This document shows, in pieces, positions 1 through 64,000 of a stretch of 64,000 bases of DNA. The first letter of the stretch is position 1. Each line of letters starts with the position of its first letter. Where the stretch lies: assembly GCF_006345805.1 (NCBI RefSeq), contig NC_043016.1, positions 26,970,001 through 27,034,000 of the forward strand, given 5' to 3'. The notes beneath the pieces are model-generated. The model had not been told where the DNA came from and did no database searches. It saw only the letters and a list, made by a program, of their open reading frames with translations. Source of the DNA: Octopus sinensis (Eukaryota). Made by a program: the position numbers and the translations under genes.

Positions 1-94
1 ATTTTCATATTCATTCAAATAACATTGAAGAAGATTAAAATAAATGGGGAAAAAACAAAACATGAATTTAACTGATAACCCAATACACAAATTT

Positions 95-200
95 GATTTT
101 TCTTTGTCTATTACTGTAATATCTGGCTTGTCATGTTCCATCTTCCTATCAGTTTGAATGGGAAAATCTCACAAAATCTTACATGTTTCTAATCCAACTC
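95..200 (-). mobile_element. R4/Dong-like non-LTR retrotransposon fragment (RLE domain region)
   Basis: Minus strand reads KIL*DFPIQTDRKMEHDKPDITVIDK, matching the WDF..TD....PDI motif of the other R4-like copies here. Confidence 0.7.
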
Positions 201-237
201 ATTCTGTCAAAGGATTGCACCATTATTATTATTAAAA

Positions 238-450
238 AGGCAGCAAGCTGGTAGAAGCATTAGCACACTGGACAAAGTTCTTAGTGGCATTTTGTCTATC
301 TTAATGTTCTGAGTTCAAATTCCACTGAGGTTGAGTTTGCCTTTCATCCCTTTCTGGAGTTGATAAAATAAATATCTGCACTGGCATTGAAGTAATGAAT
401 TAGAACCCCTCCTCTCAAAAATTTCAGGCCTTGTGTCTCTAGTAGAAATA
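238..450 (+). mobile_element. SINE family B (Nin-domain-like)
   Basis: Head aaggcagcaagctggtagaa, B-box-like gagttcaaattcc, and gcctttcatcc..gataaaata core, all repeated many times in the window. Confidence 0.8.
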
Positions 451-929
451 ATTATTATTATCATCTTCTTTCAATTCTGTTTCCATAGATGCAGGAGTGG
501 ATGTGTGGTAAGTAGCTTGCTAACCAACCACATGGTTCCAGGTTCAGACCCACTGCATGGCACCTTGTGCAAGTGTCTTCTACTATAACCTCAGGCCGAC
601 CAAAGCCTTATGAGTGGATTTAGTAGACAGAAACTGAAAGAAGCCCGTTGTATATATATATATATATATATAATCAATAATAACAAAGGGTAAAATTAAT
701 TAATTAACTAGTAATCAATAATTTCACCAAGTAGAATTCGGCATGAAAAAGGACCATTTCAAGGTAAACTTAAGTAATACTTTATAATTAGGGTTTAGCA
801 AAGATTTGCTTTACCACATACCAAAGTTCAGAAATAGCAGCCAAAGAACTCCCGAAAAAAACAAAGTACTCGAAACCAATCCACGCAGGCAGAGAGGAAA
901 AATAACGAAAATCAATCGATATTTGATTA

Positions 930-1012
930 CCCATGTATGCGTTTCGGAATTAGATCGGTATAAAGAATGTAGAATTTATACTTTACCCGAACATTTTCTT
1001 CATCAGCAGGGG
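930..1012 (-). ncRNA. Type I hammerhead ribozyme motif, slightly degraded copy
   Basis: Minus strand CCCCTG-CTGATGA-A-long stem II-GAAA-CGCA-TA-CATGGG; one stem I mismatch and a CpG-type change in stem III. Confidence 0.7.
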
Positions 1013-1143
1013 ACTTCACAATATTAAATATTAAAAATATTAAATCCAAATATATTTATTATATTCAATTCTCTTCCAGAGATATATTCAATTCTTCCAG
1101 TGCCTTTGGATTTAATATTTTTAATATCTAATATTGTTGGAGT

Positions 1144-1226
1144 CCCATGCTGATGAAGAAAATGGTTGGGTAAAGTATAAATTCTACATTCTTTATACCG
1201 ATCTAATTCCGAAACGCGTACATGGG
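1144..1226 (+). ncRNA. Type I hammerhead ribozyme motif (PLE-type, minimal palindromic stem III)
   Basis: Stem I CCCATG (1144-1149)/CATGGG (1221-1226); core CTGATGA 1150-1156; GAAA 1211-1214; ACGCGT palindrome; GUA site, predicted cut after 1220. Confidence 0.85.
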
Positions 1227-1631
1227 TGACCAGATATAGATTGATTTTCGTTATTTTTCCTCTCTGCCTGCCCGGATTGTTTTTGAGTACTTTGTTTTTT
1301 TCGGGAGTCTCTTTTTAAAGTAGAGGAAATAGCTAAGATTCTTTGGCTGCTATTTCTAAACTTCAGTATGTGGTAAAGCAAATCTTTGCTGAACCCTAAT
1401 TATAAAGTATTACTTAAGTTTACCGTGAAATGGTCCTTTTTCATGCTGAATTCTACTTGGTGAAATTATTGATTACTACTTAATCAATTAATTTTACCCT
1501 TTGTTATTATTGATAATATAATTTTCTCCGAGATCATAAACTACAGATTTTTTCTGTAGTATCTTTACTTGATGACACACATGGATGGGCAGGGGAAGGT
1601 GATGAACCTCATTCTGAACCCTATTTATAAA

Positions 1632-1670
<39 letters not shown>

Positions 1671-1747
1671 CGTGTGTGTATGCTGAACCCTAATTATAAA
1701 ATATATATATGTGTGTGTGTATATATGTATATATGTATGTATGTATG

Positions 1748-1781
<34 letters not shown>

Positions 1782-2004
1782 TGTGCGTATATATGTTTGT
1801 GTGTCCGTCCCCCAACATCGCTTGACATCGATGCTGGTGTGTTTACATCCCCGTAACTTAGTGGTTCGGCATAAGAGACCAACAGAATAAGTATTAGGCT
1901 TATAAAGAATAAGTCCTGGGGTCGATTTTCTCAACTAAAGGCAGTGCTCCAGCATGGCTGCAGTCAAAATGACTGAAACAAATAAAAGAATAAAAGAATA
2001 AAAT

Positions 2005-4800
2005 AATTTCTTGCCAAGTGTCTTCCTGACACCTATGGCATAGAAGTTCACTGTATGCATTGGTAGGCCATTAAAATAAAGACACCAGATTGTCCCTTGT
2101 CATGTGATAGAGAAAAAGGTGAAGAAAGACGGAGATGGAAAGGAAAAGATAAAAAAAGATAAAATTGTAAAGAAAGAAAATATAGGGGAAAAAGGAAAGA
2201 AAATTCACAGTGACAGTACTCTTCTCAATATGTGTGATGTGCCAGTTAAGACAACCTTTTGCACTTCCTGCATGAAAGGTAAGCCAGGGATCATCCTCAA
2301 ATAATTTTCAGTTCTTTTTCTGTTCATTCCAAGTATTCCTACAATCATTGGTGTTGTAACCATCTTGAAATGCCACATCTTTTCAATTTCAATCAGCAAA
2401 TCTTTATATCTTCTGAGCTTATCAAATTCTTTTGCCAAGATATGATAACAAGGTATGCTCATGTCAATCGATAAATAGACTTTATCGTTTTGGTCTTTCA
2501 CAACAATATCTCTTTTATTAGTTTTGGTGGTCCAATCTGTACATACTGGAAAGTCCCAAAGAATCATTACATTTTCTCCCTCAGCTACAGCTTCAGGGTG
2601 GTGCTTGTACCATTTGTCAGCAATTTTGATTTTATAATGTTGACATATTTTTGACTTTGACAGGATGTTTGATTTTATAATGTCAATATCCAGTGTAGAT
2701 ATTGACCAACTCTGTCATGTCTTGATTTATACTCTAAAGGTGCTAAACCCTTACACCCAGAGATTAGGTGGTCCACTGTTTCAATCTTATCATTGCAGCA
2801 TTGGCACTTTGGGTCTACACCATTTTTCATCACATTAGCTTGATAGTTCTGAGTCAATAAGCTCTGATCTTGAGCAGCCAAGATAAAACCTTTACTCTCT
2901 GCTTTTAACCCTGAGCTCTGTAGCCATTGATGGGTGTGCTTCTGGTCTACATCAGCTTGTTTGCTACGGACCACATATTTGTTGTGCAGAGGTTTTTGTT
3001 CCCACCTATCAGCTAAATGTTCAAATGCATTTTGCTTTACCATTGATTTCACCTTCTTTGCAACAACAGTTGATGCACTTCCATCATGCCGTTCAACCTG
3101 GGTATTTGCATGAACCCACTAGCAAATTTTTTGCTTTCCTTCATGAAGCTTCTTACATCTCTTGTGGTTTTCAACAAGTTTTAGCATCTGGTCATCAGAT
3201 GTTTCAAGATATTTGGCCAATCCAACTGTGGTGGTTTTGTAGGAGATTTCAAACTGGATCAAGCCTCAACCTCCTTGAGCTCTGGAAGGTTAAGACGATC
3301 TGCATTTGTCATTGAGTTGTGTATCTTATTGCAAGTTAGCAGCTTATGCATTTTCCTGTCAATTTACCTTATTTTGCTGATATTTCAGTCCAACACATTG
3401 TAACTATAAATAACAGCTGGAACTGCTAAAGAATTTATGGCTAACGCTTTGTTATGGACATTTAACTCAGATTTTAGGACTGCTTGAACTCTCCTATAAC
3501 ATTCCTTCATGATCTTCTCTTTCATGCTTGCATGCTGAATGCCAGAGCCTTAATTTATTCCAAGGTATTTGTAAGTTTGTTCCTGCTCAAGTTCTTTAAT
3601 AATTGTGTCAACATTTAACCCTTTCATTACCAACCCAGCTGAAACCGGTTCTGTCTCTGAGTACAAATGCCTTGTTTTCAATCATTCTGAATTAAAATCT
3701 TCCACCAAACCTTAGTCACAATTTATGTTCCTAACACTAGCAGAATGATAACTAAGTTATTTTACTAAATTCTTTGTTATATTTTAAATAATTGAAAGAA
3801 ACAGAGAGCATCTCAAAATAAATACAGTAACGAAAGGGTTAACACCATTGAATATAAGGTTGTCAATTTTCCTTTCTGGAAAGTAGCCTTGGCACATTTA
3901 TCAAAACCAAATTCCATCCCAATGCCATCACTGAATGCTTTCACAGCATGTAATAGTCCTTCAAACTCATTATCATCTTTGCCATAGAATTTTAAGTCAT
4001 CCATATAAAATAGATGACTTATTTTCTTGTTGCTAATTTTATACCCATACCTTGTTCTGTTAAGTTCACTTGTAAGGGTATTTGGGCAATGCAAAAAATT
4101 AGAGGTGAAAGTTATTCACCTTGGAAAATGCCACAGTTCATATTAATATTGTTTGTGGTCAGTACTCCATTAGGGTGGTATAATTGGAGATTCGTATTCC
4201 ACATCGACATGTTGTGCTTCAGGAAGTTTGAAATCACGGGAGAAATTTTGAAGATATCCAGCGATTTCAAGATCCATGAATGCAGTGTGTAGTCAAAGGC
4301 CTTTCCATAATCAATCCATGCAGGTCTGAGATTTCTGTGTTTGTTATGACAGTTCTCAATGATCATGCAATTGATTAAGAGTTGGTCTTTGCATCCATAT
4401 GAACATCCTCGACACCCTTTTTGTGCAGTAAGGAAAATATTGTTGTTCCATAAATTTGTATGTTTCCTCCACAAGGATGGATGTTAAACTTTTATACATG
4501 GAAGATAGACATATTATGGGCCAATAGTTTTGAGGAAATTTGGGTTCATTATGTTTCAGGAGTGGGTAAGTAATACCTCTTGCTAACCAATCAATGGCTG
4601 TCTATCATTACCAGGGGATTACTTTCATGAGAGTCATCCTTAAGTCTTAAGTGTTAAGTCATGAGAATCATCCTTAAGCCTGTGATGGCTTCCCATGCTT
4701 GTTTGCTAAATTTTGATAGGATCCTTCTGTACATCTAATCCAGTCTGCATTTTCATTGTTTGTCTTTTCATCGCACCAAATATTTTTCCAAAAGTTTGCA
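2005..4800 (-). mobile_element. Degraded R4/Dong-like non-LTR retrotransposon (RT, CCHC knuckle, restriction-like endonuclease, 3' UTR)
   Basis: Collinear broken ORFs GCKDQLLIN, AWIDYGKAFD, GIFQG, SHLFYMDDLK, IGMEFGFDKCA, FILAAQDQ, CQCC..ETVDHLISGC..RHD, ILWDFPV, IDMSIP. Confidence 0.92.
3619..3838. mobile_element. piggyBac-type MITE family 1 inserted in the R4-like RT
   Basis: TTAA on both sides; termini CCCTTTCATTAC...GTAACGAAAGGG; reverse-orientation copy at 55017-55235. Confidence 0.9.
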
Positions 4801-5026
4801 ACTTCTTCCATGGGAGGTGAGGGTCTTCAATGGTTATTTTCTCCTTCTCTATTTTTCTGTAGAATGCTTTTGCATTGGATGTGAACAGCTTATTTTGCTT
4901 GTAAAACTTGTTTCTCTTCTCAAATCTTTATTTTCTTTGAGCTTTTGCTTGGACTTTTTGCTGCAGTGTTTCTTTCTGTTGACAGCAGTTCTTCTGTTGG
5001 TGGGAATCTATATTTTCTCTTGGTCT

Positions 5027-5150
5027 TTCTTCTTCTTCTTCTTCTTTCTTCTTCTTCTTCTTCTTCTTCTTCATCCTCCTCCTCCTCCTCCTCCTCCTCC
5101 TCCCCCTCCTCCTCATCCTCATCATCATCGTCATCATCATTATTATTATT
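5027..5150. repeat. Compound trinucleotide microsatellite (CTT)n(CCT)n(CAT)n(TAT)n
   Basis: Direct reading; explains the poly-E/S/P ORFs at 4760-5232. Confidence 0.95.
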
Positions 5151-5165
5151 AATGTTATTATATGA

Positions 5166-5372
5166 AGGTGGCAAGCTGGCAGAATTGTTAGCATGCTGGG
5201 CAAATTGTTTAGTAGTAATTCATCTGTCTTAGTGTTCTGTGTTCAAATTCCAATGAGGTCGACTTTGCTTCTCATCCTTTTGTGAGGTCAATAAAATAAG
5301 TACCAGTTGAACACTGGGGTCAATGTAAATGACTCATTCCCTCCCCCCAAATTGTGACAAAATTTAAAACCA
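5166..5372 (+). mobile_element. SINE family B
   Basis: Same head, B-box and core as 238-450. Confidence 0.85.
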
Positions 5373-5419
5373 TTCTTCTTCTTATTATTATCATTATTAT
5401 TATTATTATTATTATTATT

Positions 5420-5937
5420 GAGTGAGAGAGCAGTTCATGCCATCAAAGTGACACTGGGGTAAAATATACGAAGCCCAATATACCCATCATGACTACCCGT
5501 CTGATAAAGGTACACCAGGCACATGCATCACAACCATATGTGCGCGACATGGTGATCTCATATCAAGATAAACAGCACATGACCTTGCAGGTGGGGCCCA
5601 GTTAGAATTTTCTTCAGGTTGAGTAGCCCATCCCGCTCAAACGGTCCCTGAATAAGGGTTGTTTAAGGATGTTGAAAGAACCACCCATGTTTCCAGAGGT
5701 GAACTATTCAAACCCCAGACAATCCCTCTCAACACATGGCTATGATGCTCCCCCACTACTTCTGCTCGTGATCAGAGATGCACATATCGTCAGCCACTAA
5801 GGGACATGCTCAACTGGTTAAGGTCAAACAACTGACAAGCAAATCTGTGGTATTGAGCAGAATATTTGCTGTAGCCCATCTTTTATACCAAGACAAAACA
5901 ATGTACATGATAACACTTCCAATCAGTTAAGATCAGA
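5420..5937 (-). repeat. Unclassified approx. 520-bp insertion inside an (ATT)n array, probably the 3' end of a TAA-targeting retroelement
   Basis: Complex non-coding sequence sharply bounded on both sides by (ATT)n; orientation inferred. Confidence 0.5.
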
Positions 5938-5970
5938 ATTATTATTATTATTATTATTATTCTTATTCTT

Positions 5971-6002
<32 letters not shown>

Positions 6003-6085
6003 CATTATTATTATTATTATTGTTATTATTATTATTATTATTGTTATCATTATCATTATTATTATCATTATTATTATTATTATTA

Positions 6086-6132
<47 letters not shown>

Positions 6133-6162
6133 GTTATTATTATTATTGTTATTGTTATCATT
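5938..6162. repeat. (ATT)n microsatellite
   Basis: Direct reading. Confidence 0.97.
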
Positions 6163-6482
6163 GAAGATGTGATGTTTATTATTAGTTTCTACTACAAGAC
6201 ATTTGTTTCCTCTCAGTGAAAATGGTTTCTAGTCAATTTATTTCAATGTACATTCAACCAACATTATTTGTTTTTTTACAAATGTTTACATTCTTTCACA
6301 TTCATGCTAGTTCTTACATATATTTTGATGGGATATTATATTTATGAATTATACTATATAGTGGTTTTGTTATGACATTGCATCATATAAAGAAAAAATC
6401 TTGGTGGCAGTTAGAATATTTGTTTATTTTATTGTAAGTCAAAAATTGTGTAACTCCCCCAAACCAACATAAACTATCACAC

Positions 6483-6541
6483 CTTTGCATTTTATCTGCA
6501 CGTAATCCTTTTTTTTTGTTTATTTTTTTCTTGTTCTTGAC
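6483..6541 (-). other. Weak candidate exon (VKNKKKINKKKGLRADKMQ)
   Basis: Minus strand ttcttcag acceptor and AAG|gtgtga donor with one open frame; no homology recognised. Confidence 0.15.
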
Positions 6542-7505
6542 CTGAAGAATTTATTTAATCGTGTTTCTAGTGCTCAAAGAAGTCCTTTCAAAATGAGATG
6601 TGATTATTTTGTTTCCTACAGACCATTTCCTTCACTACATTTGCATAAAAATACTGTCCATGAGCAATACAGCAATGGATGCCTTCTTATAATGACTAAC
6701 AGAACTTTCTTTTTTGTATAGTTGAAACTAATTTATTTTGTTTATCATTTTAATCAGGTGACATGGTAGTGACCATGATAATTTTAAAGGGTCTCTGAGA
6801 TTGGTGGGAAGGAGAAAGGATTATATATTCAAACTTGAGACCTGGCTCAAAGTGCATCAAACAGAATGGACTCTGCTGAAGGTCCCCAACCCAAATAAGA
6901 GATCTGAATTCATATTGCAAAGAACTAGAACAAAAACCCACAAAGTATCCTATCCAACATTCTGGCATATCTCACCAATCCGCCATTCTGGATAGGTGCA
7001 TTTTTCTATCAACTCCAAAAGAATAAACGGTAAAGTTGACCTCTGCAAGATTTGGATGGGATTTGTTATAGCCTTAGTATTTTTGGATTAACATTAGAAC
7101 ATCAAAAACTCTCTTTCTTAATGTCCAATGATTGAAGATTTTTCTTTCAGTACTTAAAAACTACTACCAAAATTTTGATGTCATATCTTCTTAAAAAAAA
7201 ACAATGTAGAACTTAAAAACTAATGAGGGTACCATTATATGGTCAGAGCAAAATCTCTCTCTCAAACAACACTTTACTGTCTTTACAAAAAAAGAAAAGA
7301 AAAGAAAAAATTGGTGTGGAGGTAATGTTGGATAATGTAGTTTGTAATAAACTATGTATGAACAGATGGAGTGGTACAAGAGATCGCAACTATGCCTTTG
7401 AACATAAGTAGATTAGGATTGACCTGGAGCTAAACAACAGCAACAATAATAGACTCAAAATACTATTCTCTTGATGATACAAGTCTTTATTCTTATTTAC
7501 TCATT

Positions 7506-7865
7506 ACTCTTTTACTTGTTTCAGTCATTTGACTGCGGCCATGCTGGAGCACCGCCTCTAGTCAAGCAAGACTTATTCTTTGTAAGACTAGTCCTCATTC
7601 TATCGGTCTCTTTTGCCGAACCGCTAAGTTACAGGGAAGTAACACACCAGTATCGATTGTCAAGTGATGTTGGCGGGGACAAACACACACATACATATAT
7701 ATGACAGGCTTCTTTCAGTTTCCGTCTACCAAATCCCCTCACAAGGTTTTGGTCAGCCCGAGGCTATAGTAGAAGACACTTGCCCAAGGTGCCACACAGT
7801 GGAACTGAACCCAGAACCATGTGGCTGGTAAGCAAGCTACTTACCACACAGCCACTCCTGCGCCT
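7506..7865 (-). mobile_element. tRNA-derived SINE family A
   Basis: Near full-length reverse complement of the family consensus. Confidence 0.92.
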
Positions 7866-8362
7866 ATTTACATTTAGATTATAATTTAGAAGTATTGAGA
7901 AATATGAAATAAAGTATACATTTTTCATAGAAATTACTTGAATGTGAATGGAACTATAAATAATAATTCACGGTATATTGGTAAACAGAAAAAAATTCTA
8001 GGACAGGAAATAAGCAGACGGTCACTAATAGCAATAGAATCATGCATCTACCGTATGCCAGATAGTTGCGATCTTTTGTACCAAAGTGACTCTTCATTTT
8101 TTAAGCGCCCAAGTGAAGTTGAAAGTGTGATGTATGCGGAAGATTTGAAGTAAAGACAGCTACCTTCTCTCCGTCGACGCAGATCTCTCCGACAGTAACG
8201 CAACCTTCGATGTGGCCAGACCCAAACGCTAAAAAATAGCAGCTGCTTTTCCCTTACCTTGTCGAAGCGCTCACACATCCAGCACTGTCCCCTGCCTGCG
8301 TGCGTGTCACACCTGCCCCTTCCTCTTCCAGTCAGCCCTAAGTTCTGGTTGGCTCCCCAGCT

Positions 8363-8625
8363 GCTGATGAGTTCACTCTCATCAATTCACCACAGACAAA
8401 GTTCATTGTCATCAAATCTTCACAGGAAAAATTCACTGTCATCAATTCACCTTTTTTTTTTAATCAATAAAATAGTTTTTAACTATTAATGGTAAGATAC
8501 TCTGGATGTATTTTCTCAGTAAACTTTCATCACAATGAACTTTCTTCATGGTGAATTGATGGCAATGTACTTCCCTCATGGGGAACTTTCTTCATAGTGA
8601 ATTGATGGCAGTGAAATTACTGTAA
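8363..8625. mobile_element. MITE-like element with inverted subterminal short repeats
   Basis: Repeated tcatcaattcacc on the left and gtgaattgatggca on the right. Confidence 0.55.
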
Positions 8626-8696
8626 TATAGTAGATGAGTGGTTCAAGTCCTGTGGGTGGCAGTTCACCTTCTTTTCTCTCCAAGGTTCTTTTTTAA

Positions 8697-8917
8697 CCCT
8701 TTAGCATTCAGATTACTTTGTCAAATCTAATGCTTATTTATTCACATTGTTTTGAATCAACCCTGATCTGTCTCATAGCTTCAAGATTTCAGTAATGTGA
8801 TTGCATATTTTTCAGAATCACATTGTGGGATAGGTATAAAAAGTCGGATTTGGCCAATTTGAGCATAAAACAAGTAGAATATTTGGGCCGGATATGGCCG
8901 GTTTGAATGCTAAAGGG
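8697..8917. mobile_element. piggyBac-type MITE family 2
   Basis: TTAA-CCCTTTAGCATTCA...TGAATGCTAAAGGG-TTAA; related copies near 31000-31190, 33505-33686, 34325-34545, 48862-49082. Confidence 0.9.
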
Positions 8918-9172
8918 TTAAACCCAATACTGAGTGATGTTATTTATTATATATCTATATTGGTTTGCATTTGAGCTACTTTATACAAGTCACTTATTTA
9001 TATTCTTGTTCTGGGTTTAGTGAGATGTAGCTATATTGTTTAACCCTTAAATGGTGAACATCATCAATTTATATATACATGCATATGTATATATGTATGT
9101 ATACTTATGTGTATATTATGTATGTATTATGTACCTATCTATCTGTGTGTCTGTCTGTGTTTCTTTCTCACC

Positions 9173-9203
<31 letters not shown>

Positions 9204-9734
9204 ATATATATATATATATATTATATATATATATTTCTGAAAATCTGGAAACTATTATGATAACTCTGTTTGCTGGCAACACTCAATGAGGAAGTGTAAG
9301 GAAGATCCTTGTATATTTTGGAATGCTAGAGACTGTGTCTTTAGCCATTAATCTTTTTAGCATAACTTAAACCTTTTACATCAATTTGCTGCTTCAGCGT
9401 GCGTTTAGGAATTCATTTTAGCAACATCTGAATATCTAATTACACTGGATCAAGTAAAAAAATTACTTTTAAATACTCATTCATTTGGTTTAGTATTTGC
9501 TATGAACTGACAGAATGAACTTAATAAAACGTTTAAACATATTTAGCAAAAGTAAAAAAAAATATCCTGCCACAAATTACATTGTAACTCATTTGTGGAG
9601 GAACATGTTTAAGATACTGACACAGATGGATGCCAATAGGGCTAAAAGTTCACCCACAAATATTGTATTACTTTCTTGTAAGAACAGAGTAAAAACCAAA
9701 AGTTTTTACACCTACTCTTTATTTTAAGGAAAAT

Positions 9735-9775
<41 letters not shown>

Positions 9776-9889
9776 AATAATAATAATAACACGAACTTCC
9801 AACCTGTTGTCTCTTTAGGTCTCTGGGTGAGACTTGGAGCCAACTTGTACAAATATAAAGCAAAAGACAAACATAGGATAATAATAATA

Positions 9890-10151
9890 AAAATGGTTTC
9901 AAATTTTGGCAAAAGCTAGTAGCTTTTATTAATTTTTTTTTTAGGGAAGGCGAAGTTGATAACATTGACTCAGTGCTTGACTGGTACTTATTTTATCCAC
10001 TCTGGAAGGATGGAAAATTAAAATCAACCTTGGTGGAATCTGAGTGTAAAGAATGTAAAGATAGGTGAAATGCTACTAAGCATTTTGTCTGGTGTGCTAT
10101 TGGCTATGGTAGCTCGCTGTTTTAATAAAAATATTAATAATAGTGATAATG

Positions 10152-10217
<66 letters not shown>

Positions 10218-10405
10218 TCAAAATTTGGTACAAGGTCAACAAATTCAAAGGATGAATAAATTTATTATGACTGGTACTTATTTTATCAACCTCAAAAGGA
10301 TGAAAATCAAAGATTACCTTGGGGGAATTTGAACTCAGAAAGTAAAAGATGAATGAAATACCACTAGGCACTCTGTCCAGTGTGCTAACGATTCTGCCAG
10401 CCTGC
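9890..10405 (-). mobile_element. Two SINE family B copies separated by (AAT)n
   Basis: Reverse-complement family B motifs at about 9890-10100 and 10215-10405. Confidence 0.75.
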
Positions 10406-10408
10406 TTC

Positions 10409-10433
10409 TGTAGTAGTGGTAGTAGTAGTAGTG

Positions 10434-10504
<71 letters not shown>
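10409..10504. repeat. (TAG)n microsatellite
   Basis: Direct reading. Confidence 0.97.
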
Positions 10505-11295
10505 CTTAGACAAATACAGTACATCACAGCAGAGGAGTCTTGGTTATGGCTGAAGAATGGAGAACTTCAGAAAGTAACAGAAGGACTCATAATGGCTGCT
10601 CAAAGCCAGTCATTGCAGACAAATACCATTAATGCCATAATAGACAAATCCTTGGAAAGTGTAAAGTGCAGAGTAGTTAATGAGAAAGAGGAATCCATTA
10701 TGTACATTTGTTCCTGTAGTCCTTTGGCACAGAAGGAGTACGGACACAGACACAGCTAATGTGGACAAGACACAACACTGGGACATATTATGGCAATGAT
10801 TTAAAGTAGAAAAAAAATGGTACCAACATCAATCAGAATGACCATTAATGACCAGAGAATGATCATTACAAGATTTTGTGGGATTTTAATGTACAGACTG
10901 ATTGTGAAATTCATGCCAGGCAACCAGATATTATGGTTCACGATGAGGGAATGAAAGAGTGCACCATCATAGATGTGGCTATATCTGCAGACATTAATGT
11001 TGCAGTCGAAGAAAAGGAGAAAATTGGAAAATACCAGAATTTGGCTTGGGAAATATGGCGAATGAAGAGGGTTTCTACAAACGTAATCCCAGTTGTCATA
11101 GGTGCTGTTACCATCAGAGTTAAAAGCTCCTTTATTGGGATAGGTGTAACTACAAGAGTTGCATTGATTTAGAAATCTGCTCAATTGGGAACAGCAAGGA
11201 TTTTAAGAAAGGTCATTGATATTTAAATCAAACTGGTTGTGACCCAGTATCAAGGACATTGATTCTAAATGAAAAACATTCAAGCACAGCATGAA
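10505..11295 (+). mobile_element. R4/Dong-like 3' fragment
   Basis: WLKNGELQKVTEGLIMAAQSQSL, WDFNVQTD..ARQPDI, IIDVAI, VIPVVIGA; ends in (TAA)n. Confidence 0.9.
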
Positions 11296-11360
11296 TAATA
11301 ATAATGATGATTATAATAGTAGTAAAGATAATAATAATAATAATAATAATGATAATAATA

Positions 11361-11770
11361 GGAAATAGGAAACCAGACATAGTGTTAAATGAGAAAGAAA
11401 GCAAATGATGCTGGATCATAGATATAACATGCCCAGCTGACAACAAGGTATGCGATAAGGAAGAAAGAAAGGTCAATAGATATAACAGGTTAGCTTGGGA
11501 GTTTAAGCAGTTGTGGTTGCTGAAAAACACAGTAGTAGTACCAATAATTGTTGGAGCCCTGGGAACAGTGAGTAAAAATCTTGTGAAGTATATGAAACAA
11601 ATAGGGGCTGCAATAAGGGTGGATCACTTGCAGAAAATAGCACTGCTTGGAACGGCTTGAATATTCTGAGTGGTGCTCGAAAAATAAGGGTTGTTACCTT
11701 AGTTCACTGGTAGTGAACAGCTGACACCACAATACATCTCCAGCATTAGAAGCTGTGCAAAGACAATAAA
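11361..11770 (+). mobile_element. R4/Dong-like 3' fragment
   Basis: RKPDIVL, IIDITCPAD, VVPIIVGALG, ALLGTA; flanked by (TAA)n. Confidence 0.88.
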
Positions 11771-11807
11771 ATAATAATAATAATAACAACAACAACAACA
11801 ATAAAAA

Positions 11808-12243
11808 TGAGGAGGGCATCACCATCCTTTGGAAGTTTCCAATACAGACAGAAAAATTGACTCCAATCAACTAGACATTATAATCAAGGACTACACAACA
11901 GAGGAACTTGTCTGTTAATAGATATGTCTGTCCCACAAGATCAAAATGTCTCAAGAAAGGCATAGTACCAATAGTAATTGGGGCATTGGGAATGAAAGAA
12001 AAAGGGAGCTGGGAAATATATTAAGCAAGTCCCTGGTAAGTCCAATCTCCATGAACTACAAAAGATAACCTTGATGGGTACAACCCACCTACTACGGAGA
12101 GCACTCTCCATCTAAAATGGCATAAATGTGGTGATAATTTCAGCATGCATAGCAAAAAAAAAAAAGTGCCCTTGCTACTCTTGGCCTCTGGAGGATGCCC
12201 GGTATTAAGGCAGCTGAAATAAAGTCATAATGAAAGGAAATCA
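11808..12243 (+). mobile_element. R4/Dong-like 3' fragment with internal deletion
   Basis: ILWKFPIQTDRKI, LIDMSVP, VPIVIGALG, LMGTTHLLRRAL; ends in (AAT)n. Confidence 0.85.
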
Positions 12244-12332
<89 letters not shown>

Positions 12333-12656
12333 AAAAAGAAGAAGAAGAAAGGTATTGGTTTCAAATTTTGGCACACAGCTGACAATTTTAGAGGAGAGGT
12401 AAGTTCATTATGTCAATCTCGGTGTTTATCTGGTACTTACTTTATTAACCCCGAAAGAATGAAAAGCAACTAATCATTTTTTTACACATAACTTCATTTC
12501 ATTTTGAAAATGAACAATCTGGTGTGTTTAAGTTTAGTGGCCTATCAATGTATAAAGTGAGCTGCTTTGCCCTAGGAATCAGGAAGACACTTGGGAAGAA
12601 ATGGAAACAAAACTGAAAGAAGAAAAACTCATACTATACAATAATAATAATAATAA

Positions 12657-12885
12657 TCACCATCCGATCATGGCCGTTTGCCAGCCTCGTCTGGCATCTG
12701 TGCCAGTGGCACGTAAAAAGCACCCACTACAGTCACGGAGTGGTTGGCATTAGGAAGGGCATCCAACCGTAGAAACATTGCCAGATCAGTCTGGGCCTGG
12801 TGCAGCCTTCTAGCTTCCCAGACCCCAGTTGAACCATCCAACTCATGCTAGCATAGAAAGCGGATGCTAAACAATGATGATGATG
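12657..12885 (+). mobile_element. RTE-type 3' end or SINE family C with (GAT)n tail
   Basis: ggttggcattaggaagggcatcc...gctagcatagaaagcggatgctaaac(gat)n; similar copies at 18405-18600(-), 29145-29310(-), 32530-32712, 38928-39090, 41092-41308, 52157-52345. Confidence 0.85.
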
Positions 12886-12910
12886 AATGATGATAATAAT
12901 AATAATTGAT

Positions 12911-13075
12911 AGGCATAGGAGTGACTGTGTGGTAAGTAGCTTGCTTATGAACCACATGGTTCCGGGTTCAGTTCCACTGCATGGCATCTGGGCAAGTGTC
13001 TTCTACTATAGCCTTGGGCCGACCAAAGCCTTGTGAGTGGATTTGGTAGATGGAAACTGAAAGAAGCCCGTCGTA

Positions 13076-13122
<47 letters not shown>

Positions 13123-13343
13123 GCGTGTATGCTTGTGTGTCTGTGTTTGTCCCCCCAACATCGCTTGACAACCAATGCTGGTGTGTTTATGTCCCTGTAA
13201 CTTAGTGGTTTAGCAAAAAAGAGACAGATAGAATAAGTACTAGGCTTACGAAAAATAAGTCCTGGGGTCGATTTGCTCAACTAAAGGCAGTGCCCCAGCA
13301 TGACCACAGTCAAATGACTGAAACAAGTAAAAGAGTAAAAGAG
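12911..13343 (+). mobile_element. tRNA-derived SINE family A, full length
   Basis: Head, central (TA)n and (agtaaaag)n tail. Confidence 0.93.
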
Positions 13344-13344
13344 A

Positions 13345-13690
13345 TACCAACAGATGACAATGTTTCTCTAAAAGAAACAGTGAAACTTCCAAAATACAAA
13401 GCGCTGGAAATAGAGTTAACTTGAATGTGGAGCCTAGAAAGAGAAACAATTCCTATCATAGTAGGTGCATTAGATATGATAAAAAACATTCAGACAAATA
13501 CATAGCAAAAACCTGAGGACTTACAAGTATATATAACATACAGAAAGTAGCACTACTAGGCACTGTACACATCCTACATAAAACACTTTCAATACTGTGA
13601 AAATAAGAGCACCCCAACAAACCACGGCACATACCCACAGAGCTGCACTCAGTAGTACAATGAAAGCACATGATAAAAATAAGACTACTG
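13345..13690 (+). mobile_element. R4/Dong-like 3' fragment
   Basis: ETIPIIVGAL, IQKVALLGTVHIL followed by a 3' UTR and (TAA)n. Confidence 0.85.
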
Positions 13691-13829
13691 AATAATAATA
13701 ATAATGATGATGATGATGGTGATGATGATGATGATGATGACGATGACAACAACAATAACGATGATAATGATGATGATGATGAATATATAACAACAATTAT
13801 TATTATTGTTATTATCAATTTTGCCATTG

Positions 13830-14600
13830 TTGACATTGCTTTTCATCCCTTCAAGGTTGATGAGATAAGTACAAGTTGAGCACTAAGAGGTGGGTGTCAA
13901 TGTAATCAACTTATCCTCCCCAAAATTCCTGGCTTTGTGCTAAAATTTGAAACCATCCCTATTATTATTAAAGTGGCAAGCTGGCAGAATTACTAGCATT
14001 TCAGACAAAATGCTTAGTGGCATTTCTTCTGGCATTTTATGTTCTGTCATCTAACTTCACCAAGTTAACATTACTTTTCATTTTCCCCCTCAAGATTACT
14101 GGGTTTATGCCAAATTTAGAAAGAATTATTGTTGTTGTTGTTATTATTATTATTATTAAGTCAGTGAGCTGGCAGAATCATTAGCATACTGGGAAAAATG
14201 CTTAGGCATTTCATCCGTCTTTACATTCTGAGTTCAAATTCTGCTGAGGTTGATTTTGCCTTCCATCCTTTTGGGATCAATAAAACAAGTTCCAGTTGAC
14301 TACTGGGATCAATGTAATCGACTATCCCCCTCCCCCAAATTCCAAGCCTTGTGCCTATTGTAGAAAGGATTCTTATTGTTATTAAGGCAGCAAGCTGGCT
14401 GAATTGTAAGCATGTCAGACCGGCATTTCTTGCTGCTCTTCATGCTCTGAGTTCAAATTCCTCTGAGCTTGACTTTGCTTTTCATTTTTTTTCCCCCAGG
14501 GCTGATAAAATAAATAGCAGTTGAACATTGGGGGGTCAATGTAATTGACTAGGCTCTTCTCCAAACTTTCAGCTCTTGGGCCTGTAGCAAAAAAAGATTC
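13830..14600 (+). mobile_element. Head-to-tail cluster of four SINE family B copies
   Basis: Units at about 13830, 13970, 14158 and 14383, each separated by short (TTA)n. Confidence 0.85.
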
Positions 14601-15654
14601 TATAATAATAATAATAATAATAATAATAAGTGTTTTGCTTGAGAACACAATGCATAGCTAGTCTAGGAATTGAAACCATAGGGCAACACTCTCACCACCA
14701 AATCATGTGCCTTCACAGTATCCACAGGATACTATAGCAGTGAATAGGGATGACCATTATTAGACATGTTTTCCTACATTTTTTTCTACTTAACTGAGCT
14801 ATAATGCTGATTGCCACATGGACTGAGGTTGAGTGCTGCCATGTAGTCATAACCCTCTCCTAGTTGAGCAAGGCATTCAGTAAAATGTCTAATCTTGCAC
14901 CCCACAATAGATTAATGGAAGGAGTGCACAATGTAATTGGAGATATTCTGGATGTCTGTAATGTTCTGTTGAATGGCTTTTGCTAAAATCCAAAAGATTT
15001 CTAGGTTGGAAAAATATGGATAATTTCCCAAAATTCTTGGACTGAGTGTACAAGTGGGTGTCATTGTTGGTGCTGTATACATTCTACATACATAGCATGG
15101 CTGTTAGCCAGATGTGTCTGAAAATACATGAACAATGACAGTTCTGTACTTTTTGTATTCATTTAGTATCCACAGATCTCTGAATGGCATACAGCTGTTA
15201 TAGCATGCATAACTGATCTGGCTGTTGTCCTTGTCTACCATAAAAGCAAATACATTTCTATGGCATACATGCTATGCCAAAAAAGGTGGCAGAGCAGATG
15301 AGGATAAAAGGACTAAGAACTGGGGTTTTTTTCTTCTGTGTTTCAAACCTCATCAGCATTGATGCTAATTTGAAATAGAAAGTGAAAGAGAAGAAAAATG
15401 TACAGCTCTCCATTAAATAATATGATGAAAATAGCCAAATATGATTTGGATGAGAGATTCAACTTATGGGAGATAAATCTGAGAGAGTAGCAGGAGGGTA
15501 GTTTGCATGTTCTAATAGTATTTTTGCTAGTGTTCCCACTTTATAAACTAAATTTGAATGTGTGTGTGCATGAACATAAACATGTATGTATCATACCTGT
15601 TGGCAGGCAAAATACTACAGTATTTGTCCAGAGATAACATCTCACATGGTTGTG

Positions 15655-15694
<40 letters not shown>

Positions 15695-15920
15695 TTGATT
15701 GTGGCCATGCTGGAGCAACATTTTTAGTTGAGCAAATCGACCCCACAACTCATTCATTGTAAGCTTAGTACTTATTCTATCGATCTATTTTGGTGAACTG
15801 CCAAGTTATGGGGAAGTAAACACACCAGCATCAGTTGTTACGGAAAATTGGGAGGACAAACACAGACACACAAACATATATATACATATAGGACGGGCTT
15901 CTTTCAGTTTCTGTCTACCA
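15695..15920 (-). mobile_element. SINE family A, partial
   Basis: Family A sequence ends abruptly where the RTE 5' region begins. Confidence 0.8.
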
Positions 15921-17800
15921 GATGGGGCTCCTTAACCATGGAGAAGGCATCCCATCTGGGAGGGGGAAACTCTGGTATAAAACCAGGTCTTTGGTTGCTG
16001 AGGATCTCCTTAACAAGGTTGTACTATCAGAGATGGAAACTTCTGAAGAAAAAGCCTGAAGTGTGTTGTTCTTGGTATTGTGGCACATATGTGCACCATA
16101 CCCTTGCTATCATCACTTCCAAAAAGTGTAGCTGGTTCTTCACAAGCCTTCAACACTTAAATCAAACCATATGTGTGGGTTTTCTGACAACTTGCATCTA
16201 TTCATTCAATACTGTCCAGTTCCAACTTGCAAAAACTCGAAGTCCCTGGCAAGTGAGTGAGATCGGTAGGGACAGGTAAAGGATATTACTGGAAGACTCT
16301 TGCTGGATCTCTACACAGTCGGTGACCATTGAGTGATGGGTGTTCCAGCAAGTAACTGTGCTGTCTGTGTCCTGTAGTGGTGACAAAGTAGGTCTATTTA
16401 GATACAGCACTGCTTTCCCCAACAAGAGGACGAGTGAGAAAAGGAGCCCTAAATATTGCTTACTCAGCTTAAACTTGCTATCCAACTGCGATTATTCAGT
16501 AACACATTTGAAACATGAAGAAATCTAAGAACATTAACCTTGGTTCTTGGAATGTGTACTCTCTCCAAAACAATCACTCAGCACCAGAATGAAAAATGGC
16601 ACTGGTTGTCCTTGAAGAAATACAACATTGACATAGCTGCACTCAGTGAAACTCATCTTACAGGATCACCACAGTTCAAAGAAAGTAAAGGTGGATACAT
16701 ATTTTTCTGGTGTGGAAGAAATGAGGATGGGCCACACCACTCTGATGTTGGTTTTGCCATCAAGACAGAAATAGCTAGATGCCTTCTTTCTCTACCCAAA
16801 AGTATTTCTGATTGTATCATGACACTAACGTTGGAACTTGATCACAACATTTGTGCTATGCTTGTCAGTTGCTATGCTCCAACCATGGCCAGCACTGAGC
16901 TGAAAAAGGATGAATTTTATAGCCAACTCTGTTATGTTATCTCCAGTTGTCACCATAGGGATAAACCTATCCTTTAATGCTTGTGTTGGTACTGACTATC
17001 AGGCATGGGAGGGTGTACTTGGGTCACCATAGTGTAGGTCAAATGAACTCCAGCAGTCTGCATGTGCTCTCCATCTGCAGGGAATTCAGTCTAAGCATCA
17101 CAAATACCTTTTTTCAACAGCGAAATTGTTGCAAAACAACGTGGATGCATCCAAGATCTAATGATTGGTATCTTTATAGACTATTATCACCAAGAAGTGA
17201 GATATTAGGGACTTTAACATTACATGTTCCTTTCATAACACCTGCTATCTCTCAGACCATTTTCTTCTTCATAGTAAGGTTACATTCCTCCTGAACACAA
17301 GACTACAAAAGACATCAGTGTCTAAGTGAATTGAAGAGTAGGTTGAGTTCTCTATCAAGTTGGACAATGCATTCAACACTGTTGATATCAGTGATGACAT
17401 AGAATCATCTTGGAAGGTTCTGCGTGATGCAACACACTTTGCACCTGTAAAGGTTCTGGGACTTCCTGTTCATAAATATCAAGACTGGTTCAGTGATAGC
17501 AACACAGATGTCCAGCAGTTGATAACAAAATGCATAGCTCTCATAAAACATGGATAAATAATAAGAGCTCATCCAGAAAAGAGAATGCTTATAAGAAATG
17601 CAGAGGCCAGGTCCAACGTGCTCTGATGCAGGTGAAAGGAGGCTTGGTGGTCTTCCAAGGCTACTGAACTCCAAGAAGCTGCAGACAGAAAGCATTTTAA
17701 AGCCTTTTATGGTGTTACTGTTGACTGACAAATCTTACATCTTGAAACAATGGAAAGATCACTTTGTAGCTGTGTTGAACTCTACCTCAGTCACTAATGT
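15921..17800 (+). mobile_element. RTE-clade LINE 5' portion (5' UTR and degraded AP endonuclease)
   Basis: YNIDIAALSETHL, GYIFFWCG, VGFAIK, CYAPT, ITNTFFQ, KTTWMHPRS, QDWF; frameshifts and stops. Confidence 0.9.
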
Positions 17801-17807
17801 TACAACT

Positions 17808-18020
17808 TTCTGTCACTCTTTCTTCCAGTTTCTGTTGTACCTGTATTTCAAAGAGCCAGCCTTGCCACACTCTGTGTCATGCTGAATCTCTCTGAAAACT
17901 ACGTTAAGTGTACACATGTATGTGGAGTGCTCAGCCACTTGCATGTTAATTTCATGTGCAGGCTGTTCTGTTGATTGGATCAACTGGGACCCTCATCATG
18001 GTAACCGCCAGAGTGCCACG
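17808..18020 (+). mobile_element. Fragment of a further SINE family (3' part)
   Basis: Recalled resemblance (gagtgctcagccacttgcatgttaatttca...); single copy in the window, not verified. Confidence 0.4.
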
Positions 18021-18214
18021 ATATATACATATATAAACAGGAATAGATATTCAAAGAATCAAACAGAACAAATGGTAAACTCTCAACCAAATGTACAGCT
18101 ATCAAGATTTTGAAACTGCTGTATACATATGGAATAAATATTTTATCTCTCACTTCTCCAAAATTTGATTAAAAATATGTATTTGAATATATACTACAAT
18201 GCATGACACATTAC

Positions 18215-18311
18215 CATGTAAATTAGGGCCTAAGTTCAAACTGTATTCAACACTCATATTTCTGTGGTGCACACTTAACTGTTTTATTAAGCAGCATTTG
18301 GAAATATTTGT
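18215..18311 (-). other. Candidate 97-nt exon, possibly containing a start codon (MSVEYSLNLGPNLH)
   Basis: Minus strand cttacttctcttccag acceptor and ATG|gtaatg donor in unique sequence; ATG at 18257; no homology recognised. Confidence 0.3.
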
Positions 18312-19244
18312 CTGGAAGAGAAGTAAGGTTCTGACTTGACACCTAGTGGCTTTAGTTGAGATAAAAGAAAGAAGATGAGGATATAGTGTCATTGTTGTCA
18401 TAGTCATCATCATCATCTTTTAATGCCGATGTTTCATGCTGCCATGGCTTAGATGGTTTGACAGGATAGGATGGGTTCAAGGGCTGCCTTATGTTTCAAT
18501 GTCTGCTTTGGTATGATTTTTATGGCTGGATGCCCTTTCTAATGCCAGCCACCTTACAGTTCTTACTGGGTGCTTTATTTGTGCCAATAGCACAAGTGAG
18601 GTTGTCATGCAACTTGTAAGATTATGAATCATGAGTGGGTGACTTTATGCTAGGAGATGAGGAATGAAAAATATGAAAGGTGCCAGAACAGAACAAGTCT
18701 TTTGCTGCAGAGAAGTTACATGTCTACTCACAATCTTAGAAGAGAGGGTAGGAATGATAAAAATAGTGGTGATGTGTTAGCAGGGTGGATCTTCAAGATA
18801 CAAGGTAGGTAAAATGAATGGGGCAGAGGAACAAGGTGTGGTTGGATGAAGGTTGTAAGAGGGTATGGGATGAGTTAAGGGATAGGGAGTAGGTGATGGA
18901 AGGGATGTAAGTGACCACTAGTGATGCAATAATAAAGGGGAAAGGTAAGGAGGAAATGAGTGATATGCAAAACAGCAGAATAGTAATAATGACATGATGT
19001 TGGATATGTTGCAGGAGTAGATGGGGAAGGGAAAGCAGGTGTTGTGCATGAGGAGGGTGAGAGATGTATGGTGGTGGAGGAGAGATAGTTGTTGACCCAG
19101 TGGGTGGGGGTGAGACAAAGAAACTGTGTGTGGAAAAAATTTATTTATGGATGAAAGGTGGATAATGAGTGAAATAGTTCTGGGTAGTAAGAAAAGTAAG
19201 TGGCACCAGAGGAAGTACTGCAGTTAGAGAGTGGTGGAGTGTCT

Positions 19245-19465
19245 TGAACTCCGAAAGGATGAAAGGTAAAGTCGACCTCAGCAGAATTTGAACTCAGAAC
19301 GTAAAGACAGATGAAATACCTAATTCTTTACTACCCACAAGGGGCTAAACACAGAGAGGACAAATAAGGACAAATGGATTAAGTTTATTATATCGCCCCC
19401 CCCCAGTGCGTAACTGGTACTTATTTAATCAACCCCTGGCATGCTAACGATTCTGCCAGCTTGCT
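19245..19465 (-). mobile_element. SINE family B, rearranged
   Basis: Family B segments in permuted order. Confidence 0.75.
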
Positions 19466-19499
19466 GACTTGGACATTACATAATAATGGTAATGACGAT

Positions 19500-19745
19500 A
19501 TATACAAACAGCTGTACCAGAAATCAGTTTTGCTGGGATGGATGGGTCTTCTTGAGAACTGCATATCATCAATCATCCTGGTCCTTTTACATCTCCTTTG
19601 TGAGCTTTCACTACTTCATCTCATATCTTCCTGGAACACCCTCTTCTGCAAGCTCCATCCACATTAAGCAATCAACATTTATTCTTACAGTTATCCTCAT
19701 CCATATGCATCACATATCCATACTAGTAGTCTTCTTTCTTGCCAA
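19500..19745 (-). mobile_element. Degraded RTE LINE C-terminal fragment
   Basis: Similar to 27440-27640 and 38270-38420. Confidence 0.55.
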
Positions 19746-19877
19746 CTAAACCTGCCTACCTACCTATCTATCTATCTATATATATATATATATTCGCAGC
19801 AGGTATATGTATTTTGATACATGATTGTTGGTAATGAGAAAGAAAATGTATGAGTACCAAGCTTGATTCATATACCA

Positions 19878-20613
19878 TTTACTTGCTTCAGTCATTTGAC
19901 TCTGGTCATGTTGGGACGTCGCTTTGAGGAATTTTTAGTCAAAGGCATCGACACCCCCCCCCCAGTATTCAGTTATTTAATTCTATCGGTTTCTTCGTCC
20001 GAACCGCTAAGTTATGGGGACGTAAACACATCAACACCGGTTGTCAAGCAGCGATGGGGGGGGGGGACAAAAGCAGACATAAATATATACGATGGGCTTC
20101 TTTCCGTTTCCGTCCACCAAATTCACTCACCAGAGTTTGGTCGCCCCAGGCAATAGTTGAAGTCACTTGTCTGTGTGTGCCACACAGTGGGTCTGAATTC
20201 GGAACCATGCGGTTGGGAAGCAAACTTCTTACCGCACAGTCACGCCTACGCCTACATATATAGTATGGTTCCGGGTTCAGTCCCACTGCGTGGCACCTTG
20301 GGCAAGTGTCTTCTGCTATAGCCCCGGGCCAACCAATGTCTTGTGAGTGGATTTGGTAGAGGGAAACTGAAAGAAGCCTGTCGTATATATATATGTGTGT
20401 GTGTGTGTGTCTGTGTTTGTCCCCCTAGCATTGCTTGACAACCGATGCTGGTGTGTTTATGTCCCCGTCACTTAACGGTTCGGCAAAAGAGACCGATAGA
20501 ATAAGTACTGGGCTTTCAAAAGAATAAGTCCCGTGGTCGATTTGCTCGACTAAAGGCGGTGCTCCAGCATGGCCGCAGTCAAATGACTGAAACAAGTAAA
20601 AGAGTAAAAGAGA
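19878..20613. mobile_element. Two family A SINEs head-to-head (19878-20253 minus; 20266-20613 plus)
   Basis: Both match the consensus and retain CpGs. Confidence 0.9.
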
Positions 20614-21099
20614 GAATATATATATTTGTCACATGGCAACATTGACTCTGCGGAAGGATTCGGTCACCCCGACCGTCTCCAACTTATTTTGCACTGTCGA
20701 ACAGGAAGGAATCATTCAATAAAAGCTGTCAACTTTCTGAATAAAACTTTCATTTCCTTTTCTATAAATCATAACAATTTCTGCTATATCAAAATAACGC
20801 ATAATTTGCTGAAATAATACATTTTGATGTTGAGACATGTTATGACATATCTTCTTCCTAAAAACCTATAAAATTGCCGGTATGATTCTTGAATTAGCTT
20901 TTTAACAATCACCGTAAAAGAGGTTTTGCTAATTTAACTTCGAAAGACACGAACAACTCTCTGAATTCTATTCCCTATCTTATCAACAGATTATAGTTAC
21001 AACTTATTTTAGTAGAGTAGTGTGCAATAGTTGTATGTGTATGTTCCTTTTTTCCTTCTTTTTCACGTCTTTAACAGACTCATGAGCTCACAAGTAGTT

Positions 21100-21771
21100 T
21101 GCATTCTCTGAAGATAACCAGCTTCGTGTTCACATGAGAAAGAAATCGCATATTATAGCAGCGAATACCCACACCATGTCTGTAAGTTTCGATTCTCACA
21201 TGTAATTGAGTCCTTCCGATTCGTTAAATGAAAGTATAATAACCGTTGTGACTTCCCATTTCCTCTCCCTATCGACGACCACCAAATTAACAGCACCATC
21301 AATACTATATGAAACAGTAACAACAACGACGACAGCGGTCGCGGGAGTGAATGTCTGTTACAGTCACATATCGTTCCATCTAGTATCAACAAGCACGGGG
21401 CGCACGTTGCACCGTTTTTTTTAAAAAAATTAATTCAAGAACGATAACTCTTGTAGTTACTTGTTCCGGGATTAGTTTAAATGGTCGTTGGTGTGAGAAA
21501 CCATGAGAACTTTAGTTGAGAATTAGAAGTTAATCAAACAACTGTTGGCCGTTCATCATCTTAAGAGATAGATGTAGGTCAGAAACAGAAATATGAATCT
21601 TCCACTGAAGTGGACTGTTTTTTCCTTGCTGTTCGCACACGAAGAACGATATACAAATACTGTCTTCTTTATAGCTAATGTCTAACAGCACCTATTTTTT
21701 TTTCCTGATATACTAAAATTATTTTTGTACATACATTAATGACGTTATTACTCTCAGTTATCAAGGTAAGC
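21100..21771 (+). promoter_or_regulatory. Candidate promoter and non-coding first exon ending at 21765
   Basis: Repeat-free, CpG-retaining unique sequence ending in a strong donor AAG|GTAAGC, followed by T-rich intron-like DNA. Confidence 0.45.
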
Positions 21772-22701
21772 TGTTTTGTTAATAGTTGTTTACAATGTTA
21801 TTAAATTTAATGTATTTCTGAACTTTTTTATTCAATGTGTTTTGTTATTTGTGTTTATACTTAAATGGTAATGAATATAATTAAATTTTGTTATCCGTTT
21901 TTGAATGATTTTTTTTGTCTGTAAATTTCATAATTACAATTATTTACAAATAATGCCATTTTCTAGTGATTAATTAATTACTCCAGTTTCTTATATTCGT
22001 CTTTTTCCATATAAAACTTTCCAGTATCTTATTAATTTGGTCTGCTTTTTTTTAACAGTGTGTTGAGTTTAGTCAAAACTTTATAAAACTTTTTTTTAAA
22101 ACACCTATGTTTCATGTATTCTGTCATGCATAATTTAAACATTTAATACTAAATATAGTAGCGAAAAGGTTTTTTTTTTTTGAAAAACTATAAAGGCTGT
22201 AATTTTCTTAATACTATAAAAGACGTGTAATTAATAACCCACTCCTAGTGACTATCAAGATTTAAAAGTTAGTTGTTTCCACCTCACACCATAAATGTGT
22301 GTTATATTTATGTTTTGTAGTTTTTCTTGTAATAGTCTAGCAAAAGTTATGATGTAAGTAGTTTTACTTTATTTCCGAGTTACATTAGCTCACGAAAGGG
22401 CTATTAAACACTTGTTATATATTTATTTGTAGATTGGTTATTCTTCGGTTAAGAGTTAATTTTTATGCTACCGTAATTTTGTTTCCTCGTGAAATCATTT
22501 CATTTCACACACACGCACACATAATAATTGTCATTAAAACGAGTTCATTTTATTTATTTCTTCCCTAAATATCTTGATATTACAAGTTTCTTTAAACCAT
22601 CACGACCAAGGCCATGCTGGTGTACTGTCCTCAGTATGTTTATTAGTCCATTCCATGCATGTTTCCTGTGTATAGACATAACACATTTGTGCTTATGGTG
22701 T

Positions 22702-22740
<39 letters not shown>

Positions 22741-22899
22741 AGAATTGAATATGTTCAAATGAATTGATGTCTATACGCCAGTTTCTCCGTTTTCTTTTTC
22801 TATTATATATATTATGTGTGAATGTGCATTGTGTGAGTGTAAATATATATGTATACACGATTCTGTATATGGTTTTTTTAATGGGATCGGTCAAGAGTA

Positions 22900-24170
22900 A
22901 GGGGCTGTATTCATCGCTTTCGCAAGCCGGAGTAGTAACGGCATGAGTAAAGTTCCGCTTGAGCAATTACAAGGTGACGGCAGCTGGAGAGAAATAAAAG
23001 TCAGGGAGGGAATTTCCAGACGGTCAACTTTCTGGGGAGGCAGGACTGGATGTACTGGAGAGAGGGGGGAGGTAACAGAATGGGTGCCGAGGGAGTGCTT
23101 GAGTGGTGGTGACACGAAACCAGCCTGACTGTCGGATCATAGATTGGAATGTGTTCTAAATGACTTCAATGACAAACAGGCGGGTGGCTTTTGCTCTTGC
23201 CCCCCTCTTTTCTTTTGGACGCAGCATAGATAGTGTTTGCACCACAGCAATACGTTTTTGGGGAGAGTTAGTTGTTGGGAACCTGAAATATTTCTAATCA
23301 TTCTTTGCCGTATCAAGGATGTGCATTCGCCGGGAGAGCTACAAGAACCCTTAAGGCTCAGGCATTTGTAGCGGCCTTTTGAGAGTTCTTGTTGCTTTCC
23401 GTTTATGTCGACGGGATGGGAGACAATGTTGTCTTTATGTAAAGTGATCGTGTTGTTGTTGAAGGAAACAAGATTGGCATGACTCTATAGGAGCAAGTTT
23501 TCGAGGTCTCTGTTTATGGAGTCAGTCTGGGCTTGGCGTGATATGTGTTGGTTGCATCTGGAATCATTTGTCTAGAAATAGGCGTTGTTAGTGGCGGCAA
23601 AAAGGCCATTGGTGTGTGTGTAAAAGCGTGGGTGACAAAGTGATCCTTCGGGTACACCAGAGCTGATAGTGTAGATAAGAGAGCTCCATCACACTAATTG
23701 ATATGAAGTCACCAATTCAACTGACAAATGGATGGACCTCGTTGGTGGGTAGAATCACCTGCCTGGTACGCTCGAATACTTTGCTGATGTCAAGTTATGC
23801 ATGTGTGATAACACATGTCCATGATGTCATGCAGTGGTTTTCGAATGCTGGACCTTTATAAATATAATCGGCAAAAGTAGGCGAATGGTTTTGTTTTGGC
23901 ATCATGAGATCTCAACTTCGATCTCAGAGCGTGGCATTTTAGTTTCAGGTCGATACAATTCTTGTGAACAAAAGGGGGTTAGATGGAAACTGCAGAAGCT
24001 TGTCAGGAGAACTGTGTCATTCAAAGGGTTAACTTTGCCACCGTGCCATGTTGATTTTGTCCCGAAGATTATGCTAAGAGTATACGTGTTTGCGGAGTCA
24101 TTCAGACCAACTGGAATACTTATCTCTGAAACCGAACGATGATCCATCCGTCTATCTTATACATCTATAA
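22900..24170 (-). mobile_element. Degraded CR1/L2/Jockey-group LINE RT fragment
   Basis: Minus strand LDISKVFER (cf. LDISKAFD) and ISSGVPEGS (cf. GVPQGS); higher GC block. Confidence 0.75.
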
Positions 24171-25316
24171 CTAAAACCACTAAGCATTTTCATAAAATGC
24201 TGCTTAGATGGGGCAGTAAGGAACTGTTAAAAAGTTGACACGTTCTTGCCTCATATTAAAATCACATTGAAAATTGATTGAATATTCAAGTTCATATTTA
24301 TAACTTTGCTGTAAAACTTTTTAATTTAACTATACTTATCACCTAAATTTATAAAAATTTCGAACAGTAATTTTATTATTTCGTACCTGTGTAAAACATT
24401 TCAACTTTTTAACGCAATTTTGCACACTCTTTGTATAAATTTTGGCTTTTCAAAGTACCTGAACAAGGGGATTCCAATATTGAGTAAACTTGTAAGTGAC
24501 TCATGGTGTGGACTGTTCCATAATCGCAGAAAGGGGATTCCGTATTGCTTACCCCTTTTCCCCGGCAACATTTCAGTTTAGTATTTTCTACTTTGCAACT
24601 TTAAAATGTGTTTACCTTCGGGGTGGTGGGGATGGCGTTAGCTAACCCATTCAATGACTTAAAAGGATCGATCATAATTTTTTAAAATTTAGCTGTTAAA
24701 AGAATATAACTCAGCTGTTTTTCTCCCCATTTTTTTCCAGTCAACAATCTGTTTTAAAACACATTCGGAAATAATTTTCACATAAATTCAGTATATTTAC
24801 CGATCAAAACGAACACGTCCCTTATAATGTAGTAAGTTTTAACGTGAGAAATAGTTAAAATTTCATTGCAATACTAAAAAAAAAAATAAAGAAAAAAACT
24901 ATAAAATAACAAACGATAGCTATTACTGTAAAAGTACCCGCTATTTTTATATGTTTAACAATAAACACCCTGGAAGTAACAAGAAATTCTGATATCATCT
25001 TAGACTTCAGCTGCTTTGTTACTGTTTTTCGAAATAGGTTCTTTTTTCACTAGTTCATACTTGTCACTTTTAACTTAATCTGATATAATCCTTTGTCCAT
25101 TCAGTAAGGAATGCGCCGTTCTGTAGCGATATAACTTATAATTTCGCTTGTCATTCATTTATTTATGTATGTATTCATTTATCTATTTGTTTATTTAACA
25201 ACCCAGTTATTTTTAAATATTGTACTTTTAATAGATTATGAAGTTTTTAAATTGCAGGCGCACTGTTTAAGGGAGGGAGGTGTGTGTATATATTATGCAT
25301 TATTGCTATGATTAAC

Positions 25317-25345
<29 letters not shown>

Positions 25346-25352
<7 letters not shown>

Positions 25353-25649
25353 TTAATAAGGGTGAGAGAATTAGATACTATTTAATAGTATATCTATTCA
25401 ACACCAAGTGGCCCAGTGCTTCGAGAAACCTGGATTATTATAATATTTTATAATATATTATAATATTTTATACAAAAATAAATATAAGAGAATGGTCACT
25501 ATGTGGCTCATTCTAGCACTAGAAAATCCAAAAGGTTTCAACCACAAAAATACATGTTTCCCATGAAAGGGAAACATGTATTTTTGTGGTTGAAACCTTT
25601 TGGATTTTCTAGTGCTAGAATGAGCCACATAGTGACCATTCTCTTATAT

Positions 25650-25657
<8 letters not shown>
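25346..25657. mobile_element. Fold-back insertion: perfect 89-bp inverted repeat plus one-sided tail, in (TA)n
   Basis: Arms 25474-25562 and 25569-25657, loop ATGAAA; tail 25346-25473 shares aaggg and caccaagt terminal motifs with 673-1514. Confidence 0.85.
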
Positions 25658-25714
<57 letters not shown>

Positions 25715-27127
25715 CATTTTCTTCCCTCGGTTTATTTAAAACATTTTTTTCGTTGTCTTTAAAAAAAAAAAAAATTATTTGGAGTTAATTTCAATTACTG
25801 GAAAACGACAATTTTGTTTGTTTCCACCCATTTCATTTATTTGGCTGTAATTTTTCAAATCATGACTTCCAGCTGTCACTTGTAATCCGAACATTCCTTT
25901 GTTTAGTAAACAAGGAAGCAGTGTTATGGTATCAGGAAAAAGAAATAAAAAAAAAAAAAAATGTGTAACAAGTTAGTTTTTTTGCCCCATTTGCCTTCGC
26001 TCATTTTGTAACATAACATAAGCAGCCTCTTTGTATATGTCACGTTTGTATTCAATGAATCCTTATTTTAAAAGAAAGCTGTGTATGTGTAGAACACACA
26101 CACACACACACACAGACATATGTATGTATATGATATGTGCGCGTGCATTGCTTAAATCAAGTATTTTATGTATCTCTCACTCTCTGCTCACATTCATCTC
26201 ATTACATGCATGAATTTAGTCCATGTTAAGACATTCCTCTTCTTCTTTACAAACTATATCCGTACACTGTTTCTTTAAACAGATAACGCACAAATATGCG
26301 CCTACACACACACACGCACATTTAACTCCGTTTTTATTTTATTTCATTTTCCTCCCAAGCCGTATGGCTGAGTATTCGCAATTGTGTAAGTAGTTATCTA
26401 TTTATATATATATATATATGGAGGGGGGGCAGAAGTGAGAGTTGTGAGACATTTGGGGGCGACTTTTGTAGCTACCTACGCATTTACCAGTTTGATGCTC
26501 CACGTTCCTCGTATATGTTTAGTCATCTCATAGTTCTGAGTTTTTTTTTTTTTTTAAATAAAAACAGTTACTGTCTGTGAGTGACTACAGAACCGTCCGA
26601 ACCATGAGTCACTTGCTCAATATTGGGGTTCCTCTTCTTTTGAGGGATTAAAAAAAAATTTTGTTTGTTAACGGTCATCGGCTTATGGATTCTTTATGCC
26701 TACACATGCATATATGTGTTTCTTTATGCCTACACATGCACACTAATGTTGAGTTTAACGAACAGGAGAAAACGTACTCAATATCAAATTTATTTAGGTT
26801 AATCCAGCGATCTGTCACTGTTATAGAGTAAGCTGTTCTTTCAGCTGACTGAGGAATTAGTTGCACGTCAGGGCATTAAGTGTGTGTATTAATACAAATA
26901 CAAACAACCAAAGTCCAATGGACATTCACAATTAATGTTGTTAGGTTGGCACTCCAAGAAGAAATAGAAGTTGTGAAGTAAAAATATAGCGTTTTGACAG
27001 TCCTTCGTTGGACACTAGAGGGAAGACCGAGAAAGGAAGATCAAAACGAGTGACAGCACAAAACACACATGAATCTAGCTCACGTATGCGTGTATTATGT
27101 GTATGTGTGTCTATGCGTGTGTGTGTA

Positions 27128-27845
27128 TTATCATCCTTTAACGTCTGTTTTCTGTGCTAGTATGGGTTGGATGGATTGACCAGAGCTAGCAAGCTGGAGA
27201 GCTGCACCAAGTTCTAGTCAGATTTGGTTTGGTTTCTGTAGCTGGATGCCCTTCTTAACACTAACAACTTTACGGTGTGTGCTGTGTGCTTTTAACGTGG
27301 CATCACACAATTGCTTTTACATGGTACTGCATGAGTGCTTTTACAACATATGGCATGAGCGCAACTCTTGCAGGCCAATCCTCTTCAGTAGAGGGGACCG
27401 GCCTTAACACTTTTGCTGTGGAGGATGGGTCTTGAGTACAGCAAGGCACCAGGTATCTCGATCCTTTGTCAGCTCATCTGAGAGGTTCAGTGTTTGGAAG
27501 TCATTGTCCAGTATTTCATCGCATGTCTTCTTAGGACTCTCACCTCTGTGTTCCATCTACTTTGAGAGATCACTTCTTTATGGGGCTGTTGGCATCGATT
27601 CACATCACATGACTAAACCAGTGCAGTCTTCTCTTTTGCACACAGCAACTAATATTCCTTTTATGGCTCACTTCTCACTCAATACACCAGCACTCTGTCA
27701 AACTTATACACTTACATTACACATCCAGCAGGGCATGCTAGCCTTTGCATGTCCTCTGCGTTTGAAGCCCATGTCTCACTACCATGTAGAATTGCTGTTT
27801 GTATACATGCATCAGACAATCTTCCTTTTGCTCTGAGAGAAAAAC
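27128..27845 (-). mobile_element. RTE LINE 3' end including 3' UTR and (GAT)-like tail
   Basis: Minus strand PKKTCDEILDNDFQTLNLSDELTKDRDTW (RTE C-terminus), continuing into family C sequence. Confidence 0.8.
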
Positions 27846-27883
27846 CTTAAGTTGCCAAATATATTTTATATATATCTATATAT

Positions 27884-28275
27884 AGACGCAGGAGTGGCTG
27901 TGTGGTAAGTAGCTTGCTTACCAACCACATGGTTCCGGGTTCAGTCCCACTGCGTGCCATCTTGGGCAACTGTCTTCTGCTATAGCCCTGGGCCGACCAT
28001 GCCTTGTGAGTGGATTTGGTAGACGGAAACTGAAAGAAGCCTGTCGTATATATGTATGTATGTTCTTTTTCTTTGTGTGTCTGTGTTTGTCCCCCTAGCA
28101 TTGCTTGACAACCGATGCTGGTGTGTTTACGTTCCCCGTCACTTGCGGTTCGGCAAAAGAGACCGATAGAATAAGTACTGGGCTTACAAAGAATAAGTCC
28201 CGGGGTCGATTTGCTCGACTAAAGGCGGTGCTCCAGCATGGCCGCAGTCAAATGACTGAAACAAGTAAAAAGAGT
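27884..28275 (+). mobile_element. SINE family A, full length, little diverged
   Basis: Consensus-like with CpGs intact. Confidence 0.93.
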
Positions 28276-28649
28276 ATATATATATGTGTGTGTGTGTATG
28301 CACACAAGATATAATTATTGTTTGGATAGTTACATGCAGTTAAATATGGCTTACAAGTCATTGATTTTTGGATTGTTCACACTCATTAGATTATCTGGGT
28401 GGCATGAATGCTTTGACATTGAAAGGGTTAACAAGCTGAAATGATTTTTAACCTAACTTTTATATTTAACTCTAAGTGATTTAAATCAGGTGTGTCTGTC
28501 TGGTGTTGGATCAGTTGAGGTAATTAATTGTTGGGCTTATTTTGAGTTTAAAATTAGGAACATTACAGCCAAATACATGCTCATGTCTGCATATACATAC
28601 AGAAGCACAGATATACATGTAAAAAAAACAAACAAACTTTTGTCTGCTT

Positions 28650-28975
28650 TAGTCACTAGAATGTGGCTATGTTGAGGTTTCTTTTAAGGGTTTAGTCAAA
28701 CAAGCAGACCCTGGTACTTAAGTTTTAAACTGAACTCTTTCGCTGAACTACTTAATTATGGAGATATAAACAGACACTGATTGTTACATGGTGGGTTTGG
28801 AGGACAAACAAGGACACACACACACGTATATATATATGCACACAAGTACACAGTTTGTGTCTGCCACCAAATCCACTCACAAGGCTTTGGTTAACCTGAG
28901 GCTGTAGTAGAAGTCACCCAAGATGCCATGCAGTGGGATTGAACCTGAAACCATGTGCTTGGAAAGCAGAACACT
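28650..28975 (-). mobile_element. SINE family A, degraded
   Basis: Recognisable aatccactcacaaggctttgg and cagtgggattgaacc blocks. Confidence 0.7.
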
Positions 28976-31900
28976 TTAATAATGGGAATATTCTCACTTG
29001 TCTTCATTCAAATTTAGATAATCATGTTTAATTAGATTTAGAGCCTATGACTAATCTTATTAATCTGTAGTTTTCCTACAAAATGGTTAATGATTTTTTT
29101 CCCCCCTCATCTTACATTTATTGCCTCAAATTGAAGTCACCCTCATCATCATCGATTAATGTCTGTTTTTCATGCTGGCATGGGTTGGATTATTTGACAG
29201 GACCCACAGAGTTGCATCATGCTCCTTCTTGGGTTTTGGCTTCGTTTCTATGACTCGATGCTCCTAATGCCACATATTGAGTGCGTTTTTATGTGCCACT
29301 GGCACTGGTGAAGCAGTCAGTTAGCTTGTAAGACAAAAACAAAAGGGGAAAAGGGAAAGTGCTCTTGACTAAGTGGGGGTTGTATTTTAAAGGGTGGAAA
29401 GGTAGCTTTATACTAGGGACAAGCAACAGTGTCTGTGGCTTAAGTTGGTTATATTTGGGAATCCAACTGTAAAATCTTATGTCTGCTCTGATAGGACTCT
29501 ACAGAGGATGTGCCTGAGAACTCTTCCTCCCATAACCATCCCAGGAATAATGATTTGAGGGTTCTCAGCATCCAGGGTGCGAGGGGATACACCAATGTTG
29601 CCTTGAAGCTCTGCACTTGTATGCATGTATGTTTTGCAATTAGTACAAGAAAATTTTTTTAATACACACTTGAAAATCCTGTGCATTTGGTTAGGTGATC
29701 AATAAAGCATTTGAGCAATGAGTACTTTGCATGGATGTTCACATATTTTGCAAAGGCAGACAGTTTGCACACAATATGAATTTCTGTGCACATCTACAGC
29801 AAAAAGTTAGATGAAGCATTGGTGTAGGAGACAAGGAAACTTTTGGTACCCTCTCTTGCTCACCTTATTTAACAAGTATGATTCTCCAGAGGTTATTTTA
29901 TGCTTCTTCACACATGTTCCCAGGAGGCTGGTGAGTGCAGCTCCACCTATGTATAGTTTTATGTGGCATAATATAAAAGGACTGTAAATACCACACAAAA
30001 AAAAAATTAGTTTAGCTCTTTCTCTCTCCTTTTACTTAAAACTAAGTAGTGTAAGGCATCTAGTTCAGGCTCACTGCCATTTCTACCAACTTGATACCCT
30101 ATATACAATTTCTTTTTTTTTTTTAAACTGATACTTAAGAAATCACGAGTTACACATTCCCTGATCCTCAGGTAACATGAAACTAGTTAACTTTTGAAGT
30201 TTCAGCTTCAAAATTTAATGTGTGTGTTAAATATGTTTGTGTATGTGTGTGTGTGTGAAATGATATGTTTATCTGTGTGTGTTTGTATAAACTTGTATTA
30301 AATCATTTTTATTTATTAGTAAGCACATATGTTTACTTAATTGTACACACACGAAGAACAATATTTAGAGAAGTCTTGGTCATAAGATGTATTCAGATAA
30401 TCTCACTTGACTGTTATTGTAAAATATGTCTCATGCTCTCAAACACATACACACATGATTACTAAGACTTTACCAAATAGTTGTAAGTTCGTGTTGGGTA
30501 CTGAGAGGTTTCACACGTAAATCCTATATTTCTTTAACCCACTTAGATACTAGCAACAAGTACCAGATCATGTGAGGACAGTTGCCTGTAAGATAGGTAT
30601 TTTATTCCAGGGAGTGATTTATCCTATTCTCTCTGTTTTTGAACATTATCCACATTCTACATTACCAAGGTACACTTATGTCAGGAATAGGTTATCTGTG
30701 ACAGTAGCATCTTACCTTGGCAAATATTTACCTTTGTCTTCTAAGTCATGTTTCTGTACACAACACCATATTAAGTCAATCCTCTTTTGCATCAGTGATA
30801 GGTGATGTCTTATCATAGTGGAGATCTATCTCCCATCCGCTGTTGTTTTTGTACTGAACACTGCCCTACATTACCATAGTTCACTTAAGTATTGAGATTA
30901 GGTACCTGATAACAAACCAGTATAGGGGCTTCCAAGCGGTCTCCAACCTCTTACGAAGAGCAGACAGATCTCCTTTAAATCTCATTCTGCTGCCTTCTTC
31001 CTTTAGCATTTAAACTAACCATATCTGGCCCAAATATTTCTACCTGTTTTATGTTCAAACTGGTCATATCCAGCCTCTCACACTTAGCCTACAGTGTCAT
31101 CATTGACATCTCAAGTTAATGCATGAGTAATTCAAAACAATGTGAATAATGAGCATTACATTTGACAGTGATATCTGAATGCCAAAAGGTTGACAAGTGC
31201 ACATTTAGATAATGTAGCGCTTGGTAGGCAAGGTTTAAAAAAAAATAGGTGGTCATAGCTGAAATGCTTTTGATAATCCTTTCTACTAATGACACAATGC
31301 CTGAAATTTGCCTAAGGCCTGAGGTCAATTACATTGACCACAGTGTTTCCTGAAAGGATGAAAGGCAGCCTCAGTGGAATTTGAACTCAATGCATGGCAA
31401 CATGAAATAACGCTAAGCATTTTATCAAACCTGCTAATGATTCTGCTACTTGCTACTTTAGAAATGCTTTTGATAATGGTCTGATTGATAATGTTGTTTA
31501 ACACCTGGTTAGTTCTGACCCAGCACTCATGATCAAGGAAAGCCATTCCACTTATGGCCATCCATTTCCATTTTATTCTTCCAAGATTATATATCTAGAG
31601 ACTGTATTATACACAGTATTTCTTTTTTAAGATAGTAGAATCTGATTTTAGGAAGATATTTGTCTATTTCTATCAGGTTGGGCAACCACATTGTGGAATC
31701 TCTTGTTAATTCATACTATGTTCTGAACCAGATAATAATTCTTGCCTGCTTTTGTGTCCATTTCCCACAAATTACTGAGTTATTGGTGAGGTATTGTTTT
31801 ACATCTGGATGCTTCTTATCACGAACCTTTGCATGCTTTTTTTGGTTGAAGGATATCTTAATCTTCACATCTTTGAATTCACAAAGCTAGTGAGTGATTT

Positions 31901-32902
31901 GCTGGCAGAAGTGGCTTAGTGATTTTTCAGAAAGGCACATATGTAAACACACACATACACACACTTCAGTTTCGGTCTCTCAAGTTCACTCAAACTGTTT
32001 AGGTTGGCCTGGAGTCTTAACTGGAGGCACTTGCCTACGGTGCCATGTAATGTGACTAAATCTGAAACCATATGCCTGGGAAGCAAATTTCTTAACCACA
32101 CATCCCTGCCTGTTCCAAATCTGTTGATATCAGTGCTAATTTAGTATCTATCTACTCTTTAAACTAGTTGTTGTTAAATGTTTATGAGGAGGGCTTCATG
32201 GGATGGTTGCTTTTAAACTTGTAACATTGACACTTAACACCGTTTATATATTTTTGTGTTGTTATTTTAAATTTGTCTGGGTTATAGTGTCATTAGAGTA
32301 ACAGCCTAAATATACTGTTGTTTTAGTTTTATCCCTTCAGTGACTCATGTTTAAATTACTTCGGGGTAGACATGTATCTCCTTTATATTAAGACATCTGT
32401 TTTTGTTTCCTTATCATATTTTAGCCTCTCAATACCTGGTGTTAAGCCTCCTCCTCTTCCCAAATACTCCTCTCACATTTAATTGTGGAGGTTTTTTTTT
32501 CTGTCTTGCAAATTACTTGGCAACCTCACTAGTGCTGGTGGCACAAAAATAACATCCAGTACACACTGAAGTGGTTGGCATTAGGAAAGGCATCTGGCTG
32601 TAGAAACTAAGACAGAACTGACATTGGAGCTTCACACAGCTCTGTGGTTCACCAGATGTTGTCAAGCCATTTAGCCCATGCCATGATGAGGGATGAACAT
32701 TTAACAGATGATGGCTGAATCATGGCTGAATCATGGCTGAATCATGTGATTTCAAGCTCTTGTAAAATGTTTGATGGGTAAACAGTTTTTTTGGTTTTGT
32801 TTTAAATGTTAAGTATCAGATGTAATTGATAATTCAAACATTAACCTGTTCTGTATCCTGGTAATTAATAATAGAGAGAGAGAAAAAAAAAATTACACAA
32901 TT

Positions 32903-33445
32903 AGGTATAAGCATGGCTGTGTGGTTAAAAAGCTTGCTTTGCAACCAAATGATTTCAGGTTCAGTTCCACTGTGTGACACTTTGGACACATTTTTCCTTA
33001 TTTCTTTATAACCCACAAGGGGCTAAACACAGAGGGGATAAACAAGGACTGACAAAGGGATTAAGTCGATTACATCAACCCCAGTGCATAACTGGTACTT
33101 AATTTATCGACCCAGAAAGGATGAAAGTTAAAGTTGAACTCAGAACGTAACGGCAGACGAAATACTGCTAAGCATTTCGCCTGGCGTGCTAACGTCTGCC
33201 CGACTGCCACCTTGGACATATGTTTTCTACTATAGTCCTGGACTAACCAATGTCTTATGAGTGAATTTGGTAGATAGGAACTTTGTGTGTGTCCCACACT
33301 GTTTGACAACTGGTGTCGGCAAAAGAGACCAATAGAATAAATATCAAAATTAAAAATAACTTCTGGAGTGATTTGTTCAACTAAATCCTTCAAGGCAGTG
33401 CCCCGGTATGGCTGCTGTCCAATGATTGAAACAAGTGAAAGATAG
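32903..33445 (+). mobile_element. SINE family A variant with a nested family B copy (33003-33200, minus)
   Basis: Family A head resumes after the insertion with a duplicated ttggacaca/ttggacata. Confidence 0.8.
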
Positions 33446-33687
33446 ATATATTTCAAGTATCTTTTATAACTGGTATATTTTATAATTCTTGTAAATTTGT
33501 TGCATATATCAGCTACATCCAGTTCAAATATTCTGCCTGTTTTATGTTCAAACTAGCCAGATCCAGCCTCTCACACTTAACATACAATGTCATTCAAAAT
33601 ATTGTAATCACATCATGATTAATTCAAAGCAATGTAAATAAATAAGCATCAAATTTGACAGAGTAATCTGAATGCTAAAGGGTTAAA

Positions 33688-33902
33688 TTTCTTTTCTTTC
33701 TTTCATTTGTTTGTCATTTGACTGCGGCCATGCTGGAGCACCGCCTTTAGTCGAGTAAATCAACCCCAGGACTTATTCTTTGTAAGCCTAGTACTTATTC
33801 TATCAGTCTCTCTTTTGCCGAACTGCTAAGTGACAGGGATGTAAACACACCAGTATCGGTTGTCAAGCGATGTTGGGAGGACAGACACACAAACAAAAAC
33901 AT

Positions 33903-33937
<35 letters not shown>

Positions 33938-34052
33938 ATGGGCTTCTTTCAGTTTCTGTCTACCATATCCACTCACAAAGCTTTCGTTGGCCCGAGGCTA
34001 TAGAAAACACTTGCCCAAGGTGCCCAAGCTACTTACCACACAGCCACTCCTG
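33688..34052 (-). mobile_element. SINE family A
   Basis: Consensus match with an internal deletion in the head. Confidence 0.88.
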
Positions 34053-34807
34053 TGGAATAATTTTTTTTTTTATCCTAGATTACTTGTTTTTAAAATTTGT
34101 TTTCTGTATTAAGATACAATGTTTGAGAAGTTAAGGTACTGACATGGTGGTCACATTGTAGATAATTAAAATCTTGCTGTTTACAGCCAATGACTGCCTT
34201 GAGATGCTCAAAGAGTGAACAGTAAGACCGGTGTTTCTGGCTGATTAAATGGGAAGCACCAGGGGCACATGGCACAAATTAATCCCGAAACCCAGTTTTC
34301 AGTGATGTTATAGTACTATTATAATCCTTTAGTATATAATGCAGTCATATCTGGACCAAATATTTTAAGTTGTTTTATGTTAAAATCAATCATACCCAAC
34401 CTCTCATATCTACCCTACAATGTCATTCTAAAAATACACAAACACATTGAAATTTTGAAGCTACAAGATAATGTGATTAATTCAAAACAATGTGAATAAA
34501 TAAGCAATGTATTTGACAAAGAAATCTGAATGCTAAGAGGTTAAACAGTAAAATAATGTTGGGTTTAACTGCAGTAAATAATTTCCTTGGAAAAGAATTA
34601 ACACATGTTATTGCTAAAAATTTAGAGGATCAGCATTACTATTATTAGCTTTCTTTTAGCACTCACTAGAGACTATAGTTTGGGATTTTCTTGTACTGCA
34701 TTCCTAACAATAGACATCTGTTAATTCCCCGTCCAGTGTACTTACCATCATCTGAATTTTTTAAATACAAAAATAGTAAGAAGACATTGAATATGCAAAG
34801 TATGAAC

Positions 34808-35185
34808 AGGCACAGGAGTGGCTGAGTGGTAAGTAGCTTGCTTACCAACCACATGGTTCTGAGTTCAGTCCCACTGCTTGGCACCTTGAGCAAGTGTCTT
34901 CTACTATAGCCTTGGACCGACCAAAGCCTTGTGAGTGGATTTGGTAGACAGAAACTGAAAGAAGCCCATCATATATGTGTGTGTGTGTATCTGTGTTTGT
35001 CCCCCCAACATCGCTTGACAACCGATGCTGGTGTGTCTATGTCCCCGTAACTTAGGGGTTCGGCAAAAGAGAACGATAGAATAAGTACTAGGTTTACAAA
35101 GAATAAGTCCTGGGGTCGATTTGCTCGACTAAAAGGTGGTGCTACAGCATGGCCACAGTCAAATAATTGAAACAAGTAAAAGGGT
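34808..35185 (+). mobile_element. SINE family A
   Basis: Full-length consensus match. Confidence 0.92.
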
Positions 35186-35699
35186 ATGTATTGAAGCTAT
35201 GCATTAATGAACTGTTGAGGAACCTCATTTGTTCATGAGCCAGTCAATTTGTTAGAAATAATAAACGAAAGCTACAAAATGTTCAAATTAAACCTACCTC
35301 GAGGAAAAATGAACGCATCTGATAAGTTTGTTCTAAATATGCAATATCGAAAGACAGGATGGTCATGGCTGGAACACCTTTGTTTATATAAATATTTTTA
35401 GTCAATCTACGATCAATTATGTTTGCCTGAGATTTCTGACTTGAAAATCATAGAAGGCATTTATTAAAACTAACTTCCATAAGAAAACTATCTTTGGGTA
35501 GATCCTTTGCAAAATACCAGCCTGGAACTATAAAATGTTATTACCAAAGTAAGTTCATACCTTAAATGAACATTTGCTTTCTAAGTTGACACATTTTGAT
35601 AATTGAATTATTGCTGTAATTGACCAGGCAATCAATCCATCAAGAAAAACTGCTCTTTCATAGAAGAAAAAAAAAAAAGCCTAGGAATTGCCTATATAC

Positions 35700-36030
35700 A
35701 ACAACAGTGTATGAACACTGATCAATGACCTTATGAACAAAGTGGAAATATGTTATGGGTCTGCCTGGTGTATCACATGTGTAATAAATGTTGGGAACAT
35801 ATATCAGAAGCACCAGTTTCTAACTGCATTTAACCTCTATTGTAAGACACACTGATACAAAATCTGGAGAGATGTTGTAACCAAGATATTATAGCCACCA
35901 TCACAGCCACATTATGGAATCTTAGAAATTTTCGAATTTCTTGTTCTTATCAAACCCACCATCAACAACAGACAAGAGCTGTGTGATATGTTCAATGTAA
36001 TGCTACCCAATTTGCATACATCACAACTAC
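35700..36030 (+). mobile_element. Highly degraded GIY-YIG endonuclease remnant of a Penelope-like element
   Basis: Broken frames give CNKC, GTYIRST (cf. YIGST) and EFLVLIKPTINNRQE (cf. C-terminal KP.IN). Confidence 0.45.
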
Positions 36031-36230
36031 CTATTTTCCACACGTGTATCATAATTAAGCTCATTCTTTTTTTCTCTTGATAAAGGATTTTTAAGGTCTT
36101 AATTACATATGAGGAAGTGTTTTTTTTTTTTTTACTTTAGAGTTTGTTTTCTCTCTTTTTCCCAACTTTGTAGTAGCATTCTAAAACACTTTTAAATATG
36201 GTTATATATACACACACACACACACACACA

Positions 36231-36322
<92 letters not shown>

Positions 36323-36462
36323 CAACTTATAAATAAGGGCAAACGAAAAATTTCTAATGCCAAAAATTGGACATATTGTCCATTTACCATATCATTTTTT
36401 CCCCAGTACGCACACTACTCGAAAAAAGGCCGACAGAAATCTCTAAGAATTCCATTATTACC

Positions 36463-36518
36463 ATATCGGACCGATTTCAGGGTTAGTTCAAAAAGAACCC
36501 TCCCTTCGTCAGTGATAC
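36463..36518 (-). ncRNA. Hammerhead ribozyme motif (left-arm copy)
   Basis: Reverse complement of 36560-36615. Confidence 0.75.
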
Positions 36519-36559
36519 ATGTGGTATGAGTAAGTATCTCATTTACTTCTTTGCCACAT

Positions 36560-36615
36560 GTATCACTGACGAAGGGAGGGTTCTTTTTGAACTAACCCTG
36601 AAATCGGTCCGATAT
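36560..36615 (+). ncRNA. Type I hammerhead ribozyme motif
   Basis: GTATCA-CTGACGA-AGGG..GTTC/GAAC..CCCT-GAAA-TCGG-TC-CGATAT; GUC site; A.C mismatch at the first stem I pair. Confidence 0.78.
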
Positions 36616-38019
36616 GGTAATAATGGAATTTTTTAGAGATTTCTGTCGGGCCTTTTTTCGAGTAGTGTGCGTGCTGGGAAAAAAAATGATATGGTAAATG
36701 GACAATATGTCCAATTTTCGGCATATTTGGCATTAGAAATTTTTTCGTTTGCCCTTATTTATAAGTTGTTTATAATTTAACCTTTAAAGGTATTTTTTAA
36801 TATGCTGGCCATTGATAAAATTTTTTTTGGGAAAAAATTTTATCCTACATTATATATATATATATATATTTGTTTTTTTTTTTTCAATGACTCTGAAAAA
36901 TTTTTTTTTCTGTTTAGCATTATACATAGCTTCATGCATAGTTTTTCTGTCTCCCAAATCTTTCTCTGTTCCCCTCCCCCCTCCCCCCCCCCCCCCCCCG
37001 GGCTCCTTCCTCCTCCCCATCCTGCAAAAAGGAAAAGAGAAAAAGAACCTATAACAAAAACAGATTACTGAAACTAGGCTAGTTTCTGGTGCTGCTTGCT
37101 ATTATTATTGTAATAACTTGAAAAGAAAAAGGAAAAAGCAACTGAAAACAGACTAATGTGACTCTTTTCATTCACTAAACTTTGTTCTTTTGGTGGAGTT
37201 TATTGTTTGTTTTTATTTCCACCCCCTTTTGTCTTTCACATCTTCCTTCTACCACTGACTGGCTCTGTACACCCCCCCACCATGATCTCCCATTCTCCAT
37301 CACACTAATTGCCCCAACCTCTTGGATAGGGTGGGATTCAGGGAACATAGTATGCCTTGCAGAATATTCTCCACTCCCCTCTCTCTTAAATACTGTTGCT
37401 CTTTCTCTCCTACACATACACACACATTTTAGGGTCAAATCTCTTGTAATCTTGCTAAGTTTCATTCAGTTATCTGTTCCTCTTCTTCCCCTCCTTACAC
37501 CTTCATTTAGTATATTCTCTCTCTCTCTCCATTATTTTCTTTTCTCCCTTCCTACTGTTAGGGAGACAGCTAAATTGGGAAAGAATGAGGGGTAGGTGAG
37601 AGGGGAAGGGAGAATTGCTCCACTCCGACCCCACCCCTTACGCACTGTCAATAATTTAAGAGGAAATATAAACCAAAGTTTCAGAAAAGTAGTGGTGGTC
37701 TGTATGTGGGTTGGTGGGTAGGGGAAAATAAGTTAATAACCTGCAAATCTGAATTGGTTTCATACTCTTATATCATGGTAAATATTTGAATTCCTATAAT
37801 TTCAAGCAAATGTAAGGACCTCTCTTTATTTAGATTTGGGTAGTAGCAGCTGAGACACTTGGTCCCTTAATCCTTGACCAGAAAATCTCTCCCTCTCTCT
37901 TCACACATTTTGTGAATAATAGCATTGTTATTGGTTTTCTAACTGAACAGATCCTGTTTCTCTGCATTATTTCTAATATTGACAGTGACGCAGTTAATAC
38001 CACAAGGCATTTTCATTCA

Positions 38020-39205
38020 AATGCGCTGTCACGGGTGCCTCATATGGCACTGGCATGTGTGTCTGATACGTGGCACTGGCTTTGATGCCTTTTACATGGC
38101 ACCGGCTCTGGTGCCTTTTATGTAACACCAGCACCCACATGACAGGATCCTCCCAGCTGAAGGGAGGATGGACCTGTGGAGTATGACTGTAAAAACATAT
38201 CTATATGTATGGATGGCTACGGTGATTTTACTGAGCTTGACAATGACTTTGCTAGAAGTCTCAATCACTTATCTCCTCTGTGAGGCCCAAAGTCTGAAAA
38301 TCCTCTTTCACCATTTCGTCCCACATCTTCCTGGGTCTACCCCTTCCACAAGTTCCCTCCACAATTAGACAAAGCTGTCTTCATTCATATGCATCATTTG
38401 GCCATACCACTGCAGTCTTCTCTCTTACACACTTCAACTGATGCCTCTTGTACTCAATTTTACTCTTTAATCCATTACTCACTGTCATTACCCATCCAGC
38501 AGAGCATGCTGGCTTCGGCTTCATTTCTTTCAAGCCTTTGCATGTCCTCTGTAGTCACTGCCCATATTTCACTGCCACATAGCATAGTTTGTACATACAC
38601 AGGCATCCTACAATCTGCCTTTCACTCTTAGGGGGGGGGGTCCTTTGTTACTAGCAAAGGTAGTAGTTCTTTGAACTTTGTCCAGCATGTTCTTATTCTA
38701 GCAACTATGCTTTAAAGCATCCTCTTCCTCTGATAACTTGGTTACCTAGGTAACATAAGCTATGTACTTCTAACAACCACTCCCAACATTTGATGAAGTT
38801 TATTCTTTGCACATCCTTAGTGTTCATTGTAACTGCACATCTACCACACACAAAGACTTTCTCTGTTAACCTTCCCGTGACACCACTGCTCCTCTTATGT
38901 CTTCATAGCATGCACTGGGTATCCTAGCACCCACTACACTCACAGAGTGGTTGGCGTTAGGAAGGGCATCCAGCTGTAGAAACACTGCCAGATCAGACTG
39001 GGCCTAGTGCAGCCTTCTGGCTTCCCAGACCCCAGTTGAACCGTCCAACCCATGTTAGCATGGAAAGCGGACGTTAAATGATGATGATGATCTACCTGAA
39101 GGGATTTGTGATTTGTCTGTTTTCCTACTTGCTAGAACTTTGGTCTTAGCTAAATTGACTCTAAGGCCCTTAGATTCTAGACCTTGCTTCCACACCTGAA
39201 ATTTA
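38020..39205 (-). mobile_element. Degraded RTE LINE 3' part with a nested family C copy (38928-39090, plus)
   Basis: Minus strand PRKMWDEMVKE motif, similar to 27128-27845. Confidence 0.75.
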
Positions 39206-39297
39206 GTACGTTAATTCTTATACCCTTTTCTTTCTATTCTCTTAACAATTCCACTTGTCATTTTCTGTTAATCTGGTTATATTATGTATTGATGAAG

Positions 39298-39478
39298 TGA
39301 GTGAGCTGGCAGAATCATTAGAAAGATTACATGCTGAGTTCAAATCCCACTGAGATAATTTTTGCCTTTTATCCTTTTGGGATTGATAATATAAAATACC
39401 ATTTAAATACTGGAGTCGATGTAGTCAACTTATGCCTTCTCCCTAAAATTGATGATCTTGCGTCAAAAGTTGAAATCA
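39298..39478 (+). mobile_element. SINE family B, degraded
   Basis: gagctggcagaatc, gagttcaaatccc and gccttttatcc blocks. Confidence 0.7.
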
Positions 39479-39557
39479 TTATATATTGGGGTTGATTTCA
39501 GAACACCACCTTCACAAATAACTGCATCACATCTCATCTAAATTCCTAATTAATTTT

Positions 39558-39938
39558 GCAACAGGAGTGGCTGTGTGGTAAGATGCTTGCTTCCCAGTCA
39601 CATGGTTCTGGTTTAGACCCACTGCATGGCTCCTAGGGCAAGTGTCTTCTACTATAGCCTCAGGCTGACCAAATCCTTCAGTGGATTTAGTAGATGGAAA
39701 CTGAAAGAAGCCTGTCGTATAATATAATGTAATTGTGTGTCTGTTTGTCCCCCCCACCATTGCTTGACAACCAATGTTGGTGTGTTTACATCCCCTAACT
39801 TAGCGGTTCGGCAAAAGAGACCGATAGAATAAGTACTAGGCTTGCAAGAATAAGTCCTGGGGTTGATTTGTTTGGCTAAAGGCAGTGCTTCAGCCTGGCC
39901 CCTGTCAAGTGACTGAAGCAAGTAAAAGAATAAAAGAA
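39558..39938 (+). mobile_element. SINE family A
   Basis: Full-length match. Confidence 0.9.
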
Positions 39939-40299
39939 CTCATTTTGTAGCTTCTATGACCTGGTTCCACAGTTTGATATCTTTGTGGTTTCCTCTTTCT
40001 CTATCATGTCTTGTTTGCCTTTCTTACAGTTGACACTGGTGCTACTGTACCTGTCATTGACTATAATGCTTTCATCTATTATGTGATGGATTAATTCAAG
40101 TGCACAATGACTATATCTCTATTGGGCCAGCTGCTTTCTTTGCTTTCATATTTTATCCACCTGTTGTCAACCTGGATGGCCAATCCCTCTGTTAGGTTTG
40201 TTGGGACAGATTATCTTCTATGTATTCTCTATCTTCAGAGAAGAGGCAGAAAGCAATTTTGCATGCGTGTGCACATACGCACACATTCTTTTATTTGTT

Positions 40300-40347
<48 letters not shown>

Positions 40348-41323
40348 TTGTATATTACATTTCTTCCCAATGATATCATAATTCTCTTTAGTACACTGTT
40401 TAATAATACAAGACACCTTGTACCGCTGATCTTTTACATTGCAAATCACAAGCAAGCAGAGTATATTTGATGTCTAGCATCTCTTATAGCTTTTTTTATT
40501 CTTTTTGCTGGCTACCCTGTTTCTTCCAATTTATCCCCATCCTGTCTGTTATATAGCCATATCTACTGCACTCTTCCTCCACCATGTTACCTTCTGATTG
40601 GTTGAGGCCTTCAGTCAGAAACAGGTCGCTCTGAAGACACTCCTAGATTTTCTCGCTATTATAAGTTTCTGTCTCCTCTCCCTTGTCATCAAATGCTTTA
40701 ATTAGTACTTCACTGAATTTTTCTTCTACATCACTTGGTCCATCCAGAGCTTATTCTGAAGTCACTAATTACTAACTTATGGTGGGTGATGCATTTTTCA
40801 TAAAGGAAAGACTAAATGCTCATGACCATCTGTCAAGCCCATTTTCTGGTGAGAATGAAGACTATCTGGGGTTGGTGTCGTATGTCATAAGAATTTAGAA
40901 ACTTTGAGGGACGTGAAATAAAAACAGAACTTGTAAATAAAGCTAGTATTTAATCCAATAATTACATGTTATTTTTAGCATTATCTGCTTTGAGTTCTAC
41001 ACTTCAATATATATATATATATATATATTATATTGTGTGAAATTTGATTTAGTATTTCTAAATTGAATTTTTTTTCCCTGTAAGTTTGGAAGCACCATGT
41101 GATCGTGACCGTTTGCCAGCTTCGTCTGGCACAAAAACCACCCACTACACTCACGGAGTGGTTGGCGTTAGGAAGGGCATCCAGCCGTAGAAACACTGCC
41201 AGATCAGACTGGGCTTGGTGCAGCCTTCTGGCTTCCCAGACCCCAGTTGATCTGTCCAACCCATGCTAGCATGGAGAGCGGATGTTAAACGATGATGATG
41301 ATGATGATAGTGTTTATCCTCAC

Positions 41324-41823
41324 TTTAATGTGGATATTCTCTAAGAGATGATGAAATTGCAGTTTTAACCCCAGGAAGATATCTCTTCCAGCTGCTTTAT
41401 TCAGTGCACTTTCCACACTTGATATTTATTGCAAGCGTGAGGTAACTACTACCATCCTAGCTGTGCGACCACCAGGCTACATGATTTCAAACTTATTGGA
41501 TCTCTTCAGTGGTGGGCACTCATTTGCCAGGCACAGGAATAGTTTAACCTCACTTGCAATATATAGAAAATACGGTGTCATACAATTACTGATTCTGTAA
41601 CTAGGAAACTAGTCAGTTAGAATATCTCTGTTTGAGAAAGAAGCAGTACACAATCCAATAAGACTGAAATCACATGGTTTGGTGGTATCAAAGCTAGAAT
41701 GGTAAGAGTTATCTGGCACTTTTAATAAATATTGAGTGTGGAAAGTGCTCTGAAAAGACCTGCAGGAAGAGGTCTCTTCCTGGGATTAAAATTAGTAACG
41801 TCTCTTAGAGAACACACATTAAA
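41324..41823. mobile_element. Old element with diverged approx. 100-bp inverted arms and a degraded hammerhead in the spacer
   Basis: 41324-41430 is an imperfect reverse complement of 41724-41823; motif at 41463-41519 on the minus strand. Confidence 0.6.
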
Positions 41824-41882
41824 ATACTACCTTTTGGTTCGTATATTGCTTCTATCTTGAGCAGAAATTTTCTGAATAGTTT

Positions 41883-41916
<34 letters not shown>

Positions 41917-41921
<5 letters not shown>

Positions 41922-43911
41922 TATTATAAAAGGCAGATTTTATCTCTTATTATAAAAGGCAGATTTTATCTGCCTCTCTTTGGGAGTTATACAAATCTAC
42001 AATATAGGATTTCTTCAATTACAATTTACCTAGCATTTTTAAGAGTACAATGCATCGCATCATGCCAGGTCCAGTTTTTAAAATTTAAACTCCAATTAAG
42101 CAAAATTTACAGAAAACTCACATTCTGGTGTGTGTCAAATGCTTTTCTTAGTCTGGTTTACAGCACACGCAAACGCACACACACAGTGTGCAATGAATAA
42201 ACTGAAACTAATTCACTGTGTGTTGACAGGTAGAAAATAGAATGCGATGGCTATGGCGATGGCGATGTAATATTTGTTTCTCTCTATGACGCTCATAAAA
42301 GCATTGATGTACATGTGTGCGTGCGTGAGTGTGTGTGTGTCATTCCTCACACACACGCATACACATACATATATGAGAGTGGCAAACACAAACGTTTCAA
42401 ACAACTACATACAAACACGTGTGTGTTTGTTATTAGTAAAAAAAGGCGCCAAAACAACTCATTTATCATTCCAACACATTTGCAAAGACACACGGACGGT
42501 TGAATAACAATACAGAAAAGGTAAATTGGTTTTTATTTTACTCTGTATATATTTTATTATATAATATATATATAGATATATGTATATATAATTGCAACCC
42601 AACCGCCCGAAAAAAATTTTGGTTAATGTGACCAAGCCCCCGAATTTACCTATTCATATTTAAATGAGAATATCAGAGTAAATCTCTTTAGAACATTCGT
42701 GAAAACACGTATTATACTTCGTAAACAGTTCAACTACAGTTTTGTACAAAATCGAAGTGTAATTTTAATTCCGTGAATTATGGGAGATTTTTTTCCGAAA
42801 TTTGTTCCTATTGTGTTTTCAAAATTTGTAATTCTGACAAAAATGGATACGAATTTCATTATATCAAGCAGCGAGTCAGAATTCGAAGGATTTTCTACTG
42901 AAGACCTTCATAAATCTAACTCTATGACTGAAAAAAAAAAGCATGTGGTATTTGATCTCAACCTAAACAAAGCGAAAGAAACGATAGTTTGTTATTTCCC
43001 ACAACCTTAATGAAATTAAGGCCTATTTTGCCATAAATATTATTATGGGTATTAGAAAGTTACCCAGAATAACAAATTCTATCGTAAAATTTTGTTGTAT
43101 ACCCAATTGAATATTAGCTAATAACCCATTTTCTATAGCGATGTTTGAACAAAATTTTAATAATTTTATATATTGTTGAATTTACCTGTATCTACCTGCA
43201 ATTAGAGTCACTTTGTGACAAAAATTATAGTATAGAATTGGTTGAGAACATTTCACTAAATTATCTTCCAAAAATCAGATTAATGTATTCATAAATAAAA
43301 AAGTTATAGTTGTTTAATGAAACCAGACTAAATTTATGATTACGTTAGAAATTAATTGAAACACATAAGGGGTGTTTTTGGTCAGAAATATAGTAACGAA
43401 AGAGTTAAGAAAAACCAAAAAATATTTTATTCTTTGTAAATGTTGTGTTCAAAATAACATTTTCTTTTAAGAATGTGTATATAACAAAGTATGTGTATAT
43501 AACTACGTGGCTTATATCTTTATATATAAGAGTGAAGTTGTGTGTCTGTCTCCTACGATTTAGATTCGTAACTACTCCCACATTTTGCGGTGTAGTTTAA
43601 CCAAAAGCGGGTATCTTATAGTCGTGATTCATATCGAGCCCTTCTGGGTATTAGCGCGCGTCTACGATGAGTCTACGATTTAAAAAAAATTTACCATCAT
43701 ATTTTTCCATTTTAATGCATATTTTTCGTTATTATATAAGGGAAGTAACTCTCTAAAAATATCTACGATGTGTCAACGATTTAAAAAAAAATTACCTTAA
43801 TTTTTTTCAATTTTTAATGCATTTTTTTGCTATTTTTTGGCTATAACTCTCTAAAAATGCTTATATAGTTATTTCCCTTACAAACCCGAGCAACGCCGGG
43901 CGATACTGCTA

Positions 43912-43912
<1 letters not shown>
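41917..43912 (+). mobile_element. Composite non-autonomous Helitron
   Basis: 5' TC after A; 3' hairpin CCCG..CGGG followed by CTAG then T; second Helitron-like 5' end at 43517; inserted in (TA)n. Confidence 0.8.
42597..43404 (+). mobile_element. Internally deleted piggyBac derivative with transposase remnants
   Basis: Acidic N-terminus MDTNFIISSSESEFEGF; NEIKAYFAINIIMGIRKLPRI; right end GTAACGAAAGAG-TTAA resembling MITE family 1; left TIR missing. Confidence 0.78.
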
Positions 43913-43947
<35 letters not shown>

Positions 43948-43967
43948 GCACACGCACACATGCACAC

Positions 43968-44215
43968 TTTTATTTTTTACTTGATTCAGTCATTAGACTA
44001 GGCACCACCTTGAAGAGTTTTAGTTGAATGACTTGATCCCAGTACTTATTCTTTAAACCTGGTACTTATTCTATTGGTGTCCTTTGCTGAACTGCTAAGT
44101 GGTGGTGGGGAACACACACATGCACACAAATATATACTTCTTTCAGTTTCCGTCTATCAATTCCACTTACAAAGATTTAGTTGGTGAGGCTGTAGCAGAA
44201 GACACTTGGCCAAGT
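43968..44215 (-). mobile_element. SINE family A, degraded
   Basis: Consensus blocks with deletions. Confidence 0.7.
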
Positions 44216-44419
44216 GTGTAATCATGAGGGATTGGGTTCAATTCTGCTGCATAGTATTTTGAGCAAATGACTTTCAGCATAACCCTGGGATGGCCAAATC
44301 TTGTGAATAACGTTGGATAGAGGAAAACTGTGGAAACCCTTCACATAGACTATGCCTTTATAATTCAAAAGGTCAGTATTGTCACAATGATTCATGCTTA
44401 TTCTAGTTAGGAAGCACCT

Positions 44420-44620
44420 TAACCCGTTTGTTACCAACCTGGCTGATATATCTTGTTTTCATAAGTTTTGAATTAAAATCTTCCACCAAACCTTAGTCAC
44501 AATTTATGTTCCTAACACTAAGCTTAATGATAACTAAGTTATTTTACTTTGTTATATTTAAAGTAACCGAAAGAAACACAGAACATCTCAAGGTACAGTG
44601 AAGTGATTACAAAGGATTGA
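44420..44620. mobile_element. piggyBac-type MITE family 1, degraded
   Basis: Internal sequence nearly identical to 3690-3815. Confidence 0.8.
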
Positions 44621-44859
44621 ACTGAGTGGGCAGGAGGAAATTTCATAAGAATGTGAGGAGATCTAGTTAGAGATGGGATAAAGGTGACTGTAATAAGTGA
44701 TGGTGATGTGTATGTGTCTGTGTGTGTGTGTGTGTGTGAGTGAGACAGCTAATCTGTGTGGTGAGGTTTGCTTTTGCTCTAAATAATATTCTTTGTTCCA
44801 AGTCCCTGGGATTCTGGTGTTCCAATTTGGCTTACTAGTTGAAGCTAAATATTCTTAAC

Positions 44860-45190
44860 AAACTGTGCTTTTCTTCTGACTTATCTGAGACAGGTAAGTG
44901 GGTTAGCAATACCATCTTCATAAGTATTCTCACTTTCCACATTACTACATAAGTTGTAATTGGGGCGTATGCTTTGAGAACTGTAATCTATGGTCCTCTG
45001 CCAGCTTCAATGGCTCAAGAAATTTAAGTACTTAAAGCCTAATAGACTGCAATCTTAATCTGGTTCTGTGTATAATCCCAAGCGACTCTTGCAGCTATAC
45101 AGATAAAGAACATTCTTCTTAATACTTGGAGGAGGCCATTCCACTGATGACAATGCATGCAAGATGTTCATTTAAGAAGTAAAGGATGTT
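44860..45190 (-). mobile_element. Degraded LINE AP endonuclease remnant (RTE-like)
   Basis: Minus strand ITVLKAYAPIT (cf. YAPT). Confidence 0.45.
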
Positions 45191-45879
45191 TGCTCACCTC
45201 TCAAATTGTAACCAGACATTTCTTGCTCTTTTTACTAAAGAGAGCTGAACTAACTTTGTTAGTGAGTAACATGTCTGCTGATGAAAGCACTACATTTTCC
45301 TGATTGTTGTGCTTCCATTCTTCAACTCCTGTCATGTTACCAAATGTGATAACTTCTTTGAGCTCTTCAATTAACCAAATTAATCTTGGTAGCATCTCCC
45401 TTATTACCCACAATTGTGTATCCCATTACTAATCAGTGCAACTTAATGACTTTTGCTTTCATTTTCCTCAGAAGTGATTGTGACAGATACAAGTTACCAT
45501 CTCTTTCATCATCTTGAACCCTGTCACTTCCTTTCTCAGTGACCACCGTTATACAGTACTTGATTTTCTGTTAGGCACCAGTGGCTTCTGGTGTTTTTAA
45601 AAAATTGCAGTGAAACTAATGTTGCAGCCCTTGATATCATAGACTAACCAATGTCTTATGAGTGAATTTGGTAGATAGAAACTCTGTGTGTGTGTATCCC
45701 CCTGCCCGTTTGACAACTGGTGTCGGTTTACTCTTTTACTTGTTTGTCATTTGACTGCGGCCATACTGGAGCACCGCCTTTAGTTGAGCAGATCGACCCC
45801 AGGACTTATTCTTCGGAAGCCTAGTACTTATTCTATCGGTCTTTTATGCCATCTGTCTCTTGCTTCTTGGATCAAAATT

Positions 45880-46010
45880 TTCCTCATAAGTTACTCTATT
45901 ACAGCATGCACACATCTATGATCTACCTTTTATCAATACTGGTGTGCCACAAGATTCTGTTATACCAATTACACTTTTACTTGTTTGTTATAACCATATA
46001 GACTCTTTTA
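45880..46010 (+). mobile_element. Short degraded LINE RT remnant
   Basis: INTGVPQDSVIP (cf. GVPQGS). Confidence 0.45.
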
Positions 46011-47439
46011 CTATGCAAATGCCATCATCTGTCATCGTACAATTTGAGGCACTGACTTCATGGACAGACCAGCAAGCCAGTGAGTTCTTTATCAGTTTCC
46101 AGAGTCGTAGTTCTGCTTTCAGTGGTGAACTATATACCACACTGTGGTACCTACATACAGCTTGGTGGTCTGGATGGCCTGTTCACAGTAGTATCTTAGC
46201 CATGAACTTAGTAAATGTTACTGACAGGATTGAATGTGCTGACCTTTTCAGCTGATTGTCCTTTCCAAAACATTCACACAATGGATATAGTAATGTTCCA
46301 TTCACTATACTCATTAAATTCCTGTTTGCTGCGACCTAAAGTTATAATTCAAACTGTCAAAGTCTGTGTGAATCTTGATCTCAGAAACTGGGTGGAAATG
46401 TTCTAGGTATGTGATCCCAAGGAGGAAGAATCCCAAATTATTAAATAGCCATAAAACAAAATACAACGGACTGTGTGTTTGTATGGAGTAAGCAATAGGA
46501 AGTTATTCTTTTTTTCTATTTTATCAAAAGAGTAAGAAAAAACAAAAACAAACATAGCTAATTCATCACTAAACCACAAACTAAATTAGTTTTGAGTAAA
46601 ATAACCTACTTATTAACACTCCGAACAACTCTTATCTTGTAATAACACTCTTAACATACACCACCAGATGGCATTAAAAAAAAAAAAAATAAATATTAGC
46701 AATGAAAAAAAAAAAGCCCATTAAAGAAAAGTGGGTTGGTGTTTTTTGGAGGTGGTGTGGGTGGGAGAAACCTCCACCACCATTTCCACATCATTAACCC
46801 TTCCTTTCCCTACCTCAAAGTTGTTATCCTATCTAAAAAATATTGCATTTCCACTGAGAAAATATTTCCATGTATGTGGTGGTGGTGGTGGATACATGGT
46901 ATCTTTTCCGATGATATCAGGCTGAGAATACTTGAGAAAACTTATTATGCAAGAGCCTTCTCTTACATCATTGGTGGTGGTGGTAGGAGGAGGGAGGTGG
47001 GACAGTTCTTTTTTCTGTTGATGGGTTAGTTAGGAAGTACAGTATAGTTGTTTGCCTTTTTTGTTTCATGATTGGTTAAGGTGTGAAAACTCATTAGCAA
47101 TGTTATTAAGCCTTGGATCACCTGTGATACAAGAAACAGACCTTTAAAGCCTAATATATTAAAAAATACTTTATTGTGTATCTTGGGTATGGTCTGAGAA
47201 AGATTTGGCCACTGGTTTTATTTGAATCCCGTGGAATCTTTTTTAACTCTGAAAGTGGAATATGTGGAATCTAAAATGCTTTTCCATCAACCCATATTTA
47301 TAAAATAACATTCAAGCATCATTTTACCTCAGTTTTCCGTGTGTCGTAGGTTGGATCCATGCATCTTCATGATAACAGGTAACCGCCATGGACTTCAGGT
47401 CTAGATTTAGAAAATTCTATTTTGTTTCCTCTTTACATC

Positions 47440-48090
47440 ACTTATAAATGGTGTGTGGTCAAGGAATTTGATTCCCAACCACATTTTCATGTTCAGTTCC
47501 ACTGTGTGACATTTTGGATAAATATACTTTATTATAGCCCTAGCCAACCAGAGCCTTTTGAGTGAATTCCATAGATGGAAACTGAAAGAAGCCTGTTGTC
47601 TTAGTATGTTTGTCCCTTTGTTTTGACATGGCATGATAGTTGTGAATGTGACTGTCATACATGCAATGTCACTCATTTCCAACATTCTATGAAAACGTTT
47701 GGTCATGTGAAAATATTGACTTACTGGGAAACCAGAGAAAGTTAGTGACATTAATGGCGTCCGGTCATAGAAAATGTGACTCCTGCAAAAATGGAGAAGT
47801 GGATGTGAAACAGTGATGATGCTATATGTGAGTCGGTGTATTTGTTTCCTTGTCTTGATGCTGCTTGATGATTGTAATGTCACTGTCACACAAGCAGTGT
47901 CATTTATTTCCAATATTCTGTGAAAACTTGTCCAGCCATAGGGAAATGTTTATTACCTTACTTGGATGATGGAAACGAGTGAAGGTTGGTGACAGGAAGG
48001 GCATCCAGCTGCAGACAATTTGCCTCAGTGAATTCTGCCTGTCCTTCCATCCAATGCAAGTATAGAAAGTGTTAAAATGGTAATGATGAC
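47440..48090 (+). mobile_element. SINE with family A head, duplicated body and family C (RTE-type) tail
   Basis: Head to gaaactgaaagaagcc; body unit repeated at about 47607 and 47840; ggtgacaggaagggcatccagctg; ends gttaaaatggtaatgatg. Confidence 0.6.
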
Positions 48091-48431
48091 TTAACACCAT
48101 TGCTTTACAATAATGGTCAACCACAATCACTGCCATGATAATGTTTTTCTGAAGATTTTTAATTAAGATTGTTTTTGCTATCTCAAGTAGAATATTTATC
48201 AAATTTACCACCTCCCTGCTCTCTCACTCTTTCCTTCTTTCCTGTCACAGACCTCCCACTTCAGTTTCAATTTTCCAAATCAGTTTTATTCATACATGTA
48301 ATCCAAAAAGCACAAGATACTGTAAATGAAGTCTACAAAATGCATTTTCTGAGAGAGTGTGTTATGGCTGTCTGGTTTAAGGGCTGTGAGAAATAATCCT
48401 TTTGATGCCAACTTGACTGTGACCACCCCTA

Positions 48432-48669
48432 CTTCTTATTTCTTTACTGACCACAAGGGGCTAAACACAGAGGGGACAAACAAGGACAGACAAACGGATT
48501 AAGTCGATTATATCGACCCCAGTGCGTAACTGGTACTTATTTAATTGACTCTGGAAGGATGGAAGGTAAAGTTGACCTTGGCGGAATTTGAACTCAGAAC
48601 GTAGCGGCAGACGAAATACCGCTGAGCATTTTGCCTGGCGTACTAATGTTTCTGCCAGCTCGCCGCCTT
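48432..48669 (-). mobile_element. SINE family B, near full length
   Basis: Well-preserved copy ending ctgccagctcgccgcctt. Confidence 0.9.
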
Positions 48670-48671
48670 AC

Positions 48672-49255
48672 ACAGTCATACAAACTTCCTGTTTTAAAGT
48701 GATCTAAATTAAAACATTCCATAAAAATTTCATATTAATTTATGTTCTTAACACCAGTTTAATGAATTTTTCTTTCTACTAAATTCTTCATTGTTCTCAA
48801 AATTAATTCAAACAAAGGCAGTATATTTTACCGGAAATATAACAAGAAGGTTAAAGTGATTTAATCCTTTAGCATTCGGATTATTCTGTCAAATGACTGC
48901 TTATTCACATTGCTTTGAACTAATCATGTGTTATCTCATAGTCTTGAGTTAATGATGTGGATTGTTTATTTTTAGAATGTCATTGTAAGGTAAAAATGTA
49001 AGAGGCTGAAATCTGGCCAGTTTTAACAAAGCTGGTGGAATATTTTGGCAGGAAGAGGCCATTTTAACTGCTGATGGGTTAAACTAAAAGCTTTCATAGA
49101 AATTTCATGCTATTTGCCAAACTCTGCATAGTAATGACAGTTATTTTACTCCATTCTTCATTGAAATGCAGAGTGTATTTCAACTGAAATATAATGAAAG
49201 GGTTAAAGAAATCTAGATTTAAGCCTTCCATCAAAATTTCATGTTGGAATTGAAA
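48672..49255. mobile_element. Cluster of nested piggyBac-type MITEs
   Basis: Several ends of the form aagg(g)ttaa at about 48853, 49082 and 49205; family 2 copy at 48862-49082. Confidence 0.7.
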
Positions 49256-49604
49256 AGAAACAAACAAATTACTGTCTCAGGTAAGACACTCGTCTAACAT
49301 GATGGCAAAGAGAAACAAATTAAATGAATTCAAACTTCATTTTGTTTTCTTGTTGCTGCAGTGGGCCTGGTGCTCAAAAAAGGTTCACAATAAATTTTTG
49401 CAAATGAGGGACAATGCAAGATAAGTTTGAATACCATTGGGTTATTAATAATAATAATAAAGAATAAAATGTTTCGAATGGTACAACAATGCACTATAAT
49501 ACAAACAATGGGCTATATTACCTGTTGTAATTTAACTATCCATAGTCTGATAATATTTCGGAATAAAATTCCTTCCTGTGATATCCCTAGGAATTGATGG
49601 AGAA

Positions 49605-49807
49605 TCCTTTCTACTAAAGGCACAAAGCCTGAAATTTATTGGGAGGGGACTAGTCGGTTACATCAACTCCACTGTTTCAGTGGTTCTTATTTCATTAACC
49701 CTGAAAGGATGAAAGGCAAAGTTGACCTTAGCAGAGATTGAACTCAGAATGAGACAAAACGAAATGCCACTAAGCATTTTGCCTGGCAAGCTAATGATTC
49801 TGCCAGA
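49605..49807 (-). mobile_element. SINE family B
   Basis: Consensus blocks. Confidence 0.8.
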
Positions 49808-51477
49808 TAATAGTACTTTTGTAGATCCCAGAAGTTGGCAAAATTATAAAGATGACGACAAAAATATTTTTTTGTAATTAAAAAGATATGTATTGTTTGG
49901 ATTTGTGATTGTGAAGATAGAGCTGTGCTTTTAGTGACTTATTTTATTAACACACCATGCCAAAGATTAGATAATTCAGTTGATGTAATTTTAATTATTA
50001 ATGATACTTTTAGTATTATCTAGCTCTAAACTTTTATATGTCATATAAAAGGAATTAGATTTACTTTTACCAAGCTTGGTAAAAATTTAAGTGTTGCAAC
50101 TAAAAAGCCCAAAACTTTTCAAATTTTAATTGATCAAAGGGAGAAATAGTACTTTGAGTCACTCTCTCTTTGTTCTAACTCCCTGTCCTCCTCAACCTCT
50201 CTCTTTTCTGTCTCAGTCCTCTCTCCCTCTCTCTTGGTCCTCTCTCTCTCTCTTCTCAGTCTTCTCTCTCTCTGTCCTCTCTCTTTCTGTCCCAGTCCTC
50301 TCTCTCTCTTCTGTCCCAGTCCCCTCTCCTTTTTTCTCTTGTCCTGAATCTTGCTCTCTCTCTCTCTGATTTCACCACTGTCTTTCTCTGTCCATTTATT
50401 CTATCTATTCCACACTCCCTCTCTCTGTCATTTTCTATGTTACCTCTGCATGTCTTATCTACTTTTCTCTTCATTTCTCTTACCCCCCCCCTCCACTTCT
50501 GTTCTCTTTATCACCCATTCCTATTCTCTCATACCTCTCCCCTACTCACTCTTTCACTCACACCACCCCTATTATCCCTTTTTTTTGTTCTCTTGTTTTC
50601 TTAATCTGTTAAAAATTAACCAAAATAGTATCAATCCCACTGCATGCTGAAAGTGTTTAGTTGTTACTGCAGCAGTTAGGGAGCAGTTAATTTCAAGGAG
50701 AGAACATTTATGTTCTGTATTACATTGCATGGCATGTGCTTGCTCTATCTCTCTCTCTCACACACATACAGAGGAGGGAGGGAGGGAGGTAACTGTAACG
50801 GAAGAAAGAGTATGTGTGCATTAATGCATATGTGCATACAAATACACCAGATATGAGTAAAAGCACTGGGTTCAGTTTAGAGGTACAAGGTAAGAGTGCA
50901 ACAAAGAGAAGACTTAGAGGCAGGATAAAAGAGAGGAAAAATAGTATTGTGGCATATTGAAGTCGGATTGTAAAGGCTGAAAGAGACTAGTGTCACTCTC
51001 ACTCTCAAATATTTTAAGTCCTTATAAGTGACTATTGGTGATGATTGGTCACAGGTTAACTCCCATCAAGCAGTCTTGTGATTAAAGCATTTCTGCCATG
51101 ACCATCTCTTATTATTTTTAGACAATGCTATATTCCAAGCCTACATTGGCCAATGTCTGTATCAGTTTTTGTTTGTTGTTGAAGATGGCGAGCTATTACT
51201 TAAGTTTGGCTGCTATTTCTTGCATGTTGAGTGACCACATAGAAGCTTCATTTATGTTTGTGTGTGCAAGATGCAGTATGTATTTGTGTGTCATTTAAAA
51301 CATTGCCCTATGCAGTAACTTATATAGGTGTAAGTATGAACCTTATCACTGCTGTCATTGTGCTGCACCCTTGAAAAATGCGCATCGAGGTTTGCATTAG
51401 TCTAAAATGACATCTTTGCACATCAATGATTAATACTAACTGTAGTACCATCTAGTTGTAAAAATATTAGACTTAGT

Positions 51478-52070
51478 TGCGTGGTAAGAAACTTGCTTCC
51501 CAACCACTTGGTTCCGTATTCAGTCACACTGTGTAGCACCTTGGGTAAGAGTTTTCTCCTATAGCCTCGGGCCAACCAAAGTCTTCTGAGTGGATTTGAT
51601 AGATGGAAACTGAAAGAAGCCCATCATATATATATATATATATATTGTTCAATGCTCGAAATGAGGAGTAGATGGAAAGCAGACAACTGATGAAGGGTCA
51701 TTCTTTGTTATTTGTCCTGTTTTCCATTTGTTTCTCTCATTTATGTATGTATTCAACGCTTTTGTTTTCATATGCCATGTTGTTTTTGGTTTATGATGTC
51801 CTGTACCCATATATGCATATATATATATATATTATATATAATATATATACATATATATGTGCTTGTGTCTTTGTGTTTGCTCCCCCCCATCACCGCTTGA
51901 CAACTGGTGTTAGCGTGTTTATGTCCCTTTATCCTAGTGGTTTGCCAAAAGAGACTGATAGAATAAGTACTAGGCTTAAAAAAAGAAGCCTTAGGATGGG
52001 TGTTTGATTAAAACCTTTGAAAGAAGTGCTCCAGCATGGCCACTGACTGAAACAAAAGAATTAAAGAATA
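51478..52070 (+). mobile_element. SINE family A with a 170-bp insertion (51646-51812) in its central (TA)n
   Basis: Both SINE halves flank a unique hairpin-containing insert. Confidence 0.82.
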
Positions 52071-52446
52071 GCACCTTATTCTCTCTAACCCTAACTTTCT
52101 AACTCTATCCTAGATCCTTTATTACCTGCCCAAGACAACTTCAGTAATTTACCCAGCTGCTGGTGCCATGTAAAAAGCACTCAGTGCACTCTGTAAAGTA
52201 GTTGATGTTAAGAAGGACATCCAGCTGTAGAAACCATGCCAGAACAGATGATAGAAGCTAGTGTGGGCCTTGGCCTTACCAGCTCCTGTCAAACTGTCTA
52301 AGCCATGCCAGTATAGAAAATGGAAGTTAAATGATGATGAGGATGACTGGATGTTCTAGGTTACCAACTTAACACCTGCCTTAGTTCCATGTTTGTAATC
52401 TACCAATACCGCTCGTTAGTCATTTTCTAATGATATAAGACCAATA

Positions 52447-52961
52447 CCATAAATCCTTGAGTATAATCCACATTTTTCTCTCAAGATTTAAAGGTCAAAA
52501 TCTCTAGTGCGTACTATATACAAGGCTAAATATGAAAAATATTTTCTAAGCAATGTTCGAGTCTCTATTTGCTGTCCGCCAATGTTTATTCAGATGCATT
52601 TTGTGATGTCGGGTGCGAAAATACATTAAGCTAAGCCTGAAAGCAATGAAGTCCTAAAAGAATCCTCCATAACTTGCAGTAAGCAACATTTATTAAAATA
52701 AAAGTATTCAGAATACAGAATAACGTAACAAAAACAATTTGCAAACATATTTACATTCTCATATAACAGTTAAGAACATCACCATTGTTGTATTATGCAT
52801 GCACAGAAGTGTTTGTTCGACTAGGTGCTGCTGGCTTAATTACACATGACTCAGAGAAGGGGTGCATGTTATACACAAGGTTTAGGTTTTTCAGAGATAC
52901 AGCCCCCTAAAAATCCCCTGCGTATTATACTTAAGGGCGGACTATACTCGAGGATTTGCGG
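52447..52961. mobile_element. Tc1/mariner-superfamily (Tc2/pogo-like) non-autonomous DNA transposon
   Basis: TA on both sides; imperfect TIRs CCATAAATCCTTGAGTATAATCC / GGACTATACTCGAGGATTTGCGG; subterminal tgcgtattatac repeats. Confidence 0.8.
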
Positions 52962-53689
52962 TACTTGTGTTATGTTATCAAACAGCATAAAATTAGGTTA
53001 AGGCCCTGGATTATTGACCTATTGTAAAAACTTTTACACTGTATACACTATTTAGAAAACTATATTAATCTGATGGTCATAATTAATCTAGTTATAGAAG
53101 AACCACACCTATTTCACAGTTGTTTAGTCAACCTTATAAATGGTGTATATTCTTATAAATTTAATACTCTCGCAATTTATAAATATCATTTTTAATAATG
53201 GCATCATTATGAGATTGGTTGGGAGAAAGAAAGGAAGAAAGTTCACAATATTTGTGGTAAAACAACTTCATATTTACATTAGTGTCATCAGAAATGTTAT
53301 TAAATTGTATGTAGTATTTGTTATATGATTAAGTACATATAACTAGAATTGATGTTTTCATGTATATATTCAACTATAAATTTGTTTTCTGTGATGGCAT
53401 GAGATGGATGGGTTATTCTAGGAGTGAGCTTGTGGGGACAACATTGTTCTCGTTTCATTTTCAGCATGGTTTTTTTTTATAGCTAGCTGTCCTTCTTGTC
53501 ACCAACCACTTTACAAGCACAGGGTGCATTTTATCAAGCCATTGACACCAAAGGATGTCCAATATGAGGATTAGAATTTCTTTTAGAAATGAGGTAAAGA
53601 GACCTTACTACAAAATGGGGGTGGGTGACAGTGGTGATTCAAAATTGCTCTCTTGACCTGACCATCACATGTCCTTGTATATCACAAGG

Positions 53690-53930
53690 TTCTAATGTGC
53701 TCTCAGTGTCCTCTTTTTTTTGACCTCTTCCATTTGTGCCCCAATTTTTTAACTGTCATCTTTCCACTGTCTTGCCCTCTCACTAGTTTCTGCAGTTCCC
53801 TTGGTTACTGCTTGACTATAGCATAGATCCACCTTTTGCGAACCTTTCAATGTGTCTGACCCAATGGAATTTGTACTCTCAGTATTCCAGGATGATGTTG
53901 TTTATGCCACTCTGTTCTAGAATTACTTTG
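53690..53930 (-). mobile_element. RTE LINE C-terminal remnant
   Basis: Minus strand KFHWVRHIER, RWIYAIV, QWKDD. Confidence 0.55.
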
Positions 53931-55016
53931 CTGAATGATACTGACCTCTCTGGGATTTGAGCTCAGGACATAGAGAACCATAATTAGACACCCTATATTA
54001 ATAATAATATATAGTCAGGGAAAAAAACAGCCATGTCTTTATGCATATGCTCATGTACACGCGCACACACACACACTCTGTTATAGTGCCAAGGTTGGTC
54101 TGTTACTCCAAATTTCATAAATCTTGGCTAATCAGAAAAAAATTACGAAAGTAGTCAATACAAAAATAGAGCAATTATTACAGTACTGAAATAATTCTGT
54201 TGCCACTGTAATGTAAATCTGTGCTGATTGGAATTGCCAGAGCCTTGGTAATTAAGCAAAAATTTGCAAAGTTTAACACTAACAATTGTTCTGTTTGTAT
54301 ATTTAGTACTTTTGGGACTTCAAGCATATGTACATTTTCACACACACATGCACATGGGTGTGTAGGCACACTGATCCACATATAAACCCACAAAAAACAC
54401 ATACACATCCATATGATAATCAAGTACAAAGCTTAATTTGTAACAAAGAATGACTAATCTGTTGAACTGGGAAGATATAGTGTGTGTTAACTTCCTTGTC
54501 TGAAGCAATTAAATTTTGATTGGTGGTAGTTGAAGTAGTAATAATAATAATAATGTAACAATAGGATTTGTAATAAATGATACAAAAAACAAGCTGGCTT
54601 ATTGATGCCTACTTTAAACAGAAGAAATATTAGCAATTGTGGTGATATATTTCAAAGATGACTCTCCCTCTTTAATGTACAAAAGAGTAACAGTAGTTTT
54701 GTGGACATAAAAACTTGTCTCTGTTATTCCATTCCATGCCATGAACCCTCAACTCCTGATGGAGATGTAGGGTGGGGGGTACCACTGTTATATACATCAT
54801 TTGGCCATTTTTAGACTTGGCATTAGACCATCACTCTCACAGTGATAGGTTCTGCCTATAGTATGATTTTATCTTTGTTATAGTGTGATTTCAAATATGT
54901 ATTTCTACTCTATTACAATACAGTATTAACAGTGGAAGTTTTAGGGACAAATATGCATACAACACAGCAGTTGCAGCAACAGCAGCAAGAGTTTTCTGGA
55001 CATATCTCTATCTTAA

Positions 55017-55235
55017 CCCTTTCATTACTGTATTTATTTTGAGATGCTCTGTGTTTCTTTCAATTACTTTAAATATAAGAAAGAATTTAGTAAAACAACT
55101 TAGTTATCATTCAGCTAGCGTTAGGAACATTAATTGCGACTAAGGTTTGGTGGAAGATTTTAATTCAACACTTATGAAAACAAGACATTTGTACTCAGAG
55201 CCAGACCGGTTTCAGCCGGGTTGGTAACAAAAGGG
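55017..55235. mobile_element. piggyBac-type MITE family 1
   Basis: TTAA TSD and CCC/GGG termini; reverse complement of 3619-3838; a related older MITE follows at 55260-55480. Confidence 0.9.
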
Positions 55236-56393
55236 TTAAACATAGTGAAAAAGTATTCATCCTTTTGAATCCAACCTTTTTGAGACCACTTCTGGTTTGT
55301 GTAATACAAACTTATTTAAAAGTAGTTTAATTTATAACCGTCCATCAAAATTTATCGTTAATTTATGTTCCAAGCATAAGTTTAATAATGACAAAGTTAT
55401 CTTACTAAATTCTTCATAATTGTTTCAAAATTGAAACAAAAGCAGTGTAGTTTCACAGAAATATAATAACAGAAAGGTTAAACACATTCATTTCTCAAGA
55501 CATGAACTTAAGTAATTGCTTTTGCAGTTTTCCAGATAAATTCTAAATTAGAATAGATAAAAGTTTTAATGGCTGTGTGCTTAAGAACCTCCCACTTTGG
55601 GCAGGTGTCTTCTTCTATAGACCCAGGCTGAATGATTCCTTGAGAGTGAATTTGGGAGATGGGTATGTGTGGAAGCCTATCTGTCTGTCTTTCTGTGTTT
55701 GTCTGTTTGCATGTGTTTGTGCTCCACCCTGCTTGACAACTGACACTAGTTTGTTTAATTCCTGTAACTTAGTGGTTCAACTAAAGAGGTGCAAAGAATA
55801 AGTACCCGACTTTGAAAAATTTTCTATTTGTACTAGGTTCATTGAATATTTGTAAGCTTCTTCATTGGCTCAACACACCTTGTTGTAGTTGGTGAGACCC
55901 AGGCCAGCATTGGCCCAGTAGACCAAATGATCAAAGGCATTCCAGTCAACCAGCCAACCAGTTTTATTCACAAACTTAGCATATCTGAGACTACATGAAT
56001 GACCTGCCTAGTTTAAGTAAATAGTGACGTGATTTATGGGCAATTTAGGTATTATTTCTAACTGGTTGAGTGACTGTAGAGGCTCCTTTTATTATTTCTG
56101 TGCAAGCATTATTTGTGATGGTAGTTGGAGGAGAGGAAAAAGAATAACAGCTGCAGTAACAGTTTTTCTAACATGCACTAGATACATATGTTTCAAGATA
56201 TTTGTCTTACAGATCCCTCCCCTGTCTCTCTCTATATCTCTTCTCTTCCTTCTCTGCAAACAAACAAACAAAAAAAAAATCCATACAAAAAACTTTTATA
56301 CACTTTTATCAAAATCAGTTGTGTATCAAAATTCATGCATGCACACGTATTTAATCATTTTGGTTAAGACTATGCTGGAAGATTGCCTTGTAT

Positions 56394-56613
56394 ACTCTTT
56401 TACTCTTTTACTTGTTTCAGTCATTTGACTGCGGCCATGCATGAGCACCGCCTTTAATCGAGCAATTCGACCCCGGGACTTATTCTTTTGTAAGCCCAGT
56501 ACTTACTCTATCGGTCTCTTTTGCCGAACCGCTAAGTAACGGGGACATAAACACACCAGCATCGGTTGTCAAGCAATGCTAGGAGGACAAACACTGACAC
56601 ACAAACACACACA

Positions 56614-56657
<44 letters not shown>

Positions 56658-56812
56658 TACGTCAGGCTTCTTTCAGTTTCCGTCTACCAAATCCACTCAC
56701 AAGGCTTTGGTTGGCCCGAGGCTATAGTAGAAGACATTTGCCCAAGGTGCCACGCAGTGGGACTGAACCCGGAACCATGTGGTTGGTAAACAAGCTACTT
56801 ACCACACAGCCA
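56394..56812 (-). mobile_element. SINE family A
   Basis: Consensus-like. Confidence 0.92.
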
Positions 56813-57121
56813 CGCAAAATGTACATACAAGTATGCGGGTGAGAAGTCCATTTACTTCCGCAACTCAAAAAAATTTGTAGGTAAAATATGATACAATGAA
56901 GTTCATGGAAAACAACAAAGTTAAACATTTTTCGTAAGGAGTAAAAAAGCGGTAAAAAATTTGCCTCCCAGCCACATTGTTCCGGGTTCAGTCTCAATGC
57001 ATGGCATTTTGGGTGTCATCTTGTATAGCACCTGGTTGACAAAAGCCTTGTGAGTGGATCTGATAGATGATAACTGAAGGAGGCCCGTGTGTGTGTGTGT
57101 TGTTTCCGTGCATAGCCCTAA

Positions 57122-57355
57122 ATATATATATATATATATATATACACACATTTATATATATATTTATATATACATGTATATATTTATATATACATATATA
57201 CATTTATATATTTATATATACATGTATATATTTATCTATATACATTTACATATTTATCTATATACATATATATATTTATATACATTTATATAGTTACATA
57301 TATTTATATACATTTATATATTTATATACATTTATATATTTATATATACATATAT
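57122..57355. repeat. AT-rich degenerate minisatellite (tatatttatatacat-like units)
   Basis: Direct reading. Confidence 0.85.
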
Positions 57356-57450
57356 TCAAACGGCGGTGCATCAGCATGGCCGCAGCTCTGAGCTGAAACA
57401 AGAATAAAGAAAAGAAACATATACACATTTATATACATAAACACACACAC

Positions 57451-57485
<35 letters not shown>

Positions 57486-57838
57486 TATGAGAAGTAGATC
57501 TGCTAGAGTCTCTTACCACTAAGGAATGTTCTCAAGAAAAATTTAGCAAACACCAGAACGTAAGCGAGCAAGACAAATGAAAAATAACAAAAATATAGAT
57601 TATTCACATACATGTTTCACTATTAACAGATTACGTGATTTTTACTTACGCAATTCGTCCGTAGATCTTCAGTGTGACCGTCCATACAAATATAAATTGC
57701 AGAACTATACACGGGAACGTCCGCACGAAATCGAACTATTACACTTGCAGTTATTTTTCAAAAGTCCTCGTTTTGGTATGTATAGTTCTGCAAATTACTC
57801 CCGTATTTGTCTGAGTGTTGGGTCTTTTGGGTGCTTGG
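57486..57838 (-). mobile_element. Inverted pseudo-LTR of a Penelope-like element (endonuclease C-terminus, 3' UTR, hammerhead)
   Basis: Minus strand KDPTLRQIRE (cf. PLE EN C-terminal RQI.E), hammerhead at 57604-57677, ends in (CA)/(TA)n. Confidence 0.75.
57604..57677 (-). ncRNA. Type I hammerhead ribozyme motif
   Basis: Minus strand TCACA-CTGAAGA-long stem II (CTA/TAG, ATTGCGT/ACGTAAT)-GAAA-CATG-TA-TGTGA; ACATGT palindrome; GUA site. Confidence 0.82.
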
Positions 57839-58632
57839 ATAAGATACGGATGTCAAGTTCTGCCCCATCAGGTCACAGAGGGGAAGACCACCCACCATCA
57901 GTGAAGAAAAGCACCACTGAGCGCTGGAGTGGTTGGACCTCACCCACCCAAAACCTTGAGAACAACAATCAGGTGAAAGAAATGATTGCATATGCAATAG
58001 GGGCCAGTGTAAAAACCACCATGAAGAACCACGTAGTAAAGTTTAACAAAAAACTATACATGCAGGTTCAAGGTGCAGCCATCGGTGTAGGTATAGCTGC
58101 AGATGTGGCTGGCCTATTCATGACCTGGTGGGACAGAAAACTTAAACAAATGTTAGCAGAACAGTCCACAACTCTTCTACTCTACAGTAGATATGTAGAT
58201 GACATGAATATCATAGTTAGGACTAACTCTAATGACAGTAATGTGGAAACCGAGAAGAACGTAATGGAGAGCATCTAGCAAATAGCTAACTCCATCCACC
58301 AAAGTATCAAGGTAGCTATAGATTACCCCACTAAGCACCCCAACAATAAACTTCCTGTACATGATACTGAACTTTGGTTAGAGACTGTGAACAATAGAGT
58401 GCAGCTCCTCCATTCCTATTACATGAAACCCGTAACTTCAAAATATGTTGTTCACAAGAACTCGGCTTTGTCACACAACATGAAAATTAACATACTGATA
58501 GGAGACTTAGTTAGAATAATGAACAATGTGTCCCCACTATGCGAACCCTATGAAACGAAAAAACATATACAGAACTTCATGCACCGCATGCAGTTCTCTG
58601 GGTATGATCAGAAAGATAGGGTTCGAGTATAC
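57839..58632 (+). pseudogene. Penelope-like reverse transcriptase fragment, truncated at both ends
   Basis: FCPIRSQRGRPPTI, frameshift, NHVVKFNKKLYMQVQGAAIG, YSRYVDD, TAG stop at 58276, KLPVHDTELW, YYMKP..VVHKNSAL, MQFSGY. Confidence 0.9.
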
Positions 58633-58649
58633 GGGGGGGGGGGCTAGAT

Positions 58650-58992
58650 AGAAATTTGACATCAAGATGTAGAACAAGATACGGCAATAGCCTGAGTTTC
58701 AGAGGTCCACAGCTCTTCAATATCCTCCCGAAAGACCCGAGAGACCTGCAAGGGGTGGATGTAGGTGTCTTCAAAATAGAGTTGGACCTCTTCCTGTCAG
58801 GTGTCCCAGATGAACCAACTTCACGGCAGGAGGTGCAGATGGGGGCAGCTGCATCACACTCTCTCATGCACAAATGTCAATTCCTAAAAGCAATCGTAAA
58901 GTAATATTATGTAGCAACACCAAATGGCGGTGCCCCAGCATGGTCACAGTTCGTGAGCTGAAACTTGATAAAATAAAATAAAAAATAAAAAA
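58650..58992 (+). mobile_element. CR1/L2-group LINE 3' end with 3' UTR
   Basis: SLSFRGPQLFNILP..FKIELDLFLSGVPDEP, then ggcggtgccccagcatgg and a (taaaa)n tail. Confidence 0.8.
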
Positions 58993-58998
58993 TATATA

Positions 58999-59058
<60 letters not shown>

Positions 59059-59084
59059 ATATATATATGTATGTATGTATTTAT

Positions 59085-59249
59085 ATAGATAGATCGTTAG
59101 CCACACATTTTTTTTCTCTCCTTTTTTTTTCTGCGTCCCTTTCTGTAGAAGAGCGTAGGCTCGAAACGTAAAAGACTTTTTCTATTTTGAGCGTTATACT
59201 AATACATCTGTTTGTTTTGTACACCACCTGTCTTCGTCTTTTGTTTCTC

Positions 59250-59250
<1 letters not shown>
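59085..59250 (+). mobile_element. Short microsatellite-flanked insertion with a variant hammerhead (probable solo pseudo-LTR fragment)
   Basis: Unique 165 bp between (TA)n and (TC)n(TA)n; motif at 59139-59174. Confidence 0.55.
59139..59174 (+). ncRNA. Variant minimal hammerhead motif (core CUGUAGA)
   Basis: CTTT-CTGTAGA-A-GAGC gtag GCTC-GAAA-CG-TA-AAAG; conserved A6 replaced by U. Confidence 0.55.
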
Positions 59251-59326
<76 letters not shown>

Positions 59327-60174
59327 CATACATACATACATACATACATACATACATACATACATACATACAATACATACATACAATACAGAGAGAGAGA
59401 AAGAAAGAATATGTAATGATCTTTATCAGGTAGTCAGTATTTGAGTGCCTTGGCATTTTGAAGCACGATGGAGATAGGTCGTTTTCGCCCTTGCTCCCTG
59501 AATATAATTATATAGATACATGTAAATAAACACACAAACACATGAATGGGTGGACAAACGAAAGATGGGCATTCAACACACTTATTGGGAGTGACATGTA
59601 TGGATGAAAACTTAAAGGTTTGAAACTTAAATAGACTTAGAATCAAACTGTTTTGATCACATATATATTTATATCTCCCTAACTTTCTGATGAAAGGCGT
59701 GCTCTTTCTAACCTTGGTATTGTCTTATTTATAAATCCAAAGCGACATAGCAACATAGGGGAGGGAAAAAAATGAAACCCCCCCCCCCACAGAAATCCCG
59801 AAGTTACATGGCAACACACGAAACATTTATCAGACATCGTGTGTATATGTGTAATCTATATAATGAGGAAGGGGTGAGTGTAACGAAAAAACAATAAATG
59901 CAACAGTTGATACCGTTACGCGAACTCATGACAATTACGATGATGATATGAAGTAAAAATGTTATCGTTTGAATTATTTCTCCCAACCACCACCGCCACC
60001 ACCACCACCGCTCTTCCCCAAAATGTTTGAATAATCGTGGGAAATAAAACAAATACACACTCGTGCTTATCATTCGGAGTTTTTAGGTCCACCGAAATAG
60101 TTGGGACATTTTTGTGAATTGTGAGGGGATAGGGGATGACCACATCGACCAAATGTAAAAGAAAAAATTAAAAT

Positions 60175-60594
60175 AGGCGCAGGAGTGGCTGTGTGGTAAG
60201 TAGCTTGCTAACCAACCACATGGTTCCGGGTTCAATCCCACTGCGTGGCATCTTGGGCAAGTGTCTTCTGCTATAGCCCCGGGCCGACCAATGCCTTCTG
60301 AGTGGATTTGGTAGACGGAAACTGAAAGAAGCCTGTCGTATATATGTATATATGTATATATATATGTGTGTGTGTGTGTTTGTACCCCTAGCATTGCTTG
60401 ACAACCGATGCTGGTGTGTTTAGGTCCCCGTCACTTAGCGGTTCGGCAAAAAGAGACCGATAGAATAAGTACTGGGCTTACAAAAAGAATAAGTCCCGGG
60501 GTCGAGTTGCTCGACTAAAGGCGGTGCTCCAGCATGGCCGCAGTCAAATGACTGAAACAAGTAAGAGTAAAGAGTATGAAACAACGAATGGAAC
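60175..60594 (+). mobile_element. SINE family A, full length, little diverged
   Basis: A-box-like tggctgtgtggtaag, B-box ggttcaatccc, CpGs intact, (agtaa)n tail. Confidence 0.94.
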
Positions 60595-61869
60595 AACTTA
60601 TTTTTATGTGTGTTATAAGTGAAAGGCTTGGGGGTTACTGAATCACAAGATTGAAATTCCACTGTACGAAATAATAGCGTATGACTTCCAGTGAATGACC
60701 TCATATAATATCTATGCTGGTTGTAATCGGAAGGTAGATATAGATAGAACGATGGACGGATAAACGAAGGTAGGCCGTCTGAGATAGACGTGGACAGATC
60801 AAATAGACATAGATGATGATAGATAAGGTAGAGGCAGTTCAGACGTTAGATGGATGGTATAATTCAGATAGACGTAGACAAATTATATGAATTGATAGTA
60901 TACGAGAGAGAGAGAAGCTTGATAATTAGGGAGAGGGGAAAGAAAAGATGCAAAAATAGACAAATATATAAACTTTGTGAGACAGCTAACTGGATGGATG
61001 GATGGATGAATATTATAGACTTACAGATTGATTGGTAGATAGTGAGAGAAAGAGAAAGAAAGAAAAAGGAAGGGTAATAGGAATGAGAACCTAGGAAGAA
61101 AGAAGAACGGGAAAGAAAGAGAATTTCAGTGAAGGGAGTATGTTGTGGCTATCTGGTAACAGCCTGGCCTACCAAACTGTAAAAGCTAAATTTAGCATCA
61201 GATGTGTGTATCTCTTTGTTGTTGTTGTTGTTGTTGTTGTTGTTTGTTGGTAGAAATGGTGGTGGTGGAAGGCGGATGGGATGGATGGAGGATCGCAAAT
61301 GTAGCACTTGGCTGTTTCGCTGCTGCTAAAATGTACTGTTTACAACAAAACGAAAACTGTTGATTATATTTTCTTTTTCTTTTTTTTTTTAAATTAATCA
61401 ACAACAAAGATCATCATTATTTAAGAGAAAAGGTAATTTTTATTTATTTATTTATTTATTCAATCACTCATTATATACACTTATACATAATAAGCACACA
61501 TATTTTACTCACAACACAAACATGTAGGAATATACGATGTTGAAAATGTAACTCATTCATTCTACTCTAGCTTGTTTCAGTCATTCTCCTGCGGCCATGC
61601 TGTAACATCACCTCGCGCGCGCGCGCGTGTGTTTTCGCCGATCGTATCGAATCCGAATGTATTTATTTATCTATTTCCAGCCTATTTTACTGAAGACTAT
61701 CGAATTACTTTGTTTAGGGGACAAACGTACAATTATAAATATAACTCACACATGTACATATCCGCAAAATTACACGTGTATAGTATATACACACACACTC
61801 ACCAGTAAGTTGTAACCTTCAGGGGTGCGAAATATGCACCGAGAGAGAGTGGGGTATGTGTAAATAAAT

Positions 61870-62100
61870 GTACATGTATGCCTGTATCGATATGTTTGTA
61901 TGTGTGTATGCATGTGCGTATGTATATAATTAATGTAATGTATGCATGTAATGTATGTATGTTATGTATGCATGTATGTATGTGTGTATGTATGTAATGT
62001 GTGTGTGTGTGTAATGTATGTGTGTAATGTGTGTGTGTGTAATGTATGTGTGTAATGTATGTATGTAACGTAACGTGTGTATATTGCGTGCGTGTATATA
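61870..62100. repeat. Degenerate (TG)/(ATGT)n microsatellite
   Basis: Direct reading. Confidence 0.85.
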
Positions 62101-62732
62101 AACCTATTTGTATCACTACAGACTGTTGTGATTGTTTAACATGGTAATTAAATTATTCTTTATATATTGAAAACCATTAATCAATTTTTCCAACTTATTA
62201 TAATTAGCTCATTCAGTTAAATTGTTGCTCTTTTTCATTGTAACGTACATTGAACATCAATCGCATGAATGTCGACAATGTGGGAATCGGCTACAAGGTC
62301 ATGGGCATAGTCTTTTTCTCTGAGTGATTTCTGTTATACATGAAGTGTGTATACGTATGTCTGGATATATGTGTATAAAATAACCTAGGTATGTTGTTTG
62401 TATGAACGTTTATTATATATATTCACATAACTGTAATTACTGACAGAGCGAAACGATACAGTAAGTTCCATAGGTGGAGTGGCAATGGAAAGTGAGGTGA
62501 AAAGGAAAGAACGATAAAAATACTGTATATATCAACAGTATGTATATACGCAAGAACCACATTAGAAAGGTTGTACGTAACTTTTAAGAAGTATATTAAT
62601 AAAATATCGAAAACTTCTTAGGGAATACACATATATATATATGAATACACACATACACATGTCTCTCTCTCTCCCGCTCTCTCACACACACACACTAGTC
62701 GTATGTATGTATGTATATATATATATATATAT

Positions 62733-63068
62733 GCTCTTTTACTTGTTTCAGTCATTTGACTGAGGCCTTTAGTCGAGCAAATCACTTATTCTTTGTAAGC
62801 CTAGTACTTATTCTATCGGTCTCTTTTGCCGAACCGCTAAGTGACGGGGACGTAAACACACCAGCATCAGTTGTCAAGCGACGTCGGGGGTGGGGGGACA
62901 TAGACTCACATATATATATATATACAACGGGCTTCTTTCAGTTTCCGACTACCAAATCCACTTACAAGGCTTTGGTCGGCCCGAGGCTATAGTAGAAGAC
63001 ACTTTTGCCCAAGGTGTCACGCAGTGGGACTGAACCCGGAAACATGTGGTTCACACAGCCACTCCTAG
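62733..63068 (-). mobile_element. SINE family A with small deletions
   Basis: Consensus match. Confidence 0.9.
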
Positions 63069-63156
63069 GCCTCTCTCTAGGCCTATATACATATATATAC
63101 GCACACACGCTTGTATGTATGTGTGTATATATGTTACATACATACACGCTAGTCGT

Positions 63157-63204
<48 letters not shown>

Positions 63205-63592
63205 TATATACACATATATACACACACACACACGCTGTTCGTTTAATTATCGTTACTTTTTTGAAGTTGCTATCTTTGTTCATTTTTCACTTATTTATCT
63301 AGCTTTGCTTGGAACTCCCCAGCTGCATTCTATTGAGGTATTTAATTCTCAGCTGTGGAATGTCTCTTGATGTCGGTTATTGAAGCACTAAACACACCTA
63401 AAATGTATACGAACTGTAGAGTTACGTTAGTTCTTTTAAGTTCCCTTTAAAAATTATATACCTTTGCTTTCGTCAGCCGGTGTGTTGATTGTGGAAGTGG
63501 TGCGTGTGTATAGTGAATATGTGCGCGTGTATGTATGTATATATGCGTGTATGTGTGTATATATATATATATACACACACACAAATACAAAT

Positions 63593-63927
63593 ACAATTGG
63601 CGCGTTGAAGGTGTTTGTAAGCCATTTAAGAAACACACAAAAGCCGTTCGATTCACTTCAACATTTAAGTTTAATTTGTCAAAATATTTTCGTCGCTAAA
63701 ATCCGCGACCTGTTCACTGAGATGCAGCACAGATTTTTGTCAGTGAACAGGTCGCGGATTTTAGCGACGAAAATATTTTGACAAATTAAACTTAAATGTT
63801 GAAGTGAATCGAACGGCTTTTGTGTGTTTCTTAAATGGCTTACAAACACCTTCCACGCTGCAATTGTTTTCGTTTCAGCACACGATCTCAGATCAAATCA
63901 CTTGCTATGCGAGTACACCCCCCCCCT
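63593..63927. mobile_element. Fold-back PLE-like element: inverted arms plus right tail
   Basis: Arms 63593-63720 and 63740-63867 are near-perfect with a 19-bp spacer; 60-bp tail to (TA)n; left flank (TA)(CA)n. Confidence 0.85.
63736..63785 (+). ncRNA. Type I hammerhead motif with compensatory G3-C8 core (GUGAACA)
   Basis: TTTGTCA-GTGAACA-G-GTCGC ggatttta GCGAC-GAAA-ATAT-TT-TGACAAA: 7-bp stem I, 5-bp stem II, AATATT palindrome. Confidence 0.72.
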
Positions 63928-64000
63928 ATATATATATATATAATACTGGTGTCGATTTATATATATATATATATATATATATAATACTGGTGTCGATATA

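Follow-up and report, generated by a model that had tools for sequence, protein, structure and literature searches.

Head-to-head insertions with hammerhead ribozymes in a 64-kb stretch of the Octopus sinensis genome are likely stub insertions of Penelope-like retroelements

Four fold-back elements with hammerhead ribozymes (E1-E4) lie in the 64-kb stretch of DNA analyzed here (the window). We propose that they are stubs left by the insertion of Penelope-like retroelements (PLEs) from several families and that the mirror half was likely rebuilt at each insertion; we consider this explanation likely. The palindrome itself is probably not the spreading unit, and E1-E4 are not a retrozyme. The structure is most likely an already known one, as it matches the published plan of Penelope insertions, rather than a new self-copying system.

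The window was compared with itself by BLAST, and E1-E4 were the four best close inverted matches. All of them are head-to-head, with arms that are 94-100% identical. In E1 (667-1050/1105-1520), 361 of 384 positions are identical with one 31-nt indel and the spacer is 54 bp. The corresponding values are 89 of 89 and 6 bp for E2 (25474-25562/25569-25657), 200 of 203 and 29 bp for E3 (36322-36524/36554-36769), and 129 of 134 and 19 bp for E4 (63587-63720/63740-63873). Pairwise comparison of E1-E4 found no alignable sequence in common. An earlier note, made from the sequence alone, had described four largely unrelated fold-backs on one plan with spacers of 6-54 bp, and the arm alignments confirm this description. 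Two other close inverted matches, at 19980-20502 and 55013-55481, were set aside; they are SINE pieces in opposed orientation and an element flanked by TTAA. The parts of the four elements are as follows.

497-1997, plus strand: SINE-like host repeat split by E1, aligned to two uninterrupted copies in the window
673-1050, minus strand: E1 left arm, the shorter copy, reading outward; hammerhead at 1012-930, whose helix III loop carries one change
1051-1104, no strand: E1 spacer of 54 bp, in which a segment of about 17-19 bp is directly duplicated
1105-1514, plus strand: E1 right arm; type I hammerhead at 1144-1226, core at 1150; 31-nt insertion relative to the left arm
1515-1632, plus strand: E1 one-sided tail, ending on (TA)n
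25346-25473, minus strand: E2 one-sided tail of 128 bp, ending on (TA)n
25474-25657, no strand: E2 palindrome, arms 25474-25562 and 25569-25657, spacer 6 bp
36322-36524, minus strand: E3 left arm, the shorter copy, starting 12 nt before the core; hammerhead at 36518-36463
36525-36553, plus strand: E3 spacer, 29 bp long, which is ordinary sequence from upstream in the right, longer copy
36554-36769, plus strand: E3 right arm; hammerhead at 36560-36615, core at 36566
36770-36850, plus strand: E3 tail, on one side only; copies of the family stop at (TA)n either at 36774 or around 36841-36850
63593-63720, minus strand: E4 left arm, starting 3 nt before the core; 5' strand of stem I mostly missing
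63721-63927, plus strand: E4 spacer (19 bp), right arm and tail of about 55-60 bp; hammerhead at 63737-63784 with a G3-C8 core and U17

The two further elements, E5 and E6, extend this series.

41324-41885, no strand: E5, an older, decayed fifth fold-back; arms 41324-41501 and 41653-41823, with a spacer of 151 bp and a tail reaching (TA)n at 41885
57488-57860, minus strand: E6 inverted arm, with a putative endonuclease end, 3' UTR and a type I hammerhead (core at 57672)
57858-58632, plus strand: E6 forward copy, a 5'-truncated Penelope-like reverse transcriptase (RT) fragment with one in-frame stop, cut on its right side by a LINE-like piece

The E5 arms are identical at 136 of 171 positions. 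E1 sits inside the central TA tract of its host SINE and separates the 5' half (497-672) cleanly from the 3' half (about 1632-1997). This clean split, the presence of flanks outside the palindromes and the divergence of 1.5-20%, with indels, between the arms of E1, E3, E4 and E5 all speak against fold-back artefacts of assembly or amplification, which the complete identity of the E2 arms could suggest. As the arm ends also coincide with two biological 3' ends of the E3 family (see below), we regard such an artefact as scarcely credible.

The window was scanned for hammerheads with a descriptor that included a stem II rule, and 30 block-wise dinucleotide shuffles served as the control. C3-G8 cores with a palindromic 4-nt helix III were found at 1144 (+), 36560 (+) and 36518 (-), together with an imperfect one at 1012 (-); the core found at 63737 (+) was of the G3-C8 type. 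The palindromic-loop matches numbered three for C3-G8, against a shuffle mean of 0.03, and one for G3-C8, against 0.0. None of the 79 Rfam matches at E<=5 came from a hammerhead family. Three U3-A8 matches and one A3-U8 match elsewhere in the window, scanned without shuffle control, were taken as chance.

Minimal type I hammerheads are whole in E1, E3, E4 and E6. In the right arm of E1, the motif has a palindromic 4-nt helix III loop and a long helix II. The E4 core is a compensatory G3-C8 variant with U17. E2 holds only the 3' half of the core (GAAA, palindromic 4-nt loop, UA) at 25571-25580 (+) and 25560-25551 (-); its arms start 2 nt before G12 and therefore neither has a whole ribozyme. 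In E5 the hammerhead is decayed; the left arm has all of it (core at 41509, stem I of 6 bp), the right arm its 3' half only. It was recognized by eye at a place where the descriptor scans gave no match. Outward-reading hammerheads on both strands had been claimed for all four original elements, with the 3' half alone in E2; the claim holds for E1, E2 and E3, but in E4 a full stem I is present in the right arm only. The inversion junction cuts the ribozyme in both arms of E2 and in one arm of E5. Sequence on the 5' side of the cleavage site is retained in every arm, and cleavage therefore has no visible role in these insertions.

E6 shows the fold-back plan with an RT attached: its inverted arm, which bears a hammerhead, lies directly against a Penelope-like RT fragment (57488-58632), and the arm terminates beside (CA)n/(TA)n. 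The RT fragment is 44-48% identical to its homologues over 221-252 aa (E 1e-55 to 1e-61). A Pfam search of the fragment gave no recognition, and its Penelope-like identity rests on these homologues, which carry a CX2-5CxxC linker. The stretch 57860-57795 likely encodes the last residues of a GIY-YIG-type endonuclease. This remnant is weak; it was the best of 4266 frame windows with a 16-sequence profile (i-E 0.042) and was not among the top 15 with a 4-sequence profile. E6 is the case in which an arm is joined to RT and, by a weaker link, to GIY-YIG coding sequence. A tblastn search with 154 PLE homologues did not tie the arms of E1-E5 to an ORF-bearing element and returned two chance-level matches (E 0.027 and 0.048).

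The spacers form a series of 6, 19, 29, 54 and 151 bp, followed by at least 770 bp of ORF in E6. The 5' start of the arms varies as well, lying within helix II at one extreme and 188 nt upstream of the core at the other. The shorter arm begins within 45 nt of the core in all five fold-backs (E1-E5), and the long arms of E5 and E6 start 143 nt and 188 nt before it, the latter inside the end of the ORF. One arm of each pair is longer at both ends, toward the spacer and toward the tail. E1-E5 have no ORF, and each bears a one-sided tail of about 55-128 bp. The earlier note had seen such tails in E2-E4 correctly and had missed that of E1. It was also right about the microsatellite flanks: of the 11 outer ends checked, 7 are no more than 1 nt away from a (TA)5+ tract and the other four are at 11, 19, 22 and 296 nt, compared with 2.6% of the window within 10 nt of such a tract. 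Because the flanks are microsatellite, target site duplications cannot be read.

Family data were obtained for E3, using contigs from four sequencing runs (4825, 4051, 2776 and 69 contigs at 80% likeness) that contain at most 58% of the words of E3. The run with 69 contigs (X13) is a putative RNA run and does not bear on expression; among RNA data sets, none was listed as containing E3. The family is abundant and has two fixed 3' ends on (TA)n. Loose (TA)n ends occur behind 36774 in 36, 39, 30 and 1 contigs of the four runs, and a second end near 36841 in 26, 21, 17 and 2. Long inverted arms without an ORF in a TA context may also bring to mind DNA transposons of the MITE or foldback type, whose terminal inverted repeats are long. 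These two alternative 3' ends, the one-sided tails in every fold-back, the variable centers, the hammerheads at the inner ends and the lack of termini common to the elements weigh against that reading. No symmetric terminal inverted repeats of fixed structure were found, and we consider a DNA-transposon origin, which the earlier note had named as an alternative, extremely improbable.

The E3 arms agree at seven of the eight letters where most of the family depth differs, and both arms thus derive from one source. The spacer is densely covered by family contigs, and 13 contigs of one run (X2) continue upstream of it with common sequence. Tail depth is 2-3 times arm depth, not less. Four other inversion-type joints were present, namely 36523 to 36716 (two runs), 36543 to 36791, 36721 to 36781 and 36522>36720, each in one contig per run and two of them with a side under 30 nt. 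At the junction of E3 itself, 12 bases on the left-arm side (36500-36511) are uncovered in three of the four runs, and the fourth has one contig with a different junction; since contigs drop rare forms, we did not count this as evidence.

Similar fold-backs were found in metagenome contigs, although the exact E3 ribozyme pattern had no match there. Fold-backs made up 45 of 120 loci; the other 75 had probably matched by chance and were left out. Of all 120, 40 came with no more than short flanks. A PLE profile matched none of the 120, and no PLE ORF was found in them. Thirteen related pairs were examined. Three with identical centers share both full flanks and are the same locus twice. The ten at independent loci all have different centers and share at most a short one-sided extension (about 22-50 nt). 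In two groups the 5' end of the long arm, judged by eye, falls within about 7 nt across loci, a regularity for which the search pattern itself selects.

These results bear on whether the palindrome is the mobile unit, a read-through RNA or circle with a fixed center being copied and reinserted in a retrozyme-like manner. The near-perfect arms, the ribozyme on each strand and the descent of animal retrozymes from PLE pseudo-LTRs (pLTRs) (bioRxiv 10.64898/2026.07.22.740005) would fit such a unit, and the earlier note had offered a recurrent non-autonomous system of this kind. However, the other E3 joints and the absence of a common center in any of the ten independent metagenome pairs give no sign of the shared spacer that it had looked to, and the junctions in E2 and E5 cut the ribozyme. 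Among 54 TRF rows no head-to-tail tandem hammerhead array was found, and each strand has one sense core. In predicted folds of the read-through RNAs of E1, E3 and E4, the mean pair probability of the ribozyme stems is 0.0, and the hairpin is thus predicted to mask the ribozyme completely; for RNA beginning at the center the ribozyme is predicted to fold (0.46-0.89). The reading is largely refuted, and we think it very improbable.

The note's other suggestion, that the elements are very short PLE products, is supported by the insertion plan, the tails, the TA flanks and E6 with its RT. Published PLE insertions contain an inverted 5'-truncated copy, a one-sided tail and a (TA)n bias (PMC8557442), as well as head-to-head palindromic junctions and solo pLTRs (PMC3846280). 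Their tail is the stretch between two RT start sites, and both strands are cut and extended with cleavage not needed (PMC11167929). Pairs of minimal hammerheads on opposite strands, separated by 100-700 bp, were ascribed to truncated PLEs in 2014 (Cervera and de la Pena, PMC4209133). From PLE biochemistry (PMC11167929, PMC3846280), we suggest that the RT/GIY-YIG protein would nick a (TA)n tract and that cDNA would begin within an RNA that had not been cleaved, at either of two fixed positions whose intervening stretch becomes the tail. It may then run 90-530 nt toward the 5' end of the RNA, often halting near the ribozyme because of the RNA start or structure. The second arm could come from fold-back self-priming of the cDNA or from a second priming at a nick in the opposite strand, and two 5'-truncated copies would be joined at the center with the ribozyme as a passenger of the pseudo-LTR. 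Some observations count against stub insertion: the tails exceed the 30-40 bp described for PLEs, the short arms start closer to the core than plain random truncation suggests, the tail of E3 is deeper than its arms, and Rfam does not recognize the ribozymes. The failure to tie any arm of E1-E5 to an ORF-bearing element, the lack of PLE profile matches in the metagenome loci, the weak endonuclease remnant of E6 and the limited family data, which come from E3, also weigh on this side.

The same integration chemistry may have acted on other templates, namely short ORF-less PLE derivatives (pseudo-LTR-only lineages) with their own internal promoter, moved in trans. Each landing would remake the palindrome, giving two outward units of promoter and ribozyme able to seed copies. 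According to the earlier note, inversion points random per copy and arms all matching autonomous PLE 3' ends would make these ordinary truncated insertions; the inversion points do differ between copies, and a match of an arm to an autonomous PLE end was seen in E6, so that short non-autonomous templates may lie behind E1-E4. Such templates would suit the ORF-less fold-backs with short arms centered near the ribozyme, the long-arm ends of the two metagenome groups, the high tail depth of E3 and the predicted folding of center-started RNA. It is also known that pLTR sequences suffice in trans (PMC3846280) and that non-autonomous Chlamys elements exist (PMC8557442). On the other hand, the X2 contigs extend upstream of the E3 spacer, the long arms of E5 and E6 start well before the core, and E2 could not have served as a source, as the 5' half of its core is gone together with everything upstream. 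We hold this alternative as a tentative possibility. Its fuller form is an unlikely proposition: several ORF-less mini-Penelope lineages would have spread in trans by cDNA run-off upstream of the hammerhead and fold-back, the palindromes seeding further copies, and the E4 lineage would have fixed a natural G3-C8 core. If true, that core would demonstrate that ribozyme function is under selection in a non-coding PLE parasite, and short non-autonomous lineages would bridge PLE ends and retrozymes.

Stub insertion, the explanation that we prefer, places the elements closest to the insertion units of endonuclease-bearing (EN+) PLEs (Penelope/Poseidon, Neptune, Nematis and Hydra; PMC8557442, PMC3846280). 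Both have head-to-head arms of which one is shorter, a one-sided tail, a hammerhead in the repeat, (TA)n targeting, known as a bias for Neptune, Hydra and Naiad (PMC8557442), and variable truncation. E6 follows this plan with its RT, and the linker of its homologues is the one described for Neptune and Nematis; E1-E5 differ from these units in lacking an ORF and in their longer tails. The dual hammerheads of Schistosoma mansoni (PMC4209133) are similar in that two minimal type I motifs, one on each strand, lie no more than a few hundred bases apart, with an extra base after A9 and a palindromic helix III loop, and in their attribution to truncated PLEs. In contrast, the core-to-core distance is shorter here (about 25-145 bp), helix II is much longer in E1 and E6, and the E4 core is G3-C8 where theirs is U3-A8. 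Non-LTR animal retrozymes (PMC7229834; bioRxiv 10.64898/2026.07.22.740005) are likewise small, ORF-less and PLE-related with a type I hammerhead, but they form head-to-tail tandems with at least two sense ribozymes, and circles, whereas each element here is one head-to-head pair in which a strand carries a single sense ribozyme or lacks one. A further candidate likeness is with the Chlamys elements, for instance MRC1 (PMC8557442), which are short, depend on PLEs and share 3' ends with autonomous families; in contrast to the elements here, they are described as forming pLTRs, often head-to-tail, and as mostly lacking canonical hammerheads.

Palindromes of this kind are easily filed as MITEs or miRNA hairpins, which is an issue for annotation, and six PLE-type ends in 64 kb suggest an undercount of PLEs. 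Fold-back self-priming and double priming could be told apart by statistics on the junctions and tails of thousands of copies.

Rfam miRNA matches on E2, E3 and E4 were below gathering scores and were rejected, as any hairpin or microsatellite gives such matches. In E1 and E3, short ORFs downstream of the ribozyme were rejected as frameshifted or different between the arms, and no tRNA genes were found in the window. By eye, a possible splice donor was noticed in the E3 spacer, as were putative donors directly behind the ribozymes.

The four head-to-head fold-backs E1 (673-1514), E2 (25346-25657), E3 (36322-36850) and E4 (63593-63927) are real and most likely represent an insertion pattern already known for Penelope-like elements (PLEs). 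They were the four strongest close inverted matches in a self-BLAST of the window, at the positions where the earlier note had placed them. Their arms, the two inverted copies flanking a spacer, are identical at 361 of 384 positions in E1, 89 of 89 in E2, 200 of 203 in E3 and 129 of 134 in E4, with spacers of 54, 6, 29 and 19 bp, respectively. Comparison among the four elements found no alignable sequence in common. The tail, a one-sided extension of the longer arm, had been called clear in three elements; this count was too low, as E1 is tailed as well. A fifth, older fold-back, E5 (41324-41885), has arms identical at 136 of 171 positions, a spacer of 151 bp and a tail running to (TA)n. Its hammerhead is decayed; read by eye, the left arm has it complete and the right arm only one half of it. 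In the helix III palindrome, CpG-like sites differ between the two E5 arms.

Outer ends touched a (TA)5+ tract in 7 of 11 cases against a background of 2.6%, and E1 interrupts a SINE at the TA tract in its middle. Where an arm starts varies, from a point within helix II up to 188 nt upstream of the hammerhead core, and the short arm began at most 45 nt from the core in all five fold-backs. By eye, a CCCT or CCT motif stands shortly before the TA tract at many outer ends (E1-E5 tails and short arms); common to otherwise unrelated elements, it is a possible priming signal. An internal E1 motif (about 1389-1406) recurs as two short copies, at and past the E1 tail end (1614-1632 and 1686-1704), each followed by a TA/TG microsatellite. 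Short tandem duplications lie just past the tail-side microsatellites of E4 (about 19 bp plus TA tract, about 63938-63998) and E5 (26 bp, 41915-41971), and could mark where a different repeat family begins.

The hammerhead search proposed earlier was borne out by descriptors, which placed a type I hammerhead in each of E1, E3 and E4, helix III being palindromic and 4 nt long, and not by Rfam, where hammerhead families were absent from the 79 matches in the window. The descriptor scan returned four palindromic-helix-III matches versus shuffle means of 0.03 and 0.0 (30 shuffles). A second scan, with stem I stricter and the stem II rule dropped, also returned four versus means of 0.02-0.03 (100 shuffles), missing E3 and gaining a minus-strand site at 57672. 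E2 retains the GAAA half alone, consistent with the 3' half described previously. The E4 core carries a natural, compensatory G3-C8 with U17 in both arms (63743-63749). An engineered C3G/G8C double change partly restored cleavage of a lizard PLE ribozyme (PMC11167929), and the natural core covariation described in two papers is U3-A8 (PMC4209133; PMC3088659).

E6 (57488-58632) consists of a 5'-truncated Penelope-like RT fragment head-to-head with an inverted hammerhead-bearing arm (57488-57860); at its right end a LINE-like piece (about 58640-58900) has taken its place. In the polarity of this case, the ORF end is followed by the UTR, the ribozyme, some 185 nt and a microsatellite. The inner end of the arm weakly matches the endonuclease end (i-E 0.042, best of 4266 frame windows with a 16-sequence profile); with a 4-sequence profile this remnant fell outside the top 15. 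The fold-back polarity is thus seen here with a PLE ORF attached. Published PLE work predicts the fold-back anatomy. PLE insertions have an inverted 5'-truncated copy adjoining the 5' end, a tail of 30-40 bp at one end and a (TA)n bias (Craig et al., PMC8557442). The inverted pseudo-LTR (pLTR) is shorter, palindromic head-to-head junctions have been read as self-priming, and solo pLTRs and mobilisation in trans are described (Arkhipova et al., PMC3846280). At AT-rich targets both strands are cut and extended, the RT can start at two internal sites that flank the tail, and ribozyme cleavage is dispensable (Frangieh et al., PMC11167929). Dual minimal hammerheads on opposite strands, 100-700 bp apart, were ascribed to truncated PLEs (Cervera and de la Pena, PMC4209133), and a curation guide counts inverted pLTRs and 3' extensions among PLE peculiarities (PMC8969392). 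This anatomy and the E6 polarity favor the suggestion of very short PLE products. We propose that a (TA)n tract would be nicked, that uncleaved RNA would be primed internally, that a short cDNA would often end near the ribozyme, and that the second arm would arise via fold-back or a second priming, the data fitting either.

The earlier note had also considered a retrozyme-like class. Retrozymes are described as tandem repeats with at least two sense ribozymes (PMC7229834; bioRxiv 10.64898/2026.07.22.740005). We rejected this class because the window holds no tandem array of sense ribozymes, the ribozyme is predicted to be masked in read-through RNA, and the ribozymes of E2 and of one E5 arm are broken. 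Read-through is predicted to yield the long hairpin anticipated in the note (-152 to -564 kcal/mol), with a predicted mean pair probability of 0.0 for the ribozyme stems; for RNA starting at the fold-back centre, the prediction is 0.46-0.89.

Since no E1-E5 arm was linked to an ORF, the tails of E1-E5 are long and the short arms start near the core, short non-autonomous templates may lie behind E1-E5, although we consider this unlikely. No paper naming such palindromic mini-families was found in the literature as judged by titles and abstract openings. An Octopus vulgaris repeat annotation reports 31 recently active Penelope-like families, and its main text lacks the terms ribozyme, palindrom and hairpin (PMC13282606); supplementary family sequences of published work may include these elements.

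Parts of E3 were found in 20 of the 24 sequencing runs listed (4 organisms), with at most 58% of E3 words in any. Contigs from four runs were aligned to 36500-36856 at 80% likeness, and the matching contigs (4825, 4051, 2776 and 69) show that the family is abundant, summed contig depth not being copy number. The spacer is covered as densely as the arm and is thus upstream sequence of the longer copy; 13 contigs from one run (X2) extend further upstream with sequence in common. A consensus-like 5' splice donor lies in the spacer upstream of the ribozyme (36530-36535). PLE pLTRs can contain introns. Family copies stop on (TA)n at two sites, 36774 and near 36841-36850. These sites lie on either side of the tail and agree with the ends of the two E3 arms within about 5-10 nt. 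Summed contig depth of the tail (36788-36811) is 2-3 times that of the arm, suggesting a tail common to more divergent subfamilies. The left arm equals the right at 7 of the 8 sites where most family depth departs from the latter, so either the two arms derive from a single molecule or locus, or they were homogenised afterwards. Among the best-supported rows, outside which 508 loose ends lie, at least four inversion-type joints occur elsewhere in the family, each supported by a single contig in a given run; one side is shorter than 30 nt in two of these four. Joint positions near 36716-36721 are blurred because of a private 9-nt insertion in the right arm. Contig cover is missing across E3's own junction and was not counted as evidence.

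Hammerhead-centred fold-backs are common in metagenome contigs. A generic two-core head-to-head pattern, which itself forces centres close to the ribozyme, gave 120 loci in the 8 parts covered of 64, with about 980 estimated in all; 45 of the 120 were fold-backs with arms of 42-140 bp and spacers of 0-38, mostly outside microsatellites and with one-sided extensions of 22-50 nt. A PLE profile search of the 120 loci gave no matches. Among the related pairs examined here, no centre recurred at independent loci: 10 of 13 pairs (of 35 listed) were independent loci with differing centres and at most a short one-sided extension (about 22-50 nt) in common, and the other three, sharing centre and both flanks, were one locus seen twice. 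In two groups of related loci, the 5' ends of the long arm, as read by eye, lie no more than about 7 nt apart.

The window looks like animal DNA, with many SINEs, LINE remnants and microsatellites; its SINEs presumably resemble octopus SINEs. Other repeats are as follows.

2205-4483 (minus strand), 10346-11623 and 16519-17300: remnants of decayed LINEs, comprising parts of the RT and endonuclease, with weak Pfam RVT_1 and Exo_endo_phos matches
55015-55240 and 3643-3842: repeat flanked by TTAA, with CCC/GGG ends

The latter, which we take by resemblance to be piggyBac-MITE-like, is a true terminal-inverted-repeat element, in contrast to the hammerhead fold-backs.
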